Positions 1 through 64,000 of a stretch of 64,000 nt of DNA are shown one piece after another (positions within the stretch are counted from its first letter, which is position 1; each line of letters opens with the position of its first letter). The stretch covers positions 154,982 through 218,981 of the forward strand of contig CAWDLU010000002.1 of NCBI GenBank assembly GCA_963803325.1. The letters run 5' to 3'. Below the pieces are notes generated by a model, which saw only the letters and a list, made by a program, of their open reading frames with translations, did not search any database and was not told the origin of the DNA. The translations under genes were made by a program, and so were the position numbers. Origin of the DNA: an uncultured Actinomycetes bacterium. GTDB lineage: Bacteria; Actinomycetota; Thermoleophilia; Gaiellales; Gaiellaceae.

Positions 1-213
1 ATTCCGGTCGACCGTCACGAGATCGCCGCCACTCACGGCGCCGGCTGCACCCATTCGGCCACCCTCGCCGCGCTGCTGGCGCGGGGTCTGACCCTGGAAG
101 AGGCGGCGCGTGGCGCGGCCCGTGCGGCTTCGCGCGCGGTTCTGAACGGCCTGGTCGAGATCGGCTCGGGGGAGGGGCCGGTCGACGTGCTGGGGATCCG
201 TGCGCCTCGCTGA
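1..213 (+). CDS. thiD: Hydroxymethylpyrimidine/phosphomethylpyrimidine kinase (ThiD), C-terminal fragment running in from the left edge
   Basis: Frame-1 translation IPVDRHEIAATHGAGCTHSATLAALLARGLTLEEAARGAARAASRAV...GPVDVLGIRAPR ends at TGA 211-213. The GxGCT..S...A motif and C-terminal layout are ThiD-like, and thiL lies directly downstream. Confidence 0.6.
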   Translation: MPVDRHEIAATHGAGCTHSATLAALLARGLTLEEAARGAARAASRAVLNGLVEIGSGEGPVDVLGIRAPR

Positions 214-1054
214 CCTCGGCGAGCTCGGCCTGCTCGCGGAGCTCGAGCGCCGCGGCCTCGCCGTGCGCATCGAGAACGACGCGGCCGAGCTTCCCGGGGG
301 TCGGGTGGTCACGCAGGACGCGCTTGTCGAGGGCGTGCACTTCCGGCTCGACTGGATCTCGTGGCGCGACCTCGGCTTCCGCGCGGCCGCCGTCAACCTC
401 AGCGACCTCGCCGCCTCGGGAGCGGAGCCGGAGGGCCTGATCGTCAGTCTCGCGGCGCGATCCGACATCGCCGTTGCCGACGTGGTCGAGCTGTACGAGG
501 GCCTCGCCGAGGCAGGCGTGCCCGTGATCGGCGGCGATACCTCTGCGTCCGAGCTGCTGATGCTGAGCGTGACCGCGCTCGGGCGTTCCGAGCGGGTGCC
601 CGGCCGGGGAGGAGCCGTTCCCGGCGACACGGTCGTCGTGACCGGCCCGCTTGGAGCAGCCGGGGCCGCGTTCCGCGCGCGGCGCTACGCGCGTCCGCCG
701 CTTCGCCTCGAGGAAGGCCGCCGCCTGGCCGCGACCGCGCACGCACTGATCGATCTCTCGGACGGGCTTGCCCACGACGCCGGTCAGATCGCGCGCCGCT
801 CCGGCTGCAGGATCGTCATCGACCTCGAGCGCGTCCCGCTTGCCGCCGGAGCGACGATCGAAGATCTGGCCTTCGGCGAGGACTACGAGCTGCTTGCCGC
901 TCTGCCCGCCTCCGGGACGTTCGTCGAGGTCGGCCGCTGCGAAGACGGCGGGGGTGTGGAGCTGCGCCACGGCGGCGCGGCGGTCGAGCTCGGCGGTTTC
1001 GAGCACTTTCGCCGGGCGATGTCGCGGCGGCCGGCCACGCCGTCGAGCGGCTGA
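200..1054 (+). CDS. thiL: Thiamine-monophosphate kinase
   Basis: 284-aa ORF with a ThiL/AIR-synthase-like pattern: 'TQDALVEGVHF', 'NLSDLAASGAEP', 'GGDTS', 'GEDYELLA'. Confidence 0.85.
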   Translation: MRLADLGELGLLAELERRGLAVRIENDAAELPGGRVVTQDALVEGVHFRLDWISWRDLGFRAAAVNLSDLAASGAEPEGLIVSLAARSDIAVADVVELYEGLAEAGVPVIGGDTSASELLMLSVTALGRSERVPGRGGAVPGDTVVVTGPLGAAGAAFRARRYARPPLRLEEGRRLAATAHALIDLSDGLAHDAGQIARRSGCRIVIDLERVPLAAGATIEDLAFGEDYELLAALPASGTFVEVGRCEDGGGVELRHGGAAVELGGFEHFRRAMSRRPATPSSG

Positions 1055-1062
1055 CCGAGGCT

Positions 1063-1440
1063 CTACGGCTCGAGCCAGGCGGCGAACGTCTTCTCGAAAT
1101 GCCCGCGCGGGCGGGCGCCGACCACCTGCTCCTGCGCTTCGCCGCCGTCGAAGAGGATCACGGTCGGGATCGACAGCACTCCGAGATCCGCTGCCTGCTG
1201 CGGGTGCTCGTCGATGTTCATCTTCACGAAGGCGACCCGCTCGCCGTGCTCGGACTCGAGCTCCTCGAGCACCCGGCCGACCGCCTTGCACGGTCCGCAC
1301 CACGGCGCCCAGAAGTCGACCACGACGGGCCGGTCGGCGGCGAGCACATCTGCGGCGAAGCCGGAGTCGGTGACCTCGACCACTCTAACCCGCTCCGGCG
1401 CCGGCAAAGCCGGCGCCTCCGCTACCGGATGCTCCGTCAA
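1063..1440 (-). CDS. trxA: Thioredoxin
   Basis: 125-aa ORF with the canonical WCGPCK active site and a thioredoxin-fold layout ('VVVDFWAPWCGPCK...IPTVILF'). Confidence 0.9.
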   Translation of the reverse strand: MTEHPVAEAPALPAPERVRVVEVTDSGFAADVLAADRPVVVDFWAPWCGPCKAVGRVLEELESEHGERVAFVKMNIDEHPQQAADLGVLSIPTVILFDGGEAQEQVVGARPRGHFEKTFAAWLEP

Positions 1441-1454
1441 GCCTACGCATGTCG

Positions 1455-2177
1455 CTAGCGTAGCCGTCCGAGCAGCGCCAGCGCCCCGAGATAAGGCACG
1501 CGCCAGATCGCCTCGACCACGATCGCCCGGCTCATCTTCGAGCTTCCCACCTCCCGGTCGACGAACGTGATCGGGATCTCGACCACGCGGAAACCGGCCC
1601 GCAGCGCCCGATAGGTCGTCTCGATCTGGAAGGCGTAGCCGCGGGCCGAGACTGCGCCGAGGTCGATTCGCTCGAGCACCTCACGGCGGTAGCACTTGAA
1701 GCCGCCGGTCAGGTCGCGCACGGGCGCCCAGAGTAGCGACTGCGCGTACCACGAGCCGGCGCGGGAGACGAAGCGGCGCGCCGGTCCCCAGTTCACGATC
1801 CGTCCACCGGGCACGTAGCGTGAGCCGAGCGCCAGGTCCGCGTCCACTGCGGCCGCGATCAGTCGCGGCACGTCGGCCGGATCGTGGGAGAAGTCGCAAT
1901 CCATCTCGAGGATCAACTCGGCTCCGTCGGCGAGCGCGCGCCGGAAGCCGACCAGGTAGGCCGGCCCGAGACCCTCCTTGGTCGGGCGATGGAGGACGGC
2001 GACCCTGGAGTGCTCGGCCGCCAGCCGGTCGGCCTCCTCGCCGGTGCCGTCGGGCGAGGCGTCGTCGATGACGAGCACCCGGTCGTCGGGGCCGAGGTGC
2101 TCGAGCAGGGCGAGGACCATGGGCTCGATGTTCTCCCGCTCGTTGTAGGTCGGAAGGCAGACGGTCGCCCCGGGCAC
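1455..2177 (-). CDS. GT2 glycosyltransferase, polyprenol/dolichol-phosphate mannosyltransferase-like
   Basis: 'VCLPTYNERENI', 'VLVIDDASPDGTG' and 'MDCDFSHDP' are typical of Ppm1/DPM1-type GT2 enzymes. The start is placed at in-frame GTG 2177; the tracked ORF extends to 2258, which would overlap polX. Confidence 0.8.
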   Translation of the reverse strand: MPGATVCLPTYNERENIEPMVLALLEHLGPDDRVLVIDDASPDGTGEEADRLAAEHSRVAVLHRPTKEGLGPAYLVGFRRALADGAELILEMDCDFSHDPADVPRLIAAAVDADLALGSRYVPGGRIVNWGPARRFVSRAGSWYAQSLLWAPVRDLTGGFKCYRREVLERIDLGAVSARGYAFQIETTYRALRAGFRVVEIPITFVDREVGSSKMSRAIVVEAIWRVPYLGALALLGRLR

Positions 2178-2184
2178 GGTTCGT

Positions 2185-3897
2185 ATGATCGCGGGAATGG
2201 CGAAGGCGCTTCCGATCAACTCCGTGATCGTCGAGCAGCTCGAGCTTCTGGCCGACATGCTCGAGCTCGAGGGAACCGAGACGTTCCGCGTCCTCGCATA
2301 CCGCCGAGCGGCGCAGCGGGTGCGCGAGACCGGGGGTTCGATCGCGCAGCTCGCACTTGACGGGCGCGCGAAGGAGCTTCAGGGGATCGGCAAGACGATC
2401 GAGGAGAAGATCGTCCAGATCGTCGACACGGGCGAGATCGAGGCGCTCGCCAAGCGCAAGGCGCGGATTCCGGCAGACGTGGTCGCGTTCATGCGGCTCC
2501 CCGGTCTCGGGCCGAAGACGGCGCGGAGGATCTGGCAGGAGCTCGGCGTCTCGACGCTCGGAGAGCTCCGAGCCGCGGCCGAGGAGGAGCGCCTGCGCAC
2601 GCTGACCGGGCTCGGCCCGAAGGTGGAGGAGAACATCCTCAAGGCGCTCGAGGAGCGGTCGAAGCCGAAGGCGGCGGTGCGGCCGCTGCTCGGTGCGGGG
2701 CTGCCCGCGGCGCTCGCCGTGGTCGAGGCGCTTCGCGGTCATCCTGCGTCGGAGCAGGTGTCCGAGGCGGGCAGCGTGCGGCGCAGGCGCGAGACCTTTC
2801 GCGATCTCGACGTGATCGCCACCGCGACCGACGCACGGGCTCTGATCGACGCGTTCACCGGCTTCGACTGGGTTGTCGAGGTCGTCGCCAGGGGCGGGAC
2901 GAAGGCGACCGTGATCTCTCAGGACGGGCTCCGCTTCGACCTGCGGGTCGTTCCACCGGAGTGCTACGGGAACCTCCTCCAGCATTTCACCGGCTCGAAG
3001 AACCACAACGTGGCGATGCGCGAGGAGGCCGTCCGGCGCGGTCTTTCGATCTCGGAGTACGGGATCACCGAGGTCGATTCGGGACAGGTGCACACGTTCC
3101 GTACCGAGGATGAGCTGTACCGGTGGCTCGGCTATCAGTACATCCCGCCCGAGCTGCGTGAGGACGCCGGCGAGCTGGCGGCTGCGCGCGAGGGGCGGCT
3201 GCCGGTGCTCGTCGAAGAGCGCGACCTGCGCGGCGATCTGCACGCGCACACGACCTGGTCTGCGGACGGGAAGAACACGATGGAGGAGATGGCGCTTGCG
3301 GCCAAGGCGCGCGGCTACTCGTACCTGGCGATCACCGACCACTCGCACTACCTCCGCGACGGCAGGCTGGAGGCGCAGGCCGAGGAGCTGGCGGCGCTGA
3401 ACGCCAGGCTGAAGCCCTTCCGCCTGGTGCACGGCATCGAGGTCAACATCCGTGCGAACGGGACGCTCGACGTGCCCGACGAGGTGCTCGCACGCCTCGA
3501 TTGGGTGGTCGCGTCGATCCACGCGGCCTTCTCGACGAGTCCGACCGAGCGCGTGCTCGCGACGATGGAGAACCCACACGTCGACGTGATCGGACACCTG
3601 ACCGGGCGGAAGATCAACAAGCGCGCCCCGATGGACATCGACCTCGAGCGCGTGTGCGAGGCGGCGGTTTCGACCGGCACGGCACTGGAGATCAACTCGC
3701 AGCCCGACCGGCTCGACCTGCGCGACGCGCACGCTCGCCTGGCCGGGCAGCGCGGCGCGCGGATCATCGTCTCGACCGACGCGCACTCGACCGCCGCGCT
3801 CGGCTACGCCACGCTGGGAATCGGCCAGGCCCGCCGCGCCTGGCTGACCAAGGAGCGCGTGATCAACACGCGGCCGTGGTCGAAGGTCAAGAAGTGA
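2185..3897 (+). CDS. polX: DNA polymerase X family protein with C-terminal PHP phosphoesterase domain (PolX)
   Basis: 570 aa. The N-terminus has a Pol-beta-like HhH/8-kDa and nucleotidyltransferase layout ('GIGKTIEEKI', 'LPGLGPKTARRIW'). The C-terminus has PHP His motifs ('GDLHAHTTWSADG', 'ITDHSH', 'STDAHS'). Confidence 0.85.
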   Translation: MIAGMAKALPINSVIVEQLELLADMLELEGTETFRVLAYRRAAQRVRETGGSIAQLALDGRAKELQGIGKTIEEKIVQIVDTGEIEALAKRKARIPADVVAFMRLPGLGPKTARRIWQELGVSTLGELRAAAEEERLRTLTGLGPKVEENILKALEERSKPKAAVRPLLGAGLPAALAVVEALRGHPASEQVSEAGSVRRRRETFRDLDVIATATDARALIDAFTGFDWVVEVVARGGTKATVISQDGLRFDLRVVPPECYGNLLQHFTGSKNHNVAMREEAVRRGLSISEYGITEVDSGQVHTFRTEDELYRWLGYQYIPPELREDAGELAAAREGRLPVLVEERDLRGDLHAHTTWSADGKNTMEEMALAAKARGYSYLAITDHSHYLRDGRLEAQAEELAALNARLKPFRLVHGIEVNIRANGTLDVPDEVLARLDWVVASIHAAFSTSPTERVLATMENPHVDVIGHLTGRKINKRAPMDIDLERVCEAAVSTGTALEINSQPDRLDLRDAHARLAGQRGARIIVSTDAHSTAALGYATLGIGQARRAWLTKERVINTRPWSKVKK

Positions 3898-3917
3898 CGA
3901 GCCGCTCCGGCCCTGTG

Positions 3918-3934
3918 CCAGGGACAGTCCCTGG
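3918..3934. repeat. Perfect 17-nt palindrome CCAGGGACAGTCCCTGG in the polX/decarboxylase intergenic region
   Basis: Read directly. Its partner, with the complementary core GGGACTGTCCC, lies at 4090-4108. Confidence 0.6.
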
Positions 3935-4089
3935 AACGCCTTGTCCACAGGCTCGTTTTGGCTCAACCGTGGGGCTTTGGGGAGGGTGGAGGCGCGTCTC
4001 TGTGGATTCGCGGCGCGGCGTGCCGTCTCCGCTGTCTTTCGCTTGTCCAAAGCGTTTGCGCCTCGTTTGCACGGCTCGATCGGACATGG

Positions 4090-4108
4090 CCGAGGGACTG
4101 TCCCTCGG
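4090..4108. repeat. Perfect 19-nt palindrome CCGAGGGACTGTCCCTCGG preceded by GGACATGG
   Basis: Read directly. The GGACATGG lead-in is also seen at the 21074-21148 repeat. Confidence 0.6.
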
Positions 4109-4138
4109 ACACGGCTCGTTGGGACACGGCGAGAAGCG

Positions 4139-5434
4139 GTGAGCTTTCGCGACGACGGCCACCGCGCGGTCGACTGGGCCGCCGACTACCTCGAGCGGGT
4201 CGGCGACCTGCCCGTCCTTGCGCGGGTCGAGCCCGGCGAGATCCGCGGGCGGCTGCCGGAGTCGGCCCCGGAGAAGCCGGACCCGTTCGAGGCGGTGCTG
4301 CGCGACCTCGACGAGATCCTTCTGCCCGGCGTCACCCACTGGCAGCACCCGCGCTTCTTCGCGTACTTCGCCGTCACCGGCTCCGAGCCGGGGATCCTCG
4401 CCGAGCTGCTCGCGGCCACCCTGAACTCGGTCGCGATCCTCTGGCGGACCGCGCCGGCATCCACCGAGCTCGAGGTGACCGTCCTCGACTGGGTTGCACA
4501 GCTGATCGGCCTGCCGCGTGGCTGGCACGGGCACATCGAGGACACCGCCTCCACCTCGACGCTGGCCGCGCTGGTCGCGGCGCGGGAGACGACAGGGCGC
4601 AACGTCGTCGTCTGCTCCGAGCACGCTCACTCCTCCGTCGAGAAGGACGCGCGCATGCTCGGCATGCAGGTGCGCAAGGCGCCGGTGGACGACACGTTCC
4701 GGATGCGGCCGGACGCGCTCGCGCTCGACGACGTCGCCGCGGTCGTCGCGACGGTCGGGACGACCTCGACCACGTCCGTCGATCCGGTCGCGGCCGTGGC
4801 CGACCGCTGTGCCGCCGCCGGCGCCTGGCTGCACGTGGACGCCGCCTACGCGGGCTCGGCGATGGTCTGCCCCGAGCTGCGCTGGGCCTTCGACGGGGTC
4901 GAGCGCGCCGACTCGCTCGTCGTCAACGCGCACAAGTGGCTGTTCACGCCGATGGACTGCTCGCTCCTCTGGACGAGCCGCCCGGACGACTTTCGGGCCG
5001 CGTTCTCGCTGATCCCGGAGTACCTGCGGACGACCGACGAGGACGCGTTCAACATCAGCGAGTACGGCCCCGCTCTCGGCCGCCGCTTCCGATCGCTGAA
5101 GCTCTGGGCGGTGCTTCGCTGCTACGGGGCGGAGGGTCTGCGCGGCCGGATCCGCGAGGCGATCCGCCTGGCAGAGCTGTTCGAGGGCTGGGTGAGGGAC
5201 GAGCCCGGCTGGGAGCTTTCCGCGCCGCGACCGTTCTCGGTCGTCTGCTTCCGGCGTGAGGGCTCCGACGAGGAGAACGAGGCGATTCTCGAGCGCGTGA
5301 ACGCAAGCGGCGAGATCTTCATCTCGCACACGCGCCTCGACGGCCGGTACGTGCTGCGGCTCGCGATCGGCAGCGACCGCACAACCGAGGAGGACGTGCG
5401 TCGCGCCTGGGACGTCCTACGTGACGTTCGGTAA
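4139..5434 (+). CDS. Pyridoxal-dependent (group II, aromatic-L-amino-acid/DOPA-type) decarboxylase
   Basis: 'HWQHPRFFAYF', 'SSTLAALVAARE', 'LHVDAAYAGSA' and 'NAHKWLFTPMDCS' (PLP-Lys context) match group II decarboxylases. The start is set to in-frame GTG 4139 (VSFRDDGHRAVDW...); the tracked ORF starts at 3941 inside the repeat-rich spacer. Confidence 0.8.
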   Translation: MSFRDDGHRAVDWAADYLERVGDLPVLARVEPGEIRGRLPESAPEKPDPFEAVLRDLDEILLPGVTHWQHPRFFAYFAVTGSEPGILAELLAATLNSVAILWRTAPASTELEVTVLDWVAQLIGLPRGWHGHIEDTASTSTLAALVAARETTGRNVVVCSEHAHSSVEKDARMLGMQVRKAPVDDTFRMRPDALALDDVAAVVATVGTTSTTSVDPVAAVADRCAAAGAWLHVDAAYAGSAMVCPELRWAFDGVERADSLVVNAHKWLFTPMDCSLLWTSRPDDFRAAFSLIPEYLRTTDEDAFNISEYGPALGRRFRSLKLWAVLRCYGAEGLRGRIREAIRLAELFEGWVRDEPGWELSAPRPFSVVCFRREGSDEENEAILERVNASGEIFISHTRLDGRYVLRLAIGSDRTTEEDVRRAWDVLRDVR

Positions 5435-6469
5435 CAGCGCGATCACGCCCGCGTAGATCACGACCAGCGCGATCGAGTCGATCCCGAGCCAGAGGAAGGT
5501 GCGCTTGGGCCGCGCGATCACCGCCGCCGCCGCGATCGCGGTCATCAGCAGGCCCGCGCCGCCGAGCCAGACGTCGGAGCCGCGCTCGGCGACGATCACC
5601 GGCGTCCCCGCGAGGACATCGGCGAGCAGGAACAGCGTGATCTGGAACGAGTTGCCGCCGAGGATGTCGCCGACAGCCAGCTGGTGGTCGCCGAGCCGCA
5701 CCGCCGCGATCCCGCTCGAGATCTCCGGCAGGGCGGTTGCGAGTGCGAGCACCGTCGCGCCGAAGATCGCACCCTGGAGGCCGATCCGGTCGGCGATCAG
5801 GCTGCCCGACTCCTGGAGGGCGACGCCCGCGCCCAGCGTGACCGCCGAGGCGGCCGCAAAGACGCAGGCGACGAACGCCGTCGAGCGATGCTCGAACGGC
5901 CGCTTCTCGTCCGGGTGCTCCTCGCGCGGGTGCCGCCTGCCCGGCCGGCTGCCCGGCATCTCCACCTTCCAGCTCGGCTGCTTCCGCACCCGGTTGACGA
6001 CCCAGAGCCCGCCGAGCCAGAGGAGGACGACCGCGATCGAGGTCGGGCTGACGCCGCCGACGCTCGTCGATGCCGGCAGCGCCGCGCCGCCGAGCACGGT
6101 CGCGAGCACGACGACGACGATCAGCGCCTCGAGCACCGGCACCAGCGAGCCGACGAGGTAGCTGAGCGGCCGCTCGCGGCCGGCCGAGAAGTCGAGCACG
6201 ACCAGGACGAGCGTCTGCACCGCGACGCCGCCGATCAGGTTCCCGACCGCGAGATCGAGGTGGCCTGAGAGCGACGCCGAGGCGACGATCGCGATCTCGG
6301 GGAGCGTGCCTGCGATCGCGAGCAGGATCAGCCCGCCGAGCTCCTCGCCGAGTCCGAGCCGGCGGTCGAGCGAGTCCGTGGTGCGCGAGAGCGAGATACC
6401 GGCGAACCACGTGGCGGCCGCCCCGGCGGCGAAGACGAGGACGAGGAGCGGGGTCGAGAGACCGCTCAC
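5417..6469 (-). CDS. Sodium/calcium exchanger family (CaCA) membrane protein
   Basis: 350 aa and polytopic, with two alpha-repeat-like motifs: 'GTLPEIAIVASAS...GNLIGG' and 'TALPEISSGIAAV...GDILGGNSF'. Confidence 0.8.
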   Translation of the reverse strand: MSGLSTPLLVLVFAAGAAATWFAGISLSRTTDSLDRRLGLGEELGGLILLAIAGTLPEIAIVASASLSGHLDLAVGNLIGGVAVQTLVLVVLDFSAGRERPLSYLVGSLVPVLEALIVVVVLATVLGGAALPASTSVGGVSPTSIAVVLLWLGGLWVVNRVRKQPSWKVEMPGSRPGRRHPREEHPDEKRPFEHRSTAFVACVFAAASAVTLGAGVALQESGSLIADRIGLQGAIFGATVLALATALPEISSGIAAVRLGDHQLAVGDILGGNSFQITLFLLADVLAGTPVIVAERGSDVWLGGAGLLMTAIAAAAVIARPKRTFLWLGIDSIALVVIYAGVIALLPNVT

Positions 6470-6486
6470 CGGCGTACCCTACGGCG

Positions 6487-7002
6487 ATGGTCCCCCGGGA
6501 GCTGACCACCGAGCGGCTGCTCCTGCGTCAATGGCGTGACGACGATGTCGAGCCCCTGCACGAGATCTACGAGCAGCCCGAGTTCCTCCTGACCATGCCG
6601 GGCAAGACGCTTGTCGAGACCATGGAGCAGGTGGAGCGCTTCCGGCAGGGCTGGGCCGAGGACGGCTACTCGGTGTGGGCGGCCTGTGATCGGGAGACCG
6701 CTACGCTCGTCGGCCGCATCGGGTTGTTCTGTCATCGCGACTGGCCGCTGTCCGATCGCCCCGTGCCCGAGGCGGCCTGGGTGCTGCACCGCGACTGGTG
6801 GGCTCGCGGGCTCGCGACGGAGGGTGGGCGGGCGAGCGTGGACGCCTGGCGTGAACATCTGCCGGACGAGCCGTGCCTCTACTCGTTCACCACCCCCGGC
6901 AACCAGCGCTCGCGGGCGGTGATGGCGCGGCTCGGCTTCACCCCGCGCGGCCGGCTCGACTATCGGGGCTGGGACACGATCTGGCACACGATCGAGCGTT
7001 AG
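6487..7002 (+). CDS. GNAT family N-acetyltransferase (RimJ/RimL-like)
   Basis: 'TERLLLRQWRDDDVEPLHEIY' and 'WARGLATEG...NQRSRAVMARLGF' are typical of Acetyltransf_3-type GNATs. Confidence 0.8.
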   Translation: MVPRELTTERLLLRQWRDDDVEPLHEIYEQPEFLLTMPGKTLVETMEQVERFRQGWAEDGYSVWAACDRETATLVGRIGLFCHRDWPLSDRPVPEAAWVLHRDWWARGLATEGGRASVDAWREHLPDEPCLYSFTTPGNQRSRAVMARLGFTPRGRLDYRGWDTIWHTIER

Positions 7003-7553
7003 CCGTTGAGCACCGCGAGCGCCGCGTCGTGCAGCGCAACCCGGTAGCGCCAGAACGCACGGCCGGTGGCCAGTAGCCGCTCGCGCAACGGGCCGGCCAG
7101 CTCCTCGAGCGTCCCCCACCTCGCCGCTGCGATCTCCTCCGTATCGCGCGGGTCGAGCTCCTCGCCGTCGGTCGTGGCCAGGAAGACATGCGTTCGCCAC
7201 TCGAGCTCGAGTGGCGGATAGACGAACCGCGCGCGGGTCTCGACGAGGTAGCGCTCGAGCTTCACGAGCAGGCCGGTCTCCTCGAACGCCTCTCTCAGCA
7301 CGGCTGCGTCGAAGTCCTCACCCGGCTTGACGCCGCCGCCCGGCGGCCGCCAGATGTCTTCCGGAAACTGCGGCTTGCGGATCAGGGCGAGCCGCTCGCC
7401 CTTGAGGATGAAGAGCGTCACGTCATGGGTTCTGAACGGGTCGTAGGTCGCGATCCCGTACTCGTGCTCGCTGATCTCGCCCTCCCAGTCGAGCACGTGG
7501 GGCTCGCCGTAGCGGGCGCGGATCGGTGCGAGCACGTCCTCCGTGAGGTGCAT
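6999..7553 (-). CDS. NUDIX hydrolase
   Basis: Nudix box 'GGGVKPGEDFDAAVLREAFEETGL'. Confidence 0.8.
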   Translation of the reverse strand: MHLTEDVLAPIRARYGEPHVLDWEGEISEHEYGIATYDPFRTHDVTLFILKGERLALIRKPQFPEDIWRPPGGGVKPGEDFDAAVLREAFEETGLLVKLERYLVETRARFVYPPLELEWRTHVFLATTDGEELDPRDTEEIAAARWGTLEELAGPLRERLLATGRAFWRYRVALHDAALAVLNG

Positions 7554-8278
7554 CAGCCGAGGAGCTCGCCGAGGAGCTCGACCAGCTCGCCGGTGCCTCC
7601 GACCACGATGTCGGCTGCGCCCGGAAGCTCGTTCGGCCCCTCGTCGGAGACGACCGCGACCCGCACGGCGAGCTCGAGCCCGTCCAGGCCGCGGAACGCG
7701 TCGAGGTCGGTCGAGTCGTCGCCGGCGTAGATCCCTCGATCAAGCCCGCGCTCGCCGAGCAGCATCCGGACTGCGGTCCCCTTGTCCGCGTCGACCGGCG
7801 GCCGTACCTCCAGCACCTTGCGGCCCCAGTGCGGCCTGAGCCCGAGTTCGGTCGCAAGCTCGGCAACGCCATGAAGCTCGGCGAGTGCGGCCTCCTCGTC
7901 ACCCGCCGTTCGGTAGTGGAATGCGGCCGAGTGCGGCTTCCGCTCGGCCGGCCAGTCGACGGCGGCGAGCAGGCGATCGAGCCGGCCGGTCCACTCGGCG
8001 GATCTCGGATCGAGCCCCAGCCCGTGCTCGCCGACGTAGACGAGCTCCTCCACGCCGACGACGCGGCGTGCGTCGCCCTCGGGCCGCCCGCTCACGCAGG
8101 CGACGAGCGCGTAGCGTCCGGCGAGCCGGCGCAGGAGCTCGCGGGTCGGCTGCGGTACGGCGGCATCCTCGGCCCGGTCGACGATCGGAGCCAGCGTTCC
8201 GTCCACGTCCAGCAGCACCCCCGTCTCGTGCGGCCGCTCGGCGATCAGGTCGATCAGGCGTCGCGTGTCCACTCTCAC
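7553..8278 (-). CDS. otsB: Trehalose-phosphatase (HAD superfamily)
   Basis: 'LLDVDGTLAPIV', 'SGRP', 'DKGTAV' and 'YAGDDSTDLDAF' are OtsB/HAD-IIB motifs. The start is set to GTG 8278; the tracked ORF's N-terminal 68 aa are low-complexity and overlap the next gene's region. Confidence 0.75.
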   Translation of the reverse strand: MRVDTRRLIDLIAERPHETGVLLDVDGTLAPIVDRAEDAAVPQPTRELLRRLAGRYALVACVSGRPEGDARRVVGVEELVYVGEHGLGLDPRSAEWTGRLDRLLAAVDWPAERKPHSAAFHYRTAGDEEAALAELHGVAELATELGLRPHWGRKVLEVRPPVDADKGTAVRMLLGERGLDRGIYAGDDSTDLDAFRGLDGLELAVRVAVVSDEGPNELPGAADIVVGGTGELVELLGELLG

Positions 8279-8293
8279 CGGGAGAATAGGCGG

Positions 8294-8638
8294 GTGGCGC
8301 AGCTCATCCTGATCGGCCTCGTCGCAGGCCTGTTCAGCGCGCTCTTCGGGGTCGGCGGCGGGATCATCGTCGTTCCGCTTCTGCTGCTCACCGGCCGCTG
8401 GCTGGAGCGGCCGGCGATGGCGACCTCGCTGGCAGCGATCGGGATCATCGCGCTGGCGGGAACCGTCTCGTATGCCTTCCACGGGGAGCTCAAGCCCGGC
8501 GCCGCGGCGCTGGTCGGGCTCCCGGCCGCAGTCGGGGCGATCGGCGGCGCGGCGCTCCAGCAGCGGCTCGCAAATCGCACCCTCTCGCTCCTGTTCGCCC
8601 TGCTGCTCGCCGGACTCGGCACACGGCTCCTGATCTGA
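8294..8638 (+). CDS. TauE/SafE (DUF81) family membrane protein, half-size (N-terminal half equivalent)
   Basis: 114 aa from GTG 8294: 'LIGLVAGLFSALFGVGGGIIVVPLLLL...'. About 3-4 TM. Stop TGA 8636-8638 overlaps the ATG of the next half-gene. Confidence 0.65.
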   Translation: MAQLILIGLVAGLFSALFGVGGGIIVVPLLLLTGRWLERPAMATSLAAIGIIALAGTVSYAFHGELKPGAAALVGLPAAVGAIGGAALQQRLANRTLSLLFALLLAGLGTRLLI

Positions 8639-9018
8639 TGGACGTCGTCCTGCTCGCCATCGCGCTCGGCTTCGTCGCCGGCATTCTGGCGGGTCTCTTC
8701 GGCGTCGGCGGCGGGATCCTGTTCGTGCCGACGCTGACGCTCGGGCTCGGCCTGACGCAACTTCATGCCCAGGCGACCTCGCTGCTCGCGATCATCCCGA
8801 CCGTGCTGGCCGGCGCGTGGCGGCAGCAGCGCTACGGCAACGTCAGGTGGCGGCATGCGCTCATCCTCGGAGTCGCGGCGATCGCCGGCGTCGAGGGAGG
8901 CGTCCTGCTCGCCGAGCGCCTTCCCGAGCATCTGCTCCGCCGGCTGTTCGGGACGTTGATGATCCTCGTCGCCGCGCAGGTCGTCTGGCGCGTCCGTACC
9001 AGCCGCGGTCGCACCTAG
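8638..9018 (+). CDS. TauE/SafE (DUF81) family membrane protein, half-size (second half)
   Basis: 126 aa: 'FVAGILAGLFGVGGGILFVPTLTL...', homologous to the preceding half. Stop TAG 9016-9018 lies inside the IS terminal repeat/target CTAG. Confidence 0.7.
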   Translation: MDVVLLAIALGFVAGILAGLFGVGGGILFVPTLTLGLGLTQLHAQATSLLAIIPTVLAGAWRQQRYGNVRWRHALILGVAAIAGVEGGVLLAERLPEHLLRRLFGTLMILVAAQVVWRVRTSRGRT

Positions 9019-10470
9019 TAGTGCTTTGTCGGTCTTGAGGAAGGGTCCTCGGCCCTCGTGTCGAATGGTGTCTGCGTCAGCGGTCATCGTTGAAGGAGGG
9101 TTCGATGGAGGCGACGCTTGCTCTGGAGATGCCTGTGGTCGAGACGCGTGAGCGTCTGATCGGGTTCGTCGACAGGATCGTGTCGGGGTTGGCGCATGTG
9201 CGGCAGCGGGAGAACGCCGGGTTGTACGTGCGGGGGTTGATCGAGCAGGGGGGTCGGAAGAGTCTGCAGCCGACGCTGTTTCGGCTGGAGGAGACGTCGG
9301 CGCGGTACGAGTCGATGCAGCAGTTCCTGGCCGACTCTCCGTGGGATCCGATGCTGGTCGTTCGGCGGTGCGCTGAACGGGTTGCGCCTGAGCTCGAGGT
9401 GGAGGCGTGGGTGCTCGACGACACCGGGTTTCCGAAGGACGGGAAGCACTCCCCGGGGGTGAAGCGGCAGTACTCGGGGACGCTGGGGAAGATCGGGAAT
9501 TGCCAGATCGGCGTGTCGGTGCACGCGGTCGGGAAGCGCGGGACGGCGCCGCTTGGGTGGGCGTTGTACCTGCCCGAGGAGTGGTGCTCAGACGCCGGGC
9601 GGCGGGCGGAGGCGAAGATCCCTGAGGAGATCGCGTTCAAGACGAAGCCCGAGCTTGGTGTGGATCTCGTCGAGGAGGCGGCCGGCTGGGCGATCCCATC
9701 AGCGCCGGTATTAGGCGACCAGGCCTACGGCGACAACACCGCTTTGCGCGAACGGCTCAACGACGCCGAACGCGAGTACGTGCTCGCGGTCGGCGGCGCA
9801 ACCAAGGTGTTCGCGCCCGAGACGGTGTTCGCCGTCCCTGAGTCGACCGGTGGGCGCGGCAGGCCGAAGAGCCGGCCGTTGCCGGACCACGAGCCCGAAG
9901 CGATCGGTGAGCTGATCGCCAGGGTCGGCGACGAGCTGGCGCAGACCGTCAGCTTCCGCGACGGGCCCGACGGCAAACCCGTCAGCTCCCGGTTTGTGTT
10001 CGTGCGGGTCAGGGCGGCACACGACCGGAAGAAAGCGACGCCGTGGCCGCCCCGGGAGGAGTGGCTGCTCGCCGAATGGCCCGCCGGCAAGGATGAGCCG
10101 ACCGACTACTGGCTCTCGAACCTCCCCGCGGACACCGAGCCCGAACGGCTCGCCCGGCTCGCCCGGCTGCGCTGGAAGATCGAACTCGACTATAAGCAGC
10201 TCAAGGGCGAGCTCGGCCTCGACCACTACGAAGGCCGCTCATGGATCGGCTGGCACCACCACACTGCCCTCGTCACGGTCGCGCACGGGTTCCTCACCCT
10301 GGAGCGCCTATGCCCGCCAGCTCCGCGGCTGGCCTGACGCTCCCCCAGGCGGTGCTGCTCCTCCAGCCCGTCTTCAAGTGTTGGGACAGCCGCTGCCGCA
10401 CCTGCCACCAGCCCGTCGACCTCGACCAACTCGTCCTCTTCCCGCGCCGTGAGTAACAAAGCACTACTAG
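9015..10470 (+). mobile_element. IS701-family insertion sequence (about 1.46 kb)
   Basis: Perfect 15-bp terminal inverted repeats: CTAGTAGTGCTTTGT (9015-9029) and ACAAAGCACTACTAG (10456-10470). The outer CTAG may be a 4-bp target duplication. Encloses a DDE transposase ORF. Confidence 0.8.
9090..10337 (+). CDS. IS701-family DDE transposase (C-terminus possibly frameshifted)
   Basis: 415 aa with 'LADSPWDP', 'WVLDDTGFPKDG', 'QYSGTLGKIGNCQIGV', 'GDQAYG' and 'GWHHHTALVTVAHGFLTLERL', typical of IS701/ISXXX transposases. A second frame (10241-10456, '...GLTLPQAVLLLQPVFKCWDSRCRTCHQP...') runs exactly to the right IR. Confidence 0.85.
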   Translation: MKEGSMEATLALEMPVVETRERLIGFVDRIVSGLAHVRQRENAGLYVRGLIEQGGRKSLQPTLFRLEETSARYESMQQFLADSPWDPMLVVRRCAERVAPELEVEAWVLDDTGFPKDGKHSPGVKRQYSGTLGKIGNCQIGVSVHAVGKRGTAPLGWALYLPEEWCSDAGRRAEAKIPEEIAFKTKPELGVDLVEEAAGWAIPSAPVLGDQAYGDNTALRERLNDAEREYVLAVGGATKVFAPETVFAVPESTGGRGRPKSRPLPDHEPEAIGELIARVGDELAQTVSFRDGPDGKPVSSRFVFVRVRAAHDRKKATPWPPREEWLLAEWPAGKDEPTDYWLSNLPADTEPERLARLARLRWKIELDYKQLKGELGLDHYEGRSWIGWHHHTALVTVAHGFLTLERLCPPAPRLA

Positions 10471-10633
10471 ATGATTGATCGATAATTCAGGCACCGCCGG
10501 CTGGCGATCACGACACGGCGCATCGCGGCACGCTCGACGACGCCGCGTACTCCACGGTACGCGCCACCGTCGATCCCGCCACGCTGCTTGGTCGTGGCCG
10601 TCCCCGGCAGCACCCCAATTACCGATCAATCAT
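10471..10633. repeat. MITE-like miniature element abutting the IS
   Basis: 17-nt terminal inverted repeats with one mismatch: ATGATTGATCGATAATT (10471-10487) versus AATTACCGATCAATCAT (10617-10633). Ends are AT-rich and flanked by CTAG / CTCTAG. No ORF. Confidence 0.45.
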
Positions 10634-10674
10634 CTCTAGCCCATGTCCACCCCGAACGCCCATAATGGGTTGCC

Positions 10675-12186
10675 GTGACGGCGCGTTTTCCTGCCGCTCT
10701 GGCCCTGGCCTGGTCGGGACTGCTCCTCGGTGGAGGCGCCTCCGCCGCACCGCCGATCGCGCCCGGGCCTCCCGCCACCGCCGAGGGGCTTGCGGTGCAG
10801 ATCGTCGCGCCGGACCAGACCGTGACCGCGTCGACGCCGGACCAGGTCGCTCCGGCGCCCGCGAAAGGCGAACGCGCCCCGTTCCTCTACCCCGACGACG
10901 GCTCGATCGTCTCGACGGCCTGGACGTCCGTGACCGCCTCGGCGAGCGCGGCAGAGGGAACCGCCGCCGTCGAGACCGACGTCTCGACCCTGTCGCTCTT
11001 CGGCGGAGAGGTCACGGCCGACGAGGTTCGAGCTTCGGTGAGCGCGGCCGGGACGGTCGGTGACCTCTCGCGCTCGGTCGTGACGAACCTGGTTCTCCTC
11101 GGCGCGCCGGCTCCCGACCTGGGGCCGAACATCAAGATCCCGCTCGGGGACTGGGGCTTCCTGACCGCCCTCGGTCAGACCACGAAGCAGGGACCGGCGG
11201 CGCTGCCCTCGTGGCGGGGAACTCTGACGGCGCTCGTCGTCCACCTCGATGTCGCCCACGGTGGACTGGCGGCCGGAAGCGAGATCCGGATTGCGTTCGC
11301 CGACGCGTTCGCCCGCGCACCGGCCGAGCCGCCGGCGACCACCACCGATGCGACCGAGACGACGACGAGCACCGCTGCGGCCTCACCGCCCCGCCCCGCC
11401 GCGCAGCGCCGTACGCCTGCGCCGGTGATCGCCGCGGTTGCTCCCGCCGCCCGGAAGGCGCCGCAGCCGAAGCAACGGAAGGCGCATCCGATCGCGCCGA
11501 TTCCGACCGTCACCCCCAAACTGACCGCCGCGGGCTACGTCTTCCCGGTCTACGGGCCGTCGGCGTACGGCGACACATTCGGTGCTCCCCGCGGAGACGT
11601 CTCCGGCGGCTGGCACCACGGCGACGACATCTTTGCACCGCTCGGGGCACCGCTCCTGGCGGTCACCGAAGGCACGGTCTTCTCGGTCGGGTGGAACAAC
11701 ATCGGCGGTTACCGGCTCTGGCTGCGCGACCGCGGCGGAAACGAGTTCTACTATGCCCACCTCGCTGCCTACACGAGCCTCGCGGTCAACGGGCGACACG
11801 TGCGGGCGGGCGACGTGCTGGGTTTCGTCGGCAACACGGGCGACGCCGAGGGCACGCCTTTCCACCTCCATTTCGAGGTGCATCCGGTCTCGCTCCTCTT
11901 CCTCGGCTACGACGGAGCGGTCAACCCGACGCGCTACCTCGACGGCTGGAAGCGGCTCGAGGACGTCCGCATTCTCCCCGCGGTCCCGTACGCCGGGCCG
12001 GCCGCCGAGGTGTCGGCCGCGCCGACGCCGGGTGCGATCCTGCTCGAGTCGAGCGACATCTCGACCGCGAACGGCCTCGAGCCGGGCTCGCTTCGGCGGG
12101 CGATGACCGCCCCGGCGACGGTCGATGCGACCGTGCCGCGCGTCGCGCAGCTGCCGACGCCGCTCCCCCTCCTCGATCGCGCCTAG
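10675..12186 (+). CDS. Secreted M23 family metallopeptidase (LytM-like)
   Basis: Signal-like N-terminus, a Pro/Thr/Ala linker, and a C-terminal 'WHHGDDIFAPLGAPLLAV...FVGNTGDAEGTPFHLHFEVH' (HxxxD / HxH M23 motifs). Confidence 0.85.
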   Translation: MTARFPAALALAWSGLLLGGGASAAPPIAPGPPATAEGLAVQIVAPDQTVTASTPDQVAPAPAKGERAPFLYPDDGSIVSTAWTSVTASASAAEGTAAVETDVSTLSLFGGEVTADEVRASVSAAGTVGDLSRSVVTNLVLLGAPAPDLGPNIKIPLGDWGFLTALGQTTKQGPAALPSWRGTLTALVVHLDVAHGGLAAGSEIRIAFADAFARAPAEPPATTTDATETTTSTAAASPPRPAAQRRTPAPVIAAVAPAARKAPQPKQRKAHPIAPIPTVTPKLTAAGYVFPVYGPSAYGDTFGAPRGDVSGGWHHGDDIFAPLGAPLLAVTEGTVFSVGWNNIGGYRLWLRDRGGNEFYYAHLAAYTSLAVNGRHVRAGDVLGFVGNTGDAEGTPFHLHFEVHPVSLLFLGYDGAVNPTRYLDGWKRLEDVRILPAVPYAGPAAEVSAAPTPGAILLESSDISTANGLEPGSLRRAMTAPATVDATVPRVAQLPTPLPLLDRA

Positions 12187-12611
12187 CTCGTGCCGTTGTC
12201 CGAGGCCGGCGGGCCGTCGAAGCCGAACTCGCCGCCGCCGAAGAGCTTGTTCTTCACCCAGCGGCGCGTGTCGGGTCCGGTCACCGGGTTGAAGAGCAGA
12301 CCGGCGACGACACCGGCGAGCAGCAGCAGGCCCCGCCCGGAGCGGGCCTCGCGGGCTCCCTGGAGGCGGTTCGCCGCCTGGCGGAGCTCGGCAACCGCCG
12401 TCCGGAGGTTGTCATGGACGTCTCCGTCGCTCGCGACCCGGGCTGCGAGGCCGGTCACGCTGCGCGGGGCGATCAGCTCGTCGTAGATCTCACGCGCAGC
12501 CGAATAGGCCTGCTTGACGTGCTCGCGGAGTTCCTCGTCGTGCAGGGCGCGCTCCACGTAGGGTTTCGCAGTACCGGCCACACCGGTCACCTTGTCCTTG
12601 GCATTGGGCAT
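12183..12611 (-). CDS. Hypothetical protein with C-terminal hydrophobic helix (YtxH-like?)
   Basis: 142-aa ORF with helical charged N-terminal part and 'GLLLLAGVVAGLLFNPV' helix; no confident family. Confidence 0.45.
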   Translation of the reverse strand: MPNAKDKVTGVAGTAKPYVERALHDEELREHVKQAYSAAREIYDELIAPRSVTGLAARVASDGDVHDNLRTAVAELRQAANRLQGAREARSGRGLLLLAGVVAGLLFNPVTGPDTRRWVKNKLFGGGEFGFDGPPASDNGTS

Positions 12612-12648
12612 ATCGGCCCGTCCTTTCGCTCGTCGCTATCGGCCCCGA

Positions 12649-13188
12649 GTGTACCCCCAGCGTCATCCCACGATTCGAGCCGCACTGCTCGGCGCTGTGC
12701 TGGCTGCCCTGGTCGGCGGCTGCGGCGGGGGTGGCAACACGACGAAGCCGGCGGAGGCCGGACGGCTCGTCAGCGGCGACGGCTTCACGTACCGGGCGCC
12801 CTCCGACTGGACGGTGACCATCGCCTCGCACGTCACCGCCGCCAAGCACGACCAGGTCACACTCGTCTCGGTCACTGTGCTGCCACTCGTACGCGCCTAC
12901 CGGCCCGCGCTCTTCCCACGGGTGATCGGCGAAGTCGACCGTCTCGCCGATACGCTCGCGTCCCGCCTGCACGGCTCGGTTGCCTCACGGCGAACGATCG
13001 CCCTCGCCGGCGGAAAGGTTCGCCAGTACGAGATCGACCACGGCGGACTGGTCGACCGGCTGACCTTCGTGTTCCGCGGAAAGCGCGAGTACCTGCTCAC
13101 CTGCCGCTGGCGCAACCGGGACGGCGAACCTGCTGCCTGCACACGGCTCGTCTCGAGCTTCAGCCTCCGCAAACGCCCCGCGGGATAG
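12649..13188 (+). CDS. Putative lipoprotein
   Basis: From GTG 12649: 'RHPTIRAALLGAVLAALVGGCGGGG' is a signal peptide with an L-V-G-G-C lipobox. No recognisable domain. Confidence 0.55.
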   Translation: MYPQRHPTIRAALLGAVLAALVGGCGGGGNTTKPAEAGRLVSGDGFTYRAPSDWTVTIASHVTAAKHDQVTLVSVTVLPLVRAYRPALFPRVIGEVDRLADTLASRLHGSVASRRTIALAGGKVRQYEIDHGGLVDRLTFVFRGKREYLLTCRWRNRDGEPAACTRLVSSFSLRKRPAG

Positions 13189-13189
13189 C

Positions 13190-15349
13190 GTGGCGGAGGC
13201 CTGGACGAGAGCGGCGATCCGGCTGCGCTGGCCGATCGCGATCGCCTGGCTCGTAGTCGTGATCGCGGGCGGCTGGGCCTCCGGCCGGCTCTCCGCGCTC
13301 CAGTCGAACGTCTTCAGCGTCCCGGGCACCGACTCCGAGCACGTGCGGAACGTGCTCGAGGAGCACTTCGGCGATCGGAGCGACGGCGCGTTCACGGTCG
13401 TCTTCCGCGTGCCGGACTCGGCGATCCCTGCGCTCAGAACTCGCTTGCAGCGGGTCGTCGACCGAGCGGCCGCAACCGTTCCGGGGGGGAAGGGAACCGC
13501 GCTCGAGGCGGCCGGCCCGCACGTCCTGTACGGCAACGTGGTCTCGCCGCTGAACCTCGCTCAGGCGAAGAACCACGCGGACGACCTCGTCGAGGCGGTC
13601 GGGCAGCCGTCCGGGACGAGCGCCTACGTCACCGGCGCGCCGGCGATCCAGAACGACCTCGACCCGATCTTCAACGACGATCTCCGGAAGGGCGAGTCGA
13701 TCGCCCTGCCGATCGCCCTGCTCGTGCTGCTGCTCGTCTTCGGGCTGTCGTGGGCGGTGACGATCCCGTTCCTCTTCGCGGCGAGCACCGTCTTCGCGAC
13801 CCTCGGGATCGTCTACGTGGTCGCCCACTACATGACCATGCCGACCTACGTCACCAATCTCGTCTTCCTGATCGGGCTGGGGATCGCGATCGACTACTCG
13901 CTGCTGATCGTCTACCGCTTCCGCGAGGAGCTCGGGCATGGGCTCGAAGTGGAGGCTGCGGTCGTCCGCACGATGCAGACGGCGGGCCGCGCGGTGATCT
14001 TCTCGGGCGCGACGGTCGCGATCGGTCTCGCCCTGCTGCTGTTCATGCCTCTCCCGTTCATGCGCGCGATCGGCGTCGGTGGGTTTCTGCTTCCGGTCGT
14101 GTCGATTCTCGCCGCGGCGACGCTCCAGCCCGCGCTCCTCTCGATCTACGGTCGCCGGGGTACACACCGAGCAGCGGTGGCGGCGCTCCTGCGCCGGCGC
14201 TCTGCGCGGGCAGACGACGTCGAGCACCGCTTCTGGGCGCGTCTTGCCCGCTCGATCATGCGGCGCAAGTGGCGGTACGTCACGGTTGTCGCCGCACTCC
14301 TGCTTGCGGCCGCAATTCCCGCCTTCTGGCTTCAGCTGACGCCGGGCGCGACCGCCGGTATCCCGCAGTACCCGCAGTCGGTCCGCGGCCTGACCGTGCT
14401 GGAGGAGGCGCTCGGACCGGGGGCGATCGCTCCTGCGCAGGTGCTCGTCGACACCGGGGTGCCGGGAGGGGTGCGCACGCCTGCCGCACAGGCGGCGATC
14501 GGCCGGCTGGTGGTCGAGGTGCAGCGCGATCCGGAGGTGGCGGTCGCCTACTACCTCGATTCCGGACGCTTCGTCGACGCGACCGCCCGCTACGCGCAGG
14601 TGATCGTCGCCACGCGGCACGAGTACGGCTCGGAGGAGGCGCAACGCTTCGTCGACCGGCTGCGCGACCGGCTGATTCCCGGCGCCGGCTTCCCGCCGCG
14701 CATGCAGGTGCGGGCGGGCGGCGCTCCTCCGCAGGGCGTGGACTTCCTGACCCGTGCGTACGGGGTCTTCCCCTGGCTCGTGCTGGCGGTGCTCGCGCTC
14801 ACCTACCTTCTGCTGATGCGCGCCTTTCGCTCGCTGCTGCTCCCGCTGAAGGCGGTCGTTCTCAACCTGCTCTCGGTCGCCGCCAGCTACGGCGCTCTCG
14901 TCGTCCTGTTCCGGTTCGGCGTCGGCAGCGACGTCCTCGGCCTCTACCGGTTCCCGCAGATCGAGGGCTGGATTCCGATCTTTCTCTTCGCGATGCTCTT
15001 CGGCCTCTCGATGGACTACGAGGTCTTCATGGTCAGCCGCATGCGCGAGGCCTGGGACGAGACCCACGACAACGGGCGCGCGGTCGCGATCGGGCTCGAG
15101 CGAACGGGGCGGATCGTCACCGCGGCGGCGGTGATCATGGTCGCCGCCTTCTCGGGCTTCATGGCGGGGAGCATCGTCGGCCTCCAGGAGTTCGGCGCCG
15201 GGCTCGCCGTTGCGATCTTCCTGGACGCGACCGTGGTTCGCGCGCTGCTGGTGCCGTCGACGATGGCGATCATGGGCCGCTACAACTGGTGGCTTCCGGC
15301 CCGGGTCGCACGAGTCGTCAGGGTGAGTCCGTCGCCGCTCGTCCAGTAG
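13190..15349 (+). CDS. MMPL family (RND superfamily) transporter
   Basis: 719 aa. Two 6-TM bundles each preceded by an extracytoplasmic domain. 'GIAIDYSLLIVYRFREEL' and 'GLSMDYEVFMVSRMRE' are MMPL hallmarks. Confidence 0.85.
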   Translation: MAEAWTRAAIRLRWPIAIAWLVVVIAGGWASGRLSALQSNVFSVPGTDSEHVRNVLEEHFGDRSDGAFTVVFRVPDSAIPALRTRLQRVVDRAAATVPGGKGTALEAAGPHVLYGNVVSPLNLAQAKNHADDLVEAVGQPSGTSAYVTGAPAIQNDLDPIFNDDLRKGESIALPIALLVLLLVFGLSWAVTIPFLFAASTVFATLGIVYVVAHYMTMPTYVTNLVFLIGLGIAIDYSLLIVYRFREELGHGLEVEAAVVRTMQTAGRAVIFSGATVAIGLALLLFMPLPFMRAIGVGGFLLPVVSILAAATLQPALLSIYGRRGTHRAAVAALLRRRSARADDVEHRFWARLARSIMRRKWRYVTVVAALLLAAAIPAFWLQLTPGATAGIPQYPQSVRGLTVLEEALGPGAIAPAQVLVDTGVPGGVRTPAAQAAIGRLVVEVQRDPEVAVAYYLDSGRFVDATARYAQVIVATRHEYGSEEAQRFVDRLRDRLIPGAGFPPRMQVRAGGAPPQGVDFLTRAYGVFPWLVLAVLALTYLLLMRAFRSLLLPLKAVVLNLLSVAASYGALVVLFRFGVGSDVLGLYRFPQIEGWIPIFLFAMLFGLSMDYEVFMVSRMREAWDETHDNGRAVAIGLERTGRIVTAAAVIMVAAFSGFMAGSIVGLQEFGAGLAVAIFLDATVVRALLVPSTMAIMGRYNWWLPARVARVVRVSPSPLVQ

Positions 15350-15421
15350 TCCCGCGAGCCGGGCGGGCGGGCCGCTCGTCATTTCGGGGACGGCGCGGTA
15401 CTGTCTTCGCAGAGGAGGTCA

Positions 15422-18172
15422 GTGCGGCACCAGGCAGGCGCAACGCCGGCGGAGATCGTCGGCCGTGAAGGCGAGATCGACCGTCTGCACGGGTTTCTGA
15501 ACCGTGATGCGCCGGGAGCGCTCCTGCTTGTCGGGCAGCCCGGAATCGGCAAGACGACGCTTTGGGAGGCCGGAGTCGACGCAGCTGTGGAACGCGGTCA
15601 CAGGGTGCTCGCTGCTCGGTCCAGCGGAGCCGAGGCCCAGCTCGCGTTCGCCTCCTTGATCGATCTCCTCGACCGCGTCGAGACGGCCGACCTCGCCGGG
15701 TTGCCGGCGCCGCAGCGGCGTGCGCTCGAGGTCGCACTGCTGCGCGTGGAGGCTGGAAGGTCGCCGGCGCAGGGTGCGATCTCGCTCGGCTTCCTGAATA
15801 CGGTGCGGGCGCTGGCGGCCGCCGAGCCGCTGCTGATCGCGATTGACGATCTCCATTGGCTCGACCGGCCGTCCGCGGACGTGATCGCGTTTGCCGCGCG
15901 GCGGCTTCGAGGCGAGTCGGTGGCGTTTCTCCTCTCAGGGCGGCCCGGCCGGCTCTCGGATCTCGAGCGTGTGCTCGACCCTCGGCTGGACCGGCTCGAC
16001 GTTGGGCCGCTGAGCCTGGGTGCAGTGCGGCACCTGCTCGCGGAGCGGCTCGGCTTGACCCTACCTCGCCATCTTCTCCGGCAGGTGGTCGAGCTCACCC
16101 TCGGCAACCCGCTCTTCGCCCTGGAGGTCGGCCGCACCCTGCTCGAGCGTGGCCCGTCGGCGACCGGACGCGAGCTGCCGGTGCCGGACACGCTCGAGGA
16201 CCTCCTCGGGACACGGGTGACGCGGCTGCCGGCGCGGAGTCGAAGGCTTCTGCTCGCCGTCGCCCTCCACGGAGACGCGACCGTCCCGATCCTGTCGGCG
16301 ATCGGAGGCGCCGGCGCGCTCGAAGAGGCAGTCGACGCGGGCGTGCTGGCCGTCGTCGGCGATCGCGTGCGGGCGTCGCATCCCCTGCTGGCGGCAGTTG
16401 CGAGCAAGCACGCGCGTTCGCCCGAGCGGCGGCGGCTTCACCGCGCACTCGCCGGGATGGTCACCGACGAAGAGCTCCGCGCCCGCCATCTCTCGCTGGC
16501 GGCCGAGCGTCCGGACGAGGCGCTCGCGGAGAGAGTTGCTCGGGCGGCGGCGAGCGCCTCCGCGCGCGGCGCCCGCCGGGAGGCAGTGGAGCTCGCGGAG
16601 CACGCGCTGCGGCTGACCCCGCCGGGGCGCCGGACGCGGGCCGACCGCCTCCTTGCGCTCGGCGACTACCTCGTCGCCGCCGGCGAGGCTCAGCGGGTGA
16701 CCGAGCTGCTCGCTCCGCAGCTCGCGACGCTGCCCGCAGGGGCCGCCCGTGTCCGTGCCTGTTTGATCCTCGTCGGCGGGCTGAACAGGACGAACGACGA
16801 GTTTCGCCGCTGGCTCGAGCGGGCGCTGACCGAGTGCGGAGACGACTCCGCGTTGCGCGCGACGGTCATGGCCGAGCTTACGCTCAACGACGTCTCCATC
16901 CAGGCCGCTCGGATTCGTGAGGCGGAAGTCAGTGCACTCGAAGCGGCGGAGGCGACGAAGCGCGCCGGGCTGCCCGAGGACGAACGGTGGGCGCTGTTCG
17001 CGCTCGGCCTCGCCCGTATCCTCCGTGGGCATTCGATCGAGGACGTGTGCGCTCGCTTCGAGCAGGTGTCGACGGCGGTGTTCGAAGTGGGCTCGTCGCC
17101 GGGGCGGCTGGTCGCCAAGCAGCTTCTCTGGCGCGGGGAGCTGGATCGCGCCCGTTCCCTCTTGACTGATCTGTTCGCGCTCGCCGACGAGCGCGGGGAG
17201 CCGTGGTCGTACGCGTGGCTCCGGGTCGACCTGTGCGAGCTCGAGCTCCGTGCCTCGCGCTGGGACGAGGCGGTGCGTCTGCTCGACGAGTGGGCCGAGT
17301 CGACCGACCGAGAGGCTATGCCCTGGCCGCAGTACGAACGGTGCCGCGCGCTGCTCGAGGCCGGCCGGGGCGTGCCCGCAGAGGCGCAGCGGTGGGCACG
17401 CGAGGCCTTGGCGCGCGCCCGGGCCATCGGAGCTCGCTGGGACGAGCTCGAAGCCCTGCGGGCACGCGCCACCGCGGCGGCGCTGGCCCACGAGCCGCAG
17501 CGGGCGGCTGAGAGCTTGCGGGCCGTGTGGGAGCACGCGGAGCGCGAAGGCGTCGACGAGCCGGGCGCGTTCCCCGTCGCGCCGGACTTCGTCGAGGCGC
17601 TCGCGGAGCTGGGGGAGCTGGACGAGGCGCGTGCGGTCACCGACCGGCTGCGGATGTTGGCGGAGGATCAGAGGCATCCCTGGGGCCTTGCGAGCGCCAG
17701 GCGGTGCGCCGCCCTGGTGCTGCTCGCCTCGAAGACCGACGAGGAGACGGCTGCGGCCGAGCTCGAGGAGGCGGCTGCCGCCTACTGCGAGCTGGGCCTG
17801 CGCTTCGACCAGGCGAGGACCCTGCTGCTGCTCGGCCGGGCGCAGCGCCGGCGCAGGAAGTGGGCGGCGGCGAGGGACGCGCTCGACCGGGCCGCGGCAG
17901 TGTTCGAGGAGCTGGCGTCGCCCGGTTGGCTCGAGGAAGCCCGCTCGGAGCTGGCAAGAGTCGGGGCACGTCGGCCGGGAGCGGTCGGGGAGCTCACTCC
18001 GACCGAGCGACGGGTGGTCGACCTCGCGGTGCAGGGACTCTCCAACAAGGAGATCGCGAGCAGGCTCTACGTCACAGTGAACACGGTCGAGTCGCACCTC
18101 TCGCATGCGTACGCGAAGCTCGGCGTCCGCACGCGCGGACAACTCGCGGTGCGTTTCGCCGCCGGTCCGTAG
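15422..18172 (+). CDS. Large ATP-binding LuxR-family regulator (LAL/MalT-like STAND)
   Basis: 916 aa. N-terminal P-loop 'GQPGIGKTTL', Walker B 'LLIAIDDLHWLD', a long helical/TPR-like middle, and a C-terminal LuxR HTH 'LTPTERRVVDLAVQGLSNKEIASRLYVTVNTVESHLSHAYAKLGV'. Confidence 0.85.
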   Translation: MRHQAGATPAEIVGREGEIDRLHGFLNRDAPGALLLVGQPGIGKTTLWEAGVDAAVERGHRVLAARSSGAEAQLAFASLIDLLDRVETADLAGLPAPQRRALEVALLRVEAGRSPAQGAISLGFLNTVRALAAAEPLLIAIDDLHWLDRPSADVIAFAARRLRGESVAFLLSGRPGRLSDLERVLDPRLDRLDVGPLSLGAVRHLLAERLGLTLPRHLLRQVVELTLGNPLFALEVGRTLLERGPSATGRELPVPDTLEDLLGTRVTRLPARSRRLLLAVALHGDATVPILSAIGGAGALEEAVDAGVLAVVGDRVRASHPLLAAVASKHARSPERRRLHRALAGMVTDEELRARHLSLAAERPDEALAERVARAAASASARGARREAVELAEHALRLTPPGRRTRADRLLALGDYLVAAGEAQRVTELLAPQLATLPAGAARVRACLILVGGLNRTNDEFRRWLERALTECGDDSALRATVMAELTLNDVSIQAARIREAEVSALEAAEATKRAGLPEDERWALFALGLARILRGHSIEDVCARFEQVSTAVFEVGSSPGRLVAKQLLWRGELDRARSLLTDLFALADERGEPWSYAWLRVDLCELELRASRWDEAVRLLDEWAESTDREAMPWPQYERCRALLEAGRGVPAEAQRWAREALARARAIGARWDELEALRARATAAALAHEPQRAAESLRAVWEHAEREGVDEPGAFPVAPDFVEALAELGELDEARAVTDRLRMLAEDQRHPWGLASARRCAALVLLASKTDEETAAAELEEAAAAYCELGLRFDQARTLLLLGRAQRRRRKWAAARDALDRAAAVFEELASPGWLEEARSELARVGARRPGAVGELTPTERRVVDLAVQGLSNKEIASRLYVTVNTVESHLSHAYAKLGVRTRGQLAVRFAAGP

Positions 18173-18271
18173 CCCGCGAAAGTTTCAGGGTTTCCGGGAT
18201 TTCGTCGCACGCCGGACGTGAGTACGGTCGGCGGCGTGACCCGCTCCCGGATCCGTCGAAGAAGGATCGTC

Positions 18272-19150
18272 ATGCGCCGGCAAGCGCCCGTCGTCCTGTC
18301 GAGCGCCGCTCTTGTCGTCGCCGTCCTCGGCGCCACTCCGCTCGGTCGAGCCGCAGGCGAGACCCTGACCGCGGTCGTCCCGTTCGCGAAGACCGCGGGC
18401 AACGCCCAGAAGCTGAACGGCCACCGCTCGGCCCTCTCGGGCGCGCCCGGAACCATCCCGGTGATCGGCGGGAGCGGGAAGCTGCCCGCGACGGTCGGAG
18501 CGGTCGGGCCCGAGGGCGCGCGCGGCCCCCAGGGCGATCGCGGCCCGCAGGGCCCGCCCGGGCCGCCGGGCTCGAACGCCGGCGGCGGCGCTGCGGCCGG
18601 GCCAGCCGGCGGGGCTCTCACAGGCACCTATCCGAACCCTAAGATCGCGTCGAACGCGATCGGCTCCGGAGAGGTGATAAACGACTCGCTTACCGGCGCC
18701 GACGTCGCCGAATCGACGCTCGGCCAGGTTCCCTCCGCACTCGCCGCAGTCCTGGGCGGTCTTGGCCGCCGGTCGGGGAGCAACAGCTGCGACCCGGAGA
18801 GCGCGACCTTCCTGACGTGCGCCGCAGTCGGCCTCAACCTGCCCGTCAGGACGCATGTCCTCCTGATCGGGCAGGTACGCGCCGTCCCCGAGGTCGATGC
18901 GAGCAAGGGGGAGGGCACCTGTCGCCTCGGCACGAGCGTCACCGGCGGCCTCGCCGAGACGCAGACGGTGTTGACCGTGCTCAGACGTGGCGCCGACTTC
19001 GCGTCAGATCAGGGCACGCTGGTCGGTGTGACTCCTCCGCTCGGTCCCGGCTCGGTCTCGTTCGGGATCGACTGCAACCAGAACCCGCACTACGGCGCCG
19101 TCCAGTACTCCTACGCGGGGATCGCCGCGGTGGCGATCTCCCCGAGCTGA
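18272..19150 (+). CDS. Secreted protein with short collagen-like G-X-Y tract
   Basis: ATG 18272 is preceded by GAAGAAGGA. Signal-like 'MRRQAPVVLSSAALVVAVLGATPLG', then the G-X-Y run 'GPEGARGPQGDRGPQGPPGPPG', then a beta-rich C-terminal domain. Confidence 0.6.
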   Translation: MRRQAPVVLSSAALVVAVLGATPLGRAAGETLTAVVPFAKTAGNAQKLNGHRSALSGAPGTIPVIGGSGKLPATVGAVGPEGARGPQGDRGPQGPPGPPGSNAGGGAAAGPAGGALTGTYPNPKIASNAIGSGEVINDSLTGADVAESTLGQVPSALAAVLGGLGRRSGSNSCDPESATFLTCAAVGLNLPVRTHVLLIGQVRAVPEVDASKGEGTCRLGTSVTGGLAETQTVLTVLRRGADFASDQGTLVGVTPPLGPGSVSFGIDCNQNPHYGAVQYSYAGIAAVAISPS

Positions 19151-19151
19151 C

Positions 19152-19430
19152 ATGGCGGAGTTCCTGCTCGAGCTGTACGTCTCGCGGGCCGACCCCGCCG
19201 GGGTCGAGCGGCGCGCCGAGCGGGCGCGTCTGGCGGCCGAGGAGGTGAGCCGGGACGGCACGCCGGTCCGCTACCTGCGGTCGATCTTCGTCCCGGAGGA
19301 CGAGACCTGCTTCCTCATGTACGAGGCCGCCAGGGCGGAGGACGTCGAGGAGGCCGCGCGGCGGGCGTCGTTCCAGTTCGGACGCGCCTCTGCCGCGGTC
19401 GTTGCACCGAAAGGAGAGGAGGGGTTGTGA
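19152..19430 (+). CDS. Small hypothetical protein (alpha+beta, DUF4242-like?)
   Basis: 92-aa ORF with non-biased composition, tightly spaced after the previous gene. Family assignment is tentative. Confidence 0.4.
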   Translation: MAEFLLELYVSRADPAGVERRAERARLAAEEVSRDGTPVRYLRSIFVPEDETCFLMYEAARAEDVEEAARRASFQFGRASAAVVAPKGEEGL

Positions 19431-19456
19431 ACAGTGTCGATCGAGAGGAGAAGGAG

Positions 19457-20398
19457 ATGAGTCAGGAACGCAGGAAGCACATTCGCGCCCGCTTGATCTG
19501 GTCCGTGGCGCTGGCTGCTCTACTGACCGCCGCCGGCGCATCGGCTGCGGGAACCACGGTCGGCGCGGCGAGAGCGGTGGGTTCGGGCGCGACCGACGCA
19601 CCGGTAGCGGGGACGTTCGCCGGCAAGGCCGACGGTGTGGTGGCCGGCGTCGCGGTGGTGGCGGGGAAGCCGGCGGCGGAGGGGCAGGCGCGGACGATCT
19701 CCGTGTACGTCTGCAACGGGACCTCGCTGTCGGTGTGGCTCACCGGCACGACGGACGGCAACACGATCGACCTGCGGTCGGCCGACGGCCGGTTCGGCGT
19801 GCACGTGAGCCTGGCGGCGCAGGCGGCGAGTGGGAAGTTCGGCATTTCCGGCGGGAGCGGGTTCACCTTCGCGGTGCCGCGCGCACTGGGGACCGCCGGG
19901 CTGTTCGACGTGAGCATTCTGGCGAATGGGTTTCTGCGAGGGACGTCGCCCGCCGGGGGGTCGCTGACAGGGCAGGTGGGGACGGCCGGCAAGCTGCCGG
20001 CGAAGGGAACGGTGGTGGCAAGCGCCACCGTCGGCGACCAGAAGGTGAAGCTGCGCGCGCCCGCGCGTCACCTGACGCCCGGCGCGTACCGCTGGATCGT
20101 CCTGTCGAACGGGAAAGTGTGGGGCGCGAGCAAGCGTGGCCCGATTCGGGGCGGGATCGGCGGCTTCGTCCCCTCGACCGGCGGGAAACAGGCCAGGATC
20201 AAGGCCGGCAGCGCGGGACAAAAAGGCTACGACGACAAGAAGTGCGGGGGCCTGGCCGGCCAGTTCAACAAGCTCAACAAGCAGTACGAGGCGGGGATCG
20301 CCTCTGGGAAGGAAACGGCCGCCTCAAAAGCTGCGGGCGTGGCGGCGCAAAAGATCATCGACGAACTGGACGACCACTGCATGGTCATCGCGGAGTAG
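19457..20398 (+). CDS. Secreted hypothetical protein
   Basis: ATG 19457 with GAGGAG upstream. Signal-like 'IRARLIWSVALAALLTAAGASAAG'. No recognisable domain. Confidence 0.5.
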   Translation: MSQERRKHIRARLIWSVALAALLTAAGASAAGTTVGAARAVGSGATDAPVAGTFAGKADGVVAGVAVVAGKPAAEGQARTISVYVCNGTSLSVWLTGTTDGNTIDLRSADGRFGVHVSLAAQAASGKFGISGGSGFTFAVPRALGTAGLFDVSILANGFLRGTSPAGGSLTGQVGTAGKLPAKGTVVASATVGDQKVKLRAPARHLTPGAYRWIVLSNGKVWGASKRGPIRGGIGGFVPSTGGKQARIKAGSAGQKGYDDKKCGGLAGQFNKLNKQYEAGIASGKETAASKAAGVAAQKIIDELDDHCMVIAE

Positions 20399-20474
20399 CC
20401 CGACCCGGACACGGCCTCTGAGCAAAGGAGAGCCTCGGCTGCGCCGGGGCTCTCCGCTTGGTAGAAGTTCGGCC

Positions 20475-21068
20475 GTGGCCTCACCGGCCGGTCTGATCCT
20501 CTCCGACGGCAGCGAACGGCAGCTCGCGGCCGATTTCACGATCGGCCGCGCCGAAGACAACGACCTCGCCATCGAGAAGCCGACGGTGAGCCGGCACCAC
20601 GTGGTCATCTCGTCGGAGGGCGACCGCTGGTTTCTCGAGGATCGCGGCAGCTTCAACGGGACGCTTCTGAACGGCAGCCGGATCCAGGCGGGCGCGAAGG
20701 TGCCGCTCCGCCACGGCGACCGGATCGGGCTCGGCGCCGAGAGCGTCGTCTTCTCCGCCCCCGACTCGCTCGTCGACCCGGAGGTAACGACCGCGCTCCA
20801 GACGGGACCGCCGGGGATGACCCGGCCGCTCTCGCCGTTCCAGCGCCAGGTGGTCGAGGCGCTCTGCTCCGCCTGGCTTGCCGGAGGATCGCTGGACGAG
20901 CTGCCGACGAACGAGGAGATCGCCGCCCGCCTCGGAACGCCCGGCGCCACCGAGACGGTGAAGGCCGCCCTTCGCCGGGCGTACGCGAAGGCGGGTCTGA
21001 CGGATGGCTCGCCGTACGCGAAGCGGCGGGCCCTGTGCAAGATCGCCCGCCAGCGCGGCTGGATCTGA
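20475..21068 (+). CDS. FHA domain protein with C-terminal HTH-like region
   Basis: From GTG 20475: 'FTIGRAEDNDLAIEKPTVSRHHVVISSEGDRWFLEDRGSFNGTLLNG' is a canonical FHA core. The C-terminal 'NEEIAARLGTPGATETVKAALRRAYAKAGL' looks like a sigma-r4/LuxR-type helix-turn-helix. Confidence 0.75.
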   Translation: MASPAGLILSDGSERQLAADFTIGRAEDNDLAIEKPTVSRHHVVISSEGDRWFLEDRGSFNGTLLNGSRIQAGAKVPLRHGDRIGLGAESVVFSAPDSLVDPEVTTALQTGPPGMTRPLSPFQRQVVEALCSAWLAGGSLDELPTNEEIAARLGTPGATETVKAALRRAYAKAGLTDGSPYAKRRALCKIARQRGWI

Positions 21069-21073
21069 ACAGA

Positions 21074-21148
21074 CATGTCAGGGGTCTGACCCCTGCTCTC
21101 TCTTCCGGGCAGGTCCATTTCCGCCAGAGGGGTCAGACCCCTGACATG
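21074..21148. repeat. Intergenic inverted repeat pair built on the palindrome GGGGTCTGACCCC
   Basis: CATGTCAGGGGTCTGACCCCT (21074-21094) and its exact reverse complement AGGGGTCAGACCCCTGACATG (21128-21148). A third GGGGGTCAGACCCCGG copy lies at about 21206-21221, and GGCCGAAACGGCC-type hairpins are adjacent. Confidence 0.7.
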
Positions 21149-21257
21149 GCCGAAACGGCCCGCTGGTGGACGAGGAAGCCAAAGCGGCGCGGGAACGAAC
21201 GCCGCGGGGGTCAGACCCCGGACGCGTCCGTTTCGGCCGCGAGTAGCATCAGCGGCC

Positions 21258-22001
21258 GTGAAGGGTGTTGTCCTGGCCGGTGGCACGGGTTCGCGGCTCC
21301 ATCCGCTGACCCGGATCACGAACAAGCATCTGCTGCCGGTCTACGACCGGCCGATGGTCTCCTACGCGATCGAGGCGCTCGTCCGTGCCGGGATCGTCGA
21401 GCTGATGCTGGTCACCGGCGGCACGCACGCGGGTGAGTTCTTCCGCCTGCTCGGCAACGGCCACGAGTACGGGATCGACAAGCTCCTCTACGCCTACCAG
21501 GAGAAGCCCGGCGGGATCGCCGAGGCGCTCGGGCTCGCGGAGCGCTTCGTCGACCGCGACCGCACCTGCGTGATGCTCGCCGACAACGTGCTCGAGCGGA
21601 CGTTTCGATCGACGGTGGAGCGGTTCTCCGCCCAGCCGCGGGGCGCGCGGATCCTGCTCTCGCACGAACCCGACCCGGAGCACCTTCGTCACCTCGGCGT
21701 CGCCGAGCTCGATGCCGCAGGCCGGATCACGCGGATCGTCGAGAAGCCCGACAAGCCTCCGAGCGAGTACGCGGTCACCGGCGTGTACTTCTACGACGAG
21801 ACCGTGTGGGATCTGCTGCCGACGCTGGAGCCGTCGGGTCGCGGGGAGCTGGAGATCACGGACGTGAACAACTGGTACGTCGAGCAGGGCACGATCGAGC
21901 ACGACGTGCTCGAGGGGTTCTGGGGCGACGCGGGCGAATCGATCGAGGCGTACCACGCCGTCAACGACGTCGTCCGCGCCCGGGGGGCGAACAACGCGTG
22001 A
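21258..22001 (+). CDS. rmlA: Glucose-1-phosphate thymidylyltransferase (short form)
   Basis: 'MKGVVLAGGTGSRLHPLTRITNKHLLPVYDRPM' and 'KPGGIAEAL' are nucleotidyltransferase motifs. Followed by rmlC and rmlD. Confidence 0.85.
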   Translation: MKGVVLAGGTGSRLHPLTRITNKHLLPVYDRPMVSYAIEALVRAGIVELMLVTGGTHAGEFFRLLGNGHEYGIDKLLYAYQEKPGGIAEALGLAERFVDRDRTCVMLADNVLERTFRSTVERFSAQPRGARILLSHEPDPEHLRHLGVAELDAAGRITRIVEKPDKPPSEYAVTGVYFYDETVWDLLPTLEPSGRGELEITDVNNWYVEQGTIEHDVLEGFWGDAGESIEAYHAVNDVVRARGANNA

Positions 22002-22462
22002 TCGACGGCCTGATCAGGATTCCGCTCGAGCGCTACCCGGACAACCGCGGATGGGTGATGGAAGTACGGCGCGAGTCCCTGTTGGGAAAGCGCACCGCAC
22101 AGACGAACGTCTCGTTCTCGCGACAGGGCGTGATCCGCGGCCTTCACTTCCACGAGCGGGGCCAGGACGATCTCTTCTGCTGCCTCACCGGCACCGCGCG
22201 CGTGGTCGTGCTCGACCGCACAACCGGAGAGACGTTCACCGAGGACATCGGCGAGGAGAACCCGGTTGCGGTCTACATCCCCGGCAGGCACGCGCACGGC
22301 TTCGAGGCGCTCACGGATGTGCTCTTCTGCTACCACGTGACCGAGGAGTACGACCCCGCCCACCCCGACGAGCACGGGATCCCGTGGGACGATCCGCGCG
22401 TCGCCCACCTCTGGAGCACGTCATCGCCGATTCTCTCCGTCAGAGATACCCCCGCGTCCTGA
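21998..22462 (+). CDS. rmlC: dTDP-4-dehydrorhamnose 3,5-epimerase
   Basis: GTG 21998 overlaps the rmlA stop (GTGA). 'DNRGW...RGLHFH...HGF...Y' is the cupin epimerase pattern. Confidence 0.85.
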   Translation: MIDGLIRIPLERYPDNRGWVMEVRRESLLGKRTAQTNVSFSRQGVIRGLHFHERGQDDLFCCLTGTARVVVLDRTTGETFTEDIGEENPVAVYIPGRHAHGFEALTDVLFCYHVTEEYDPAHPDEHGIPWDDPRVAHLWSTSSPILSVRDTPAS

Positions 22463-23235
22463 TCACCGGCGCCGGCGGGCAGCTCGGCGCTGCACTGCGT
22501 GAGACGTTCCCCTGGGCCGATGCCCGCAGCCGCGACGAGCTCGACGTCGTCTCGTTGCCGGTGCTCGACCGCGTGCCCGACCTCGTCCTGCACGCAGCCG
22601 CCTGGACCGACGTCGACGGAGCCGAGGCGGATCCCGACGGCGCGCGCCGGGTCAACGTCGAGGGCACGGGCAACGTGATCGCACTGGGCGCACCGGTTCT
22701 CTACTTCTCGACCGACTATGTCTTCGACGGGCGAACGCGCGAGCCGTATCTCGAGACCGACCGGCCGAACCCGGAGTCGGTCTACGGACGGACGAAGCTC
22801 GACGGCGAGCGTGAGCTCCGCGACGGCTGGATCGTCCGCTCCTCGTGGCTCTTCGGCCCGACCGGTCACAACTTCGTTCGGACGATGCTGCGACTCGGCG
22901 CGGAGCGCGACGAGGTCGCGGTCGTCGACGATCAGCGCGGGTGCCCGACCTACGTCGGCCACCTGGCCGAGGCGACCCGCGCCGTGCTCGACCTGCCCTA
23001 CGGCACGTACCACGTCGCCGCCGAGGGCGATTGCACCTGGGCCGAGCTCGCGGAGGCGATCTTCGGGGAGGCCGGTCTACGCACCCGTGTGCGCCGGATC
23101 TCGACCGCCGAGCTCTCGCGACCCGCGCCCCGGCCGGCGTACTCGGTGCTTCGCTCGGAGAACCGGGCGGCGCCGCGACTCCCGCACTGGCGCGACGGCC
23201 TACGTGCCTGTCTCGATCGGCTCCTGCCAGGCTGA
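22384..23235 (+). CDS. rmlD: dTDP-4-dehydrorhamnose reductase
   Basis: 'VLITGAGGQLG', 'HAAAWTDVDGAE', 'STDYVFDG' and 'YGRTKLDGE' are RmlD motifs. The start is uncertain: the nearest in-frame GTG is 22384, and no ATG/GTG lies immediately before VLITGAGG. Confidence 0.8.
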   Translation: MGRSARRPPLEHVIADSLRQRYPRVLITGAGGQLGAALRETFPWADARSRDELDVVSLPVLDRVPDLVLHAAAWTDVDGAEADPDGARRVNVEGTGNVIALGAPVLYFSTDYVFDGRTREPYLETDRPNPESVYGRTKLDGERELRDGWIVRSSWLFGPTGHNFVRTMLRLGAERDEVAVVDDQRGCPTYVGHLAEATRAVLDLPYGTYHVAAEGDCTWAELAEAIFGEAGLRTRVRRISTAELSRPAPRPAYSVLRSENRAAPRLPHWRDGLRACLDRLLPG

Positions 23236-24222
23236 CGCCTCGGCCACGGGGGCCCGCTCCTTCAGCGGCTCCCACCAGGCACGGTGCTCGGCGTACCAGC
23301 TCACCGTCTGCGGCAGGCCCTCCTCGAACGCGATCTCGTCTCGCCAGCCGAGCTCGTTGCGGATCTTCGACGAGTCGAGCAGGTAGCGGCGGTCGTGACC
23401 CGGGCGGTCGGGCACGATCGACTTCAGGTCGTGGGGCTTCCCGAGCGCGTCGAGGACGGCATCGGCGATCTCTTCGACCGACCGCTCGACGCCGGACCCG
23501 ACGTTGTACGTCTCACCGAGTCGTCCACGCCCGAGCACGAGCTCGACGGCGCGGCAATGGTCGTCTACGTGCAGCCACTCGCGCCGGTTCTGCGAAGACT
23601 CGTACAGCGGGAGCGGTGTGTCGTCGAGCGCGTTGGTCGCAAACAGCGGGATCACCTTCTCCGGGAACTGGTACGGCCCGTAGTTGTTCGAGCAGTTCGT
23701 GATCGTCACCGGCAGCCCGTAGGTCTCGTAGTAGGCGCGCACCGCATGGTCGGCGGCCGCCTTCGAGGCGTTGTACGGCGTGCGTGGCCGGTACGGCGCC
23801 TCCTCGGTGAAGACGCCGTCGCTGTCGAGCGGTAGGTCGCCGTAGACCTCGCACGTCGAGACGTGGTGGAATCGCTCCAGACCGATCCGCCGCGCCGACT
23901 CGAGGAGCGTCTGCGTGCCGAGCACGTTCGTCCGGAAGAAGCGACCGGGGTCGACGACCGCGAGCGAGTTGTGGGACTCGGCGGCGAAGTTCACGATCAC
24001 CTCGATCTGCTCGTCTCGCAACGTCCGCTCGGCCAGCTCCGCGTCGCCGATGTCGCCGTGGACGAAGACGATCCGGTCACCGATGTCGTCGAGGTTCTCC
24101 CGGTTGCCCGCGTAGGTGAGCAGGTCGTAGGCGACGATGTGGTCGGTCGGATGCCGCTCGAGCCGGTACCTGACGAAGTTGGAGCCGATGAAGCCGGCCC
24201 CACCCGTGACGAGGATCCGCAT
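23200..24222 (-). CDS. rmlB: dTDP-glucose 4,6-dehydratase
   Basis: From ATG 24222: 'MRILVTGGAGFIGSNFV', 'STCEVYG' and 'YNASKAAADH' match the SDR-extended RmlB signature. The upstream 101 aa of the tracked ORF look non-coding. Confidence 0.9.
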   Translation of the reverse strand: MRILVTGGAGFIGSNFVRYRLERHPTDHIVAYDLLTYAGNRENLDDIGDRIVFVHGDIGDAELAERTLRDEQIEVIVNFAAESHNSLAVVDPGRFFRTNVLGTQTLLESARRIGLERFHHVSTCEVYGDLPLDSDGVFTEEAPYRPRTPYNASKAAADHAVRAYYETYGLPVTITNCSNNYGPYQFPEKVIPLFATNALDDTPLPLYESSQNRREWLHVDDHCRAVELVLGRGRLGETYNVGSGVERSVEEIADAVLDALGKPHDLKSIVPDRPGHDRRYLLDSSKIRNELGWRDEIAFEEGLPQTVSWYAEHRAWWEPLKERAPVAEASAWQEPIETGT

Positions 24223-24315
24223 CGGCCGGAGCGTAGCCGCAGGAGCGGCAAGCGCCGTGAGGAACTCAGCTACCCTGAATCCTCTGCCGGCCCGCCAGCC
24301 GCCCGGCCGCCGCCG

Positions 24316-25680
24316 ATGTCCAGACGCCGTCTTGCGCTCGCGCTCGTTGCCCTGGCCGCCCTGCTCGGCCCCGCCGGCGCGAGCACGCAGGCGGGCCCCG
24401 CCACAGTCACCGTCACATCGTTCGTCTTCAGCGGCCGTGGCTGGGGTCACGGGGTCGGCATGAGTCAGTGGGGGGCATACGGCTACGCGAAACGCGGGGT
24501 CACCTACGACACGATCCTCTCCCACTTCTACCCGGGCACGAAGCTGGCGCCGGCGCCGGTCGCCAGGGTCAGAGCCCTGCTGATCGAGCAGGCGCGCAGC
24601 ATCGTCGTCTCCTCGCCGTCAGCGTTCGGTGTCAGGGACGGGGCCGGAGCGCTGCACCTGCTCGCGGCCGGCAACTACAGGCTCGATGCCGGCCTCGTGC
24701 TGGCGATCGATCCTGACAAGCCGCCCGAGGCCCTCCCGGGCCCACTCACCTTCCTGCCGGGGTCGAGCCCGCTGTGGCTTGCGCATCCGTTCCGCGGGAC
24801 ACTCGTCGTCACCGCGGCAGGGACGAACCTGTCGGTGGTCAACTCGGTGCCCGTGGAGGCATACGTGCGCGGGGTCGTGTCGAGCGAGATGCCGCGCGAC
24901 TGGCCGCTCGAGGCGGTCAAGGCGCAGGCGGTCGCTGCCCGCTCGTTCGCACTCTCGCACCTGCGGGGCGGGGCGTTCGACGTCTACGCCGACACGCGCG
25001 ACCAGGTGTACGGCGGGATCGCGGCCGAGACGCCGGTCGGAGATCAGGCCGTCGCCGGAACGGCGAACCAGGTGCTCGTGTACAAGGGGAAGGTCGCGAC
25101 GACGTTCTTCTTCTCGAGCTCGGGCGGACGGACGGCCGCGATCACGGACGTGTTCACGGGCTCGAAACCGACCCCCTACCTCGTCTCCGTGCCCGACCCT
25201 TACGACACCGCATCGCCGTACCACACGTGGGGCCCCGTGGTCGTCGCCGCGGCGGATGCGAGCCGGAAGCTCGGGATCCCCGGCCTCGCCGGTCTCCGGC
25301 CCCAACCCGCCTCCGGTCGCGCGAAAGCCGTCGTCGTCACCGGCCGGCGCGGGGTGCGCACCGTCGCCGCTGGCGATTTCCGCCGGGCGCTCGGCCTGCG
25401 CTCCACGTGGATCCGCATCGGCGTCCTGTCGCTCGCGCGGCCGGTCGGAACACCGAGTGCCGGCACATCGATCACTCTGACCGGCCGGATCGAGGAGGTC
25501 GGCGGGGTCACGCTCGAACGGCGCGTCGCCGGCTCCTCCGATTGGCAGGTGGGGCAGGCCGTCAGTCCGCAGCCGGACGGGTCGTTCTCGGTTCCGGTGG
25601 CCGTGCCGGCGGCGACGGACTTCCGGTTGACGTCCGGGACGGTGAAGGGCGCCGTTCTGCGCGTTCCCGTCGGGACGTGA
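24316..25680 (+). CDS. SpoIID/LytB domain protein (secreted)
   Basis: ATG 24316, signal peptide 'MSRRRLALALVALAALLGPAGA', 'GRGWGHGVGMSQWGAYG' and 'YLRGVVSSEMP...EAVKAQAVAARSFAL' match the SpoIID amidase-enhancer family. Confidence 0.8.
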   Translation: MSRRRLALALVALAALLGPAGASTQAGPATVTVTSFVFSGRGWGHGVGMSQWGAYGYAKRGVTYDTILSHFYPGTKLAPAPVARVRALLIEQARSIVVSSPSAFGVRDGAGALHLLAAGNYRLDAGLVLAIDPDKPPEALPGPLTFLPGSSPLWLAHPFRGTLVVTAAGTNLSVVNSVPVEAYVRGVVSSEMPRDWPLEAVKAQAVAARSFALSHLRGGAFDVYADTRDQVYGGIAAETPVGDQAVAGTANQVLVYKGKVATTFFFSSSGGRTAAITDVFTGSKPTPYLVSVPDPYDTASPYHTWGPVVVAAADASRKLGIPGLAGLRPQPASGRAKAVVVTGRRGVRTVAAGDFRRALGLRSTWIRIGVLSLARPVGTPSAGTSITLTGRIEEVGGVTLERRVAGSSDWQVGQAVSPQPDGSFSVPVAVPAATDFRLTSGTVKGAVLRVPVGT

Positions 25681-27137
25681 TGAGACCCGTCGCCCTCGCA
25701 CTCGCCGCCGTCGCGTTCGCCCTGCCGGCCGGCGCAGGCGGGAGCGCCAGGTTCGTTCCGAGCGACCCGCTGGCCGCGAAGCAGTGGTACCTGACGTCGA
25801 TCCACGCCTTCGACTACTGGGCCGATCTCCCGACCACTCTGACGCCGGTTCGGATCGGGGTCGTCGATTCGGGCCTCGATCTGGATCACCCCGAGTTCGC
25901 CGACCGGGTCGCGAGTGCCCGAAGCTTCGTCGGCGGTGACATCGCCGATCGCGAGGGTCACGGGACGTTCGTCGCCGGGGTGATCGCAGCTGCGCTCGGC
26001 AACGGGCAGGGGATCGCCGGGATCGCGTTCCCGGCCCAGCTACTCGTCGCCAAGGTCGTGCGAGGCGACGGAACGATCGCCCCCGAGGCCGAGGCGAAGG
26101 CGATCCGGTGGGCGGCCGACAACGGCGCACGCGTGATCAACCTCAGCCTTGGGGGGATTCGCGACCCGCTCGACAAGAACGACGACTCGTACTCGGCGGC
26201 CGAGCAGGATGCGATCGCGTATGCGTACAAGAAGGGGGCGGTCGTCGTCGCCGCGGTCGGGAACTCGGACACGGCGCCGAAGCGCCCCTGGTACTACGCG
26301 AGCTACCCGGCGGCACTCCCACACGTGCTGGGGGTCAGCGCGCTCGCCCAGGACGGCTCGGTGCCCGGGTTCTCCAATCGGGACGCGGTCTACAACGACA
26401 TCTCCGCGCCGGGGACGGGGATCGTCTCGACGCTGCCGCGCGCTCTCACCGCCCAGCGCCCCACCTGCGTCGATCAGGGCTATTCGCTCTGCGGCCCACA
26501 GGAGTTTCGGTCGGCGGAGGGAACCTCGTACGCCTCCGCGCAGGTCTCGGCCGCGGCCGCGCTGCTGATCGCCGCCCGCCCCACTCTCGGCCCCGACCAG
26601 GTCATGGCGCTGCTCGAGCGCAGCGCGACCGACGTCAACGCCGCCACCGGGTGCAGGCAGTGCCCGCTCCTCCGCGATCTCTACAGCGGGTGGGGGGAGC
26701 TGAACGTCAGTGCCGCGCTCAAGGCCCTCGACGGGCCGATTCCTCCTCGCGATCGATACGAGGCAAACGACGACGCCGGGACGAGGGCCTTCACTCTCTG
26801 GGGCCGGTCGAGCCGGATCGCCGCCACGCTCGACTTCTGGGACGACCAGATCGACGTCTACCGCACCCGGCTGCGCAAGGGTCAGACGGTGTCCGTCTCG
26901 TTGCGCGGGCCGGCCCGTACGAACACGAACCTCGTCCTCTGGCAACCGGGCACGATCGAGGTCGAGGGCCTCTCGGCGCAGGTGCAGGCGCGGCGGGTGA
27001 CTCAGTCGGTCCGTGTCGGTCCGAACGAGCACTTCCTGCACCGGGCGACTGCGACCGGTTGGTACTACGTCGAGGTGAAGATGTCGACGCCGAGCTCGGG
27101 CTCGTACACGCTCCTCATCTCGAAGAGCCCGACGTGA
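25680..27137 (+). CDS. Secreted S8 (subtilisin-family) serine peptidase with C-terminal pre-peptidase-like domain
   Basis: ATG 25680 overlaps the spoIID stop. Catalytic triad contexts are 'VVDSGLDLDHPEF' (Asp), 'HGTFVAGVIAA' (His) and 'GTSYASAQVSAAAALL' (Ser). The C-terminal 'YEANDD...DVYRTRLRKGQTVSVSL' is PPC-like. Confidence 0.85.
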   Translation: MRPVALALAAVAFALPAGAGGSARFVPSDPLAAKQWYLTSIHAFDYWADLPTTLTPVRIGVVDSGLDLDHPEFADRVASARSFVGGDIADREGHGTFVAGVIAAALGNGQGIAGIAFPAQLLVAKVVRGDGTIAPEAEAKAIRWAADNGARVINLSLGGIRDPLDKNDDSYSAAEQDAIAYAYKKGAVVVAAVGNSDTAPKRPWYYASYPAALPHVLGVSALAQDGSVPGFSNRDAVYNDISAPGTGIVSTLPRALTAQRPTCVDQGYSLCGPQEFRSAEGTSYASAQVSAAAALLIAARPTLGPDQVMALLERSATDVNAATGCRQCPLLRDLYSGWGELNVSAALKALDGPIPPRDRYEANDDAGTRAFTLWGRSSRIAATLDFWDDQIDVYRTRLRKGQTVSVSLRGPARTNTNLVLWQPGTIEVEGLSAQVQARRVTQSVRVGPNEHFLHRATATGWYYVEVKMSTPSSGSYTLLISKSPT

Positions 27138-28018
27138 AGCAGCCGCTTCGCGTCGGCGTGCAGCTGCCGGAGGCCGAACGCGAGGTGCGCTGGCCCGAGT
27201 ACGTCGCGATGGCGCGCGCGGCGGAGGGGAGCGGCTTCGACTCGATCTGGCTCGGCGACCACCTGCTCTACCGCGGCGACGGCCGGGAAGAGCGAGGGCC
27301 CTGGGAGATGTGGACGCTGCTCGCTGGCCTTGCCGCCGTGACCGAGCGCCTTACGCTCGGCCCGCTCGTCGCGTGCACGAGCTTCCACCCGCCCGGCCTC
27401 ATCGCCAAGATGGCTGCGACCGTGGCCGAGATCGCGCACGGCCGCTTCGTGCTCGGGCTCGGCGCGGGGTGGAACGAAACCGAATACCGCGCGTTCGGCC
27501 TCCCGTACGACCACCGCGTCTCGCGGTTCGAGGAGGCATTCGAGATCGTCCGGCGCACGCTGGCCGGAGAGCACGTGACGCTCGCCGGGCGCTTCTCGCA
27601 GGCCGTGGACGCGGTCGTGCTCCCTCGTCCGGCCGGGCGCATCCCCCTGATGATCGGCTCGAACGGCGAGCGGATGCTCTCGATCGCGCTACCGCATGTC
27701 GACTGGTGGAACACCTGGTACGCCGGCTACGGGAACACGGTGGACGGTTTCGCGGAGCTGAACGTTCGGATTGGCACGGCTGCCGAGCGAGCGGACCGCG
27801 ATCCCGGTGCGATCCAGCGGAGCGCGGCCGTGCTCGTCGAGCTAGACCCCGACGCCGTCACGCGCCCGCACAGCGATAAGGACCTGCCGCCGGTGGGCGC
27901 CGACGTGCTCGCCGGTCACCTGCGCGATCTGGCCGAGGCGGGCGCCGACGAGGCGATCCTGGTCCTCCGCCCGATCACCGAGGCCTCGATCCGGACCATC
28001 GGTACGGCACTTCGGTGA
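27134..28018 (+). CDS. LLM-class (luciferase-like) F420-dependent oxidoreductase
   Basis: GTG 27134 overlaps the protease stop (GTGA). 'FDSIWLGDHLL', 'GLGAGWNETEYRAFG' and 'PLMIGSNGERML' are typical of LLM flavin/F420 oxidoreductases. Confidence 0.8.
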   Translation: MKQPLRVGVQLPEAEREVRWPEYVAMARAAEGSGFDSIWLGDHLLYRGDGREERGPWEMWTLLAGLAAVTERLTLGPLVACTSFHPPGLIAKMAATVAEIAHGRFVLGLGAGWNETEYRAFGLPYDHRVSRFEEAFEIVRRTLAGEHVTLAGRFSQAVDAVVLPRPAGRIPLMIGSNGERMLSIALPHVDWWNTWYAGYGNTVDGFAELNVRIGTAAERADRDPGAIQRSAAVLVELDPDAVTRPHSDKDLPPVGADVLAGHLRDLAEAGADEAILVLRPITEASIRTIGTALR

Positions 28019-28043
28019 GGCCGGGCCCGTACCGCAGCCGCGG

Positions 28044-28709
28044 CTAGGCGCCGAGCAGCTCGTCGTCCGGAACGTCGCGAATGCGGTGGGCCGGGTTGCC
28101 GACCACGACCGCACGTGGCGGCACGTTCTCGGTTACGACTGCACCCGCGCCGACGAATGCCTCCTCGCCGATCACGACCCCCGGGCAGAGGATCGCCCCA
28201 CCCCCGATTCTTGCGCCGCGGCGAATCGTCGGGCCTTTGATCAGGGCGTGACGGGCCTCGGTTCGTCCCATGAAGTTGTCGTTCGTCGTCACCACGCAAG
28301 GGGCGATGAACACGTTGTCCTCGAGGGTCGAGTACGCGGTGATGTACGCCTCCGCCTGGATCTTCGTCAGCGCGCCGACGGTCGTGTCGTTCTCGATCAG
28401 CGAGCCGCGGCCGACGACGACGTCGTCGCCGAGCGTGACCCGCTCGCGGACGCATGCCTGGTCGCCGACGATCACGCGCGCGCCGATTTGCGCTCCGGCG
28501 AAGACGACCGCGCCGGTGGAGACGATCGCCCCCGCGCCGATCTCCGCAGGCGGCACGTCGTCGCGCTTGGCGGTCGAGCGCGGCGAGAGGACCGGTTGCT
28601 TGCCGACTACGGCGTACTCGAGCACGCGCACGCCCGCGCCGAGAACGGTGCCGGGATGGACGATCGCCGTCGGATGAATGTCCGCGCGCTCAGTCACGGA
28701 GGGAGTCAC
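28044..28709 (-). CDS. Left-handed beta-helix (hexapeptide) sugar N-acetyltransferase, WbpD-like
   Basis: 221 aa of hexapeptide repeats ('IHPTAIVHPGTVLGAGVRVLEYAVVG...'). Last gene of a UDP-sugar operon. Confidence 0.8.
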   Translation of the reverse strand: MTPSVTERADIHPTAIVHPGTVLGAGVRVLEYAVVGKQPVLSPRSTAKRDDVPPAEIGAGAIVSTGAVVFAGAQIGARVIVGDQACVRERVTLGDDVVVGRGSLIENDTTVGALTKIQAEAYITAYSTLEDNVFIAPCVVTTNDNFMGRTEARHALIKGPTIRRGARIGGGAILCPGVVIGEEAFVGAGAVVTENVPPRAVVVGNPAHRIRDVPDDELLGA

Positions 28710-29658
28710 TCAGCCGCTCGAGCGCCCGGACGACCATTGCGCCGTCGCGTGCCACCTGCTGCCGGTCGCCGTCGCCTTCGACCAGGCCTAGGAAGTGCTC
28801 GCACTCGAGCCGCAGCGGCTCGGAGGTCGGGATCTTCGGGATGAAGATGTCGCCGCTCCGCGTCTGCCACTCGCCGTAGGTCTCGGCACGCTTCCACGGC
28901 GCCTTGTCGTAGACCGTCACCTTGCGCTCGAGCTCCATGTCGTCGAAGACCGCCATCTTGTCGCGTCCGACGACGGTCATCCGCCGCATCTTGTGCGGAT
29001 CGAGCCAAGAGAGATGCATGTGCGCGATTCTTCCCGAGGGAAAGCGGAGGTAGCAGAAGACGACGTCCTCGACGCCGTCGGTGAGGAAGTCGCGGCCGTG
29101 TGCGACCGCCTCGGCCGGCTCCTCGTCGAGCAGGTAGAGGATGACGGACAGGTCATGGACGCCGAGCGACAGGAGCGCGTTCTCGTTCGTCCGCACGATC
29201 CCCAGGTTCTGGCGGTTGCCGTAGACGCAGAGCACCTCGCCGAGCTCGCCGGCGTCGATCAGCTCCTTCAGCTTCTGGACGCCGGGGTGGTAGAGGAGCA
29301 GGTGCCCGGGCATCAGCACCAGGTCGCGGTCGCCGGCGAGCGCGACCAGCTCGTCCATCTCCGCCGCCCGCATCGCCGGCGGCTTCTCGACGAGGACGTG
29401 CTTGCCCGCGGTCAGGGCGCTGCGGGCCAGGTCGTAGTGGGTGGGGACGGGAGTTGCGATCACCACGGCGTCGAGCGCGTCGTCAGCGAGCATCTCGTCG
29501 AAGCTCCCGGTTCGTCTCGCCTCCGGATACCTGCTGGCGAACGCTCCCAGGCGTTCGGGCGATGCATCGCAGATCCACGCCAGCTCGGCGAGGTCGTCGA
29601 AGTTGCGGGCGAGGTTCGGGCCCCAGTAGCCGAGCCCGGCGACGCCGATCCTCGTCAC
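28690..29658 (-). CDS. Gfo/Idh/MocA family oxidoreductase, WbpB-like
   Basis: From GTG 29658 (overlapping the upstream stop as GTGA): 'RIGVAGLGYWGPNLARNF', 'GKHVLVEKP'. Confidence 0.8.
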   Translation of the reverse strand: MTRIGVAGLGYWGPNLARNFDDLAELAWICDASPERLGAFASRYPEARRTGSFDEMLADDALDAVVIATPVPTHYDLARSALTAGKHVLVEKPPAMRAAEMDELVALAGDRDLVLMPGHLLLYHPGVQKLKELIDAGELGEVLCVYGNRQNLGIVRTNENALLSLGVHDLSVILYLLDEEPAEAVAHGRDFLTDGVEDVVFCYLRFPSGRIAHMHLSWLDPHKMRRMTVVGRDKMAVFDDMELERKVTVYDKAPWKRAETYGEWQTRSGDIFIPKIPTSEPLRLECEHFLGLVEGDGDRQQVARDGAMVVRALERLSDSLRD

Positions 29659-30917
29659 AGCTTCCAGACCTTTCCGTCCACCTCGCTGCCCTTCGTGGCG
29701 TTGCGGAAGTCGACGATCACCTTGCCGCGGCGAACGACGTCGGCGTAGTCGATCGAGGAGTGCGCGGTGACGATCGCGACGCAGTCGTAGGCCTCCGGCT
29801 CGAGCGGCACGGAGTGGAGACCCTCGAAGTCGGGTACGTGCGGGTCGTGGTAGGCGACGTCGGAGCCGCCGTTCCGGAGCAGCTCGACGATCTTTTCGGC
29901 GGGCGACTCCCTGACATCGTCGATGTCCGCCTTGTAGGCGACGCCGAGCACGAGGATCTTCGAGCCGCGCAGCGGCTTCTGCGCGCCGTGGTTGAGCGCC
30001 TGCGAGATCACCGACCGGCAGAAGTACGGCATGTTGCTGTTGATCTCGCCCGCGAGCTCGACGAAGCGGGTGTTGAAGTCGAACTCGCGAGCCTTCCAGG
30101 AGAGGTAGTACGGGTCGAGCGGGATGCAGTGCCCGCCGAGGCCGGGGCCGGGCTTGAAGGACATGAATCCGAAGGGCTTCGTCGCGGCCGCCTCGACCAC
30201 CTCCCAGACGTCGATTTCCATCCGGTCGCATAGCTGCGCGAGCTCGTTGACGAGCGCGATGTTGACCGAGCGGAAGATGTTCTCGAGCAGCTTCGTCAGC
30301 TCGGCGACCTCGGCGGTGGAGACGGTGTGGACGGAATCGACGGCGCCGCGGTAGAGCTCGGCGGCCGCCTCGGTCGACGGCTCGTCGATGCCGCCGACGA
30401 TCTTCGGCGTCGTCTTCGTGGTGAAGTCCTCGCGGCCCGGGTCGACCCGCTCGGGGGCGAACGCGAGGTGGAAGTCGACTCCCGCTCGGAGACCGCTGCC
30501 GTCCTCGAGGATCGGCCGGAGCACCTCGCGGGTGGTGCCGGGGTACGTCGTCGACTCGAGCACGACGAGATGGCCCTTGCGGAGGTGCGGGGCGATCTCG
30601 CGCGCAGCGCGCTCGATGTACGAGACATCGGGCTCGCGTTGCGGCGAGAGCGGCGTCGGCACCGCGATCACGATCGCGTCGGCGTCGCGTACCACCGAGA
30701 AGTCGGTGGTCGCGGTGATCGCGCCCGAGTCGATCATCGGCCTCAGCTGGTCCGACGGGACGTCCGTGACGTGGCTCTCGCCGCGGTTGATCGCGTCGAC
30801 GATCTCGGTGACCACGTCGACGACGACGACGCGTTTGCCGGCGCCGGCGAACGTCTGTGCATGCGGCATGCCGACGTAGCCCGCGCCGATCACTGCGATG
30901 TCGTACTTCGCGCTCAT
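29655..30917 (-). CDS. UDP-N-acetyl-D-glucosamine/mannosamine 6-dehydrogenase (WbpA/WecC-like nucleotide-sugar dehydrogenase)
   Basis: From ATG 30917: 'YDIAVIGAGYVGMP', 'GGHCIPLDP' (catalytic Cys context) and 'LGVAYKADIDDVRESP'. Confidence 0.85.
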   Translation of the reverse strand: MSAKYDIAVIGAGYVGMPHAQTFAGAGKRVVVVDVVTEIVDAINRGESHVTDVPSDQLRPMIDSGAITATTDFSVVRDADAIVIAVPTPLSPQREPDVSYIERAAREIAPHLRKGHLVVLESTTYPGTTREVLRPILEDGSGLRAGVDFHLAFAPERVDPGREDFTTKTTPKIVGGIDEPSTEAAAELYRGAVDSVHTVSTAEVAELTKLLENIFRSVNIALVNELAQLCDRMEIDVWEVVEAAATKPFGFMSFKPGPGLGGHCIPLDPYYLSWKAREFDFNTRFVELAGEINSNMPYFCRSVISQALNHGAQKPLRGSKILVLGVAYKADIDDVRESPAEKIVELLRNGGSDVAYHDPHVPDFEGLHSVPLEPEAYDCVAIVTAHSSIDYADVVRRGKVIVDFRNATKGSEVDGKVWKL

Positions 30918-31978
30918 GCCGGTGCCGAAGCGTACAGAGCAGCTGCGATGCGGCCCGACGCCTGTCCGTCCCCGTAGAGCGGCGGCGGGTCGGGCGGCAT
31001 CGCCGCGGTGCGCACGGCCTCGGTCAGCCGGTCGGGGTCGTCGTCGACGAGGACGTTGGCGCCCGCCTCGACGGTGTCCACCCATTCGGTCGACGGCCTG
31101 GCGGTCACGCACGGAACGCCGTACCAGTACGCCTCTTTCTGCAGCCCGCCGGAGTCGGTGACGATCACCCTCGCCTGCGAGGCGAGGGCGGCGAAGTCGA
31201 GGTAGCCGAGCGGAGGTACCAATCGGACATTGTCCGGGGTCTGACCCCAGAAATGTCCGATTGCGGCACGAGTGCGTGGGTGGGCCGGGAAGATCACGGG
31301 GTCCTCGATCCGGGAAAGCCCCTGCAAGAGCCGTCCGAGGCGAGGCTCGACGACGTTCGCCTCGCGGTGCAACGTCGCGACCACGTATGTAAAGGGTCTG
31401 ACCCCGGCCGTGTCCAGAATCGCCGAGCGATCCCGGGCGAGCGGGGCGAGCCGGAAGTTCGCGTCCGCCATCACGTCGCCGACGACCTCCACCCGGCCGG
31501 CGATGCCCTCGTGCTCGAGGATTCCGCGCGAGCGCTCGTCGGGAGCGAACAGGAGCTGGGAGAGCCGGTCGGTCTCGATCCGGTTGTGCTCCTCGGGCAT
31601 CGACAGGTCGTAGCTGCGAAGACCTGCCTCGACGTGCGCGATCGGCACGCCCGCGTCCGCCGCCGCTCTGGCCCCGCCGAGCGTCGAGTTGGTGTCCCCG
31701 TAGACGAGCACCCAATCCGGCCGCTCGGCCGCGATCGCCTCGGACAGGCCGGGCGCGAGCGCGGCCAGCATCTCGTCGCGCGCCAGCCCGCCGACATCGA
31801 GCCGGTAGCGGGGCTCTGCAAGCTCCAGCTCCTCGAAGAACACCTGTGAGAGCTGGTGGTCGTAATGCTGCCCGGTGTGCAGCAAGACCTCCTCGATCCC
31901 GCGCTCCCGGAGCGCCACGGAGACCGGCCCGGACTTGACGAACTGGGGCCGGTTGCCGACGACCGACAGCACTTTCAC
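30914..31978 (-). CDS. wecB: UDP-N-acetylglucosamine 2-epimerase (non-hydrolysing)
   Basis: 'MKVLSVVGNRPQFVK', 'HTGQHYD', 'VYGDTNSTL', 'HVEAGLRS', 'PEEHNR' and 'TDSGGLQKEA' are canonical WecB/MnaA motifs. Confidence 0.85.
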   Translation of the reverse strand: MKVLSVVGNRPQFVKSGPVSVALRERGIEEVLLHTGQHYDHQLSQVFFEELELAEPRYRLDVGGLARDEMLAALAPGLSEAIAAERPDWVLVYGDTNSTLGGARAAADAGVPIAHVEAGLRSYDLSMPEEHNRIETDRLSQLLFAPDERSRGILEHEGIAGRVEVVGDVMADANFRLAPLARDRSAILDTAGVRPFTYVVATLHREANVVEPRLGRLLQGLSRIEDPVIFPAHPRTRAAIGHFWGQTPDNVRLVPPLGYLDFAALASQARVIVTDSGGLQKEAYWYGVPCVTARPSTEWVDTVEAGANVLVDDDPDRLTEAVRTAAMPPDPPPLYGDGQASGRIAAALYASAPA

Positions 31979-32001
31979 CCGGGCTACACTACGCAGCCCG
32001 C

Positions 32002-32074
32002 GGGCCGTTAGCTCAGTTGGTAGAGCAGGGGACTCTTAATCCCAAGGTCGAAGGTTCGAATCCTTCACGGCCCA
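32002..32074 (+). tRNA. tRNA-Lys (anticodon CUU)
   Basis: 73-nt cloverleaf folded by hand. Acceptor GGGCCGT/ACGGCCC plus discriminator A, D-arm GCTC/GAGC, anticodon loop CTCTTAA (CTT at positions 34-36), T-arm GAAGG TTCGAAT CCTTC. CCA is not encoded. Confidence 0.9.
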
Positions 32075-32107
32075 ACGCTCGCCGCGACAAGGCCGCGGGC
32101 TCGCTCG

Positions 32108-32136
32108 CACGGGGGGAACGGCCGGTTCCCCCCGTG
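32108..32136 (+). terminator. GC-rich hairpin downstream of tRNA-Lys
   Basis: 11-bp perfect stem CACGGGGGGAA / TTCCCCCCGTG with a 7-nt loop. There is no U-tract, so the terminator function is inferred. Confidence 0.4.
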
Positions 32137-32374
32137 GACCCCCCCTCCCTAACCTCCTTCGCCCCCCAGGGGCGTTCGTGTGCCGCGCCCGCCAGGGTCG
32201 GTCGCGGCGGAGGAAAGGTGTGCCAAACGCGAATGGGTGGTCCAGGACTGCACTTCGCTCGGCGAGAGGCCGAGCCCGGTCAGGTAGCTGACTGCTGCGG
32301 CCGATCTGGAGTCAGAATGCGACCGGCCGCTTACAGGCCACTGACAGCCGGCAGACACGGCTTGGAGGCAGAGG

Positions 32375-32690
32375 ATGGAGTTCCGGATTCTTGGGCCGCT
32401 CGAGGTGCTCGATGGAGATTGCTACCGGTGCCTTCGGCAGTATGGCCGGCCGCGCGATGATCGGCCAAACAATGATCAACGTCCGGGTCAGCGGCGCTTG
32501 CACCCGTCTCTCGACCTTCGCCGCCGGCGTCTTCCTGCTCGTCCTCGTCGCGGTCTTCGGTGGCCAGGTTGCCCAGATACCGATGTCCGCACTGGTCGCG
32601 GTCATGATCATCGTCGCGGTTTCGACGTTTACAGCGTCGCTATCCACCAGCGCCTTACCGGCCAGCTTCGTCGGGCCGGCCGAGGACTGA
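32375..32690 (+). pseudogene. Chimeric gene remnants: SARP-type regulator N-terminus (about 15 codons) joined to a SulP-family permease internal fragment
   Basis: '[15 protein letters not shown]' is the stereotyped start of SARP/AfsR-type regulators. The overlapping frame gives '[68 protein letters not shown]', which matches the distal TM region of SulP sulfate permeases. Neither is full length. Confidence 0.55.
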
Positions 32691-32722
32691 GAGCGCTACG
32701 GCCGAAACAGAATCCGTGAGAT

Positions 32723-33355
32723 GTGTGCGGATTTTCCGGCTACGATGCGGCGCATCCTTCGGCCACTCCGCATCCGTTGACGGCCGCCGGCGGTTCCTCG
32801 ACGAGGCTCGCACAGGAGCTCGGCAGCCTGGTTGACGAGCTGGGCCTCGACGAGCGCCAGAAGCACTTCATGCGCGCGCGGTGGCTCGACCAGGTCCTGT
32901 GGCTCGAGCGGAAGGCAACGCAGGCCCAGCAGCGCTACTACGTGCTCCGGCTGGTCGGCATCGTCGGCGGGCTCGTGGTGCCCGCGCTCGTCAGCCTCAA
33001 CCTTCGCCGCGCCGACGTCGCATCGACGATCGCGTGGACGACCTTCTCGGTCAGCCTGGTCGTGGCGATCGCGATCGCGGTCGAAGGGTTCTTCAACTAC
33101 GGCGGCCGCTGGCGTCGCTTCCGGCGCACGGCCGAGCAGCTGAAGGGCGAGGGCTGGCAGTTCTCCGGGCTCGCCGGTGCATACGCGGCCTACCGCACGC
33201 ACGGCGCTGCGTTCCGGCCGTTCGCCGCCGCGGTCGAGTCGCTGATCGCCCAGGACGTCGAGAGCTACCTGACCAGGGTCGCGCGCGAGCAGCATCGTGC
33301 CGTCGAACCCAAAGGGCAGGAGCAACCCGGCGGCGACGCCGAGCCGACGCCCTAG
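32723..33355 (+). CDS. DUF4231/SLATT-like two-TM protein
   Basis: 210 aa. N-terminal helix 'KATQAQQRYYVLRL', two hydrophobic helices ('VGIVGGLVVPALVSL', 'TTFSVSLVVAIAIAVEGFF'), then 'GGRWRRFRRTAEQLKGEGWQF...AY', the W..[YF]R...E.L..E pattern I associate with DUF4231/SLATT. Stop is 20 nt before the TIR gene. Confidence 0.7.
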   Translation: MCGFSGYDAAHPSATPHPLTAAGGSSTRLAQELGSLVDELGLDERQKHFMRARWLDQVLWLERKATQAQQRYYVLRLVGIVGGLVVPALVSLNLRRADVASTIAWTTFSVSLVVAIAIAVEGFFNYGGRWRRFRRTAEQLKGEGWQFSGLAGAYAAYRTHGAAFRPFAAAVESLIAQDVESYLTRVAREQHRAVEPKGQEQPGGDAEPTP

Positions 33356-33375
33356 CCTCGAGCTCGCGGCGCGCC

Positions 33376-36357
33376 GTGGCTGACGTCTTCATCTCGTATT
33401 CGCGTCAGGACGGTGAGTTCGTCCGCGGGTTGCACGAGTTCCTGCAGGGGGCGGGCCGCGATGTGTGGGTCGATTGGGAGGACATTCCGGCGGCGTCGGC
33501 GTGGGCGCAGGACATCGACGACAGCATCGACGCGGCAGAGAGCGTCGTCTTCGTCGTCTCGACGCACTCGCTCGCCTCCGAGTACTGCACGGCCGAGTTT
33601 CGCCATGCTCAGGAGCGGGGCAAGCGGATCGTGCCGATCGCCTGTGACGCTGCCGATCCGGAGGCTGCCCAGCCCGGTCTGCGTCAGCTGAACTGGATCT
33701 GGTGCCGGGTAGGCGACGATCGGGACGCCGCCTTTGCGAAGCTGGCGGGCGCGCTCGACACCGATCTGGAGTGGGCGCGGACGCACACCCGGCTGCTCGT
33801 GCGGGCGGTCGACTGGGAGGCTCGCGGCGACAGCAGCCTGCTTCTGCGCGGGCGGGATCTGAAGCAGGCGGAGGAGGTGCTGGCGGCGAACGCGGCCAAG
33901 GAGCCGAAGCCGACCGAGCTTCAACAGCGCTACGTGCACGCGAGCAGGAGTGGCGCGTCGAGGCGCCAGCGGATCCTGCTCGGCGGCGTGCTGCTCGCCC
34001 TGGCCGTCTCGATCGGTCTCGGTGTGGCGGCGCTGCTTCAGCGGAACACGGCGAATCAGCGGGCGCGGATCGCGCGCTCGCAGGCGCTTGCCGCCCAGGC
34101 TGTGGGGGCGCTCTCGTCCGCGCCCGCGGCGGCACTTGCAGACGCGGTCAAGGCGGTCGAGACGAGCCGGACCGACGAGGCGGAGGTTGCGCTCCGCCGC
34201 GCGATCCTGGCGAACCCGGTCGAGTACGTGATCCCGGCCGGACCTGACGACCGGCGGCAGGTCGCATCGGCCGGCGCGCGCGTCGACACGAGAGCGACAC
34301 TCGCCTTCAGCGCAGACGGACAGCTGCTGGTCGGACTGACGCCGGCGGGCTCGCTTCAGGTCTGGCGCGGCGCGGACGGACGGCCCGCCGGGCAGGCGAT
34401 CTCGGCAACGACGGCGGTGGCGCTCGCGCCCGGCAAGCTGCTCTCCGCGGACGGCCGCTCGATGCGGCTCGCCCGGCCGGATGGAGCCGTGGTGCGCACT
34501 CGGGCGGTCCCTGCCGGACAGCGGGTGGTCGGGGTCGGGTTCGTGGGTCGCTCTCCGAGCGCGGTCCTGGCAGGCCGGGGAGCGGTCGCGATCGTCGACG
34601 TCGTCAGCGGCCGCGAGGTGAGGCTGCACGGGCGAGCCGTTTACGCCGGGCAGGCCGTGTTCAGCGCCGGCGGCAAACGGGTGGTGACCGTTGCCGGCGG
34701 CGAGCAGGGCACCGTGCGGGTGTGGGAGACCCACACGGGGCGTCAGCTCGCGGCGCTGCGCGCGTCCTTCCCCGAGTCGGCCGCGATCAGCCCCGACGGC
34801 CGGTTCTTCGCGGCGGTCGCACCGGACGGGGCTGAGCTCTGGTCGGTCGACCGCGGCGTCCGCCTCGCGAGGCTCGGCCCCGCTGCCCGCGTCATCTTCA
34901 GCCCCGACGGCCGCCTCGTGGTTGCGGTCGGCGAGAACGGCGGCGCCGGCGTCTGGCGATCGAACGGCGGTCGTCTCGTCGCCGCTCTGCCCGGTTTCGG
35001 CAGCCTCCATGCCGGCGCCCTCGGCAGCTTCCGCACGCCCTTCGCTCCCGGTGCCGCGTTCAGTCCGGACGGGCGGCTGCTCGCGCTCGCCGCGTCGGAC
35101 GCGATCGTGCGGGTCTGGGAGCTCGCGACGCGCAAGCAGGTCGGGGCGGTGGCGATGGGCTGGGCGAACACACTGGCGTTTGGGCCGAACGGTGGCCGGC
35201 TTGCCGCGATGACCTGGGACGGTCACGTCGTCGTTGCGCGCGCACCCGCGAGCCTCGCGCTCAGAACGGCGTTCCACCCGAGCAGCTGCGTCGCGCAGTT
35301 CGACCCCGTCCTCAGCCCGGACGGCAGACGCGTTCTCGCGCCTGTCGCCGGGGGCGCCGGCGTCTGGGATGTCGACGGCAAGCGCCTCCAGCTCCTGCCG
35401 ACGCCGGCCCGCCCAGCCGGTCCCGCCGACGCAGCCGCAGTGAGCGCGGCCGCCTTCAGCGGCGACGGAACGACGGCGGTGGTCAGCGCCAACTCCGGCG
35501 GCTGCCACCAGTCGCAGGATCAGCGGTTCTGGACCGCGGTCTGGCGTGTCGGCGGCCACTCCCAGCTTCGCCGGTTTCCGCAGGCGCTCGACATCGCTCT
35601 CGATCCGCACGGTTCGCTCATCGCCGCCGGCGGGAAGGCTTGGCGGACGGCGACCGGCGCGCCGGTGCGCTCGCTCGACGGAATCGTCGGCCTGAGTCCG
35701 GACGGGCGCCTCGCCCTGGTGCGCCGAAACTGGATTGCCACGATCGTGCAGGTCGGCTCGGGAGCGGCTGTAGCGAAGCTTCGCGGGTTCGGAGGCTTCA
35801 CGCTCTCCGACGTGTCGGCGACCTTCAGCCCGGACGGTCGCCGCCTGGTCACGTTGCGGGGAGGGGACGTGCTGCGTCTCTGGGACGCTGCGAGCGGTGA
35901 GCCGCTCGGACGCCTCGGTCGGGCCGGCGAGATCGCCGACGGCTACTCGTTCAGCAAGGACGGCCGACTCGTGCGAGTGATCTTCGAGGACGAACGAGCG
36001 GCGACGTTCAGCGCCGCGGACGGCTCGCCCGTCTCGTCGCTGGCCGGGAGGTTCGCCGCGATCTCGCCCGACGGTACCCTCGCGACGGCCGCGCGAGACG
36101 ACGGCAGCGTCGTGGTCGCCGACCTGGCGACGGAGCTGAGCGTCGCCGTCCAGACCGACACCGCCGAATCGCTCGTCAGCGCCTCGTTCGGACCGACGCC
36201 CGGGCTGCTCGTCGCCGCCGACGCGACCGGCGACGTCCACTTGCTGCGGTGCGCGATCTGCGGGTCGGAAGCCGAGCTGCTGACGCGCGCCCGGGAGCAA
36301 CTCGCACTGGTGTCGCGTTTCCATCCGCGGCGGCCGCCGGCGAGCGGCGTTGCCTGA
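33376..36357 (+). CDS. TIR domain - hydrophobic helix - WD40 repeat protein (993 aa)
   Basis: GTG 33376: 'VADVFISYSRQDGEF...SEYCTAEFRHA' (TIR_2-like, Glu retained). Linker 'LEWARTHTRLLVRAVDWEARGDSSLLLRGRDLKQAEEVL'. Hydrophobic helix 'ILLGGVLLALAVSIGLGVAALL' at about 33973-34038. Then divergent WD40-like blades ('VRVWETHTGRQL', 'IVRVWELATRKQ' and others). C-terminal 'HLLRCAICGSEAELL'. Confidence 0.85.
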   Translation: MADVFISYSRQDGEFVRGLHEFLQGAGRDVWVDWEDIPAASAWAQDIDDSIDAAESVVFVVSTHSLASEYCTAEFRHAQERGKRIVPIACDAADPEAAQPGLRQLNWIWCRVGDDRDAAFAKLAGALDTDLEWARTHTRLLVRAVDWEARGDSSLLLRGRDLKQAEEVLAANAAKEPKPTELQQRYVHASRSGASRRQRILLGGVLLALAVSIGLGVAALLQRNTANQRARIARSQALAAQAVGALSSAPAAALADAVKAVETSRTDEAEVALRRAILANPVEYVIPAGPDDRRQVASAGARVDTRATLAFSADGQLLVGLTPAGSLQVWRGADGRPAGQAISATTAVALAPGKLLSADGRSMRLARPDGAVVRTRAVPAGQRVVGVGFVGRSPSAVLAGRGAVAIVDVVSGREVRLHGRAVYAGQAVFSAGGKRVVTVAGGEQGTVRVWETHTGRQLAALRASFPESAAISPDGRFFAAVAPDGAELWSVDRGVRLARLGPAARVIFSPDGRLVVAVGENGGAGVWRSNGGRLVAALPGFGSLHAGALGSFRTPFAPGAAFSPDGRLLALAASDAIVRVWELATRKQVGAVAMGWANTLAFGPNGGRLAAMTWDGHVVVARAPASLALRTAFHPSSCVAQFDPVLSPDGRRVLAPVAGGAGVWDVDGKRLQLLPTPARPAGPADAAAVSAAAFSGDGTTAVVSANSGGCHQSQDQRFWTAVWRVGGHSQLRRFPQALDIALDPHGSLIAAGGKAWRTATGAPVRSLDGIVGLSPDGRLALVRRNWIATIVQVGSGAAVAKLRGFGGFTLSDVSATFSPDGRRLVTLRGGDVLRLWDAASGEPLGRLGRAGEIADGYSFSKDGRLVRVIFEDERAATFSAADGSPVSSLAGRFAAISPDGTLATAARDDGSVVVADLATELSVAVQTDTAESLVSASFGPTPGLLVAADATGDVHLLRCAICGSEAELLTRAREQLALVSRFHPRRPPASGVA

Positions 36358-36378
36358 GCGCGCGGGGCTCAGAATCGC

Positions 36379-37122
36379 TCAAGAACGTTTGAACACGCGA
36401 GCGAGCCGTTGCAGCATCGAGTCGGCAGGGATCAAGAGGCCGCGGCCGGCCATGCCCGTCATCCGGTCGAGCGTGGCCAGAAACTCCGCGGCAAGCTTCG
36501 GCTCGTCGCGCAGCGCCCAGAGCGCATGCGCGTTCGTCCATGCAGCATCACGGGCTCGTTCGACGTTCCACATCGCGGCGATGTCGTCGATCCGGTGAAA
36601 GCGGTGTACGGCTCGATCGAGTAATCCCAGCCAACCGGTGAGGTACAGCCGCTTGATCCTCGGCTCGACGTCCGCCAGCAGGGCATTCACCTGCTTGAAG
36701 TCGGCTTGTGCGGGTGAGCCCTCGCGCAGGTCGAGCCCGAGCTCATGGCAGGTCTTCACCAGCGCCACCGGTAGGTCGCGGTTGATGTGTGCGTTCATCC
36801 CGGCCAGGGCGAACTGGAGCGGCGTCAGCCCCCGCCCCGACCGCTGCGCGAACAGCGGCACCCACGCGGACGGCGCGCTCGCCGGATCGCGCTCGTACGC
36901 GTCGAGCGCCGAGAAGAACAGGCCGGCGAAGCAGACATCGAGCCGCTCCAGAAACCGCGGGTCGGCGAAGCCCGCCTGTGCGAGGGTGGCGTTGACGCCC
37001 TCGGTCACCTCCCGGTACAGATGCGCGAAGCAGGCGACGCCGTCCGAGCGAGGCGCCGCGGCCTCGATCCCGCGCAGCCGCTCGATCACCGCCGGGACGG
37101 TCGCTGGATTGGCCACGCTCAC
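36379..37122 (-). CDS. Hypothetical protein, DUF5995-like
   Basis: 247 aa, all-helical. 'CFAHLYREVTEGV', 'FLERLDVCFAGLFFSA' and 'LAGMNAHINRDLPVAL' match my recollection of DUF5995; not verified. Last gene of the minus-strand string. Confidence 0.5.
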   Translation of the reverse strand: MSVANPATVPAVIERLRGIEAAAPRSDGVACFAHLYREVTEGVNATLAQAGFADPRFLERLDVCFAGLFFSALDAYERDPASAPSAWVPLFAQRSGRGLTPLQFALAGMNAHINRDLPVALVKTCHELGLDLREGSPAQADFKQVNALLADVEPRIKRLYLTGWLGLLDRAVHRFHRIDDIAAMWNVERARDAAWTNAHALWALRDEPKLAAEFLATLDRMTGMAGRGLLIPADSMLQRLARVFKRS

Positions 37123-37162
37123 GGGCCAATGACTGTAACCGGCCGAGGGCCGCGGGTCGGAC

Positions 37163-40087
37163 TCAGCGTTCGTGCAGGAACCGGAGCCGCTCGACGGCGG
37201 TGAGCCTGCGGCCGACGGAAACGTGCGCTTGGACGTCGGCGAGCAGTTGCTCCAGGTTCCCGCAGGCCTGGCAGGTGTGCAGGAGGACCGTGCCGTCGCG
37301 GCTGCCGGTGATCAGATCTCGGGGGTCGCTCCCGAACGCGACGCTCGTCACCCAGCCGTGGCGATCCTCGAACCGCGCCGTCAGGCGTCCCGTGGCCGCC
37401 TCCCACACCAGCGCGATGCCGTCGCGCCCTCCCGTCGCGATCCAGCGTCCGTCGGGGCTGAACGCAGCGACGTTCGTCTCGCCGGACTCGCCTCGGAGCT
37501 CCAGCACGGCGCGTCCGCTGGCGATCTCCCAGAGGCGCGTCGGATCTCCGCGGCTCGCCGTCAGCAGGAACCGCCCGTCGGGGCTGAAGGCGACGCTGAC
37601 GATCTCGGCGGTCAGGTCGCCCAACGTGAAGATCGGCTTCCCGGTGGCCGCGTCGCGCACAGCCGACGGGCCGGCGATCGTGGCCGGGGGGGCGGTGGTC
37701 ACGACCAGGCGCCCGTCGGGGCTGAACGCGGCGTCGGCCCGCAGGATCCCCGGCTGCCCCGGAAGGGTCGTCAGCAGCCGGCCGCTCGCGACGTTCCAGA
37801 TCTTGGTCGAGTCGAACCGGGCGACGGACGCGAGCCGGGTCCCGTCCGGGCTGAAGACCACCCGATCCACCTCCCGCCGGTGCCCGCGCAGCTCGTGCAG
37901 CAGCGTGCCGGTCGTCGCGTCCCAGATGCGCACCACGTGATCCGTTCCGCCGCCGGCCGCAAGCCGGCCGTCCGGGCTGAAGGCAACGGACAGCGCCTTG
38001 CCGCCGGTCGGGTTCCGGAGGCTGACCACCGGACCGCCGGCATCGACTGCCGAGATCATCGCGGCGACGCCCGCACGTCCGATCGCCCCGGTCAGGACGC
38101 GCCCGCCGTCCGGGCTGAGCGCGGCGTCCAGGACGGGCAGGCGCTTGGGGTCGCCGATCGTGCGGACGCGGGTTCGGGCGTTCGTGTCCCAGAGGCGTGC
38201 TGTCCAATCGGCGCCCCTGCTCAACGCGAGACGGTCGTCAGCGGCAAAGCCGACCACGCTCACCTCGCGGCCGTGGGATCCAAGCCGGGCCGGTTGCCCG
38301 CTGTCCAGGGACCAGACCCGTGCGGTGCCGTCGTCGCTCGAGGTGAGCACGAGGCGTCCGTCGGAGCTGAAGATCGGGACGCCGACGCCGTTGGTGTGTC
38401 CGCGCAGCTCGGCGAGCAGACGCCCCGTGCGCGTGTCCCACACCCGCGCGACCGGGTCCTCGCCGGTCGTGGCCACCTCGGCGCCGTCTGGGCTGAACAC
38501 CGCCCTGGTCACGGGATCCGGATGACCTCTGAGGGTGACGAGCAGACGGCCGCTCTGCGAGTCCCAGATGCGTGCGGTCCGGTCGGCCGAGGCCCCGACC
38601 ACGCGCGCACCCTCCGGGTCGAACGCCGCGTAGTTCACGCTCGCTCCGGCGCCGCGGAGCACCGCGACGCTCGCGCCGGTGACCGCCGACCAGACGCGAG
38701 CCGTGCCGTCGTCTCCGGCCGTGACCACCCGGGTGCCGTCCGGACTGAAGAGGGCGCGGTTCACCCCGCCCCGGTGGCCTCGCAGGACGTACAGCCGAGC
38801 ACCCGTACGCGCGTCCCACACGGTGGCTCCGTCGGGCCCGGCGGCGACCACGCGAGTGCCGCCGTGATCGAACGCTGCATTGAACACGGACCCGTTTCCC
38901 CGAAGCGCGGTCGCCGGCCGTCCGCCGGTGAGGTTCCAGACCCAGACCACGCCGTCGGCGCTCACGGCGAGCGCCCGGGTGCCGTCGTCGCTGAACGAGG
39001 CGCCGTAGAGCGCCGCCGTTGGGCCCTGAAGGACGGCGCGCGGGTCGCCGGTGTGGGCGTCCCAGATCCGAACGGTGCCGTCGGAGCCCGCGGTCAGCAG
39101 CCGCTCGCCCCGGCGGTCGAACTTGACCGCGTCGACCGTTCCCCGGTGCCCGCGCAGCTCGGCGACGAGCCTGCCGGTCCGCACGCTCCAGAGACGCGCG
39201 GTGCCTTCGGCCGCGGCGGTCACGGCCCGGTCGCCCTGCGGCGCCAGATCGGCGGCAAACAGAGGCGCGGGCAGTCCGTCGAAGGTAGCCCGTGAGTGGG
39301 AGCTGAGGATCGCCTGGCGCAGCGCGTCCTCGGCCTCCGCGGTCGGCTTCGTCTCCGCGGCGCGAGCCGCCAGCAGCACGCTCAGCTCGGGATCGAGCGG
39401 GAGCTGCTGGTTGGCCAGGGCGGCGATCTCACGCGAGCGGGCGGTGTGCTCGCGGTCGATCGCCTGGCTGCGCGTGACGAGCGAGTAGGCGGTGAGCGCG
39501 AGCGAGACCGCGAGCGCGAACCCGACCGCGCCGAGGACGATTTGCTGCCTGCGGCTGGCGGCCCGGCGGCTCGCCGCGACGAAGTCCCGCTGGAGATCCG
39601 TCGGCGACTCCCCGTGCGGCCCGGGGTCGTTGAGCCATCTCTCCTCGGCCTCCTTCAGCCGGCCGCCGCGCAGCAGCGTGCTCTTGTCCCTGCCGCTTGC
39701 AACCCAGTCGTGGGCCTGGATGGTCAGCTCGTTGTGCTTGTCGCGCCACCACAGATCGGCGTTGACCGCCTCGACGACCTGCTCGATGCCGAGGTCGACC
39801 GGATCGGCCTCCCCGAGCTGGATCCGCTGGATCTTCGCGAGCGCATCCGGCACCCGGTCGTCAGGCACGTCGATGCGCACGATCGGGACGAGCGGCTTGC
39901 CGAGCTCGACTGCGACGCCGAGCTCGCGCCGGCAGTACTCGGACTCGAGTGACCCCGGGCTGATCACGAAGGCGAACGCGCGCGCCGCCCGGATGCCGGT
40001 GTCGATGCGCTCTTGCCAGTCGGCGCCCGGCTCGATGTCGTCGAGGTCGAGCCAGACGTTCTTTCCCCGCGCCTCGAGTGCGGTCAC
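37163..40087 (-). CDS. TIR - hydrophobic helix - WD40 repeat protein; annotated from the first canonical start, but the TIR N-terminus continues upstream without a start codon
   Basis: 974 aa from GTG 40087. TIR remainder 'VWLDLDDIEPGADW...SEYCRRELGVA', linker 'DLWWRDKHNELTIQAHDWVASGRDKSTLLRGGRLKEAEERWL', helix 'IVLGAVGFALAVSLALTAYSLV', about 15 WD40 blades ('LRGHRGTVDAVKFDRRGERLLTAGSDGTVRIWDAHTG' and similar), and C-terminal 'LLHTCQACGNLEQLL'. The in-frame upstream sequence encodes 'ADAFISYSRRDTREFVQGQL'. Confidence 0.75.
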   Translation of the reverse strand: MTALEARGKNVWLDLDDIEPGADWQERIDTGIRAARAFAFVISPGSLESEYCRRELGVAVELGKPLVPIVRIDVPDDRVPDALAKIQRIQLGEADPVDLGIEQVVEAVNADLWWRDKHNELTIQAHDWVASGRDKSTLLRGGRLKEAEERWLNDPGPHGESPTDLQRDFVAASRRAASRRQQIVLGAVGFALAVSLALTAYSLVTRSQAIDREHTARSREIAALANQQLPLDPELSVLLAARAAETKPTAEAEDALRQAILSSHSRATFDGLPAPLFAADLAPQGDRAVTAAAEGTARLWSVRTGRLVAELRGHRGTVDAVKFDRRGERLLTAGSDGTVRIWDAHTGDPRAVLQGPTAALYGASFSDDGTRALAVSADGVVWVWNLTGGRPATALRGNGSVFNAAFDHGGTRVVAAGPDGATVWDARTGARLYVLRGHRGGVNRALFSPDGTRVVTAGDDGTARVWSAVTGASVAVLRGAGASVNYAAFDPEGARVVGASADRTARIWDSQSGRLLVTLRGHPDPVTRAVFSPDGAEVATTGEDPVARVWDTRTGRLLAELRGHTNGVGVPIFSSDGRLVLTSSDDGTARVWSLDSGQPARLGSHGREVSVVGFAADDRLALSRGADWTARLWDTNARTRVRTIGDPKRLPVLDAALSPDGGRVLTGAIGRAGVAAMISAVDAGGPVVSLRNPTGGKALSVAFSPDGRLAAGGGTDHVVRIWDATTGTLLHELRGHRREVDRVVFSPDGTRLASVARFDSTKIWNVASGRLLTTLPGQPGILRADAAFSPDGRLVVTTAPPATIAGPSAVRDAATGKPIFTLGDLTAEIVSVAFSPDGRFLLTASRGDPTRLWEIASGRAVLELRGESGETNVAAFSPDGRWIATGGRDGIALVWEAATGRLTARFEDRHGWVTSVAFGSDPRDLITGSRDGTVLLHTCQACGNLEQLLADVQAHVSVGRRLTAVERLRFLHER

Positions 40088-40205
40088 CAGTTGCCCCTGG
40101 ACGAACTCTCTGGTGTCGCGGCGCGAGTACGAGATGAACGCGTCGGCCCGAGCGGCGCCGGCTTCGGCCCCCGCTGTGGGGAGACCGGCACTCGGGGCGG
40201 CGTGG

Positions 40206-41924
40206 CTACCAGTTCGGGACGAGGTTCTGTCCCCGGCTGTTGGTCAATCGTCTCTGGCCGCTTCCGTCGCGGTTCACGACCGAGATCTCGGTGTCTTTGG
40301 CCTGCCCCTCGGCGAACGCGATCCTGGTTCCGTCGGGTGACCACGTGGGGTGGAACTCGTACTCGTCGACGCTCGTCAGCCGCTGCTGGTTTCCGCCGTC
40401 CGCGTCCATCACGTAGATGCGCTGCTTGCCGTCGCGGTCGCTCTCGAAGGCGATCTCCGCCCCGTCGGGCGACCAGGCGGGATTGACGTCCGACGCGGGG
40501 TTCGAAGTCAGCCTCTTCTGGCCGCTCCCGTTCGCGTTCATCACGTAGATCTGGGGCTTTCCGTTCCGGCTGCTGTCAAAGGCGATCTTCGTTCCGTCGG
40601 GCGACCAGACGGGGTCAGCGTTCTTGCCGGCTCCCGCGGTCAGCTTCGTGCGCCCGGTCCCGTCTGCATCGATCACGTAGATCTCGGTGTCCCCGGCCAG
40701 GTTCCCCTCGAAGGCGATCTTCGCCCCGTCCGGCGACCATTTCGGGAACCGGTCGCCCGCGGGGCTCGTGGTCAGCCTGGTCTGGTCGCTTCCGTCGGCG
40801 TCCATCACGTAGAGCTGTGAGCGGCCGTAGGTCGCCCGGTTGCTCTCGAAGACGAGCTTCCCGCCGTCGGGCGACCAGGCGGGGTCGAAGCTCTGATGGG
40901 GCGGCGAGGTCAGTGGTCTCTGGCCGCTTCCGTCGGGGTTCATCGTGAAGACCTGGAAGTCGCCGCTGCGATCGCTCTCGAAGGCGATCTTCGCCGATGC
41001 GCTCCTCTCGATCGTCCACGAGTAGGAGACCGCCGGGCCGGTGTTGCCCGCTTGATCGGTCGCCCGCACCGAGAACGTGTGGCGACCGGGTGGGAGCGTG
41101 TACGGCTGGGGCGACGTGCAGGCGAACACCATCCCCCCGTCGATCGCACAGCCGTACACGGTCCCACCGGAGAACGTGAACGACGCGTCTCTGCGCGGTG
41201 TCGGGTCGCCGGGGCGGCCGCCGAGCGTCGTCGTCGGAGGTGTGAGGTCGGTGACCGGCGGCAGCGCGCTCGCCAGTTGGGCAAACGTCGTTTGCTCGAC
41301 CCGGGTCAGCTTGACCTTCTGCGGGGGTCGCGGGTTCTTTCCGAGCGGCACGACCACCTGACGGGCATAACGCTTGTCCTTCAGGTTCAGCGCCACGACG
41401 ACGCCTTTGCCCTTGCGCCCGCTCACGACGGCGACTCCGCGCCGCAGCCTGACGATTCCGCTGCGCTTGCCGACGGCGACCTCGAAGACGGGATCGGTCG
41501 TCGTCACCGTCACGTCCCGACCGAGCAGGAACTTCTTCTTCTGGCCTTTGGGCGAGGTCGAGCAGGTGGCGCCGCCGTCGAGGAAATGGATCAGCCTGGC
41601 TGCGTCCGGTACCACCTCGAGCCGGACACGCACATTCGTCTGGCAGGCCGTGCCCTTCTTCTTGACCTTGAGGCTGAAGCTGAGGAAGGTCTTTCCCCCG
41701 CCGCCGGCGCTGATCAGGTCGCCGGAGTGCAGGGGGTCTCCGGTGTGGATGCCGTGGCGGTTGATCGTCACCCCTCCGCCGGTGACTCTCTTCACCTTGC
41801 CGACGACGGCACGACCCGCTGCGCCGCCCGCCGCATCGGCCGGCACGAGCACGATCGCGCAGAGCAGCAGCGCGAGAGCTGCCCGCGGTAGGCGAGGGTG
41901 CCGGCGGACGTCGGCGAATCGCAT
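40206..41924 (-). CDS. Secreted TolB-like beta-propeller (PD40 repeats) protein with FecR-like and Ig-like N-terminal regions
   Basis: ATG 41924 with signal 'MRFADVRRHPRLPRAALALLLCAIVLVPADA'. C-terminal repeats 'FESDRSGDFQVFTMNPDGSGQRPLT', 'WSPDGGKLVFESNR...LYVMDADGSDQTRLT' and similar, six or more in all, are the PD40/TolB pattern. The tracked ORF starts at TTG 41948. Confidence 0.75.
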   Translation of the reverse strand: MRFADVRRHPRLPRAALALLLCAIVLVPADAAGGAAGRAVVGKVKRVTGGGVTINRHGIHTGDPLHSGDLISAGGGGKTFLSFSLKVKKKGTACQTNVRVRLEVVPDAARLIHFLDGGATCSTSPKGQKKKFLLGRDVTVTTTDPVFEVAVGKRSGIVRLRRGVAVVSGRKGKGVVVALNLKDKRYARQVVVPLGKNPRPPQKVKLTRVEQTTFAQLASALPPVTDLTPPTTTLGGRPGDPTPRRDASFTFSGGTVYGCAIDGGMVFACTSPQPYTLPPGRHTFSVRATDQAGNTGPAVSYSWTIERSASAKIAFESDRSGDFQVFTMNPDGSGQRPLTSPPHQSFDPAWSPDGGKLVFESNRATYGRSQLYVMDADGSDQTRLTTSPAGDRFPKWSPDGAKIAFEGNLAGDTEIYVIDADGTGRTKLTAGAGKNADPVWSPDGTKIAFDSSRNGKPQIYVMNANGSGQKRLTSNPASDVNPAWSPDGAEIAFESDRDGKQRIYVMDADGGNQQRLTSVDEYEFHPTWSPDGTRIAFAEGQAKDTEISVVNRDGSGQRRLTNSRGQNLVPNW

Positions 41925-42014
41925 CGAACAGGTGGCGGAGATGGGCAACGAACGCCCCCAGGTGAGCTGACAGCAACAACGACGCTCTCACGCCGCGTGG
42001 GGGGTGTCAAGCCC

Positions 42015-42040
42015 CCGAACCGGTAACGGGACCGGTTCGG
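42015..42040 (-). terminator. Hairpin downstream of the 42056-45004 gene
   Basis: 10-bp perfect stem CCGAACCGGT / ACCGGTTCGG with a 6-nt loop, 16 nt after the stop codon on the minus strand. Confidence 0.4.
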
Positions 42041-42055
42041 ACTCGCGGGTGCGGG

Positions 42056-45004
42056 CTACTCCGCGGCGAGGCGCTCGCGCGCGAGCGCGCGCAGCGGGCC
42101 GATCGGCACGCAGAGGTCGCAGGCCCAGAGCCGTGCCGTTCCGTCGTCTCCGACAGTGAGGACGAGCTTGCCGTCGGGGCTGAAGACCGCGCTTTCGACC
42201 GGGCGGCGGTGACCTCTGAGGGTGTCGACTCGGTGGCCGCTGGCGGTGTCCCAGAGCCGCGCCGTCCCGTCGTCGCCGGCGGTGAGGACGAGCTTGCCGT
42301 CGGGGCTGAAGACGGCGCCGTAGACGGGGCCGCTGTGGCCGCTGAGCGTGCGGACGGGATCGCCGCCGGCCGTCTTCCAGAGCCGGGCGGTCCCGTCGTC
42401 GCCGGCGGTGAGGACGAGCTTGCCGTCGGGGCTGAAGACGGCGCCGTAGACGGGGCCGCTGTGGCCGCTGAGCGTGTGGACAGGGTTGCCGGTGGCGGTA
42501 ATCCAGAGCCGCGCGGTCCCGTTGGACCCGTCGCTGCCGGCAGTGAGGACGAGCTTGCCGTCGGGGCTGAAGACGGCGCTCGTGACGGGACCCTTGTGGG
42601 TGAAGGTGTGGTCGGGGGCGATGGGGTGGCCGGGGCTGCCGCCGGCGGTTCTCCAGAGCCGTGCCGTCCCGTCATCGCTGGCGATGAGGACGAGCATGCC
42701 GTCGGCACTGAAAAGCGCACTGGAGACGGTGCCGTCGTAGCCCTTCAGGATGGGTCCCGGGAGGCCGTCGGCAGTGTCCCACAGCTGCGCCTTTCGACCG
42801 ACGGTGAGGACGAGCTTGCCGTCGGGGCTGAAGACGGCTGTGGAGGCGGTCCCGCCGTGGCCGAGAGTGTGGACGGGGTCGTCGCTTGCAGCGTCCCAGA
42901 GCCGCGCGGTCCCGTCGTCGCCGGCGGCGAGGACGAGCGTGCCGTCGCGGCTGAAAACGGCACTGGTGACGGCGACGCGCTGGCCGATGAGGGTGTGGCC
43001 CGCTTCGCCGCCGGGCGTCTTCCAGAGACGCGCCTTCCGACCGGCGGTGAGGACGAGCGTACCGTCGGGGCTGAAGACGGCGCTGTGGACGGGGTCCTTG
43101 GAGCCGCCGAGGATGATCGGGCGGTCGCCGCCGACGTCCCAGAGCCGCGCAGTCGTGTCGTCGCCGGCGGTGAGGACGAGCTTGCCGTCGGGGCTGAAGA
43201 CGGCGCTGTGGATCGGGTCCTTGTCTGCGCTGAGCGTGTCGATGGGGTCGCCGGTGGCCGTATCCCAGAGCCTCGCCGCCCCGTCGGCGCCGGCGGTGAG
43301 GACGTGCGCGCCGTCCGGGCTGAAGACGGCGCCGGCCACGAGCTTGCCGTGGTGACCGTTGAGAGTGTGGACGAGGTGGCCGCTCGCGGTCCTCCAGAGT
43401 CGCGCAGTTCCGTCGTCGCCGGCGGTGAGGACGAGCTTGCCCCGGGGGCTGAAGACGGCGCTGGAGACGCGGCCGCGGTGGCCGTGGAGGGTGCGGATGG
43501 GCTCGCCGCTGGCCGTCTGCCAGAGCTGCGCCGTTCCGTCGTCGTCGGCGGTGAGGACGAGCGTGCCGTCGGGACTGAGGACCGCGCTGTGAACCGGGCC
43601 GTGGTGGCCGCTGAGGGTGTGGACGAGGCGGCCGGTCGCAGTCCTCCAGAGCCGCGCCGTCCCGTCGGTGCCTGCGGTCAGGACGAGCTTGCCGTCGCGG
43701 CTGAAGACGGCGCTGGAGACAAGGCCGTGGTGGCCCTTGAGGGTGTGGACGAGGTGGCCGCTCGCAGTCGTCCAGAGCCTCGCGGTTCCGCCGGCGCCTG
43801 CGGTGAGGACGAGCTTGCCGTCGCGGCTGAAGACGGCGCTGGAGACAAGGCCGTGGTGGCCGCTGAGGGTGTGGACGAGGTGGCCACCGGCGGTCTTCCA
43901 GAGCCTCGCCGTTCCGTCGGCGCCGGCGGTGAGGACGAGCTTGCCCCGGGGGCTGAAGACGGCGGTGGAGACGGGCTTGCCATGGTGGCCCTTGAGGATG
44001 GGGCCGGGCTCACCGCCGACCGTGTCCCAGAGCCGTGCGGTCCCGTCCTCGCCCGCGGTGAGGACGAGCTTGCCGTCGGGGCTGAAGACTGCGCTCGAGA
44101 CGGCAAGCCTGTTACCCCGGAGCGTCCTGCGGAGCAGGTCCGCGGCGAGCGCCACCCGCAGCGCGCCTTCCGCCTCGCGTGTCGGCGACGTCTCCGCCGC
44201 TCTCCCTGCCAGTGCGAGCGCCGCCGAAGGATCCGCGTCGACAGCTGCAACCGACTGCCCCGCCAGTGCCCGCGACTCTCCGATGAGAGCCTGGTCGCGG
44301 GCCCGCACTGTAAGCACGGCGAGGGTCGCTGCACCGATCGCCAGTGCTGCGAGCAGCGCCCCGGCTGACCAGGCGAGGCGCAAAATGCGCCTGTGCTGGG
44401 TGATGTCCTCGCCGAGCAGCGTGTCCTTGTCGCGGCCGTGGATCGGCGCAGCGATGTCGGCGATCGCGTTGCGGAAGTCGGGCTGGCGGAGCGACACGTC
44501 CGATTCGGCGCGCGCGAAGCGGAGGTCGATCCAGAAGGGCTCGGAGGCGAACGCGTGCTCGAGCGCGCGTGGCAGCGCGGTCGTCCGCTGCCAGTCGAGA
44601 TCGCCGGTGTGTTCGTCCCAGGCGATCTCACCGTCGGTCAGCGCGATCAGAAAGGTGTCGATCGACTTGTGCTCGCGCCAGTAGCCGATCTCCTTGCCGA
44701 CCCACTCCGACTCGGCCGCGTCCGGTGAAGCCAGCAGGACGAAGAACCGCGACCCGGCCAGCGCGCGTTCGATCCCCGACCAGAGCGCAGGCGTCGCCGA
44801 CAGGCTCGTCTGGTCGCGGAATACGCGCAGCGCGTTCAGCCGGTACCACGGCTTCGCAAATCGGCGTAGCCCGCGCTGAAGCGACGGCGCGAGCCTTCCG
44901 TCGGCCGCGTGGCTGTAGGAGATGAACGCGTCGTACCCGGCCGCACCGTCCGGCGAGCGTGCCCGCCGCCGGCGGAGCGAGTACCTACGGGCCGGGCGGC
45001 TCAT
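42056..45004 (-). CDS. TIR - hydrophobic helix - WD40 repeat protein (982 aa) with highly homogenised blades
   Basis: 'YDAFISYSHAADGRL...SEWVGKEIGYW' (TIR). Helix 'LAWSAGALLAALAIGAATLAVLTV'. About 16 blades of consensus 'TLxGHxGxVxSAVFSPDGKLVLTAGDDGTARLWxTAxGxxVx', several identical at the DNA level. C-terminal 'RLWACDLCVPIGPLRALA'. Confidence 0.85.
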   Translation of the reverse strand: MSRPARRYSLRRRRARSPDGAAGYDAFISYSHAADGRLAPSLQRGLRRFAKPWYRLNALRVFRDQTSLSATPALWSGIERALAGSRFFVLLASPDAAESEWVGKEIGYWREHKSIDTFLIALTDGEIAWDEHTGDLDWQRTTALPRALEHAFASEPFWIDLRFARAESDVSLRQPDFRNAIADIAAPIHGRDKDTLLGEDITQHRRILRLAWSAGALLAALAIGAATLAVLTVRARDQALIGESRALAGQSVAAVDADPSAALALAGRAAETSPTREAEGALRVALAADLLRRTLRGNRLAVSSAVFSPDGKLVLTAGEDGTARLWDTVGGEPGPILKGHHGKPVSTAVFSPRGKLVLTAGADGTARLWKTAGGHLVHTLSGHHGLVSSAVFSRDGKLVLTAGAGGTARLWTTASGHLVHTLKGHHGLVSSAVFSRDGKLVLTAGTDGTARLWRTATGRLVHTLSGHHGPVHSAVLSPDGTLVLTADDDGTAQLWQTASGEPIRTLHGHRGRVSSAVFSPRGKLVLTAGDDGTARLWRTASGHLVHTLNGHHGKLVAGAVFSPDGAHVLTAGADGAARLWDTATGDPIDTLSADKDPIHSAVFSPDGKLVLTAGDDTTARLWDVGGDRPIILGGSKDPVHSAVFSPDGTLVLTAGRKARLWKTPGGEAGHTLIGQRVAVTSAVFSRDGTLVLAAGDDGTARLWDAASDDPVHTLGHGGTASTAVFSPDGKLVLTVGRKAQLWDTADGLPGPILKGYDGTVSSALFSADGMLVLIASDDGTARLWRTAGGSPGHPIAPDHTFTHKGPVTSAVFSPDGKLVLTAGSDGSNGTARLWITATGNPVHTLSGHSGPVYGAVFSPDGKLVLTAGDDGTARLWKTAGGDPVRTLSGHSGPVYGAVFSPDGKLVLTAGDDGTARLWDTASGHRVDTLRGHRRPVESAVFSPDGKLVLTVGDDGTARLWACDLCVPIGPLRALARERLAAE

Positions 45005-45016
45005 CGGCCGGCACTT

Positions 45017-46135
45017 CTAGGCGGGGAAGCCGGCGAAGTGCTCGCGTTTCACCTTCGAGGCGACCGCGCGGCCGACCTGCTGGAGCTCGGCCACGTGCTC
45101 GATCGAGTCGAGCCGCTGCACCTCGGCCGGGTTGATGTCGGGCACACCGAGGAGCGTCAGGCCTTCCTTCGACAGCTCGCCGTTGTAGCGGGCGTAGGTG
45201 AAGAGCTTCGGCTCGACGGGCCCTCGCACAGTGGCGAGGTCGCCGACCTCGCGGTCGAGCGGGTCGCCTGCGAGGCAGCGGCCGAAGACCCGGCAGAGCA
45301 GGTCCTGCTCGTTCAGCGCGGCGCCCATCAGGGCGGCGGGGATCGAGCCGGCGTTGTAGAGCAGGTTCATCTCGTCCGGCCGGAGGTTCACGTTCGCGCG
45401 CGGGTTCGTTCCCGTGCCGATCGAGACCAGCAGCATCTGCTCCTCGCCCGTCGCCCAGCCGAGGCCGTACGGCTCCACCGTCGCCATCAGGAAGAGCTGG
45501 AACGCCGGGTTATTGTACATCGTCACGCCGCCGTCGACGAAGACGAACGACTGCCCGCCGCCGATGTCGATCACCTCCGGCGGGAAAAAGGTGGGCGCCG
45601 CCGTGCTCGCGCGCACGAGCTGCCAGAGCGGGAGGTCGAGATTCCGGAACGGGCGGTCGGGCAGGTTGTACCGCGCCGCCGGGTTGTTCGAGAGCGGCCA
45701 GGGCGAGTCGGTCGTCGCGTTGCGCACGACGACCAGCAGCAGCGTTCTGAGCCGGTCGCTGCCGAGTGTCGTGTCCTCGCCGAGCTCTTTCCGCAGACGC
45801 CTGGCGAGGTGGTCGTCCTCGTACTTGTAACGGAAGCGCGCCAGCACCCTTGCCTTGTCGAACATGTCGGTGGCGTTCTCGACGTAGAAGTCGCGGATCC
45901 GCTCGGCGGACATCCCGACAGAGAGGCAGGTCGCGATCACCGCGCCGGTGCTCGTGCCGGCGATGTAGTCGAAGTAGTCGGCGAGGACGAACTCCCTGCC
46001 GCCGCCGCAGTCTTCGCGCAGAAGCCGCTCGATCTCGGCCAGCACCTCGATCGTGATCAGCCCGCGGATGCCGCCGCCGTCGAGTGCAAGCAGCTTGCGC
46101 GGGCCGGCCTTCGCGAGCTTGTCGGCCACCGTCAT
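45017..46135 (-). CDS. Patatin-like phospholipase
   Basis: From ATG 46135: oxyanion 'LALDGGGIRGL', nucleophile elbow 'IAGTSTGA' (GxSxG), and the catalytic Asp context 'FVDGGVTMYNNP'. Stop lies 12 nt before the TIR-WD40 start. Confidence 0.85.
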   Translation of the reverse strand: MTVADKLAKAGPRKLLALDGGGIRGLITIEVLAEIERLLREDCGGGREFVLADYFDYIAGTSTGAVIATCLSVGMSAERIRDFYVENATDMFDKARVLARFRYKYEDDHLARRLRKELGEDTTLGSDRLRTLLLVVVRNATTDSPWPLSNNPAARYNLPDRPFRNLDLPLWQLVRASTAAPTFFPPEVIDIGGGQSFVFVDGGVTMYNNPAFQLFLMATVEPYGLGWATGEEQMLLVSIGTGTNPRANVNLRPDEMNLLYNAGSIPAALMGAALNEQDLLCRVFGRCLAGDPLDREVGDLATVRGPVEPKLFTYARYNGELSKEGLTLLGVPDINPAEVQRLDSIEHVAELQQVGRAVASKVKREHFAGFPA

Positions 46136-46137
46136 CG

Positions 46138-48168
46138 TCAGACGTCCATCCTCGTCGGGTTGACGATCGCAAAGCGGCTGCTCATCTGCTCGGCTCTCCG
46201 GGCGAAGTCGGAGGTCCCGCCGGGCCCGTCGCCCGTCGGCTTCTCGTCCCAGACCATGATTGTCGAGATCCGGCCGTTGGGCGCCTCCACCCGAGCCGTG
46301 TCGAGGATCCAGAGATTGGTGCGCGCGAAGACGTCCAGCCCGGCGGGAGGGTCGCCGAGCCGGTCCGGCTGCACGGCGACCTCGGCACGCTCGAGCACCT
46401 GGTGGAACCGCTCCTCCCACCGGCCGGCATCGCCGCGAAGCCGCACCGACCTCGCGAGGAACTCCGGCTCGGGGAGGGCGAGCAGGATCCGCACATCCGC
46501 ATCCAGCTCGAGTGCGAGCTCGGCGAACAGCAGGTCGGCGCCGCGGGCCCCGCCGCTGATCGCGAGCGTTCCTGGCCCGACCGACGCAGCCTCGAGCTCG
46601 TGCCGCATCCGCTTCCGAACCGCATCCTCCTTCTCCGGCGGAAACCGGGGTTCCGGGCGGTCCGGCGCGTCGATCATGTGGCCGCTGCAGACGATCACGT
46701 TGCCGTAGCGCTTCGCCGGCGGCGCGACGCGGTCCCGGATCGGCTCGAGGGCGGCCCGAACCTTCGCTACAGCTTCGCCCCGAAAGCCGAGCTCCTCGTA
46801 CAGGCTCAGCTGGGAGAGCATCGACTCGAGCTGAAACAGGGTTGCGCCGGGCGCGGCCAGTGCCTCCAGGTACAGCTCGACCGCGCGATCCGAGTTGCCG
46901 GCAAGCAGATCGAGCTCGCCGAGCGTCGACGCGGGCCAGACGACCGCGTCCTCCGCACCCGTGTCGTATGCGCGCCGCCGGGCCTCGGCCGCCGCCACGC
47001 GGACGCACGCGGCCAGGTCGTCGCTGTTCTCGGTGGCGGGCCCTTCCGGGTCGGCGGCCGCTCCCACGTGCTCGAGGAGCTGCGTCAGCCCGACGACGTT
47101 GATCCCGTTGTAGTACGACTCGAGGTCTCGCCGGTGCGCGCGGCGGTAGCTGCGGATCGCCAGTCGTGCCTGTGCCGCCGACTCGCGGGCGATCGCCCGC
47201 CGCTGATCGGGGTCGCCGACACCACTCCAGAGCGCGCGCCAGGCGTCCTTGTAGATGCGGCCGAGCGCGCCGTGAGACTCCGGATCGTCGGGTCGCCCCT
47301 CGAGCACGGTTGCAATCCGCTGCTCGGCCTCGGCCGCCCGGCCGAGCCGACCGAGGACGAGGGCGAGGATGCGCATCGCGCCGAGATTGCCGGGATCGAA
47401 GTCGAGCAGTTCGTCGAGGACGCTCTCCGCGACGTCGAACCGCTGGAGCTCGACCAGCGCACGCGCCGCCTCGGTCAGAAGCTTGCCCCGGTGGAACCGC
47501 GTCGGCGCGTCACGCGCGAGCGTCAGGACGTCGCCGGCGTGCCCGTTCCGGCGCGCGATGCGCACCCGTGCCTGCCAGTCGTCCAGAACGCCCTGGAAGT
47601 ACTTTGCGGTCGCCGTCTCGATCCCGCTCCAGTCCGCAGGCCGAAGCCCCCGCAGCGTCAGGTAGACAGGGCTGCCGATCGTCCGGCCGTCGGTGGCCAG
47701 CGCTTGCCGGAACACCACCCCGAGGCGCTTCGCCTCGGCGGCGACCCGTTCCGCCCACGCGTCGCCGCGTCTGGCGGCGGCCAGGAAGAGCGATCCGTCG
47801 TAGCTGAACGTGCGATCGGGGGCGACGTCGAACGGGCGGGGAATCCAGCCCGCGGTGATCATGAACACGCCGCGCTCGGCGACGCCGTGGCGGATGCCGA
47901 GCTCGTAGAAGACGTTCGGGTTCAGGATCGAGATGTCCGCGACCACGAGGTCGGCCGTGACCAGCTCGAAGTACATGTCGGTCCGGATGTCGCCGGCGCC
48001 CGGCTCCTCGTCCGCGCGGAACGGGTCGCAGCCCGCCTCGCGGAGCGCCGGTGCGATCACGAGCCCGTACAGCTCGTTGAAGTCGACGGTCACGGTTCGG
48101 CCTCGCTGCGTCGGTGACGGCACCTTGCGCTTCCCGAACGGCATCGCGACAAACGCGCGCGGCAGCAT
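46138..48168 (-). CDS. Three-part protein: N-terminal flavodoxin-fold DUF4071/nucleoside-deoxyribosyltransferase/TIR-like domain, TPR-like helical middle, C-terminal SLOG-like Rossmann domain
   Basis: From ATG 48168: 'MLPRAFVAMPFGKRKVP...VDFNELYGLVIAPALREAG...ADISILNPNVFYELGIRHG'. The middle is a helical repeat region ('ARALVELQRFDVAESVLDELLDFDPGNLGAMRILALVLGRLGRAAEAEQ'). C-terminal 'NVIVCSGHMIDAPDRPEPRFP...LAISGGARGADLLFAELALELDADVRILLALP'. Stop TGA lies 2 nt before the patatin ATG. Domain names are from memory of the families. The tracked ORF starts at 48264. Confidence 0.65.
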   Translation of the reverse strand: MLPRAFVAMPFGKRKVPSPTQRGRTVTVDFNELYGLVIAPALREAGCDPFRADEEPGAGDIRTDMYFELVTADLVVADISILNPNVFYELGIRHGVAERGVFMITAGWIPRPFDVAPDRTFSYDGSLFLAAARRGDAWAERVAAEAKRLGVVFRQALATDGRTIGSPVYLTLRGLRPADWSGIETATAKYFQGVLDDWQARVRIARRNGHAGDVLTLARDAPTRFHRGKLLTEAARALVELQRFDVAESVLDELLDFDPGNLGAMRILALVLGRLGRAAEAEQRIATVLEGRPDDPESHGALGRIYKDAWRALWSGVGDPDQRRAIARESAAQARLAIRSYRRAHRRDLESYYNGINVVGLTQLLEHVGAAADPEGPATENSDDLAACVRVAAAEARRRAYDTGAEDAVVWPASTLGELDLLAGNSDRAVELYLEALAAPGATLFQLESMLSQLSLYEELGFRGEAVAKVRAALEPIRDRVAPPAKRYGNVIVCSGHMIDAPDRPEPRFPPEKEDAVRKRMRHELEAASVGPGTLAISGGARGADLLFAELALELDADVRILLALPEPEFLARSVRLRGDAGRWEERFHQVLERAEVAVQPDRLGDPPAGLDVFARTNLWILDTARVEAPNGRISTIMVWDEKPTGDGPGGTSDFARRAEQMSSRFAIVNPTRMDV

Positions 48169-48266
48169 CCGCTCGTCCTGTGAGCTCACAGGCGGCCGCC
48201 TCTGGCAGTCATCGCAATCGAGAGCGTACGCTCCCCGCTGTGGACGCGAGCGGAAGGTGATCACGC

Positions 48267-51200
48267 GTGGCCGGTGTCTTCATCAGCTACCGGCGTAGCG
48301 ACACGGCCCCGTACGCAGCGCGTCTGAAAGTACGCCTCGACTCCGAGTTCGGCGACGGGTACGTCTTCATGGACGTCGACTCGCTCAGACCCGGGGAGCC
48401 GTTTCCAAAGGTGATCGAGCAGACGATCGCGTCCACCGAGGCCGTGCTCGCCCTGATCGGGCCCGACTGGCTGACCGTGACCGGCGCCGACGGGCGGCGC
48501 CGGCTCGACAACCCCGGCGACTTCGTCCGGATCGAGCTGGCGACCGCCTTCCGGCAGGGGCGGGTCGTGATCCCGGTGCTGCTCGAGAACGCCTCGATGC
48601 CGCACGCGGTCGAGCTCCCCGAGCCGCTCGCTGCCCTCGCGGAGCGGCACGCGATCGAGCTCGGGGACAAGGGCTGGGACGGTGACGTTGCCCGCCTCGT
48701 GCAGCGCCTCGAGGAGGTTGTCGACACGATTCCGCCCCGCCCGTACCCGGGCATGGTCGCGTTCGGGCGAGCCGATGCCGCTCGGTTCTTCGGGCGGGAG
48801 AAGGAGGTCGGCGAGATCGAGGACCGGCTCGCCTCGCAGCGGTTCCTGTGCCTCGTCGGCCCATCCGGGTGCGGCAAGTCGTCGCTGATCGCGGCGGGCG
48901 TGCTTGCCGACCTCGAGCGCACGCAGGCGGTTCGTTGGGCTGTGCGCACCATGCGGCCGGGGGGAGCGCCGATGCGTTCGCTCGGCGAGGCGCTCGGTGC
49001 CGAGCTCGATCACACGGCCACGCCCGAGGCGGTCGGGCGGGCGGCCGGACAGGCGATCGCCTCCCAGCAAGAGGCGGCGCGGCTGCTGCTCGTGGTCGAC
49101 CAGCTCGAGGAGCTGTTCGCGCAGGCCGGCTCGGACGAGCAGGCGCGGTTCGTCGCCGCGCTCGAGGCGATCCACGAGGTCGACGAGGCCTCGATCGTGC
49201 TGGCGATCCGAGCCGACTTCTACGGCGAGTTGATGGAGAGCGCGCTCTGGCCGCTCGTCGAGGGAGGCAAGGTCGACGTGCCCCCACTCACCGGCGACGC
49301 TCTCGCCGAGGCGATCGTCGAGCCGGCGAAGGCCTGCCACGTGACGATCGAGCCCGACCTGCTCGAGCGACTGCTGGCGGACGCAGGCAACGAGCCCGGA
49401 GCGCTGCCGCTCCTCCAGGAGGCGCTCGTACGCCTGTGGGGGTCGATGCACCTGCACCGGATCTCGCTCGCCGCCTACGAGCAAATCGGCGAGGGCCGCG
49501 GCGGCCTGTCCGCCGCCGTCGCCGAAACGGCCGACGCGGCGCTGGCGGCGCTCTCGCCCAAGCAAGTGTCGATCGCCAAGCGCGTGCTGCTCCGGCTGGT
49601 TCAGTTCGGGCAGGGCCGTCCGGACACGCGCCGCCGGCTCGCCTTCGAGGACCTGCGCAGCGAGGGCGACGACGACCGCGCGCTCGAGGAGGTGCTCGAC
49701 AGCCTCGCCCGCTCCCGCCTCGTCACGCTCGCCGGCTCGGCCACCCCGGGCGCGGGCGGTGAACTGGTCGACCTCGCCCACGAGGCGCTGATCGCCGGGT
49801 GGCCGACGATGCGCGAATGGCTGGCCGAGCGACGCGACGCCGAGCAGGCTCGCCGGCGGCTCGAGGGTCACGTTGCGACCTGGGAGGAGCACGACCGCAC
49901 CGCCGCCTTCCTCGACGAGGTCGAGCTGCGGGAGGCCCAGGGCTGGCTCGCCGGCCCCGACGCGCGAGAGCTCGGGGTCCCGCGCGGCCTGCCCGAGCTC
50001 GTCGCGGTGAGCGCCGCCAAGCTGCGCCGCCGCCGCCGTCTCCGCCGCGCTGCGATCGCCGGTCTCGCCGGCCTGCTGATCGCGGCGATCGTGCTCGCGG
50101 GCGTCTTCCTGCGGGCACGCAACGACGCCATTCACCGGGCCAACGTCGCGCTCTCGCGCGAGCGGGCGGCCGGTGCGCTCGCGGCTCTCTCCGTCGACCC
50201 GCACCACAGCCTGCGGCTCGCGCTCCAGGCTGTCGACGCGCTCAGGGCGGACCGCTCCGCCACGGCGGCGGACCGCCAGGAGGCCGAGGCGGCCCTGCGG
50301 GACGCGGTCCGCGCGTCACGGGTTCGCGCGCTGCTGAAAGGGCACACGGCCGAGGTCGTGTCGGCGCACTTCGACGCGAGCGGCCGGCGCGTCGTCACCG
50401 CCGGCTGGGACGGGACAGCGCGCGTATGGGATGCGCGCACCGGTAGAGCCGAGGCGGTGATGCGTACCGGCGCGGTTCAACTCGAGACAGCCGCCTTCGA
50501 TCCCGACGGGACGCGTGTGATCACGGCCCAAGACGACGGCACCGCCCGCGTGTGGAACGCCGGGACCGGAGCCCCTCTGGCGGTGCTTCGCCACGAACCG
50601 CGCTCGAAGGTGCTCGATGCCGGCTTCAGCGCTGACGGCCGCTTCGTCGTCACCGCCGGCTCCGACGGGACCGCGCGCGTCTGGGACGCGAGCACCTGGC
50701 GGCCGGAGACGACGCTCGGCCGTGTCGGCGGGCCGGAGATCCGGCGCGCGGTCTTCAGCCGCGACGGCTCGCTGGTGGCGACCGCCGGACGCGACGGATT
50801 CGCCGTCGTCTGGAGCACGTCCACCGGCAGGTCGCTTGCCCGGCTCCGGCACGGGGCCGCGGTCGGATCGGTGCGCTTCGGCCCTGACCGGTCGATCGTG
50901 ACCGCGAGCGACGACGGCACCGCGCGGGTCTGGTGTCCGTTCGCGCGCGAAGCGAAGCCGGTCGTGCTCCGCGGGCACCAGGGCGTGGTCACCGACGCCG
51001 AGTTCAGCCCCGACGGCACGCGCGTCGTCACGGCGAGTCTCGACGGCACGGCGCGGTTGTGGAGCCCGCGGACGGGCGAGGAGCTCACCGTCCCGCTCAC
51101 ACACGGCGGCGCGGTCCGCACCGCGACGTTCAGCCCCGACGGGACGCGTGTCGTCACGGCGAGCGCCGACCAGACCGCCCGAATCTGGGACGCCCGCACG

Positions 51201-52400
51201 GGCAAGGAGCACGCCGCGCTTCGGGGTCACGACAACTACGTCGGGAGCGCCGAGTTCAGCCCCGACGGGACACGGGTCCTCACGTCGAGCTTCGACGACA
51301 CCGCTCGTGTCTGGGACGCGGCCGAGGAGGAGCCCCTGGTCACGGTGGGAAGCAGCAGGTTCCCGGTTGCTCGCGCCGCCCTCAGCCCGGACGGCAAGCG
51401 ATTCGTGACGACGCCGTCGCTCGGTGATCCGCGCGTCCTCGACGCCGGGACCGGGGCGGCGGTCTCTACCCTGGCCGTTGACGGCGCTCGGGTCGTCAGC
51501 GCAGAGTTCAGCGCCGACGGCCGCGACGTGGTCACCGCGGAGGCGGGCTCCGTGCGGATCTGGGCCGCGGCCACCGGCAGACTCGTGGGCTCGAAGGAGC
51601 TGAAGGGTGACCCCGTGGTCGCCGTCCCGAGCCCCGATGCCGCCGCCATCGTCTCGGTCAGCGTGGACGACTCCGCCGATCGGTCCGTGACCACGGTCGC
51701 GCTCTGGAATCGCACACGCCCGGAGCCGGCCGCGACCTGGCACCTCGACGGGCGTGGGCAGGGAGCGGACTTCGACGCGAACGGCCGCCGGCTCGTCGTC
51801 TGGTCGGAGGACGGCGGCGTCTCGGTGTGGGACATCCCCTCACGCCGCAGGCTCGCCGCCTTCTCGATCCCCACCGCGCTGCGGTCCGCTTCGCTCAGCC
51901 CCGACGGCTCGCGCGTGGTCACCGCCGGGAACGACGGCATTGCTCGGATCTGGGATGTCGCGAGCGGAGGGGAGCTGAAGAGCTTCAGCCATGCTCTCGC
52001 GGTCGTCGCCGCATCGTTCAGCGCCGACGGCAGCCGGCTGCTGACCGCCGGCCTCGACCAGACCGCGAAGATCTGGGACGCGCAAACGGGTGACGAGCTC
52101 GTCTCGTTGAAGGGTCACGAGTCCGAGCTTGCCGGTGCGACCTTCAGCGCCGGCGACCGATGGGTGGTGACCGCCGGTCTCGACGAGACGGCGCGCACCT
52201 GGGACGCGCTGACGGGTCAGGAGCTCGCGGTCTTTCAACATCCGGCCGCCGTCACCGAAGCGACATTCGACCGGGACGGCCGCCGCGTGCTCACGCTGGC
52301 GGCCGACTTCCGCGCACGCGTGTTCCGCTGCGATACGTGCCTTTCGCTCGACGGGCTCGTTCGCCTTGCCCGCAGCCGGCTCGTCGCCGGTCTCCAGTAG
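48267..52400 (+). CDS. TIR - nSTAND-type P-loop NTPase - hydrophobic helix - WD40 repeat protein (1377 aa)
   Basis: GTG 48267: 'AGVFISYRRSDT...DFVRIELATA' (TIR). 'PYPGMVAFGRADAARFFGREKEVGEIEDRL...FLCLVGPSGCGKSSLIAAG' (Walker A at about 48858-48884) and 'LLLVVDQLEELF' (Walker B) match the nSTAND1-type pattern. Helix 'AAIAGLAGLLIAAIVLAGVFL' at about 50050-50112. About 16 WD40 blades. C-terminal 'RVFRCDTCLSLDGLVRLA'. Confidence 0.85.
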   Translation: MAGVFISYRRSDTAPYAARLKVRLDSEFGDGYVFMDVDSLRPGEPFPKVIEQTIASTEAVLALIGPDWLTVTGADGRRRLDNPGDFVRIELATAFRQGRVVIPVLLENASMPHAVELPEPLAALAERHAIELGDKGWDGDVARLVQRLEEVVDTIPPRPYPGMVAFGRADAARFFGREKEVGEIEDRLASQRFLCLVGPSGCGKSSLIAAGVLADLERTQAVRWAVRTMRPGGAPMRSLGEALGAELDHTATPEAVGRAAGQAIASQQEAARLLLVVDQLEELFAQAGSDEQARFVAALEAIHEVDEASIVLAIRADFYGELMESALWPLVEGGKVDVPPLTGDALAEAIVEPAKACHVTIEPDLLERLLADAGNEPGALPLLQEALVRLWGSMHLHRISLAAYEQIGEGRGGLSAAVAETADAALAALSPKQVSIAKRVLLRLVQFGQGRPDTRRRLAFEDLRSEGDDDRALEEVLDSLARSRLVTLAGSATPGAGGELVDLAHEALIAGWPTMREWLAERRDAEQARRRLEGHVATWEEHDRTAAFLDEVELREAQGWLAGPDARELGVPRGLPELVAVSAAKLRRRRRLRRAAIAGLAGLLIAAIVLAGVFLRARNDAIHRANVALSRERAAGALAALSVDPHHSLRLALQAVDALRADRSATAADRQEAEAALRDAVRASRVRALLKGHTAEVVSAHFDASGRRVVTAGWDGTARVWDARTGRAEAVMRTGAVQLETAAFDPDGTRVITAQDDGTARVWNAGTGAPLAVLRHEPRSKVLDAGFSADGRFVVTAGSDGTARVWDASTWRPETTLGRVGGPEIRRAVFSRDGSLVATAGRDGFAVVWSTSTGRSLARLRHGAAVGSVRFGPDRSIVTASDDGTARVWCPFAREAKPVVLRGHQGVVTDAEFSPDGTRVVTASLDGTARLWSPRTGEELTVPLTHGGAVRTATFSPDGTRVVTASADQTARIWDARTGKEHAALRGHDNYVGSAEFSPDGTRVLTSSFDDTARVWDAAEEEPLVTVGSSRFPVARAALSPDGKRFVTTPSLGDPRVLDAGTGAAVSTLAVDGARVVSAEFSADGRDVVTAEAGSVRIWAAATGRLVGSKELKGDPVVAVPSPDAAAIVSVSVDDSADRSVTTVALWNRTRPEPAATWHLDGRGQGADFDANGRRLVVWSEDGGVSVWDIPSRRRLAAFSIPTALRSASLSPDGSRVVTAGNDGIARIWDVASGGELKSFSHALAVVAASFSADGSRLLTAGLDQTAKIWDAQTGDELVSLKGHESELAGATFSAGDRWVVTAGLDETARTWDALTGQELAVFQHPAAVTEATFDRDGRRVLTLAADFRARVFRCDTCLSLDGLVRLARSRLVAGLQ

Positions 52401-52515
52401 CCGGCACGAGATGCTGCGATTGTTGCGATTTCTTCACCGATGAGCGATCATCGCTGGACGGCAGGCGAACTGCGAGGGAGGGATCGTGCACCCGACGCGG
52501 GACGATGCTGCGGCC

Positions 52516-53790
52516 ATGCGGAGACCTAGGATCTTCGTCTTTGCCCTGCTCCTCCTCGCGATGATCGCAGTCTCGGGCTCGGCTCCGGCGGCCGGGAGCT
52601 CGCCTCTCGGCGCCGCCGCGGGCACGACCCAGGTGTTCATCGTCCCGAGCGGATACGGAGACATCGCGGTCGAGGGCGCCGGCGCTCCGTTTACCTGCAC
52701 GAACGAGCTGTACGCCGGCAGCGGGTGCGGGGTGTCGGTCCCGACCGGTACCAAGCTCACGTTCAGAGCGACCGCGAAGCCCGTACAGGCCCCGGAGCCG
52801 GGCGTCGACCCGCGCCCGAATCCGCCGGTTGCATCCGTGTTCGGCGGGTGGAGCCGGCCCGAGTGCACGTCCGGCGGGCCGTGCGTGGTCAAGGCCGCCG
52901 CCGCCGAGGAGTGGATCGTCGCGCAGTTCTCGCCGGTGTGGCTCGAGGCGCTCGTGGCCGGATCGGGCACAGTCAGCGCAGGCAATGTGCAGCGCACCTG
53001 CACCGACGATCGATGTGTCATGGGCCTGTTCAAGGCCGGTACGCAGGTGACGGTGACTGCCCGGCCGGCGACCGCCGGAGCGGCCACCAGGTTCGGCTTC
53101 GGCTGCGACCCGTACGAGAGCGATCTGACCGCCGGTCGCTGCGTCGTCGACATGTCGAACGTCAGGAACTTCGTCAGCGTCGGATTCGGCGACGCCGACC
53201 CGGACGGCTCCCCTCCGTTCAATCAAGCGGTCGATCTCAAGGTCGCGCGCGCCGGCAACGGTCAGGGACGAGTTCAGGGGAGCGGTCAGTCGGCCGATCT
53301 GAATGCGGGCCCGTGGAACATCGATTGCGGCAGCGCGTGCGACGTCAACGGTTTGCAGTACCAGACCCAGGTGCGGTTGCGGGCAGTGAAGAGCGACGGC
53401 TCGGTCTTCGAGCGCTGGACGGGACCGCCGTGTCTCAGCCAGGAGACCTGCACCTTCACAGCGGGCAGGTATCCGAAGGCGATCGCGATCTTCCGGAAGG
53501 AGCAAGCCTTCAGCGCAGCGGTTGTGACGGTCACGGCTACCGGGACGCGGGCGACGCGCGCCGTCGTCGCCCGCCTCTCGACGAACGCCGCCGCCACGGT
53601 GAGCCTGCGGCTTCTGCGGATGGGCAAGTCTCTGAGCCGGGGGAGCTTCGACGTCTCCGCGGGCACGAGCCGGCTCACCCTCAAGGTTCCCCGCAGCGCG
53701 GCGCCCGGCTGGTGCGCCCTCGACCTCTCCGTCGCCGCCGCCGACGGCACCACGCGCACGTTCCGTAAGTGGATCCGGATTGGAGCATAG
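52516..53790 (+). CDS. Secreted repeat protein (divergent InlB B-repeat-like modules)
   Basis: ATG 52516 with signal 'MRRPRIFVFALLLLAMIAVSGSAPAAG'. Recurrent 'F.GW..P.C....C' modules ('VFGGWSRPECTSGGPCVV', 'VFERWTGPPCLSQETCTF', 'FGFGCDPYESDLTAGRCVV'). Family call is tentative. Confidence 0.5.
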   Translation: MRRPRIFVFALLLLAMIAVSGSAPAAGSSPLGAAAGTTQVFIVPSGYGDIAVEGAGAPFTCTNELYAGSGCGVSVPTGTKLTFRATAKPVQAPEPGVDPRPNPPVASVFGGWSRPECTSGGPCVVKAAAAEEWIVAQFSPVWLEALVAGSGTVSAGNVQRTCTDDRCVMGLFKAGTQVTVTARPATAGAATRFGFGCDPYESDLTAGRCVVDMSNVRNFVSVGFGDADPDGSPPFNQAVDLKVARAGNGQGRVQGSGQSADLNAGPWNIDCGSACDVNGLQYQTQVRLRAVKSDGSVFERWTGPPCLSQETCTFTAGRYPKAIAIFRKEQAFSAAVVTVTATGTRATRAVVARLSTNAAATVSLRLLRMGKSLSRGSFDVSAGTSRLTLKVPRSAAPGWCALDLSVAAADGTTRTFRKWIRIGA

Positions 53791-53795
53791 GAGGC

Positions 53796-55322
53796 ATGGT
53801 GAATCTCTCGCAGACCGAGTTGAGGCGGCAGGTTCGGACAGCGAAGAAGAACGGCTGGGCGGCGATCTGCACCGAGGCGGAGCAGGCCGCCGGACTGCCG
53901 GCCGGGATCCTGCTCGCCGTCGCCTCACGGGAGACGAACGTGACCGACATCGTCGGCGATCGGGGACACGGCCGCGGGCTCTTTCAGATCGACGATCGCT
54001 CGTGGAAGGAGTGGCTCGCCGCGCAAGGCGCAGGCGGCAGTGGGAAGACGCCGCCGGTCGCCGCGGCGGCCCGCCTCGCCGCGTCGATCATCCGGGACAA
54101 CCGCGCCTTCGGGCGCAAGAACGGCGTCGCCGAGCCCGACCTCGCGAAGTTCGCGCTCTCCGCCTACAACGCGGGTGCGGGCGGTGCGATCAGGGGCTAC
54201 CGCGAAGGCGACTCGGACCTGCACACCACGGGGGCGGACTACGGGAAAGACGTCCTCGAGCGCCTGGCCGCGATCGCGGGTGGTGCTGCACCCGACCCGA
54301 AGCCGGCCGCGGACGACGTTCTCCGCGTCGGCTCGCGCGGGAGCCGCGTCACCGGACTCAAGGAGAGGCTCCGGCAGTGGTTCGACCTGAACGCCCCTGG
54401 CGAATGGGAGACGTTCAAGGTCGGCCAGGGCCCGCTCTTCGATCCGAAGCTGAAGCGCGCCGTCCGAGTGTTCCAGGAGCGGCAGGGGCTCCTGGTCGAC
54501 GGGGAGGTCGGCGCTCAGACGCTGGGGGTTCTCGGCATCGCCCCTGCTCCGGCGCCCGCTCCAGCCCCGAGTCTGCCGCCTGACCTGACGCTCGATCGCG
54601 TCTACCGGAAGGGAAGCGGCGGCGTGCATGTCCGGCTGATTCAGGGATGGCTCTGCCTGGGGGGCTTCGCGCTCGCGGCCGACGGGGAGTTCGGCCCGGC
54701 GACGCTGCGCCAGGTAAAGGCCTTCCAGAAGCAGAAGGGGTTGAAGCCGACCGGGGCGGTCGACGAAGCGACCTACGACGCCCTGACCGCCCCGATGCAC
54801 GCGGCGCTGAGGCCGCTCCCACCGGCCGCCTCGCTCGGTGCGATGGTGGTCGCGTATGCGAAGCAGCACCTCGCCCAGCATCCCCATGAGGTGCGGCTGA
54901 TGCCGAACGACGGGCCGTGGGTACGTCTGTACACCGACGGGCACGAGGGCGATGCCTTTCCCTGGTGTGCCGGCTTCGCGACGTTCGTCCTCAAGCAGGC
55001 GTGCGAGACGATGGACGTCCGGATGCCGGTCGCGCGAACGCTGTCGTGCGACGAGATGGCCGCGACTGCGAAGGCGTCGAGGATCTTCCTGGCGAGCCCG
55101 TCGACCGCCGAGCGCAAGCGGATCACGCCGGGAAGCATGTTCCTGCGGCGGGCGGTCTCCGGCGGCCTCGCGTACGCCCACACCGGCATCGTCACCGAGG
55201 CCGGCGCCGACACGTTCGCCTCGATCGAGGGCAACACGAACGACGGCGGCAGCTTCGAGGGCATCGAGGTGATCGACCGCGTCCGAAGCTACGACCGGAT
55301 GGACTTCGTTCTGATCCGGTAG
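53796..55322 (+). CDS. Multi-domain peptidoglycan hydrolase: lysozyme/transglycosylase-like N-terminus, two PG_binding_1 repeats, C-terminal CHAP/NlpC-like domain
   Basis: ATG 53796 is preceded by AGGAGG. 'LLAVASRETNVTDIVGDRGHGRGLFQIDDRSW' is a lysozyme-like Glu context. 'FDPKLKRAVRVFQERQGLLVDGEVGAQTL' and 'FGPATLRQVKAFQKQKGLKPTGAVDEATYDAL' are PG-binding repeats. 'FPWCAGFATFVLKQA...HTGIVTEAG...IEGNTNDGG' is a CHAP-like Cys/His. No signal peptide seen. Confidence 0.7.
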   Translation: MVNLSQTELRRQVRTAKKNGWAAICTEAEQAAGLPAGILLAVASRETNVTDIVGDRGHGRGLFQIDDRSWKEWLAAQGAGGSGKTPPVAAAARLAASIIRDNRAFGRKNGVAEPDLAKFALSAYNAGAGGAIRGYREGDSDLHTTGADYGKDVLERLAAIAGGAAPDPKPAADDVLRVGSRGSRVTGLKERLRQWFDLNAPGEWETFKVGQGPLFDPKLKRAVRVFQERQGLLVDGEVGAQTLGVLGIAPAPAPAPAPSLPPDLTLDRVYRKGSGGVHVRLIQGWLCLGGFALAADGEFGPATLRQVKAFQKQKGLKPTGAVDEATYDALTAPMHAALRPLPPAASLGAMVVAYAKQHLAQHPHEVRLMPNDGPWVRLYTDGHEGDAFPWCAGFATFVLKQACETMDVRMPVARTLSCDEMAATAKASRIFLASPSTAERKRITPGSMFLRRAVSGGLAYAHTGIVTEAGADTFASIEGNTNDGGSFEGIEVIDRVRSYDRMDFVLIR

Positions 55323-55393
55323 CCGCGAACGCTGTCGGCGAGGCGCCTGCGGCGCAGGCATTTGACTGGGAAATCAACGGTAGGCTTTCCCCA

Positions 55394-55630
55394 GTGCAGA
55401 CGACGATCGATTCCGGCGGACGAGTTCTCGTTCCCAAGGCGCTCCGGGACGCGCTGGGACTTCGACCAGGCTCGGTGGTTGATATCTCTCGCTACGGCGC
55501 CGGCCTGCAGGTGATCCCTGCCGGGCGAACGGCGAGCATCGTCGATGAGGATGGCGTCCCGGTGGCCACGGGGGACACCGTTATCGGCGACGAGGACGTG
55601 TTTGCGCTGATCGACGCCGGGCGGCGCTGA
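55394..55630 (+). CDS. AbrB/MazE/SpoVT-family antitoxin (VapB-like)
   Basis: From GTG 55394: '[28 protein letters not shown]' is the swapped-hairpin SpoVT/AbrB motif. Directly upstream of a PIN gene. Confidence 0.7.
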
Positions 55631-55641
55631 TCCCGATCGGG

Positions 55642-55977
55642 GTGGATACCAGCGTCGCGGTGCCATTGCTCGTGCAGACGCATCGGGCGCGCGCAGAGGT
55701 GACGCGCTGGTGGGAGGGCCAAGAGATCGCGCTCTGCGGCCAGGCGCTCGCCGAGACCTACTCCGTGCTGACCAGGCTCCCCGGCGACGCGCGAATGGAG
55801 CCGACCGACGCAGCGCTGTTGTTGCGCGAGCGATTCGCCCGTCCGTTCGTGCTCCGGGCCGAGGCAACCGAGCGCGCCTTCCGCGGCGAGCTCGTCCCGC
55901 AGAGCCCCTCCGACGAGCCCGCGTCGGTCCTGCTCGAGCGCATCCGCGCCGAGCGCGCCGAGTCGTCCGACCTGTAG
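55642..55977 (+). pseudogene. Truncated PIN (VapC) toxin fused in frame to an hsdS C-terminal remnant
   Basis: The N-terminal about 75 aa, '[14 protein letters not shown]...[17 protein letters not shown]', are PIN/VapC-like, but the C-terminal half of the PIN fold is absent. From about 55869 the frame reads '[29 protein letters not shown]', the stereotyped C-terminus of type I S subunits. Confidence 0.55.
55869..55951 (+). repeat. 83-bp direct repeat, copy 1 (hsdS 3' end)
   Basis: CGAGCGCGCCTTCCGCGGCGAGCTCGTCCCGCAG...CTCGAGCGCATCCGCGCCG. Differs from copy 2 (56903-56985) at 3 positions by eye. Confidence 0.8.
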
Positions 55978-55991
55978 GCGATCATTTCGAA

Positions 55992-56706
55992 ATGAGCGGC
56001 GGAGCCGCGCGTCAGCGACCCTCGAATTTCGGATTCGCATTCCTCGACGAGACGGGAACGCTCGGGAGCGCTCGCGACCCGTTCTTTGCGGTCGGGCTCA
56101 TCCGGTGCAGCGACCCGTACAAGCTCCAACGCCCGATGCAGCGGATCCGGGACCGGCAGCACTTCTACGACGAGATCAAGTGGAACAAGGTGTCTGCGAA
56201 GAAGCTCCCACTCATGATCGACCTTCTGAACGTGTTCTTCAGCTCCGACGCGACGTTCAGCGCCTTTGTCGCGGACAAGTCCAAGCACGACGTGATCGGC
56301 AGGTTCGGAGGACAGTTCAAGGCGTACGAGGCGCTCGCTCGTCAGCTCGTCAAGGCGAGCGTGCGGCGCGGCGAGACACTCTGGGTGATCGCGGACGAGT
56401 ACAGCACGCCGCCGGGCGAGACATTCGAGGAGAACGTCTGCGACTACGTCAACGCGAGACTTCGGCGACCGGCAGTCGCCGGGGGTGTGCCGAATGCGAT
56501 CCACCGGCATCGACTTGCTCAAGCTGATCGATCTGCTCCTCGGGGCGGTCGTCTACGAGTACAAGGCGGCCTCGGGCGTCGTGGATCTGGCGGTCTACAA
56601 GCCGAAGGTGAAGCTTCTCCAGCATGTGAAGAAGAGAGCGGGCGTGCGGTCATTCACCGGCGGTTTCGGCGACGACAAGCTCAACGTCGCCGAGTACAAC
56701 TCATAA
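55992..56706 (+). pseudogene. DUF3800 family gene, frameshifted
   Basis: ATG 55992: 'FGFAFLDETGTLG...YDEIKWNKV...WVIADEYS' (DUF3800-like). After about 56470 the family-like sequence continues in another frame ('IDLLKLIDLLLGAVVYEYK...', ORF 56485-56706), while the original frame becomes Arg/Gly-rich. A G5 run at about 56482-56486 is the likely slip site. Confidence 0.6.
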
Positions 56707-56828
56707 GCGCGCCGCGCGAGGCGTAAAAGAAGAGCAGGCCATGGACCCTACGGTCGACGCCTGCTCGCCTCATTCTGCCTATCGGCCGCCGTCCGGTCAA
56801 TCGTTACCGGTCATTCCTTACACGTCGG

Positions 56829-57035
56829 GTGGCGGTTGGAACGACGCCTGCCTGGATCGAGCGGGCGCAGCGCCGTTCCGCGTCGCTCCGCCGCGCGGTG
56901 CTCGAGCGCGCCTTCCGCGGCGAGCTCGTCCCGCAGGACCCCTCCGACGAGCCCGCGTCCGTCCTGCTCGAGCGCATCCGCGCCGGGCGAGTCGCGGTTG
57001 ACTCCGCGCCTCGTGGCCGGAAGGGTCGTAGGTAG
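56829..57035 (+). pseudogene. Type I restriction S-subunit (hsdS) C-terminal remnant
   Basis: '[34 protein letters not shown]' is the conserved distal region of HsdS. Only about 60 codons remain and no target-recognition domain lies upstream. Confidence 0.55.
56903..56985 (+). repeat. 83-bp direct repeat, copy 2 (hsdS 3' end)
   Basis: See copy 1 at 55869-55951. Confidence 0.8.
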
Positions 57036-57126
57036 CGAGGGGGCACTCCCGAGCTGAGCCTGTCCGTTCCGGCCAATCGCGGCCGGCGGGGTCTGCGAGT
57101 ACGATCGAAGAGCGAGAGGAGGTTTC

Positions 57127-57825
57127 TTGAGCAACACCAAGGACGAGCGCTTCACCGTTCCGCGCTACACGATTGCCGAAGCCGCGCGGTTTCTCGGCGT
57201 GCCCACCACGACGTTCTCGAACTGGGCCCGCGGCTACAAGGCGACGTTCAGCGATCGGAAGAGCGTGATCGGGCAGCCGATCGTCACGGCGTTTGCAGCC
57301 GAGCGCCTCTATCCCTGCGTGCCCTTCGTCGGGCTGGCGGAGGGGATGGTAGTCGCGGCATTCCGGGAGGCAGGCGTGAGCTTGCAGCACATCAGGAAGG
57401 CCGTCGAGGTCCTCAAGCGGGAGATGAAGATCGAGCATGCTCTCGCCTCCGAGCGGCTCTTCACGGACGGTGCGAGCATCCTGTTCGACTACGCGAGCGA
57501 TGCGGACGACGAGCTGCTCACCCATGTCGTTACGCAGCAGCGCGTATTCGGCGCAATTGTCCGGGAGTACCTCCGCCGCATCACCTACGGCCGCAATGGA
57601 TGGCCCGTCCGCCTCGTCTCACCGACGACGCCCGGCGACATCATCGCAGTCGATCCCGCTCGGGCGTTCGGTCAGCCGATCCTCATCCGGGGCGGCGTTC
57701 GCCTGGAAGACGTGCTCGACCGGATCAGGGGAAACGATCGACCTTCTGACGTCGCTGTGGATATGGGTGTTCCGCTGGAGGACATCGAGGCCGTGCTGAG
57801 TGCCGAGCTCAGACGAGCTGCTTGA
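57127..57825 (+). CDS. HTH + DUF433 protein (VapB45-like putative antitoxin)
   Basis: N-terminal 'YTIAEAARFLGVPTTTFSNWARG' (MerR-like HTH). C-terminal 'AVDPARAFGQPILIRGGVRLEDVLDRIRGNDRPSDVAVDMGVPLEDIEAVL' matches the DUF433 pattern. Confidence 0.65.
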   Translation: MSNTKDERFTVPRYTIAEAARFLGVPTTTFSNWARGYKATFSDRKSVIGQPIVTAFAAERLYPCVPFVGLAEGMVVAAFREAGVSLQHIRKAVEVLKREMKIEHALASERLFTDGASILFDYASDADDELLTHVVTQQRVFGAIVREYLRRITYGRNGWPVRLVSPTTPGDIIAVDPARAFGQPILIRGGVRLEDVLDRIRGNDRPSDVAVDMGVPLEDIEAVLSAELRRAA

Positions 57826-58216
57826 GGTCTACGTCGATCGCAGCCTCGGGGCAACCGTCGTCCCCGCTGCGGTCCGGGCACGCGGTGTCGTGGTTCACGC
57901 CGAAATCGAGATCTTTGGCCGCGTCGCGGAGGGCGTGCCGGACACCGAGTGGCTCGAGCGCGCCGGCCGCGAGGGCTGGATTGTCTTCACGAAGGACACG
58001 CGTCTCAGATACCGCGTGGACGAAGTCGCCGCTCTTGTGCGCCATCGCGTAAGGGTGTTCGTACTCACAGCGGGCAACCTTGGCGCCTCGGAGCAGGCGG
58101 CGCGGTTCGTGAACAACCTGAACCGGATTCGGCGCGTGTCTCGTCGCCCCGGCCCATACGTGTACGCCGTGCACGCACGCGGACTGGAGCGCCTCTGGCC
58201 GAGGGATCCCTCGTGA
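57800..58216 (+). CDS. DUF5615/Mut7-C-like PIN-fold protein (putative toxin partner of DUF433)
   Basis: 138 aa, overlapping the upstream gene by 26 nt. 'VYVDRSLG...DTEWLERAGREGWIVFTKDTRLRY' resembles DUF5615-type proteins that pair with DUF433. Start is uncertain. Confidence 0.55.
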   Translation: MPSSDELLEVYVDRSLGATVVPAAVRARGVVVHAEIEIFGRVAEGVPDTEWLERAGREGWIVFTKDTRLRYRVDEVAALVRHRVRVFVLTAGNLGASEQAARFVNNLNRIRRVSRRPGPYVYAVHARGLERLWPRDPS

Positions 58217-58318
58217 GGGCGCCGCATCGTCGCGCGGTGTCGTGGAATAGCGGACGCGACGGCTGAGGATCGCGCGCCCGGCGCAGATTTCCGCCCAGCG
58301 GTGTTGCCTATCAATCAT

Positions 58319-58345
58319 CGGTTGATGCATAATAGACATCAACCG
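58319..58345. promoter_or_regulatory. Perfect 9-bp inverted repeat (candidate operator) at the start of the wHTH-NTase gene
   Basis: CGGTTGATG-cataataga-CATCAACCG. The right arm ends on the first base of GTG 58345. Locally AT-rich. Confidence 0.4.
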
Positions 58346-58935
58346 TGCGCACCGAGCCTTCCCTTCTTCTTCCCATCTTCCGTTCCGACGGTCAGCAACG
58401 ACTGCTCGCTCGCGTCTACCTCTCTCCTGACCAGGCTGTCCCGATCTCTGAGCTCGCGCGCGAGCTGGGGGTCGACCGAGGGGGAGTGAAACGCGAGGCC
58501 GACAGGCTCGAACGTGCCGGGCTCATCCGCTCGGAACGGGTGGGGCGCCAGCGACTTCTCCACCCCGACCCGAGCTCGCCGTACTACCGGGAGCTTTACG
58601 GCCTTCTCGTCAAGGCGTTCGGGCCCAAGACCATGCTCAGGCAGGAGCTCGCTGCGATCGACGGTATCCAGCAGGCCTTCCTGTACGGGTCCTGGGCAGC
58701 GCGCTATCACGGGGAGGAGGGTCTCGATCCTGCCGACATCGACGTGATCGTCGTCGGCCGCCCGTCACGAATGGCGATCGCGGGAGCGGGACGGCGACTG
58801 ACCGAATTGCTGGGTCGGGACGTGAACGTGACGATCGTGACCCCAGAGGACTGGGAGGCGGCGGAGAGCGGCTTCCTCAAGGAGGTCCGCCGAAGCCCGC
58901 TGGTTCCGATCCGGCTGCGGGAGAGCCGAGGATGA
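58345..58935 (+). CDS. Winged-HTH (ArsR-like) + nucleotidyltransferase (MNT-type) protein
   Basis: 'PISELARELGVDRGGVKREADRLERAGLIRSERVGRQRL' (wHTH). 'AFLYGSWAARYHGEEGLDPADIDVIVVG' (pol-beta NTase GS...D.D motif). Confidence 0.65.
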   Translation: MRTEPSLLLPIFRSDGQQRLLARVYLSPDQAVPISELARELGVDRGGVKREADRLERAGLIRSERVGRQRLLHPDPSSPYYRELYGLLVKAFGPKTMLRQELAAIDGIQQAFLYGSWAARYHGEEGLDPADIDVIVVGRPSRMAIAGAGRRLTELLGRDVNVTIVTPEDWEAAESGFLKEVRRSPLVPIRLRESRG

Positions 58936-59366
58936 ACGCGGACGATGTGGACGCGCTGCTCGCCGAAGGCGTGCTCGCACGAGTTGTCGCCGACACCGAG
59001 GAGGCGCGGCGCGAGCTCGACGCGGCGAAGGCGCATCTCCGTGGAGCCAAGGCGGCCGTGAAGGTCGACCCGACCGGTGCTTTCACGCTCGCCTATGACG
59101 CCGCGCGGAAGGCCGTCGTTGCGCACATGCGGGCAAACGGGTTTCGCGTCGGGCGGCGGTTTGGAGTCCATGTCCAGACCGGTCGCTATGCACGCGCGGC
59201 GCTCCGGGGTCCCGACGCCGATCGGCACCTCACCGCTTTCGAGAACATGCGGATCGTGCGCAACGACACTGAGTACGGAGCCGAGATCGTGAGTGCCGCC
59301 GACGCGGCTGAAGCTCTGGCTCATGCACGTGCGATCGTCGCAGCGGTCGAGGCCGAACTCGGATGA
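58932..59366 (+). CDS. HEPN domain protein (toxin partner of MNT)
   Basis: 144 aa and helical, with 'MRIVRNDTEYG' (R-x4-E/H HEPN-like motif). Has 4-nt overlaps with both neighbours. Confidence 0.6.
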   Translation: MNADDVDALLAEGVLARVVADTEEARRELDAAKAHLRGAKAAVKVDPTGAFTLAYDAARKAVVAHMRANGFRVGRRFGVHVQTGRYARAALRGPDADRHLTAFENMRIVRNDTEYGAEIVSAADAAEALAHARAIVAAVEAELG

Positions 59367-60841
59367 GCACCCAGAACGGACTCGTCCAGCGGCTGTGGAG
59401 CTACTGCAACGTCCTCCGCGACGACGGGCTCTCGTACGGCGACTACCTCGAGCAGCTCACCTACCTGCTGTTCCTGAAGATGGCAGACGAGCAGACGAGG
59501 CCGCCGTTCTCGCGCCCGGCGGTCGTCCCCGAGGGGCTCGACTGGGCCTCGCTCTTGGAGCGCGACGGCGACGAGCTCGAGGTCCACTACCGCCAGGTGC
59601 TGACCGAGCTGGGCCGGAAACCCGGGATGCTCGGGGTCGTGTTCCGCAAGGCGCAGAACCGGATTCAGGACCCGGCCAAGCTGCGGCGCCTCGTGGTTGA
59701 TCTGATCGACCGGGAGAGCTGGCTGACGCTCGACGCGGACGTCAAGGGCGACGCGTACGAGGGGCTGCTGGAGCGCAACGCGGAGGACGTGAAGTCGGGC
59801 GCAGGCCAGTACTTCACGCCGCGGCCGCTGATCCGGGCGATCGTCGAGGTGATGCGGCCCGAGCCGGGGATGCGGATCGCCGACCCGGCCTGTGGCACGG
59901 GCGGCTTCCTGCTCGCCGCGCACGAGTGGATCGCGACGAACCACCTGCTCGACCCCGACGAGAAGCGGGCACTGCGCTACGAGGCGCTGAAGGGCTGGGA
60001 GATCGTCGACAACACCGCGCGGCTCTGCGTGATGAACCTGCTGCTGCACGGGATCGGCGACGAGGAGCACGAGAGCCCGATCGTCGTCGACGACGCGCTG
60101 AAGGCCGATCCGAATGAGCGGTTCGAGCTGGTGCTGACCAATCCGCCGTTCGGGCGCAAGTCGTCGATGACGTTCGTGAGCGACGAGGGCGAGGTCGGCC
60201 GCGAGGACCTCGTCGTCGTGCGCGATGACTTCTGGGCGTCGACCTCGAACAAGCAGCTCAACTTCGTCCAGCACGTGAAGACCCTGCTTGCGATCGGCGG
60301 CCGCGCCGCGGTGGTCGTGCCCGACAACGTGCTGTTCGAGGGCGGCGCCGGCGAGACCGTGCGGCGCAGGCTGCTCGACGAGTGCGACGTGCACACGCTG
60401 CTGCGCCTGCCGACCGGTGTCTTCTACGCCCAGGGCGTGAAGGCGAACGTCCTCTTCTTCGACCGCAAGCCCGCGGCGGAGGCTCCGTGGACACGCGAGC
60501 TGTGGGTGTACGACCTGCGCACGAACATGCACTTCACCCTCAAGCAGAACCCGCTCCGCCGGGAGCACCTCGCGGAGTTCGTCGAGGCGTACAGGACGGA
60601 GAGCCGGCACGAGCGGGTCGAGTCGGAGCGCTTCAGGCGCTTCGTCTACGACGAGCTGGTCCAGCGCGACAAGGTCAGCCTCGACCTGATCTGGCTCCGC
60701 GACGACTCCCTCGAGGACATGGACAACCTGCCCCCGCCGGAGGTGATCGCCCAGGAGATCGTCGAGGACCTCGAGGCCGCGCTCGCGGAGTTCGCCGCGG
60801 TCGCCGAGTCGCTCGCACGGGGAAGGAGTGGAGAGGTCTAG
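59363..60841 (+). CDS. hsdM: Type I restriction-modification DNA methyltransferase subunit M
   Basis: 'LWSYCNVLRDDGLSYGDYLEQLTYLLFLKMADE' (HsdM N domain). 'GQYFTPRPLIRAIV', 'DPACGTGGFL' (motif I) and 'LTNPPFG' (motif IV). Confidence 0.9.
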   Translation: MSTQNGLVQRLWSYCNVLRDDGLSYGDYLEQLTYLLFLKMADEQTRPPFSRPAVVPEGLDWASLLERDGDELEVHYRQVLTELGRKPGMLGVVFRKAQNRIQDPAKLRRLVVDLIDRESWLTLDADVKGDAYEGLLERNAEDVKSGAGQYFTPRPLIRAIVEVMRPEPGMRIADPACGTGGFLLAAHEWIATNHLLDPDEKRALRYEALKGWEIVDNTARLCVMNLLLHGIGDEEHESPIVVDDALKADPNERFELVLTNPPFGRKSSMTFVSDEGEVGREDLVVVRDDFWASTSNKQLNFVQHVKTLLAIGGRAAVVVPDNVLFEGGAGETVRRRLLDECDVHTLLRLPTGVFYAQGVKANVLFFDRKPAAEAPWTRELWVYDLRTNMHFTLKQNPLRREHLAEFVEAYRTESRHERVESERFRRFVYDELVQRDKVSLDLIWLRDDSLEDMDNLPPPEVIAQEIVEDLEAALAEFAAVAESLARGRSGEV

Positions 60842-60843
60842 AT

Positions 60844-61809
60844 CTAGAGGTTCCGCCGCCGCAGCACGACCCCGAGCGGCAGCACCGCGGCGATCACCAG
60901 ATACGGCGCGAGGTCGGTCCGGCTCGTGACCGTGCCGAGGCGGGTGCGCGGGCCGGTACCGAGCTCGGCCCGGGCCGCCCGGATAGCGCCCTCGACCTGG
61001 TGCTCGCCGAACGCGCGGCCCCGGGTTGCTTCGAGGAAGCCGGCAAGCGCCTGGCCGCTCCCCGGCGGTGCGACGTAGGCCGGCTCCGGCACGCCGGTCG
61101 GCCCGAACACCTGCTCGCGGGCGGAGCCGACCCGGACCAGGACGACGCCCGTTCTCGGCGGACCTGCGAAGTCGCGACGGAGCGTGTCGACGGCGAACCC
61201 CTCGCTCTCGGCATCGGTGATCACGACCAGCAGCCTGCGTGAGGCGCTCGACCGAAAGTACCCGGCGACCGGAATCGAGGCGACCGCGTCGAAGCTCGAG
61301 ATCGTCACGCCGGTCGAGCGTGGCGGCGGCCGTTCGATCCCGATCGCCTTCGCGAGTGCCGAGTCGAACGCCTCCGCGTCCGGCGACGGCAGCAGTAGCG
61401 GGAGCGGCCGATCGGTGAAGGTGCCCACGCCGGTGGGAGTGTCCTCAAGCGCGGCGCGAAGCTGCCCGGCGATTCGCTTCGCCCGATCGAGCCGGGTGAG
61501 CGTGTGCGGCGAGCCGGCCGCCAGCATCGACCGGGACGTATCGACGGCCACGAACGCCTCCGCGTCCAGCCGGGTCAGCCGCGCCCGTTCGCTAGAGAGA
61601 AACGGCTGTGCGGCGGCGAGGCCGAGCACCGCGACGATCGCGGCGAGCGCGAGGGGGAGCTCGACCCGGGCCAGCCGGCCGGGAGCCGGGAGTCCGAGCA
61701 CTCGGCGGGCTCGGTGCGCCCGGCGCTCGACGAGCGCGACGAGAGCGAGCGGCACCAGCCCGGCGAGGCCGATCAGGCCGGCGCTCGGCGTCAGGAAATG
61801 GAGCGGCAT
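60844..61809 (-). CDS. VWA domain membrane protein (BatA-like)
   Basis: From ATG 61809: N-terminal TM 'LIGLAGLVPLALVAL', 'AFVAVDTSRSM' (MIDAS DxSxS), and a C-terminal TM 'LAPYLVIAAVLPLGVVL'. Confidence 0.65.
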   Translation of the reverse strand: MPLHFLTPSAGLIGLAGLVPLALVALVERRAHRARRVLGLPAPGRLARVELPLALAAIVAVLGLAAAQPFLSSERARLTRLDAEAFVAVDTSRSMLAAGSPHTLTRLDRAKRIAGQLRAALEDTPTGVGTFTDRPLPLLLPSPDAEAFDSALAKAIGIERPPPRSTGVTISSFDAVASIPVAGYFRSSASRRLLVVITDAESEGFAVDTLRRDFAGPPRTGVVLVRVGSAREQVFGPTGVPEPAYVAPPGSGQALAGFLEATRGRAFGEHQVEGAIRAARAELGTGPRTRLGTVTSRTDLAPYLVIAAVLPLGVVLRRRNL

Positions 61810-62411
61810 CAGTATCCGTGTCCCAGCGAGGCGGCACTCGCTCCCGACCGGGAGGTCCGTGTACTGCGAGGGCTCCCGCGCAGCGTGTTCGGCACCGATT
61901 GCTGCTGGTATGCGAGCTCGAGGTTGGCCTTCGCCTGCTCGTTGCCCGGATCGAGATGGATCGCGTCCTGAAACTCGAAGACGCTCCGCTCGATCGGCGT
62001 GGCGCTGTCGTCGGCGGTCGTCGCGTCCACGAACGCCAGGATTCCGAGCAGGTTCGCCGCGGCGGACGCGCGACGGCGATCGCCGTCGGCGCGGATCTCG
62101 TGCGCGAGCGCGGTCTCGGCCTGAACTCTGATCGCCGCGCCCTCGAGGCTGCGCTCGAAGCTCGGAATGCGTGTGTATGCGCGCCGGAAGAGGGCGCTCG
62201 CGCGCCGGAAGGCGAGGTCGTCGTCCACCGCGAGCAGCCGCCGCGCGAGCCCGAGCGGGACCGCCTCGCCCGCGGTCCAGGAAGGATCGGGAGCCTGACC
62301 CGCGGCGGCGACGTCGCCTGACCGCAGCGTCGTGTGCCAGCGGCCGACGTCGCGTGCCAGCAGCGCAGCGACCAGGGCAAGGGCCAGGCAAGCGCCCGCA
62401 GCGGCGAGCAT
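61809..62411 (-). CDS. Hypothetical membrane-anchored protein (Bat operon-like, TPR-ish)
   Basis: From ATG 62411: N-terminal TM 'MLAAAGACLALALVAALLA' and a helical remainder. The stop overlaps the downstream start. Confidence 0.4.
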   Translation of the reverse strand: MLAAAGACLALALVAALLARDVGRWHTTLRSGDVAAAGQAPDPSWTAGEAVPLGLARRLLAVDDDLAFRRASALFRRAYTRIPSFERSLEGAAIRVQAETALAHEIRADGDRRRASAAANLLGILAFVDATTADDSATPIERSVFEFQDAIHLDPGNEQAKANLELAYQQQSVPNTLRGSPRSTRTSRSGASAASLGHGY

Positions 62412-62428
62412 CGCGATCCGCCGGTGCC

Positions 62429-63229
62429 TCAAGCGCTGCTCCTTCCCCAGCTCAGTGTCCCGAGCGCCTGCTCGTTCAGGGCCAGGAGCAGGGCGAGCAG
62501 CCCGACGGCGACGACCACGCCGAACGGGAAGCCGGGTCGAGACCGCGGCAGGGAATCCCGCCCGGGGGCGGACCGGAGCGTGGTCACCGACCCGCCGCCC
62601 GAGCCGAGGGCGCCGCGAAAGAGTCTCTCGTCCTCCTTCGCCGGGTTGACCGCGACGATCCGGATCGGGATCGATTCGCGGGTGTACGAGACGAGCTCGC
62701 GGGCCAGCTCGGACCGGTCGTTCGGCGCGTCCGCGAGGTCGCTGATCAGGACAACCGACCCGTGGACGATCCGGTCGCGGCGGAGCATCCGGTGGGCGAG
62801 AGCGAGCGCGACCGAGATTCTCGTCCCGGCCGAGAAGGCCTGCGTCCACGGGTTCGGCGCACCGTCTCCCTTGAAGAACCGAAGGTACGGATCCAGCGCG
62901 ACTGAACGTGTCCCCGGCGGCAGCGCCTCGTAGGCAGTGTCCGAAAAGAGAACGAGGCCGAGCCGCCGCCCCGACCGGGCGAGGTCGCGGATCGTCCGCT
63001 CGATCAGCTGGGACTTGTCGTACGAAACGCTCCACGAGAGGTCAAGCGCGACCACCGGACTCGTTCCGCTCGGTAGCAGCGCGCCTCCCTTCTTCGTTTC
63101 GTGAGCGGCGACGAAGGCCGCCGCCAGCGTGCCGACCAGCGCCGCGGCGAGTACGACCCTGACGATCAACGTGCGTCTGCCGCGCGGGGCGAGCGCGCGG
63201 GTGGAGGAGAGCGGGATCGCCCGTCTCAT
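62429..63229 (-). CDS. VWA-like membrane protein (BatB-like)
   Basis: From ATG 63229: TM 'IVRVVLAAALVGTLAAAFVA', 'VVALDLSWSVS' (MIDAS-like), 'VVLISDLADAPND', and a C-terminal TM. Confidence 0.55.
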   Translation of the reverse strand: MRRAIPLSSTRALAPRGRRTLIVRVVLAAALVGTLAAAFVAAHETKKGGALLPSGTSPVVALDLSWSVSYDKSQLIERTIRDLARSGRRLGLVLFSDTAYEALPPGTRSVALDPYLRFFKGDGAPNPWTQAFSAGTRISVALALAHRMLRRDRIVHGSVVLISDLADAPNDRSELARELVSYTRESIPIRIVAVNPAKEDERLFRGALGSGGGSVTTLRSAPGRDSLPRSRPGFPFGVVVAVGLLALLLALNEQALGTLSWGRSSA

Positions 63230-64000
63230 TCCGGCGTCCACGACTCCTCGACCCGCGCTGCGAACGCACCCGCCGCCTCGGGCGAGGGAGCGTCCTCCGA
63301 CCAGGCAAGGCGCCCGGCGTCGGTGGCGAGGTCGCCTCGGTCGACCGCCCGGAGCTCGCGCCCAAGGCCGCCGAGCGCCTTCCGCCGCTCGCTCGGGCGG
63401 GCGTTCGAGATGCTCTCGCGCACGCGCCGCAATGCTCGCTCGAGCGGCGAGAGCGGGTGCTCTGCCGGCGCGGGGCGTTCGGCGCGAGAGCGGAGCGCGA
63501 GCGTCCCCAGTGCGGCGGCGGCGAGTGCGAGGGCCGCGCTCAGCGCCGTCAGCAGCGCGCGCAGCGTGGCCGGCGCGATCCGGTACGAGGGTGGGGGGAG
63601 CGCGGGGTCGAACCGCAGCCGGCCGGCCGGGTCGCGGCGATCCGCATCGGTGACCCGTGAGGAGATCTGGTAGCTCGGCCATTCGACCGCGTGCGTCGAC
63701 CTGACCCCCGAGCGCGACCGGAACGAGACGCGCGCCGGTAGGAACCGGCGCTCTCCCGCGCGCGTGGGGACACACGCCGGTAGGAGGCACTCGAGCGCAT
63801 AGCTGTACGAGCGCAGCACCGCGCCGCTCCGGCGGGTCGCCACGCTGGTCGACGCGATGCGGTACGGCGAAAACCGGGGCGCGACGCGGATGCTGGACGG
63901 ATCGACCGCACCGGGGTCGACGAGCAGGTCGAGCCGTGCGGTGACGGGGTCGCCGAACGCGAGTGTGCGCGCCGAGAGCGACGCCGTCTCGACCAGAGCC
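63226..64000 (-). CDS. Hypothetical protein of the Bat-like operon, probably continuing beyond the right edge
   Basis: The frame containing ORF 63226-63843 stays open to position 64000 (checked codon by codon) with plausible composition. One TM, 'LRALLTALSALALAAAALGTLAL'. Confidence 0.4.
   Translation of the reverse strand, partial: ALVETASLSARTLAFGDPVTARLDLLVDPGAVDPSSIRVAPRFSPYRIASTSVATRRSGAVLRSYSYALECLLPACVPTRAGERRFLPARVSFRSRSGVRSTHAVEWPSYQISSRVTDADRRDPAGRLRFDPALPPPSYRIAPATLRALLTALSAALALAAAALGTLALRSRAERPAPAEHPLSPLERALRRVRESISNARPSERRKALGGLGRELRAVDRGDLATDAGRLAWSEDAPSPEAAGAFAARVEESWTPE

Follow-up and report, generated by a model that had tools for sequence, protein, structure and literature searches.

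Introduction

Type VII Thoeris, a phage defence system, is formed by a ThsB TIR protein and a ThsH SLATT effector and operates via canonical cADPR; the SLATT effector responds directly to the cADPR made by the TIR protein (Yirmiya et al., bioRxiv 2025, 10.64898/2025.12.03.692087). TIR-STAND/WD40 'apoptotic' conflict proteins have been described in multicellular bacteria (Kaur, Burroughs, Iyer, Aravind 2020/2021; PMC7159879, PMC8195603), and SLATT proteins have been predicted to be pore-forming effectors that answer a nucleotide or ADPr signal (PMC7159879; PMC9503650). TIR-to-effector signalling of the Thoeris kind is now known to be widespread; the TIR proteins characterised as signal generators belong to ThsB and are small and cytosolic, and the recognition of their trigger is poorly understood. 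Nucleotide-sensor/pore systems of the SLOG(LSDAT)-SLATT type were reportedly predicted by Burroughs, Zhang, Schaffer, Iyer and Aravind in NAR in 2015. In eukaryotic TRPM2, an ADPR-gated channel carries a SLOG-like domain at its N-terminus, and this N-terminal region binds ADPR according to published cryo-EM work.

A stretch of 64,000 nt from an uncultured Actinomycetes bacterium (hereafter, the window) was evaluated by computational analysis throughout. A SLATT/DUF4231 gene, the product of which has two transmembrane (TM) helices, is followed in this stretch by a gene encoding a TIR-linker-TM-WD40 protein. The locus represents a known type of bacterial immune signalling system in a trimmed form.

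Comparison with described systems

As in type VII Thoeris, TIR and two-helix SLATT genes were placed in one operon, here on the same strand with a gap of 20 nt, and an NAD derivative made by the TIR domain would act on a membrane effector. Type VII Thoeris works without a sensor protein of its own, as would the SLOG-less window pair. The sequence-only reading of this DNA had regarded the two genes as a sensor-effector pair, and TIR plus SLATT was later validated by experiment as a defence configuration, type VII Thoeris (10.64898/2025.12.03.692087). The differences lie in the TIR protein and in the gene content. ThsB is a short stand-alone TIR protein, whereas the window protein, of 993 aa, also contains a TM helix and WD40 propellers. 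No similarity of the window TIR domain to the validated ThsB domains could be detected: three type VII ThsB TIR domains gave no match at E <= 1 when compared with the window ORFs by BLASTP. Moreover, the ancestral form of the window system has a third gene, which encodes an LSDAT SLOG protein.

In the subfamily to which the SLATT protein belongs, LSDAT_prok is the usual neighbour (57 of 69 upstream genes), and a nucleotide-generating enzyme is associated with the SLATT protein, namely the product of the TIR_2 gene 20 nt downstream. Both features are shared with the SLOG(LSDAT)-SLATT systems, but the defining SLOG partner is missing from the window. With the TIR-STAND/WD40 proteins, the TIR-WD40 protein shares an N-terminal TIR effector/signalling domain, C-terminal WD40 sensor repeats, an actinobacterial and cyanobacterial distribution and the presence of several paralogues per island; however, it has no NTPase switch between the TIR domain and the repeats, it contains a conserved TM helix, and its gene is tightly coupled to SLATT. 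Type II Thoeris (TIR with a Macro-domain 2TM effector) also combines a TIR signal with a two-helix membrane effector, although its TIR architecture is different. A type II identity was rejected because the window effector is a SLATT-family protein without a Macro match (DUF4231 and SLATT_3 only in Pfam). A CBASS or Pycsar system with a SLATT-type effector was also rejected, since no CD-NTase or cyclase gene was present in the operon; the SLATT and TIR genes had no PADLOC CBASS or Pycsar match.

The SLATT gene

The ORF at 32723-33355 (+ strand, 210 aa) matched Pfam DUF4231 (PF14015; E 5.6e-29, 101 bits, cut-off 24.7), Pfam SLATT_3 (E 2.6e-8) and NCBIfam SLATT_1 (NF033634; 97.1 bits against a cut-off of 41). 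The SLATT homologues (n = 300) are mostly 185-195 aa long, and homology of the gene to its 90%-identical relative, L081, begins at about 32735. Hence, the ORF that had been reported earlier is present, but its start codon is probably TTG 32777 and not GTG 32723, which would give a gene at 32777-33355 (+) and a product of 192 aa.

Two adjacent TM helices with positively charged flanks were located by hydropathy at residues 54-77 and 81-108 (TM1, 32936-33007; TM2, 33017-33100; both +), and the conserved post-TM motif GGRWRRFRRTAEQLKGEGWQF (33101-33163, +) directly follows TM2, which confirmed what had been seen in the sequence before. The AlphaFold2 model was confident and all-helical (pLDDT 89.6). 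The protein fits the superfamily layout, a TM helix pair with flanking cytoplasmic helices, and it retains 23 of the 23 residues that are invariant in the family. A PADLOC v2 search with the SLATT protein returned no match, and no solved structural relative of the protein was found.

The TIR-TM-WD40 gene

SLATT ends with a stop codon at 33353-33355, and the TIR gene begins with GTG at 33376, as read from the sequence; therefore, the intergenic gap (33356-33375, +) is exactly the 20 nt given by the sequence-only reading. The same strand and the 20-nt gap imply an operon arrangement for the two genes, and the operon neighbours of SLATT are the TIR gene and gene fragments only. The TIR gene (33376-36357, +) encodes 993 aa. 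The TIR_2 profile was matched at residues 4-123 (E 4.2e-26, 92.3 bits against a cut-off of 28; 33385-33744, +), and WD40, PD40 and beta-propeller models were also matched. The family assignments suggested earlier for both proteins were thus significant, and the TIR domain does carry its own large WD40 module and is not a minimal ThsB.

The TIR domain is followed by a conserved helical linker (33745-33966, +), a TM helix predicted by hydropathy (33967-34044, +) and a divergent WD40/beta-propeller region (about 34180 to 36250, +) with a C-terminal CxxC motif at its end. The closest solved relatives of the TIR domain were PdTIR 3h16, AbTIR 7uwg/8g83 and Cat1. Glu74 (codon 33595-33597, +), the Glu of 'SEYCTAEF', was aligned with the Glu in the 'WTNYEL' segment of AbTIR, which we take to be the catalytic residue, and it was invariant across seven relatives (alignment A5).

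The helix at residues 198-223, between the TIR-linker and WD40 regions, is the single strongly hydrophobic helix of the protein and was kept in 8 SLATT-linked orthologues and in 75 of 78 metagenomic relatives. With this conserved TM helix, the TIR-WD40 protein resembles a membrane receptor, and the charge bias of the helix suggests that the WD40 region lies outside the cell. PknD is a receptor Ser/Thr kinase with a kinase-TM-extracellular beta-propeller organization. PknD and the TIR-CHASE2 protein of locus L052 share the topology of the window protein, in which one TM helix links a cytoplasmic enzymatic domain to a propeller or sensor at the C-terminus. The window protein differs from PknD in that its output domain is TIR and not a kinase, and in that its WD40 region is predicted to be extracytoplasmic from hydropathy and charge bias only.

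The conserved three-gene operon

The conserved unit is an LSDAT-type SLOG gene, followed by SLATT and then by TIR-TM-WD40. SLATT was next to TIR-WD40 in 15 of the 91 loci bearing this DUF4231 subfamily, in at least six independent lineages, which belong to the actinobacteria and the cyanobacteria, so that the proposed co-occurrence of the two genes was found elsewhere. In all other lineages with SLATT before TIR-WD40, LSDAT SLOG was upstream of or fused to SLATT. SLOG overlaps SLATT and TIR-WD40 follows after 8 nt in L082-L087 and in L088/L089, whereas the gap before TIR-WD40 is 90 nt in L090, where SLOG also overlaps SLATT. The order SLOG, SLATT, TIR-WD40 was seen in L001, and cyanobacterial SLOG-SLATT fusions precede TIR-TM-WD40 in L032, L037 and L042. 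A 995-aa orthologue in L082 shares 53% identity with the TIR-WD40 protein of the window along the full length of the latter. The sensor-effector pair claimed by the sequence-only reading is therefore recurrent as a SLATT/TIR-WD40 pairing, but the complete unit has a third gene, SLOG, which is deleted here. That reading had missed the three-gene unit, the SLOG deletion, the TM helix and the mostly solo occurrence of TIR-TM-WD40. The convergent DUF5995 gene (36379-37122, - strand; Pfam DUF5995, E 4.4e-65) is context only and not a conserved partner: it is found in L081, yet not beside the orthologous operons of L082-L090.

Chance adjacency of unrelated SLATT and TIR-WD40 genes is highly improbable. 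Each gene family is also found without the other, but their order and short gaps (mostly 8 nt; 20-90 nt in three lineages) recur in at least six lineages of two phyla, and the SLATT subfamily is linked to other TIR architectures too. The SLOG-less partners in the same DUF4231 subfamily are TIR-pYEATS in L010, a protein with three TIR domains plus CHASE2 in L052, and a TPR-S protein plus TIR-TPR in L006.

The SLOG profile matched TRPM2 N-terminal regions (E 1e-16), and by this analogy SLOG is likely an ADPR sensor. The cyanobacterial SLOG-2TM fusions parallel the fusion of a SLOG-like domain to a pore in TRPM channels, although SLATT is a 2TM protein and not a six-TM channel.

Loss of SLOG and selection on the remaining genes

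The tRNA-Lys(CTT) gene at 32002-32074 (+; ARAGORN; Rfam tRNA, 73.9 bits) is the left border of a variable island and a hot spot for integration. According to the ORF listing and the profile search, the slot of the absent SLOG gene is occupied by a junk spacer (32075-32734), within which a SARP-like start is found at 32375 and a SulP permease fragment at 32391-32690 (Sulfate_transp profile matched at positions 286-354 only). The spacer has no relation to the DNA 5' of SLATT in L081. LSDAT SLOG gave no signal in the whole 64-kb window (best E 0.086). What is left of the deleted SLOG (LSDAT_prok) gene, a 42-nt piece of its 3' end, was identified by local alignment at 32735-32776 (+) and is now the leader of the SLATT gene. 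The relic is identical to L081 at 37 of 41 positions, and when it was aligned locally with the 3' ends of the SLOG genes in L001, L082 and L088, the alignments beat 2000 shuffles (P <= 0.001 for 3 of the 4 comparisons). L081 has the identical SLOG-less junction, and its tRNA-Lys is separated from SLATT by an insert of about 9 kb, in which two repeats of the 3' end of the tRNA occur along with a PIN gene and an integrase fragment. The SLOG gene was deleted at the tRNA-Lys integration hot spot, both here and in this 90%-identical relative. Since SLOG is gone and a relic of about 42 nt is left, the window copy is a truncated derivative and not a complete sensor-effector pair. With SLOG, the presumed ligand sensor was lost, and the original operon promoter was probably lost too; no promoter-like site was found 5' of SLATT in a scan that is weak for high-GC actinobacteria.

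The remaining genes, SLATT and TIR-TM-WD40, are intact and under purifying selection with an omega of about 0.2, and both proteins are full length relative to their orthologues. In the comparison with L081, omega was 0.18 for SLATT (P(neutral) 1.6e-7); for codons 1-385 of TIR-WD40, it was 0.22 (P 1e-12). By segment, omega was 0.12 in the TIR domain, 0.09 in the linker together with the TM helix and 0.73 in the first WD40 segment. The WD40 sensor is fast-evolving, and the value of 0.73 covers its first segment.

These results bear on whether the pair is a decayed remnant, in which SLATT would be an orphan that cannot be triggered after SLOG loss, and TIR-TM-WD40 would by itself be both the sensor and an effector that depletes NAD+, as is presumed for its many solo relatives. 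No SLATT gene was present 5' of TIR-TM-WD40 in 61 of 70 relatives, including the closest ones (66-77% identity); the TIR protein is therefore not generally SLATT-dependent and evidently can work alone. This finding favours the decayed remnant, as does the lack of SLOG in the window when all other TIR-WD40-linked lineages have it. Decay or rearrangement is also seen elsewhere in the island, where the second TIR-WD40 gene has no canonical start codon 5' of its TIR domain and gene fragments occupy 32375-32690. However, SLATT keeps all of its family-invariant residues, and purifying selection has acted on it since the window and L081, which share the SLOG-less junction, diverged. Furthermore, SLOG-less SLATT-TIR pairs are known in the same subfamily and in validated type VII Thoeris. 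A decayed remnant is thus considered rather unlikely.

The island

Profile searches of the window identified at least four island proteins with a TIR_2 domain, and a fifth candidate, p708, had only a weak TIR-like PADLOC match. One window paralogue is TIR-nSTAND1-TM-WD40. Besides a TIR-nSTAND1 protein, the island contains a CapV-like patatin and a type I restriction-modification methylase, a PD40 propeller gene with a signal peptide and further candidate signal-responsive effectors. With several TIR_2 proteins and other effectors in the island, cross-talk with the SLATT/TIR-WD40 pair is possible, which weakens the independence of the pair that the sequence-only reading had proposed.

The same biochemistry could also serve a non-antiviral role in a multicellular actinobacterium: the membrane-anchored TIR-WD40 protein would respond to a cue from the envelope or from outside the cell (damage to the cell wall, kin or non-kin contact, or a developmental signal), and SLATT would bring about dormancy or programmed cell death. 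In L052, the equivalent genomic slot is taken by the TIR-CHASE2 protein, and CHASE2 domains are extracytoplasmic sensors. This role is further consistent with the conserved TM helix and its charge bias, with the PD40 propeller gene of the island and with the concentration of these architectures in actinobacteria and filamentous cyanobacteria, which have been discussed as carrying apoptosis-like conflict systems (PMC7159879, PMC8195603). However, a variable tRNA island with a CapV-like patatin, TIR-nSTAND1 and a type I methylase is a typical defence island, and all experimentally tested TIR-SLATT systems are antiphage. The non-antiviral role is accordingly judged quite improbable.

Proposed mechanism

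It is on balance probable that the window pair, the distal two thirds of a three-gene signalling operon, still acts as a TIR-to-SLATT two-component module. In the proposed mechanism, TIR-TM-WD40 would be both the sensor and the signal generator, its beta-propellers detecting the trigger and gathering the TIR domains. The gathered TIR domains would use Glu74 to cleave NAD+, and the product would be of the ADP-ribose type (ADPR or cADPR). In complete operons, the SLOG protein, as a homologue of the TRPM2 N-terminal region, would capture this product and open or oligomerise the SLATT two-helix protein, so that the membrane may be permeabilised and the cell arrested or killed. In the SLOG-less copy, SLATT and TIR-TM-WD40 would most likely remain two-component, like type VII Thoeris. 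The presence of SLOG in the other lineages and the many TIR-TM-WD40 relatives without SLATT count against the two-component module, as do the unlikeness of the TIR domain to the validated type VII ThsB domains, the lack of a PADLOC match or solved structural relative for SLATT and the lack of a promoter-like site upstream.

A further reading, which is possible but doubtful, takes TIR-TM-WD40 as a transmembrane receptor with the layout of animal Toll-like receptors, in which a single TM helix joins the cytoplasmic TIR domain to an extracytoplasmic repeat sensor (here a beta-propeller). A cue from outside or from the envelope, for instance the adsorption of a phage or damage to the wall, would then be converted into an NAD-derived messenger, which in complete operons would gate a SLOG-SLATT 'mini-TRPM2' pore; in the SLOG-less derivative of the window, SLATT would read the signal directly.

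Conclusion

The window TIR protein bears an explicit, fast-evolving WD40 sensor behind a conserved TM helix, and in its complete relatives TIR-TM-WD40 is wired to a SLOG protein resembling the TRPM2 N-terminus and to a 2TM SLATT effector. If confirmed, the system would provide a bacterial model for the activation of TIR by a repeat sensor across or at the membrane, as well as for the gating of a minimal membrane effector by an ADPR-type ligand via SLOG. The window and L081 would represent a natural deletion experiment on SLATT sensing without SLOG. If the receptor reading is true, the family would exhibit outside-in TIR immune signalling in bacteria and a prokaryotic antecedent of both the Toll-like receptor topology and the ADPR-gated TRPM channels.

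The SLATT Gene and the TIR-TM-WD40 Gene

The two genes of the pair were located on the plus strand from the open reading frame (ORF) listing and profile matches, the SLATT/DUF4231 ORF at 32723–33355 and the TIR-TM-WD40 ORF (993 aa) at 33376–36357. The sequence-only reading had assigned the first gene to DUF4231/SLATT, and the profile search bore this out: the product matched Pfam DUF4231 (E = 5.6e-29, 101 bits, cut-off 24.7), Pfam SLATT_3 and NCBIfam SLATT_1 (97 bits, cut-off 41). The two adjacent hydrophobic helices and the signature behind them, also described in that reading, were seen in the hydropathy profile as two adjacent transmembrane (TM) helices followed by a conserved GGRWRRFRRTAEQLKGEGWQF segment. 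The AlphaFold2 model, built with 45 homologues, was confident and all-helical (pLDDT 89.6). The protein had been given as 210 aa; the ORF exists, but the true start is probably TTG 32777 (192 aa), because the homologues are 185–195 aa long and homology to the close relative starts at about 32735. The protein had 300 database homologues, kept all of the family-invariant residues (23/23) and was full length relative to its orthologues. A PDB sequence search gave a chance match only (E = 0.95), Foldseek with the confident model gave a best E of 0.39 with all matches to generic helical bundles, and no PADLOC model matched the protein. Only one relative (39% identity) was found in 2.9 million viral contigs; a phage origin was rejected, the subfamily being essentially absent from such contigs.

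The 20-nt gap between the SLATT ORF and the TIR gene at GTG 33376 is as previously read off the sequence. The TIR assignment was likewise confirmed by a TIR_2 match at residues 4–123 (E = 4.2e-26), and WD40, PD40 and propeller models were also matched. The segment 'SEYCTAEF', singled out earlier, contains Glu74, which is invariant among seven relatives; its counterpart in the alignment to AbTIR (PDB 7uwg/8g83) is the Glu of 'WTNYEL', the catalytic residue. The earlier description of the protein as TIR plus WD40 held, but it had missed one strongly hydrophobic helix at residues 198–223, which follows a conserved helical linker and precedes the WD40 region. The protein is also full length relative to its orthologues.

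Synteny of the Pair

Locally built HMMs and Pfam were used to survey 91 loci with this SLATT subfamily; 80 of the loci were taken from GTDB species genomes (cyanobacteria for the most part) and the other 11 were those of close metagenomic homologues. An LSDAT_prok SLOG gene stood directly upstream, with nothing else, at 58 loci; SLOG upstream was combined with TIR-WD40 downstream at 10 loci, and a SLOG-SLATT fusion was followed by TIR-WD40 at three cyanobacterial loci. TIR-WD40 downstream without SLOG was found at one locus (L081, a relative of the window), and another TIR protein downstream without SLOG at four. Pfam characterised the partners at three of these four as TIR-pYEATS, a TPR-S protein plus TIR-TPR, and three TIR domains plus CHASE2. 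The genes were tightly packed at the 10 loci with both SLOG and TIR-WD40: in L082–L089 the start of SLATT overlaps the stop of SLOG, and 8 nt separate SLATT from the TIR gene; a 90-nt gap precedes the TIR-WD40 gene in L090. The adjacency of SLATT and TIR-WD40 was seen in two phyla and has arisen or been kept in six or more independent lineages, and chance was therefore excluded; the expectation that the two genes are syntenic elsewhere was upheld.

In the fusion loci (L032, L037 and L042, cyanobacterial MAGs, about 5200–9440), LSDAT_prok SLOG and DUF4231/SLATT are contained in one protein of 449–460 aa, and Pfam confirmed both domains within one 449-aa protein. This arrangement resembles TRPM, as a 'mini-TRPM'-like sensor-pore fusion; a 975-aa NNH2-NACHT-HEAT protein comes before it and TIR-TM-WD40 after it. 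Moreover, in a Leptolyngbya MAG (L052, 5488–10138), the DUF4231 protein has a 198-aa N-terminal extension lacking any Pfam match, and the next gene encodes a 1073-aa protein that combines three TIR_2 domains with CHASE2, which is another receptor-like TIR partner of the same SLATT subfamily.

The reverse survey took in the 70 metagenomic relatives of the TIR-linker-TM region for which sufficient DNA upstream was available. TIR-TM-WD40 proteins are mostly solo genes, with the SLOG-SLATT module as a facultative add-on, because this SLATT was upstream in only 7 of the 70 relatives (SLOG too in five of these seven). None of the closest relatives (66–77% identity) had SLATT upstream.

Loss of the SLOG Gene and Selection on the Pair

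No LSDAT SLOG signal was detected across the whole 64-kb window (best E = 0.086). A tRNA-Lys(CTT) gene at 32002–32074 was the sole Rfam match over 30–54 kb, and the 650 nt from it to the SLATT gene held gene fragments only. A SARP-type N-terminus and a SulP sulfate permease fragment, the latter only the C-terminal TM part (profile positions 286–354), abut in different frames at 32375–32690 on the plus strand; they are debris that replaced the SLOG gene. Two candidate replacements were rejected as not LSDAT-like, namely the 'GGARGAD' C-terminal domain of a 708-aa TPR-S protein in the window (hhalign probability 1%) and the 359-aa gene that precedes SLATT in L081 (0.1%).

L081 aligned with the window at ~90% identity in three stretches: an epimerase gene plus tRNA-Lys, SLATT plus TIR-WD40, and a DUF5995 gene plus a second TIR-WD40 gene. 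Between tRNA-Lys and SLATT, L081 carries ~9 kb of extra mobile DNA (665–9958, against window 32075–32734), on which lie a PIN gene, part of a phage integrase (182 aa) and two incomplete copies of the tRNA 3' end. The tRNA-Lys site is a recurrent integration hot spot because this DNA lies at the same tRNA; within the window, the tRNA-Lys 3' end is not repeated (no attR). The TIR-WD40 copy of L081 (10592–13580) is split into two called genes by five single-base insertions relative to the intact window gene, reflecting either long-read assembly errors or real pseudogenisation.

SLOG is absent from L081 too. Homology between the window and L081 extends only ~42 nt beyond the SLATT gene on its upstream side, past which the DNA is unrelated. 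These 42 nt were compared with the SLOG 3' ends of three other loci (L001, L082 and L088) and beat 2000 shuffles (P ≤ 0.001 in three of four comparisons). The simplest reading is that SLOG was deleted at the tRNA hot spot in an ancestor shared by the window and L081, which would have left a 3' stub.

Relative to L081, omega was 0.18 for SLATT (P(neutral) = 1.6e-7) and 0.22 for codons 1–385 of TIR-WD40 (P = 1e-12), and both genes have been under purifying selection since the split. The corresponding DUF5995 estimate was discarded, an indel having shifted its alignment out of frame. By segment, omega was 0.12 for the TIR, 0.09 for the linker plus TM and 0.73 for the first WD40 segment (34156–34530); the sensor surface of TIR-WD40 is evolving fast. 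A promoter and terminator scan of 32000–37300, which says little at 70% GC, found none. A still-functional two-gene TIR-to-SLATT module was somewhat favoured for the window copy. The main rival explanation, a crippled remnant with TIR-WD40 acting alone, was considered less likely.

The TIR-Rich Island

The window has a G+C content of ~70%, of actinobacterial type, and a TIR-rich island lies to the right of the pair. After the DUF5995 gene (minus strand), the second TIR-WD40 gene (TIR-TM-WD40, 37163–40243, minus strand) encodes a complete TIR domain ('AFISYSRRD' at ~40138; TIR_2 E = 6e-26). No in-frame ATG, GTG or TTG was found between its upstream stop (40243) and the TIR, and the first canonical start, GTG 40087, falls within the domain. 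Its homology to L081 stops at 40183, where the next gene abuts; a rearrangement has probably truncated it at the 5' end or made it a pseudogene. That next gene (40206–41948, minus strand) encodes a 580-aa protein that starts with a signal or TM segment and contains a Big_13-like region as well as five TolB-like PD40 repeats, a secreted beta-propeller between two TIR-TM-WD40 genes. A third TIR-TM-WD40 gene (42056–45004), a CapV-like patatin phospholipase gene (45017–46135; NCBIfam CBASS_lipase 118 bits, short of the 200-bit cut-off) and the adjoining gene of the 708-aa TPR-S protein (46138–48264; TPR-S 'sensor' repeat E = 2e-15, with a weak TIR-like N-terminal PADLOC match) follow on the minus strand. 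The last two look like further TIR-signal-responsive effectors, and the TPR-S protein may be compared with ThsI, the 'CMP hydrolase + TPR' effector of type VIII Thoeris. A TIR-nSTAND1-TM-WD40 gene follows on the plus strand (48267–52400).

All four island WD40 proteins (33376–36357, 37163–40243, 42056–45004 and 48267–52400) carry one hydrophobic helix that separates the WD40 repeats from the N-terminal module (TIR in three, TIR-nSTAND1 in one), and all end in a similar C-terminal CxxC...L..A motif. The G+C content falls to 0.655–0.68 around 55–59 kb, and a type I restriction-modification methylase gene (HsdM) lies at 59363–60841 (N6_Mtase E = 7e-67); the features at 55000–61000 are consistent with a larger defence island.

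Comparison with Known Systems and Proposed Mechanism

Operons of a TIR and a SLATT gene (type VII Thoeris) protect against phage via canonical cADPR, and exogenous cADPR is toxic to cells with this system (Yirmiya et al., December 2025; 10.64898/2025.12.03.692087). The locus would work like type VII Thoeris but differs from it in one tested feature. The TIR of the locus is not ThsB-like and is unrelated to validated ThsB TIR domains; no similarity was found between type VII ThsB TIR domains and the window TIRs, in line with the earlier view that the protein, which matches WD40/propeller models, is not a minimal ThsB. Another locus (L168, 1939–7357) encodes a 167-aa ThsB, 60% identical to the tested type VII Thoeris ThsB of Bacillus sp. 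PvP124, then a receiver/TIR-like protein and then a 1145-aa protein in which two TIR domains are combined with a TM helix and WD40 repeats; SLATT is absent from this locus. The locus descends from SLOG(LSDAT)-SLATT systems, but their defining SLOG is missing in the window. Type II Thoeris was ruled out because a Macro domain is absent, and CBASS or Pycsar because a cyclase is absent.

The single TM helix was conserved in 8/8 SLATT-linked orthologues and in 75 of 78 metagenomic relatives. Beside it, the relatives had on average 4.27 Lys plus Arg on the flank facing the TIR, against 2.96 on the flank facing the WD40 region, the net charge was +3.3 versus +1.0, and the TIR side was the more positive flank in 65 of 75 cases. 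Because of this charge bias, a topology is favoured in which the TIR would be cytoplasmic and the WD40 region extracytoplasmic. CHASE2 is an extracytoplasmic sensor, and according to Pfam a TIR-CHASE2 protein occupies the same genomic slot in L052. The profile of the SLOG proteins accompanying this SLATT matched TRPM2 channels in their N-terminal region (E = 1e-16), which is the MHR1/2 domain that binds ADP-ribose. Aravind's group predicted that SLATT is a pore-forming effector answering a nucleotide/ADPr-derivative signal (PMC7159879; PMC9503650). For the full three-gene system, the most likely order is that WD40 recognition would activate the TIR, the TIR would make an ADPR-type product, SLOG would bind that product and SLATT would permeabilise the membrane. 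Tentatively, the system may represent a bacterial TIR receptor of TLR topology feeding a SLOG/SLATT 'mini-TRPM2'.

Follow-up and report, generated by a model that had tools for sequence, protein, structure and literature searches.

Among the described systems closest to the proteins analysed here are the nSTAND1 conflict-system NTPases (PF20703), for which the passages searched in Kaur, Iyer, Burroughs and Aravind (eLife 2021; PMC8195603) give an effector-NTPase-repeats architecture and mention neither a hydrophobic helix nor an exported sensor. The window, the whole 64,000-nucleotide stretch of DNA from an uncultured soil Actinomycetes bacterium that was analysed, carries four neighbouring TIR genes, here termed A to D. 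Gene D encodes a full member of the nSTAND1 group, with a TIR effector, the nSTAND1 domain and WD40 repeats. The NTPase is present in nSTAND1 conflict systems, whereas A, B and C lack it, and these three are therefore derivatives of nSTAND1 NTPases and not members.

A second likeness, by layout, is to the cyanobacterial orthocaspase-(AAA_16)-TM-WD40 proteins (Asplund-Samuelsson 2012, PMC3501461; J Exp Bot 2020 review, PMC7475262), which have a cytoplasmic effector, an optional NTPase, one predicted membrane helix and C-terminal WD40 repeats. For these caspase-headed proteins the review proposes a WD40 part that lies outside the cell and controls the effector in the cytoplasm, and an extracellular WD40 has thus been put forward before. 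The effector of the orthocaspase proteins is a caspase-like protease whereas that of A-D is a TIR, and the orthocaspase proposal was based only on a TM prediction, with none of the charge, cysteine and cap evidence used here for A-D.

The first-pass annotation of this DNA had likened the four proteins to animal Toll-like receptors. The compartments would indeed be alike, with a repeat sensor outside, one membrane helix and the TIR inside, and ligand-driven association, which activates Toll-like receptors, may be the mode for A-D also. However, chain order, ectodomain and TIR type differ. Toll-like receptors are type I proteins with an N-terminal LRR ectodomain and a C-terminal TIR, whereas A-D, predicted to be type II, reverse the chain order, with an N-terminal TIR, WD40 propellers (PF00400) and no signal peptide. 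In addition, the Toll-like receptor TIR is an adaptor scaffold, whereas the TIRs of A-D have the catalytic Glu of NADase TIRs. Since the TIR is the only homologous part, the arrangement would be convergent and the likeness is an analogy only.

The predicted N-in/C-out single pass and the propeller sensor also recall PknD-type and kinase-TM-WD40 proteins. M. tuberculosis PknD is a single-pass receptor Ser/Thr kinase with an extracellular beta-propeller of the NHL and not the WD40 type, and kinase-headed relatives (P0174 and others) carry the same helix/stalk/WD40 cassette as the TIR proteins, with a kinase and not a TIR as output. Thoeris ThsB, AbTIR and TIR-SAVED share the catalytic Glu, and our TIRs gave weak but significant matches to the models for ThsB and SAVED-TIR and to the structures of AbTIR and PdTIR; none of these proteins is known to be membrane-spanning or WD40-fused. 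PADLOC returned only TIR and phospholipase effector matches for ten gene products, with no match to a ThsA or cyclase model among them, and so no known system appears to be reconstituted by these ten.

Architecture of the four TIR-WD40 genes

The four genes (A, 33376-36357, + strand, 993 aa; B, annotated at 37163-40087, - strand, 974 aa; C, 42056-45004, - strand, 982 aa; D, 48267-52400, + strand, 1377 aa) have a GC3 of ∼0.90, and a public protein collection holds entries of exactly equal length for A, B and D. All four share a layout of TIR, Arg cluster, uncharged 21-24 residue helix, helical flanks, WD40 repeats and a C-x-x-C followed by a C-terminal helix. The description of the genes as four paralogs with one layout therefore held for the layout, but not for their equivalence. 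D has the complete nSTAND1 form; A and B derive from this type but lack the NTPase; C is chimeric, with a different TIR set on the same helix/stalk/WD40 cassette. The first 300 residues of A, B and C gave no match to any NTPase family, and what A and B keep is the linker/helix/stalk module, which stands behind the NTPase in nSTAND1 proteins. The Trp/Arg-rich linker, previously ascribed to three of the four proteins, was recovered by alignment in A and B, with a looser match in D and none in C.

The TIR_2 model (PF13676, curated cutoff 28 bits) matched all four proteins above threshold, with scores of 94.8 bits for A, 90.2 for B (in an extended frame only), 33.6 for C and 51 for D. The catalytic Glu residues of A (Glu74) and B (Glu55) aligned with the Glu of the 'NYEL'/'YEL' motif in AbTIR, Glu55 of B was invariant in 33 aligned homologues, A and C among them, and gene D reads 'VRIEL' at this motif. 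The NADase-type catalytic Glu ('W/Y..E[LFI]' after strand C) is thus kept in these TIRs, and NAD cleavage is predicted.

In gene A, the TIR domain (residues 4-123; 33385-33744, + strand; PF13676 E 7e-27) aligns to PdTIR 3h16 and AbTIR 7uwg/8g83, with Glu74 opposite the Glu of the 'W..(Y)EL' motif. The following Trp/Arg-rich helical linker, predicted to be cytoplasmic (33763-33972, + strand; alignments A1 and A2), has no Pfam model and ends in the Arg cluster SRSGASRRQR. The predicted transmembrane helix ILLGGVLLALAVSIGLGVAALL (residues 200-221, 22 aa; 33973-34038, + strand; KD19 2.49, Hessa sum -1.30) has no charged residue and conforms to the family consensus of 22 residues, small-residue face included. 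A 'QRN..A...A.S' helical stalk and a degenerate WD40 array (34039-36249, + strand, boundaries approximate) lead to the C-terminal cap 'CAICGSEAELLTRAREQL...' (36250-36354, + strand), with its C-x-x-C at 36250-36261. Four cysteines, an even number, lie past the helix (638, 710, 959 and 962).

In gene B, the TIR-coding sequence (39803-40138, - strand; PF13676 E 1.8e-25, extended frame only) begins before the annotated gene. The first start codon is GTG 40087, and the first TIR strand (ADAFISYSRRD) is encoded ahead of it, with no ATG, GTG or TTG between the in-frame stop at 40246-40244 and 40087. The position of this strand upstream of the first usable start codon puts the intact TIR in doubt, and it may not be made. 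Protein B was modelled with AlphaFold2 (pLDDT 89.4). The helical linker, predicted to be cytoplasmic (39542-39799, - strand; alignment A2), comprises helices 97-109, 112-130 and 142-152 together with the first part of helix 164-228, and ends in SRRAASRRQQ. The predicted transmembrane helix IVLGAVGFALAVSLALTAYSLV (residues 183-204; 39476-39541, - strand; KD19 2.13, Hessa sum 0.02) forms the middle of the continuous 65-residue helix 164-228, between two folded parts. The post-helix stalk and ∼14 WD40 blades follow (37274-39475, - strand; PF00400 E 1.5e-93), with stalk helices to 228 and then at 233-246 and 250-262, and WD40 strands over 265-938. Top Foldseek matches to this model were the Nostoc WRAP propeller (2ymu) and Apaf-1 (3sfz). 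The full-length cap 'CQACGNLEQLLADVQAHVSVGRRLTAVERLRFLHER' (37166-37273, - strand; C-x-x-C at 37262-37273) has no Pfam model and is modelled as helices 945-950, 952-955 and 964-971. In alignment A4 neither C939 nor C942 varies, and these two cysteines make up an even count past the helix.

Gene C begins with a divergent TIR domain of a different subtype (residues 27-120; 44645-44926, - strand; PF13676 E 6e-08, ThsB_TIR 8.8e-05), followed by a different linker without the W/R motif, and its pre-helix region aligns poorly. The predicted transmembrane helix LAWSAGALLAALAIGAATLAVLTV (residues 210-233; 44306-44377, - strand; KD19 2.23, Hessa sum -0.68) precedes a stalk and a WD40 array (42122-44305, - strand; PF00400 E 1.5e-140, 14 stretches), which is a tandem repeat at the DNA level (126-bp period, 15.6 copies, 71% matches, 42124-44095). 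The short cap 'CDLCVPIGPLRALARERLAAE' (42059-42121, - strand) holds the C-x-x-C at 42110-42121, and the only two cysteines of the whole protein are those of this motif.

In gene D, the TIR domain (residues 4-144; 48276-48698, + strand; PF13676 E 2.6e-13) is followed by an nSTAND1 NTPase (residues 159-545; 48741-49901, + strand; Walker A GPSGCGKS), which matches PF20703 over profile positions 1-377 of 379 (E 1e-105 to 3e-105, 353 bits) and is an addition to the layout first given for this protein. A linker ending in KLRRRRRLRR (49902-50048, + strand) leads to the predicted transmembrane helix AAIAGLAGLLIAAIVLAGVFL (residues 595-615; 50049-50111, + strand; KD19 2.71, Hessa sum -2.72), then to the stalk and WD40 array (50112-52328, + strand, boundaries approximate) and the short cap 'CDTCLSLDGLVRLARSRLVAGLQ' (52329-52397, + strand; C-x-x-C at 52329-52340). 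Three cysteines lie past the helix, an odd number that counts against the export pattern described below.

Conservation of the hydrophobic helix

Each protein has one strongly hydrophobic segment, as first described, with a peak of 2.13-2.71 in a 19-residue Kyte-Doolittle window and a runner-up of no more than 1.48. The Arg cluster ahead of it was likewise found in all four (RRQR in A, RRQQ in B, HRRILR in C and RRRRRLRR in D). The A-D segments lack charged residues, have a low hydrophobic moment and give Hessa sums of -2.7 to 0.0 kcal/mol; each is predicted to be long and apolar enough to insert as the single span of a type II protein. In 2000 shuffles per protein, the observed peak was reached by 71 for A, 231 for B, 115 for C and 16 for D (0.8-11.6%), rates at which any one protein, in its Ala/Leu/Val-rich composition, is only modestly unusual. 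Comparable peaks in the other window products checked were mostly N-terminal, as in signal peptides, or in membrane-protein families such as SLATT.

A profile of the linker/helix module matched 10,894 cluster representatives. The hydrophobic peak was at least 1.95 (median 2.65) in all of the 150 best homologues of these 10,894, and its recurrence at the same position there and in the four proteins shows that it is not due to chance. The uncharged stretch was exactly 22 residues long in 93 of 136 homologues. Conservation along the helix had a periodicity that peaked at 100 degrees per residue, indicating one conserved face, with small residues conserved at positions 4/5, 9, 13, 17 and 20 and Leu16 present in 91 of 93. 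The helix/stalk/WD40 cassette also occurs behind nSTAND1 domains and behind kinase domains of the Hanks type. Among the WD40 relatives, P0217 has a Sec-type signal peptide at its start, and others (e.g. P0235) share the stalk, WD40 and cap but have no helix.

Orientation of the helix and alternative readings

The first-pass annotation had cautioned that there are basic residues behind the helix too. This is so, and in A, B and C taken singly the charge before and after it differs little or not at all (A, +4/+4; B, +3/+2; C, +1/+1). Across homologues, the N-side of the helix has four conserved Arg and the C-side one, two residues past its end. Net charge was +4.1 before versus +1.8 after the helix within 15 residues, with the N-side higher in 81 of 91 homologues, and +3.5 versus -0.3 within 30 residues, a positive-inside bias at the family level.

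Even numbers of cysteines are favoured in exported but not in cytoplasmic proteins of aerobic Actinobacteria (Daniels et al. 2010, PMC2823432). The cysteine count past the helix was even in 86 of 92 homologues (P = 3e-19), versus 25 of 92 ahead of it, and a second set, fetched via the WD40 region, gave even-to-odd ratios of 79:23 after and 33:69 before the helix. The helix-less relatives, with 4-14 cysteines each, split into 7 even and 8 odd. Extra cysteines come as close pairs at sites that differ by lineage (CC, CxC, Cx4C, Cx13C, Cx16C, Cx20-24C); some pairs are 42-48 residues apart, for which blade duplication is possible instead of disulfides.

The C-x-x-C motif (959/962 in A, 939/942 in B, 962/965 in C, 1355/1358 in D) lies directly past the last beta-strand and ahead of a helix. 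It is kept in 83 of 93 full-length homologues, so that the refuting condition named in the first-pass annotation, a motif that homologues do not conserve, does not apply. A survey for its co-occurrence with the hydrophobic helix found it in 46 of 102 helix-bearing but in 0 of 15 helix-less relatives (P = 3.8e-4); the helix-less P0235 retains the cap helix and has no cysteines there. Disulfides formed inside a C-x-x-C are under strain and in many cases redox-active, and the role of structural staple given to the motif here is therefore assumed.

We consider it probable, on computational and statistical evidence, that A-D belong to one large family of membrane proteins that cross the membrane once, N-in/C-out (type II), a reading built on the observed domain content, helix and cap conservation, charge bias and cysteine statistics. 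The placement of the TIR inside and the WD40 outside, as first suggested, is supported at the family level by four independent lines that go beyond the first-pass annotation: the length and face of the helix, the N-side charge bias, the parity and pairing of post-helix cysteines, and the limitation of C-x-x-C to helix-bearing relatives.

The most serious alternative, which we judge unlikely, is that the helix does not span the membrane at rest and the protein is cytoplasmic, as other STAND/TIR sensors are. The helix would then be buried as a core for oligomerisation, or would be a latent element, released on activation, that inserts into the membrane or forms pores. Almost all canonical WD40 arrays and STAND-type sensors are cytoplasmic, as are the nearest solved folds, WRAP and Apaf-1, all of which counts against export. 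The basic residues that flank the helix at either end in A, B and C, the relatives such as P0235 that do without it, and the conserved small-residue face, which is also typical of the glycine zippers of homo-oligomeric, channel-forming helices, would fit a cytoplasmic protein too. However, this leaves unexplained why it is only past the helix that cysteines are scarce, even in number and paired, why C-x-x-C is limited to helix-bearing proteins, and why the charge bias falls on the N-side in 81 of 91. Nor does it explain the cassette behind kinase domains, which recalls receptor Ser/Thr kinases such as PknD, and 22 consecutive uncharged residues between Arg clusters are a classical membrane-span signature.

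The opposite topology, with the TIR (and in D the NTPase) outside and the WD40 in the cytoplasm, is very improbable. The basic residues after the helix are its sole support, whereas the proteins lack an N-terminal signal sequence, TIR requires NAD+ and nSTAND1 requires ATP, the charge bias runs the other way, and the cysteine pattern is that of a cytoplasmic protein ahead of the helix and of an exported one past it. It is hardly credible that the helix and the C-x-x-C mean nothing and arise by accident from a high-GC, Ala/Leu/Val/Gly-rich composition: although the observed hydrophobicity can be had by shuffling one protein at a time, this reading is refuted by the homologue survey, in which the helix keeps its architectural position, fixed length and conserved face and the C-x-x-C is retained, with both cysteines invariant in alignment A4.

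A candidate receptor family and its neighbourhood

If A-D are N-in/C-out membrane proteins, the cytoplasmic part would consist of the TIR with its catalytic Glu, followed in D by the nSTAND1 ATPase, and a short helical linker ending in the conserved Arg cluster. The 22-residue helix, with its small-residue 'glycine-zipper-like' face, would cross the membrane, and outside would lie the helical stalk, ∼14 WD40 blades forming two propellers, and a helical cap stapled by a C-x-x-C disulfide. An extracytoplasmic ligand on the propellers may alter how the membrane helices pack or oligomerise, which would bring the TIR domains together, in D with nucleotide-driven assembly. The resulting NAD+ cleavage might cause growth arrest or death, or provide a nucleotide signal to effectors encoded nearby (SLATT, patatin, TPR-S protein).

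More tentatively, these proteins could represent a receptor family of Actinomycetota, Chloroflexota and Cyanobacteria in which a disulfide-stapled WD40 region outside the cell switches a cytoplasmic TIR NADase via a glycine-zipper-like helix, as a convergent counterpart of Toll-like receptors. Gene D would then be a 'transmembrane NLR', joining the outside-sensing logic of Toll-like receptors to the nucleotide-driven assembly of NLRs, and A-C, which lack the NTPase, may connect different sensors to one common hub. The bacterial TIR and STAND/NLR-type immune sensors characterised to date are all known to detect their triggers inside the cell. If the WD40 is outside, bacteria would also have TIR receptors for extracellular or envelope cues (phage attachment, wall damage, neighbouring cells), an arrangement thought typical of animal Toll-like receptors. 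To our knowledge, the family, very large at thousands of cluster representatives, is completely unstudied. Cysteine parity offers a cheap and directly testable handle on its topology, and the hydrophobic helix deserves attention in effector-NTPase-WD40 'conflict systems' that have been read as cytoplasmic sensors.

Secreted TolB-like and InlB-repeat-like neighbours had suggested an envelope-sensing theme, but 80 related loci do not bear it out: the TolB-like protein as query matched only scattered beta-propeller ORFs, in 8 loci, and the InlB-like protein had a match in 1. No partner gene was conserved across the 80 loci. In the window, the patatin scored 117 bits against the CBASS lipase model (cutoff 200). 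A SLATT/DUF4231 two-helix membrane protein (32723-33355, + strand; PF14015 E 5.6e-29; NF033634 96.7 bits, cutoff 41) ends 21 bp upstream of gene A. SLATT was directly upstream in only 2 of the 80 loci (L001 and L009) and nearby in 2 more, and it is possibly a local partner of gene A, not a family-wide one.

Domain layout of the TIR-WD40 genes

The four TIR-WD40 genes A (33376-36357, +), B (37163-40087, -), C (42056-45004, -) and D (48267-52400, +) lie in a window of ∼70% G+C, and their codon-position G+C (GC3 ∼0.90 in all four ORFs) indicates that they are real genes. Exact-length entries for A, B and D are present in public protein collections, all of them nameless. The closest relatives of the window are metagenome-assembled genomes from soil that carry the labels Actinomycetes and Thermoleophilia; among them, loci L001 and L002 are 91% and 80% identical, respectively, to A over its N-terminal part. 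Pfam searches placed canonical WD40 repeats across the C-terminal ∼700 residues of all four proteins and TIR_2 at the N-terminus of A, C and D; in B, TIR_2 was matched only with the reading frame extended upstream of the first start codon. A full-length nSTAND1 NTPase (PF20703, E 3e-105) follows the TIR in D only – i.e. D is the complete TIR-nSTAND1 form, and A and B are versions without the NTPase. The TIR of C is divergent (33.6 bits), and its region before the hydrophobic helix differs, giving no alignment with the Trp/Arg-rich linker. The common layout that the first-pass annotation ascribed to four paralogs was therefore borne out, although the four proteins differ in these respects.

An AlphaFold2 model of B, built with 33 aligned homologues (mean pLDDT 89.4, pTM 0.74), predicted a TIR fold without its first strand, three linker helices, an uninterrupted helix (residues 164-228) containing the hydrophobic segment (183-204), two further helices, ∼56 strands forming fourteen blades, and three short cap helices. 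A fold search of the PDB returned generic double-propeller matches only, and the best solved-structure matches were a Nostoc WRAP propeller (2ymu, 28% identity) and Apaf-1.

Two of the genes have further peculiarities. In B, TIR strand 1 (ADAFISYSRRD) is encoded in frame 5′ of the first ATG/GTG/TTG (the GTG at 40087), within 40087-40246 (-), and no start codon occurs between the in-frame stop at 40246-40244 and 40087. The L001 orthologue of B (93% identical) has an in-frame GTG overlapping the stop of the upstream gene (cTAGTGc; L001 12748-12841), a site occupied in the window by the end of the TolB-like gene. B may have a truncated TIR, an unusual start, or be decaying. In C, the WD40 region (42124-44095) is a DNA-level tandem array with a 126-bp period, 15.6 copies and 71% matches, a repeat not shown by A, B or D, and GC skew jumps over the same stretch (0.159 in 42001-44000). 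Together, the array and the skew indicate a recent amplification or homogenisation of blades, as is described for cyanobacterial WRAP-type propellers.

Proposed membrane span and orientation of the hydrophobic helix

We propose that the hydrophobic helix spans the membrane, with the TIR inside and the WD40 array outside (N-in/C-out). The first-pass annotation noted one strongly hydrophobic segment in each of A-D, and this was upheld: a single 19-residue window per protein reached a mean Kyte-Doolittle hydropathy of 2.13-2.71, compared with ≤1.48 for the runner-up, and the segment occupies the same place in the 150 best homologues. It has no charged residues, a low hydrophobic moment and a summed Hessa insertion free energy of -2.7 to 0.0 kcal/mol. 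Among the other window products checked, values of at least 2.0 were mostly N-terminal, signal-peptide-like peaks or membrane-family matches such as SLATT, and the remainder peaked at or below ∼1.8. Shuffled copies of the single proteins, which are rich in Ala, Leu, Val and Gly, equalled the observed peak in 0.8-11.6% of trials. The case for the helix therefore rests on its recurrence at one position rather than on single proteins. Four family-level tests addressed span and orientation: length and conservation, charge, cysteines, and co-occurrence.

Of 136 homologues, 93 have an uncharged stretch of exactly 22 residues, with Arg flanking one end and Gln-Arg the other. Conservation within it has helical periodicity (peak at 100 degrees), with small residues at positions 4/5, 9, 13, 17 and 20, Leu16 in 91/93 and Ala20 in 90/93. 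The predicted helix thus has small residues conserved along a single face, a pattern of membrane helices that pack together. Basic residues also follow the helix, and the first-pass caveat that these leave the orientation unsettled holds for A (+4/+4), B (+3/+2) and C (+1/+1) taken singly. Across the family, Arg is conserved at four positions before the helix and at one after it. Net charge over 15 residues is +4.1 before and +1.8 after the helix (higher on the N-side in 81/91 proteins, lower in 2), and over 30 residues it is +3.5 and -0.3. At this level, charge resolves the predicted orientation toward N-in. The opposite orientation would place the TIR, and in D also the ATPase, outside, with no signal sequence to export them.

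The part after the helix is cysteine-poor, and its cysteine count is even in 86 of 92 representatives, compared with 25 of 92 before the helix (binomial p 3e-19; Fisher p 1e-21). In an independent set retrieved through the WD40 region, even-to-odd counts were 79:23 after and 33:69 before the helix; among proteins lacking the C-x-x-C the ratio was 38:18, and helix-less relatives (4-14 cysteines each) gave 7:8. In aerobic Actinobacteria, an even-cysteine bias has been published as the hallmark of proteins that are exported and disulfide-bonded; cytoplasmic proteins do not show it (Daniels et al., PMC2823432). Cysteines beyond the C-x-x-C number 0 (38 proteins), 1 (5), 2 (28), 4 (9) or 6 (3) and form close pairs at sites that differ by lineage (CC, CxC, CxxC, Cx4-5C, Cx13C, Cx16C, Cx20-24C), in some homologues as a second pair inside the cap. 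A few pairs are 42-48 residues apart, for which blade duplication could be the source.

The C-terminal C-x-x-C and Leu-rich helix noted at first pass proved to be the start of a conserved element, a cap present in 83/93 full-length homologues (consensus C-x2-C-[G/R]-x4-L-L-x2-A-x2-R-V-T-R-x-L-T-x2-E-R-x2-Y-L-H). The cap is complete in B, divergent in A and short (C-x-x-C plus one helix) in C and D. Neither cysteine varies across the 33 aligned sequences, and in B and C the two are the sole cysteines after the helix. In the B model they lie between the last β-strand (933-938) and the first cap helix (945-950), and this modelled position at the N-terminal end of a helix allows an i/i+3 disulfide. 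A metal site was rejected: the alignment has no other conserved Cys/His, and one third of homologues have just these two cysteines after the helix. Because the cap profile gave only nine short fragments against a 5.8-billion-sequence set, co-occurrence was assessed in 117 relatives retrieved through the WD40 region irrespective of the helix. The C-x-x-C was found in 46 of 102 helix-bearing and 0 of 15 helix-less relatives (p 3.8e-4). P0235, an nSTAND1-WD40 protein lacking the hydrophobic helix, retains the helix of the cap (DLLVRARERVTRKLTPEERVKYL) but not the cysteines. Another WD40 relative (P0217) starts with a typical Sec signal peptide and, therefore, WD40 arrays of this type can be exported.

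Together, these four tests favour a real membrane span with the N-terminus inside, and we consider the predicted N-in/C-out topology likely. Of the TLR-like arrangement originally suggested, with WD40 in place of LRR, the TIR-inside/WD40-outside topology is thus supported by the family-level helix, charge, cysteine and cap data, and the link to TLRs is one of analogy.

A cassette joined to different enzymes

To place A-D in a wider family, a profile of the linker/helix/stalk module was searched exhaustively against 1.84 billion representatives, which returned 10,894 proteins at E ≤1e-3 and 3,725 at E ≤1e-10. The 150 best matches are mostly 900-1030 residues long with the module at ∼117-300, and the dominant form among them is the NTPase-less TIR-helix-WD40 protein, as in A and B. 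In all 150 the hydrophobic peak reaches 1.95 or more (median 2.65; median second peak 1.31). A word-index search with the linker/helix module of B gave five matches, all fragmentary. Full-length B retrieved >5,000 relatives. Among the best are Hanks-kinase-WD40 proteins and, from many phyla, nSTAND1-WD40 proteins, and in nearly all of these a single hydrophobic peak separates the catalytic part from the WD40 array. The module profile aligns along its entire length to nSTAND1 proteins, directly after the NTPase, and its helix-plus-stalk part matches a kinase-headed protein. Because it recurs in TIR, nSTAND1 and kinase proteins, we regard helix, stalk, WD40 array and cap as a cassette joined to different cytoplasmic-type enzymes. 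Related loci, retrieved with a single-protein query, came from Thermoleophilia (Solirubrobacterales, Gaiellaceae), Acidimicrobiia, many Anaerolineae and other Chloroflexota, and Cyanobacteria.

None of the linker, the post-helix stalk and the cap is covered by a Pfam model. A cyanobacterial TIR protein (P0242, 1474 aa) carries the Trp/Arg linker (profile positions 3-80) three times in tandem before the helix (149-229, 357-428 and 552-718), so the linker behaves like a unit that is independent and can be repeated. Beyond the cap, some homologues (P0131, P0208, P0212 and P0127) continue into extra domains or into tails rich in Pro, Ala, Ser and Val; an unassigned domain of ∼230 aa, which includes a cysteine pair of its own, is common to P0208 and P0212. 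Pfam matched only a VHL-beta-like domain in P0131 (E 1.5e-07), and nothing in these extra domains was diagnostic of location.

Glu55 of B is invariant in the 33-sequence alignment, and Glu74 of A aligns to AbTIR. This glutamate is catalytic in NAD-cleaving bacterial TIRs; the TIR domains retain it, and their matches to ThsB and SAVED-TIR models are weak. By analogy with receptor kinases, TLRs and TIR enzymes needing self-association, we infer that an outside ligand would alter the packing of the membrane helices, leading to TIR clustering and NAD+ cleavage. The family would thus be TLR-like in compartment logic, yet its members are not TLRs: homology is confined to the TIR, the domains run in reverse order along the chain, and the sensor has another fold.

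D belongs to the nSTAND1 clade that Kaur et al. (2021) defined, in a paper whose searched passages make no mention of the hydrophobic helix. The topology idea is not new in kind, since a 2020 orthocaspase review proposed, from TM prediction alone, an extracellular WD40 for cyanobacterial caspase-headed effector-(AAA_16)-TM-WD40 proteins (PMC7475262). That review covers caspase-headed relatives, and the literature searched contained no statement that TIR/nSTAND1-WD40 proteins span the membrane. What is new is the extension to a very large TIR-headed NTPase-less family, the conserved face of the predicted membrane helix, and the cysteine and cap evidence. The topology proposed for the TIR-WD40 family is directly testable.

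Gene neighbourhood

The ∼30 kb around the TIR genes, with SLATT, patatin, TPR-S, DUF3800 and type I restriction methylase genes, looks like a defence island. Upstream (28044-31978) is a sugar-nucleotide cluster (hexapeptide transferase, GFO/IDH/MocA oxidoreductase, UDP-sugar dehydrogenase, UDP-GlcNAc 2-epimerase), and downstream (55710-60841) are PG_binding_1, DUF3800, HTH_66-DUF433 and type I restriction HsdM methylase proteins; given these flanks, we place the TIR genes in a defence-island-like stretch. SLATT, TolB-like, patatin and TPR-S proteins were rejected as obligatory partners, having no conserved association across 80 related loci and occurring mostly in closely related ones. As no neighbour is kept, the TIR-WD40 proteins are probably self-contained.

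The first-pass annotation had also read an envelope-sensing theme from two secreted neighbours, a TolB-like PD40 propeller protein (40206-41948, -; signal-peptide-like N-terminal peak, KD 2.18 at residue 23) and a 434-aa protein (52486-53790, +; no Pfam match; signal-peptide-like N-terminal peak, KD 2.30 at residue 16). This theme was not sustained, as their adjacency to TIR-WD40 genes does not extend past the closest relatives.

A SLATT/DUF4231 two-helix membrane protein (32723-33355, +), a predicted nucleotide-responsive effector, ends 21 bp 5′ of gene A; the pairing recurs in L001 and L009 and is absent from most related loci. Between A and B, a DUF5995 protein (36379-37122, -; E 4e-65) has the same place in L001. 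At 45017-48264 (-), a patatin phospholipase overlaps the end of a 708-aa TPR-S 'sensor' domain protein. The patatin resembles a CBASS cGAMP-activated lipase at 117 bits, below the cutoff of 200; in the TPR-S protein, residues 90-159 give a weak TIR-like match, and the GGARGADLLFAE region at the C-terminus looks SLOG-like by eye. This pair is conserved in L005 and may be a separate nucleotide-signalling defence module.

Follow-up and report, generated by a model that had tools for sequence, protein, structure and literature searches.

Burroughs and Aravind have compiled a catalogue of TPR-centred systems that signal through NAD+ (J Bacteriol 2020, e00365-20). According to papers that cite it, its 78 operons include Patatin-Tpr (4) and YpsA-Tpr (5) assemblies as well as LSDAT, calcineurin and caspase assemblies. 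One TIR/TPR member of the class has been tested experimentally: according to a preprint, the BcTir/BcTpr pair of B. cereus has a phage-defence phenotype (bioRxiv 10.1101/2023.05.26.542521). In the same study, NADase activity, cADPR-isomer synthesis and defence were all lost with the BcTpr substitutions N82A and E86A, and cADPR binding was reported with a Kd of 1.9 uM.

The locus described here lies in a window of 64,000 nucleotides (contig CAWDLU010000002.1 of an uncultured Gaiellaceae bacterium). Its minus-strand genes A, B and C encode a multidomain hub protein, a patatin and a TIR-WD40 protein. The first-pass annotation did not recognise this trio as a described system; however, going by later citations of the 2020 catalogue, the class had already been described computationally. 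The locus fits this TPR-centred class, patatin and YpsA variants included, and the function of the patatin/SLOG form is a predicted one. A has the sequence and neighbourhood features of the DrHyd-TPR class, namely the glycosidase Asn/Glu, a TPR-S region directly after it and an association with TIR, SLOG and patatin. We favour, with a probability of about 0.6, an abortive-infection-type conflict cassette operating through a nucleotide signal, most likely derived from NAD+, in which A and B form the core and the TIR proteins are exchangeable. The three genes belong to a widespread, putatively immune-type cassette, in which a scaffold carrying a predicted NAD-cleaving enzyme, a predicted helical-repeat sensor and a predicted nucleotide-binding domain is combined with a lipase predicted to destroy membranes, and often with TIR-domain proteins as predicted sensors.

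Layout of the operon

The features of the locus are the following.

46138-48168, minus strand: gene A, 676 aa (ORF), hub protein of the cassette
47764-48168, minus strand: putative DrHyd/NDT-like domain, A residues 1-135, flavodoxin-like (invariant columns, profile matches)
46729-47526, minus strand: TPR-S/DUF4071-like scaffold, A residues about 215-480, all-helical (PF20308, model)
46141-46716, minus strand: predicted SLOG domain, A residues 485-676, nearest YpsA (domain model, Foldseek, conserved columns)
45017-46135, minus strand: gene B, 372 aa (ORF), CapV-like patatin phospholipase
42056-45004, minus strand: gene C, 982 aa (ORF), TIR-TM-WD40, optional TIR sensor partner
42017-42040, minus strand: GC-rich hairpin GAACCGGT-cccgtt-ACCGGTTC, immediately 3′ of the C stop
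37163-40153, minus strand: gene D, second TIR-TM-WD40 paralogue (ORF, Pfam)
48169-48266, between divergent genes: A/E intergenic region, 98 nt, putative shared promoter region
48267-52400, plus strand: gene E, 1377 aa, TIR-nSTAND1-TM-WD40, divergent from A

The three ORFs and both junctions were found again as annotated: A and B are joined by TGAcgATG, with a 2-nt spacer, and B and C by TAG aagtgccggccg ATG, with a spacer of 12 nt. The start of A is placed at the ATG at 48168 by alignment with 31 homologues that open with M-x-P-R-x-F-V-x-M-P-F-G. Because of this shared N-terminus, the ATG is preferred to an upstream GTG at 48264, which the alignment disfavours. The hairpin said to close the gene string is present 3′ of C, with a folding energy of -26.4 kcal/mol (z = -2.46; 4 of 200 shuffles fold equally well). 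It has no U-tract and is a possible candidate for a terminator of the U-tract-less kind. Scans of the locus for consensus terminators and promoters gave no match, and the 98-nt A/E intergenic region contains no sigma-70 consensus. The window also holds, close by, four genes of the TIR-WD40 type and a type I R-M methylase gene.

Domains of the hub protein

Judged by its sequence, the N-domain of A belongs to the NDT/DNPH1-like N-glycosidases ("DrHyd") and retains the catalytic Asn/Glu. It contains an M9-P10-F11-G12 strand-1 loop, and N83, N85 and E89 within the motif LNPNVFYELG; N83, N85, V86, Y88, E89, G91 and R93 are invariant in 31 diverse sequences. Profile matches to Rcl/DNPH1 are weak (E = 0.014-0.2) but place the invariant E89 on the catalytic Glu of GYELG, in agreement with the NDT-like N-domain first proposed. 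The N- and C-terminal strings of A quoted at that time are present, and their columns rank among the best conserved in the family. Like BcTpr, A has a MilB/DNPH1-like glycosidase with an I/M strand-1 loop and N-P-N...E, followed by a TPR scaffold, and its residue numbering and spacing from the strand-1 Met match N80/P81/N82/E86 of BcTpr. In the AF2 model of A (pLDDT 82), the active-site loops of the N-domain have low pLDDT. Given these loops and the weakness of the DNPH1 matches, NAD+ is proposed as the substrate by analogy. Since the Asn/Glu pair retained in the N-domain is the one reported to deplete NAD+ and make a cADPR isomer in BcTpr, A is probably more than a signal receptor. The earlier view of A as a SLOG-like receptor or processor of a signal would probably cover only part of its role.

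The region that follows matches Pfam TPR-S (PF20308, E = 1.9e-15), as do all 32 family members (32/32), and carries the motifs GRIYKD..W and YYNGIN; it is helical in the model, with a pLDDT of about 90. PF13281 (MAP3K_TRAF_bd, DUF4071) passes in 7 of 32 homologues (best E = 1.5e-5), and among relatives it scores 24.8 bits in L061, against a cutoff of 24.1, and 34 bits in P0318; A itself is sub-threshold (E = 0.0023). Together with the PGAP label of plasmid relatives, 'TRAFs-binding domain-containing protein', these matches uphold the TPR-like helices and DUF4071 affinity noted in the initial annotation. The PF13281 matches within the TPR-S of family members also recall the N-terminal region of metazoan ASK1/MAP3K5; unlike ASK1, A has no kinase domain, and ASK1 was not retrieved by profile searches of the PDB.

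The C-terminus of A is modelled as a YpsA-like SLOG fold (pLDDT 88, pTM 0.87), with the conserved loops SGHMID.PDR..PRFP, GGARGAD, VWDE and GDGPGGT. Foldseek against the PDB gave YpsA 2nx2 as the best match (E = 5e-6; TM 0.58/0.63), followed by DprA, ShosA, LOG, MoCo-carrier and TRPM2, which is in line with the SLOG fold previously suspected. The region has no sequence match in Pfam or NCBIfam; the SLOG of a Rhodococcus homologue matches Pfam YAcAr weakly.

A could also be an effector acting on the nucleotide pool. DrHyd would then hydrolyse (deoxy)nucleoside monophosphates like DNPH1/MilB and SLOG would work like a LOG phosphoribohydrolase, both depleting or altering nucleotides, with the patatin as an independent second effector. 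The solved structures that the N-domain matches by sequence are all dNMP N-hydrolases, BcTpr was modelled on MilB, a CMP-type glycosidase (bioRxiv 10.1101/2023.05.26.542521), LOG enzymes figure among the SLOG matches and the highly conserved polar loops suggest catalysis. However, BcTpr shares the motif and reportedly uses up NAD+ while producing a cADPR isomer, and the top SLOG matches are of the non-catalytic YpsA and DprA types. Signalling is also favoured by the persistent links to TIR domains, as specialists for NAD+, and to lipases of the CapV-like, ligand-activated kind. We therefore consider an effect on the nucleotide pool improbable.

The patatin and the TIR proteins

All three patatin motifs described for B are intact: GGGIRG at aa 20 (oxyanion hole), GTSTG at aa 60 and DGG at aa 201, with Ser62 and Asp201 forming the dyad. 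B matches Pfam Patatin (PF01734, E = 6e-28) and the PADLOC phospholipase effector model (E = 5e-43), and its closest solved structure is CapV 8zr9 (E = 2e-19). B thus resembles the CBASS lipases, being nearest to cGAMP- or cUMP-AMP-activated CapV enzymes over the catalytic core. The NCBIfam CBASS_lipase model NF041079 aligns over profile positions 2-213 of 317 with 117.7 bits, below the cutoff of 200, so that B is CapV-related, as first noted, and is rejected as a CapV equivalog. The C-terminal part of about 130 aa is family-specific. B is the presumed effector of the cassette, unlike in the B. cereus system, where BcTpr is its own effector through NAD+ depletion.

C consists of a TIR domain (Pfam TIR_2, E = 4e-8), a conserved juxtamembrane region, a TM helix at aa 215-233 (44306-44362; hydropathy peak 2.23) and a WD40 array with 14 Pfam repeats, encoded by a tandem array of 126 nt x 15.6 at 42124-44095 (TRF). 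The strings FISYSH and SEWVGKEI are both found; WVGKEI corresponds to WVHKEI of SARM1, which carries E642, and this alignment indicates that the catalytic Glu is retained, as had been proposed. Over 260 aa, C shares 47% identity with the gene 3′ of the patatin in the Flavobacteriaceae locus L063. E contains TIR at aa 4-144 (TIR_2, E = 3.8e-14), nSTAND1 at 159-545 (PF20703, E = 1.5e-104) and a TM helix at 597-615 (peak 2.71), followed by WD40. In L001, L033 and L245, A is flanked by proteins of this architecture, and in metagenome loci E-type TIRs are found 3′ of the patatin; E is likely a second TIR sensor partner of the cassette. E was absent from the earlier reading of the locus as a trio, though its architecture is equally recurrent among partners. 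In L001, the closest relative, a D orthologue lies directly 3′ of the patatin. C, D and F are of the TIR-WD40 type, and their propellers are repetitive internally. In this respect they resemble, together with the TIR-nSTAND1-WD40 protein E, the bacterial STAND/NLR-like proteins of Kaur et al. (eLife 2020/2021), from which they differ by their link to a DrHyd-TPR-S-SLOG/patatin core and by a predicted TM helix before each WD40 array.

The most economical analogy is with Thoeris, which likewise joins a TIR protein to a SLOG protein and in which a TIR-made ADPR-derived signal is read by a SLOG in control of an effector. Pfam ThsB_TIR matches the TIR with E = 6e-5. The Thoeris models of PADLOC and NCBIfam match the TIR marginally (E about 1e-3 to 1e-2), the PADLOC ThsB models with E = 6e-4 to 8e-4. 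Unlike in Thoeris, there is no SIR2, Macro or TM effector, the YpsA-group SLOG is fused to DrHyd-TPR-S, and TIR is dispensable in many loci. Searches of A, B and C with Pfam, PADLOC and NCBIfam gave no SIR2, Macro domain or ThsA match, no CD-NTase occurs among the six genes between 37.1 and 52.4 kb, and B falls below the CBASS_lipase cutoff, which together confirm that the locus is neither canonical Thoeris nor CBASS. PADLOC 2.0 has no model for A and hence makes no curated defence call. Like BcTir/BcTpr, the locus has TIR genes adjacent to the TPR gene, and plasmid relatives are likewise paired with TIR genes. BcTir is small and, through a natural Glu-to-Lys change, catalytically dead, whereas the TIR partners here are large with the catalytic Glu intact; BcTir/Tpr has neither SLOG nor patatin, whereas in A a YpsA-like SLOG is part of the protein, and the gene shows translational coupling to that of the patatin.

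Gene neighbourhoods and a possible pathway

A has 825 full-length-type homologues; clustering at 50% identity gave 286 clusters with E <= 1e-30. The homologues are spread patchily over phyla, in an HGT-like manner, at about 50% identity. A patatin adjoins A in 23 of 34 genome loci with a full-length A (Actinomycetota, Verrucomicrobiota, Acidobacteriota and others). Reciprocally, A domains occur in 46 of 67 loci of B-like patatins, directly upstream in 33, and the identity matrices of A and B are correlated (Mantel r = 0.77, a value reached by none of 2000 permutations). The A-patatin adjacency, in a subset followed by a TIR gene, recurs in at least six phyla; the arrangement is therefore more than chance, and the three co-occur far more often than chance would give. 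A same-strand TIR gene immediately 3′ of the patatin is seen in L001, L038, L040, L063, L082, L085 and others, with C-terminal parts that vary between loci. The partner to which SLOG is tied most tightly is the patatin: the cultured Rhodococcus sp. JS3073 encodes a TIR-nSTAND1-WD40 protein, then a DrHyd-TPR-S protein, then a SLOG-patatin fusion, reminiscent of the SIR2-SLOG fusion of Thoeris. In Rhodobacterales, too, where SLOG has a gene of its own, this gene remains beside those of the patatin and DrHyd-TPR.

These neighbourhoods also bear on a reading that we regard as doubtful, in which independent systems share one island. A and B would be self-contained, A sensing, making and reading its own signal and the patatin killing, whereas C, D, E and F would be autonomous TIR-(STAND)-WD40 NADase effectors; the 12 nt between B and C would in that case be the result of an insertion and have no functional meaning. 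Supporting this view, L001, 93% identical, lacks both C and the PD40 gene, so that C looks like an indel of roughly 4.9 kb. C alone has a full sensor-plus-enzyme architecture, and neither an A nor a patatin gene lay within 7 kb of C-type homologues (57-74% identical) in the three contexts sampled (3/3). Furthermore, 12 of the 34 loci have a patatin but no TIR within 5 kb (8 have neither), and Rhodobacterales place a separate SLOG gene beside patatin and DrHyd-TPR genes without TIR. However, TIR genes are strongly enriched beside A and B in many phyla, and the one-strand order A, patatin, TIR recurs with short gaps. A C-type TIR follows the patatin in the Bacteroidota locus L063 and in L082, and TIR is fused to A-like proteins (P0276, P0351, P0318); nSTAND1-A fusions occur as well. 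Moreover, 11 of 12 loci with SLOG-less A proteins have a TIR gene at most 5 kb away, compared with 14 of 34 SLOG-fused loci. The proposal of a conserved A-patatin-TIR trio thus survives as co-occurrence and not as a unit. A and the patatin make up the constant core, which TIR proteins of varying type often accompany. C is optional, since it is missing in L001 and C-type homologues mostly stand alone.

For the favoured NAD+-signal cassette we infer a pathway, including its substrate, the identity of its signal, the order in which information would pass, the way the proteins would span the membrane and a role in defence. A trigger would be sensed by the variable C-termini of the TIR proteins, with WD40 propellers that follow the membrane helix and, in E, the STAND NTPase, and, alternatively or additionally, by the TPR-S scaffold of A. 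NAD+ would be cleaved by TIR, by the DrHyd glycosidase of A or by both, yielding an ADP-ribose-derived signal for the SLOG domain of A to bind. SLOG would then license B to degrade membrane phospholipids, leading to cell death or arrest, with C and E as exchangeable upstream sensor or regulator modules.

The genes could instead serve cell death or the response to envelope stress in the physiology or development of a multicellular actinomycete, with extracytoplasmic WD40 sensors passing envelope or kin signals to TIR and with A and the patatin executing lysis; this, too, we consider improbable. The one TM helix that separates TIR from WD40 in all four paralogues (4/4) and their expansion within one locus are consistent with it, as are the association of STAND/TIR/WD40 expansions with multicellular bacteria (Kaur et al., eLife 2020/2021) and the finding of no full-length A on viral contigs. 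Against it stand the phage-defence phenotype of BcTir/Tpr, the patchy, HGT-like spread of A and the nearby type I R-M gene. Relatives of the core also occur on small mobilizable plasmids, where annotated examples pair a 'TRAFs-binding domain' gene and a small TIR gene beside toxin-antitoxin or restriction genes.

Gene string and domain composition of the hub protein

The minus-strand gene string that the first-pass annotation read as a TIR-SLOG-patatin trio with Thoeris/CBASS-like logic consists of three open reading frames, here called A, B and C:

46138-48168, minus strand, gene A, hub protein of 676 aa (DrHyd, an NDT/DNPH1-like N-glycosidase domain, then TPR-S and SLOG)
45017-46135, minus strand, gene B, patatin of 372 aa
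42056-45004, minus strand, gene C, TIR-TM-WD40 protein of 982 aa

The short junctions (TGAcgATG between A and B, a 12-nt spacer between B and C) and the closing hairpin were all confirmed, and every peptide motif quoted in that annotation was found in the translations. The start of A is ATG 48168 and not GTG 48264, because the 31 homologues compared share the N-terminus M-x-P-R-x-F-V-x-M-P-F-G. The GC-rich hairpin 3′ of the C stop codon (-26.4 kcal/mol, z = -2.46) lacks a U-tract, and consensus scans of 41.8-48.5 kb found neither promoter nor terminator, as expected at 71% GC.

Pfam matches of A are confined to its middle, namely TPR-S PF20308 (E = 1.9e-15), generic TPR models and a sub-threshold MAP3K_TRAF_bd/DUF4071 match (E = 0.0023), in agreement with the TPR/DUF4071-like region proposed earlier. 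The isolated end domains had no Pfam or NCBIfam match, and Foldseek with the full-length model returned only TPR proteins (OGT, SPY, APC), leaving the ends uninformed. The C-terminus (aa 479-676, 198 residues) was then modelled alone (pLDDT 88, pTM 0.87), and SLOG proteins dominated its Foldseek matches, which included YpsA 2nx2 (E = 5e-6, TM 0.58/0.63), DprA from two species, ShosA, LOG enzymes, a MoCo-carrier protein and the LSDAT domain of TRPM2; the suggested SLOG likeness is hence upheld. Three loops barely vary across the family: the two Gly-rich ones of SLOG (GGARGAD and GDGPGGT) and the unusual SGHMID.PDR..PRFP.

In the full-length model, residues 1-135 fold as a flavodoxin-like alpha/beta unit, whose relatives were sought by profile search of the PDB. 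The profile matched twelve distinct chains, all of them Rcl/DNPH1 deoxynucleotide N-hydrolases, at weak but consistent E values (0.014-0.2) and with the family-invariant FYELG aligned on the catalytic GYELG, so that the predicted NDT-like fold also stands. Across 31 sequences with identity down to 28%, N83, N85, V86, Y88, E89, G91 and R93 are unchanging. The likeness of A to ASK1/DUF4071 consists only of Pfam-level matches (PF13281) and PGAP naming: PDB searches with a whole-family profile and with a profile of segment 290-480 retrieved generic TPR and designed proteins but not ASK1.

The family is large and occurs in many soil phyla. A word-indexed search gave 825 matches, mostly of ~680-690 aa and with ~50% identity across phyla, an exhaustive search gave 286 clusters (50% identity, E <= 1e-30), and 439 genome loci were confirmed. 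PADLOC-DB 2.0 (2023) holds no model for the hub protein; its sole match to A is a weak one to a TIR-effector model (aa 58-127, E = 4e-4), which we read as TIR/DrHyd superfamily resemblance. No published experiments on the hub protein were found in the literature searched.

A-like regions also occur fused to AAA_35-TIR, TIR, SLATT_1/DUF4231, ParA-like/nSTAND1, a sigma-54 AAA+ activator and FHA (P0276, P0351, P0318, P0291, P0379, P0319 and P0261). The TIR fusions are AAA_35-TIR-A (P0276 and P0351) and TIR-DrHyd-TPR (P0318), while the sigma-54 activator raises the possibility of a transcriptional output. A patatin-A fusion was rejected as the source of the homologues of 1,000-1,260 aa, whose N-terminal extensions are AAA_35-TIR, SLATT or ParA/nSTAND1. 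A phage-borne origin of A was likewise rejected: 245 IMG/VR viral contigs (L162-L241) carry relatives of the DrHyd N-domain only (27-40% identity, residues ~5-180), and none of them holds a full-length A.

Linkage of hub, patatin and SLOG

Gene B encodes a patatin, matched by Pfam at E = 6e-28 and carrying the motifs GGGIRG, GTSTG and DGG. The closest solved structures are nucleotide-activated CapV lipases (8zr9, E = 2e-19), together with a cUMP-AMP-activated lipase. Against the CBASS_lipase equivalog B scores 118 bits, below the cutoff of 200, with the alignment limited to the catalytic core.

Gene neighbourhoods were followed outward from both genes. Starting from A, we ran phmmer queries and a purpose-built TIR HMM over 78 genome loci. 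Among the 34 DrHyd-TPR-SLOG loci flanked on each side by 2 kb or more, patatin is adjacent in 23 and a TIR gene lies within 5 kb in 14; both are found in 11 and neither in 8. Among 12 SLOG-less DrHyd-TPR loci the corresponding counts are 7 and 11. TIR linkage thus reaches 92% where SLOG is missing and 41% where it is fused, a significant difference (Fisher p = 0.003). Because the SLOG-less forms are nearly always TIR-linked, whereas the SLOG-fused forms often are not, this suggests that SLOG and a small regulatory TIR are partly interchangeable.

Starting from patatin, 80 metagenome loci with a patatin 62-85% identical to B were collected, and the 67 that extend 400 nt or more upstream were counted. 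The SLOG end of A lies immediately upstream in 33, and A domains occur elsewhere in the locus in 13; in 10 of the remaining 21 a divergent TIR gene is found instead. The identity matrices of A and B are correlated (Mantel r = 0.77; 0/2000 permutations as high).

Domain boundaries within the set vary. In Rhodobacterales, SLOG is a separate divergent gene adjoining patatin and DrHyd-TPR-S, with TIR absent, and a Desulfobacteraceae MAG (L045) carries an additional stand-alone SLOG gene (10110-10742). In six Flavobacteriia loci (L049, L052, L055, L056, L057 and L062) the order TIR, TIR, DrHyd-TPR (no SLOG), patatin is conserved, with cultured carriers including Flagellimonas algicola and Maribacter algarum. 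The cultured isolate Rhodococcus sp. JS3073 carries, on plasmid NZ_CP113952.1 (record 623966-639934; L245), a TIR-nSTAND1-TM-WD40 gene (1424 aa), DrHyd-TPR-S (479 aa) and a SLOG-patatin fusion (560 aa; L245 8418-10100), whose start overlaps the DrHyd-TPR-S stop, with the TIR gene upstream on the same strand. On the plasmid this cassette spans about 626.4-634.1 kb. No other single clue speaks as strongly for SLOG regulating the lipase as this fusion does. A and patatin are the core of the cassette. The domain boundaries shift and the set stays together.

Variable TIR partners

Further genes of the TIR region are:

48267-52400, plus strand, gene E, TIR-nSTAND1-TM-WD40 protein, divergent from A
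40206-41948, secreted PD40/TolB-like beta-propeller protein
37163-40153, minus strand, gene D, TIR-TM-WD40 paralogue
32836-36357, plus strand, gene F, TIR-TM-WD40 paralogue (TIR_2 E = 1e-26)

With F added, four TIR-WD40-type genes lie within 20 kb. The TIR domain of C (TIR_2 E = 4e-8; ThsB_TIR E = 6e-5) is followed by a conserved region of ~80 residues, one strongly hydrophobic helix (aa 215-233, hydropathy peak 2.23) and 14 WD40 repeats arising from a 126-nt x 15.6 tandem array. Its WVGKEI corresponds to WVHKEI of SARM1, which holds the catalytic Glu 642. The TIR motif FVLFISxxALESEWVKKEI of a solved 824-aa 'Tetratricopeptide repeat protein' (PDB 9m0n/9umd) is also in common with C (44468-44947); possibly this protein is a TIR-TPR defence protein that has been characterised.

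TIR partners are common but heterogeneous, with C-termini of WD40, nSTAND1-WD40, a Vgb-lyase-like propeller, YARHG or none. A same-strand TIR gene follows patatin in the 93%-identical MAG locus L001, in L038 and L040 (Verrucomicrobiota), in a Flavobacteriaceae locus (L063) and in at least 12 metagenome loci. Most of these metagenome TIRs resemble that of E (110-139 bits), and in L082, whose patatin is the closest relative, the gene that follows it has a C-type TIR. E is not an ortholog of the Rhodococcus TIR-nSTAND1 gene, to which it is only 25% identical; the conservation is architectural.

In L001, C and the PD40 gene that follows it are missing and the D orthologue stands directly after patatin (11150-11230). 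The corresponding window interval (40180-45016) holds ~4.9 kb extra, comprising these two genes, either through insertion in the window or deletion in L001. In a reciprocal test, neither A nor patatin was found within 7 kb of three C-type homologues (57-74% identical, long contigs), and C was rejected as an obligate partner. The conserved unit is A with patatin and not the trio, and C is optional within the cassette. That these genes are independent co-located systems instead of one pathway is rather unlikely. Because the Flavobacteriaceae operon L063 joins DrHyd-TPR and patatin to a C-type TIR-TM-propeller protein (47% identity with C across 260 residues), C-type proteins are recruitable to the cassette as a unit.

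In L045 (11904-14044), a T6SS Hcp reading frame (Pfam E = 4e-31) follows patatin at the position of the C-type TIR. The next reading frame starts within the conserved post-TIR region and therefore looks like a decayed C-type gene.

The TIR frame of D (..GAARADAFISYSRRDTREF..) extends upstream of its first canonical start, GTG 40087 (40087-40210, minus strand), and no ATG, GTG or TTG occurs between it and the PD40 gene stop at 40206. The L001 orthologue has the same layout (11135-11260). Two explanations fit: translation from a non-canonical start, or a protein made without TIR strand A. Further on (~12900-14239), the L001 orthologue is out of frame in the WD40 part, reflecting an assembly frameshift or a pseudogene.

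In C, D, E and F alike, a single TM-like helix is preceded by an Arg-rich stretch; judged from sequence, their topology may resemble that of a Toll-like receptor, TIR inside and propeller outside. With receptors of this kind, a developmental or envelope-stress death pathway is another reading, to which we give little weight.

Relation to known systems and proposed signalling

The two-gene BcTir/BcTpr operon of B. cereus was described in a 2023 preprint (bioRxiv 10.1101/2023.05.26.542521). In BcTpr (415 aa), a MilB-like N-glycosidase (aa 1-189) precedes the TPR part, with predicted substrate contacts at I10, M11, N80, P81, N82 and E86; NAD+ depletion, formation of the cADPR isomer and phage defence are all lost in N82A and E86A, and the same study gives a cADPR Kd of 1.9 uM (bioRxiv 10.1101/2023.05.26.542521). 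The same residue pattern, with matching spacing, is present in A (M9; N83-P84-N85; E89) and in the SLOG-less relatives of A, and the putative homology of A and BcTpr is based on motifs and domain layout, not on alignment. That A is an effector acting on the nucleotide pool, and not part of NAD+ signalling, appears improbable.

The preprint draws its list of 78 "core Tpr" operons from Burroughs and Aravind (J Bacteriol 2020), including Tir-Tpr (28), YpsA-Tpr (5), Patatin-Tpr (4), LSDAT, calcineurin and caspase assemblies (bioRxiv 10.1101/2023.05.26.542521). Annotated plasmids lend independent support. Plasmid relatives of the first 310-366 residues of A, named "TRAFs-binding domain-containing protein" by PGAP, lie beside small TIR genes on the 9.8 kb Pseudomonas plasmid pA7J1, on an A. 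baumannii plasmid (two TIR genes) and on an Agrobacterium plasmid (a DUF4231/SLATT gene and a divergent TIR gene). These pairs adjoin toxin-antitoxin or restriction genes. The operon list and the annotated plasmids therefore place the class among those already described, and the view of the trio as an undescribed system is abandoned on the strength of that list as the preprint gives it (bioRxiv 10.1101/2023.05.26.542521, citing Burroughs and Aravind 2020). The cassette is a SLOG-fused, patatin-coupled form of the DrHyd-TPR class; all class features checkable in sequence and context were found, and activity is predicted.

The cassette differs from Thoeris in the absence of a ThsA-type effector, ThsB models matching marginally only, and from CBASS in the absence of a CD-NTase and in its lipase below cutoff, so that it was rightly called neither canonical system. 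The domains of the trio were also correctly assigned and its logic is plausible, but its core is A with patatin, the TIR-WD40 gene is optional, and E had been missed.

In evidence are intact catalytic motifs in the DrHyd, patatin and TIR domains, the coupling of A to B, a SLOG ligand-binding fold, the fusions and the variable sensor-like C-termini of the TIR partners. We infer, at every step and with a probability of about 0.6, a pathway in which a trigger would be detected by the repeat or STAND modules of the TIR proteins and/or by TPR-S; the TIR and/or DrHyd domain would convert NAD+ into an ADPR-derived messenger; SLOG would bind it; and the patatin lipase would be switched on, destroying the membrane in abortive infection.

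A four-part form, not yet demonstrated in bacteria, is proposed tentatively. Toll-like-receptor-style proteins (cytoplasmic TIR, one TM helix, extracytoplasmic WD40), one of them with a STAND NTPase, would report an envelope or invader cue; the DrHyd-TPR-S hub would take the TIR output and amplify an NAD+-derived signal; and the YpsA-type SLOG would read this signal and directly activate the patatin phospholipase, taking the place of the small regulatory TIR in SLOG-fused forms.

To our knowledge, NAD+-derived signalling through TIR/SLOG has so far been known with SIR2, Macro/TM and caspase-like outputs. If the model holds, this large family, whose hub is without a PADLOC model, would add a membrane-lipase output and assign the YpsA-like SLOG clade a function; the four-part form would be the first TIR/SLOG-to-lipase axis. 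It would also provide the DUF4071 module found in the ASK1 signalosome of animals with a bacterial counterpart, and Toll-like-receptor topology would have a bacterial analogue in the TIR-TM-WD40 partners. The hub-plus-lipase form would remain a variant of a described class with a predicted function, and Rhodococcus sp. JS3073, as a cultured carrier of the SLOG-patatin fusion, makes the model directly testable.

Two further genes lie nearby:

57058-57822, plus strand, HTH_66/DUF433 protein
59312-60841, plus strand, type I restriction-modification HsdM methylase

The region around the cassette looks like a modest defence island.
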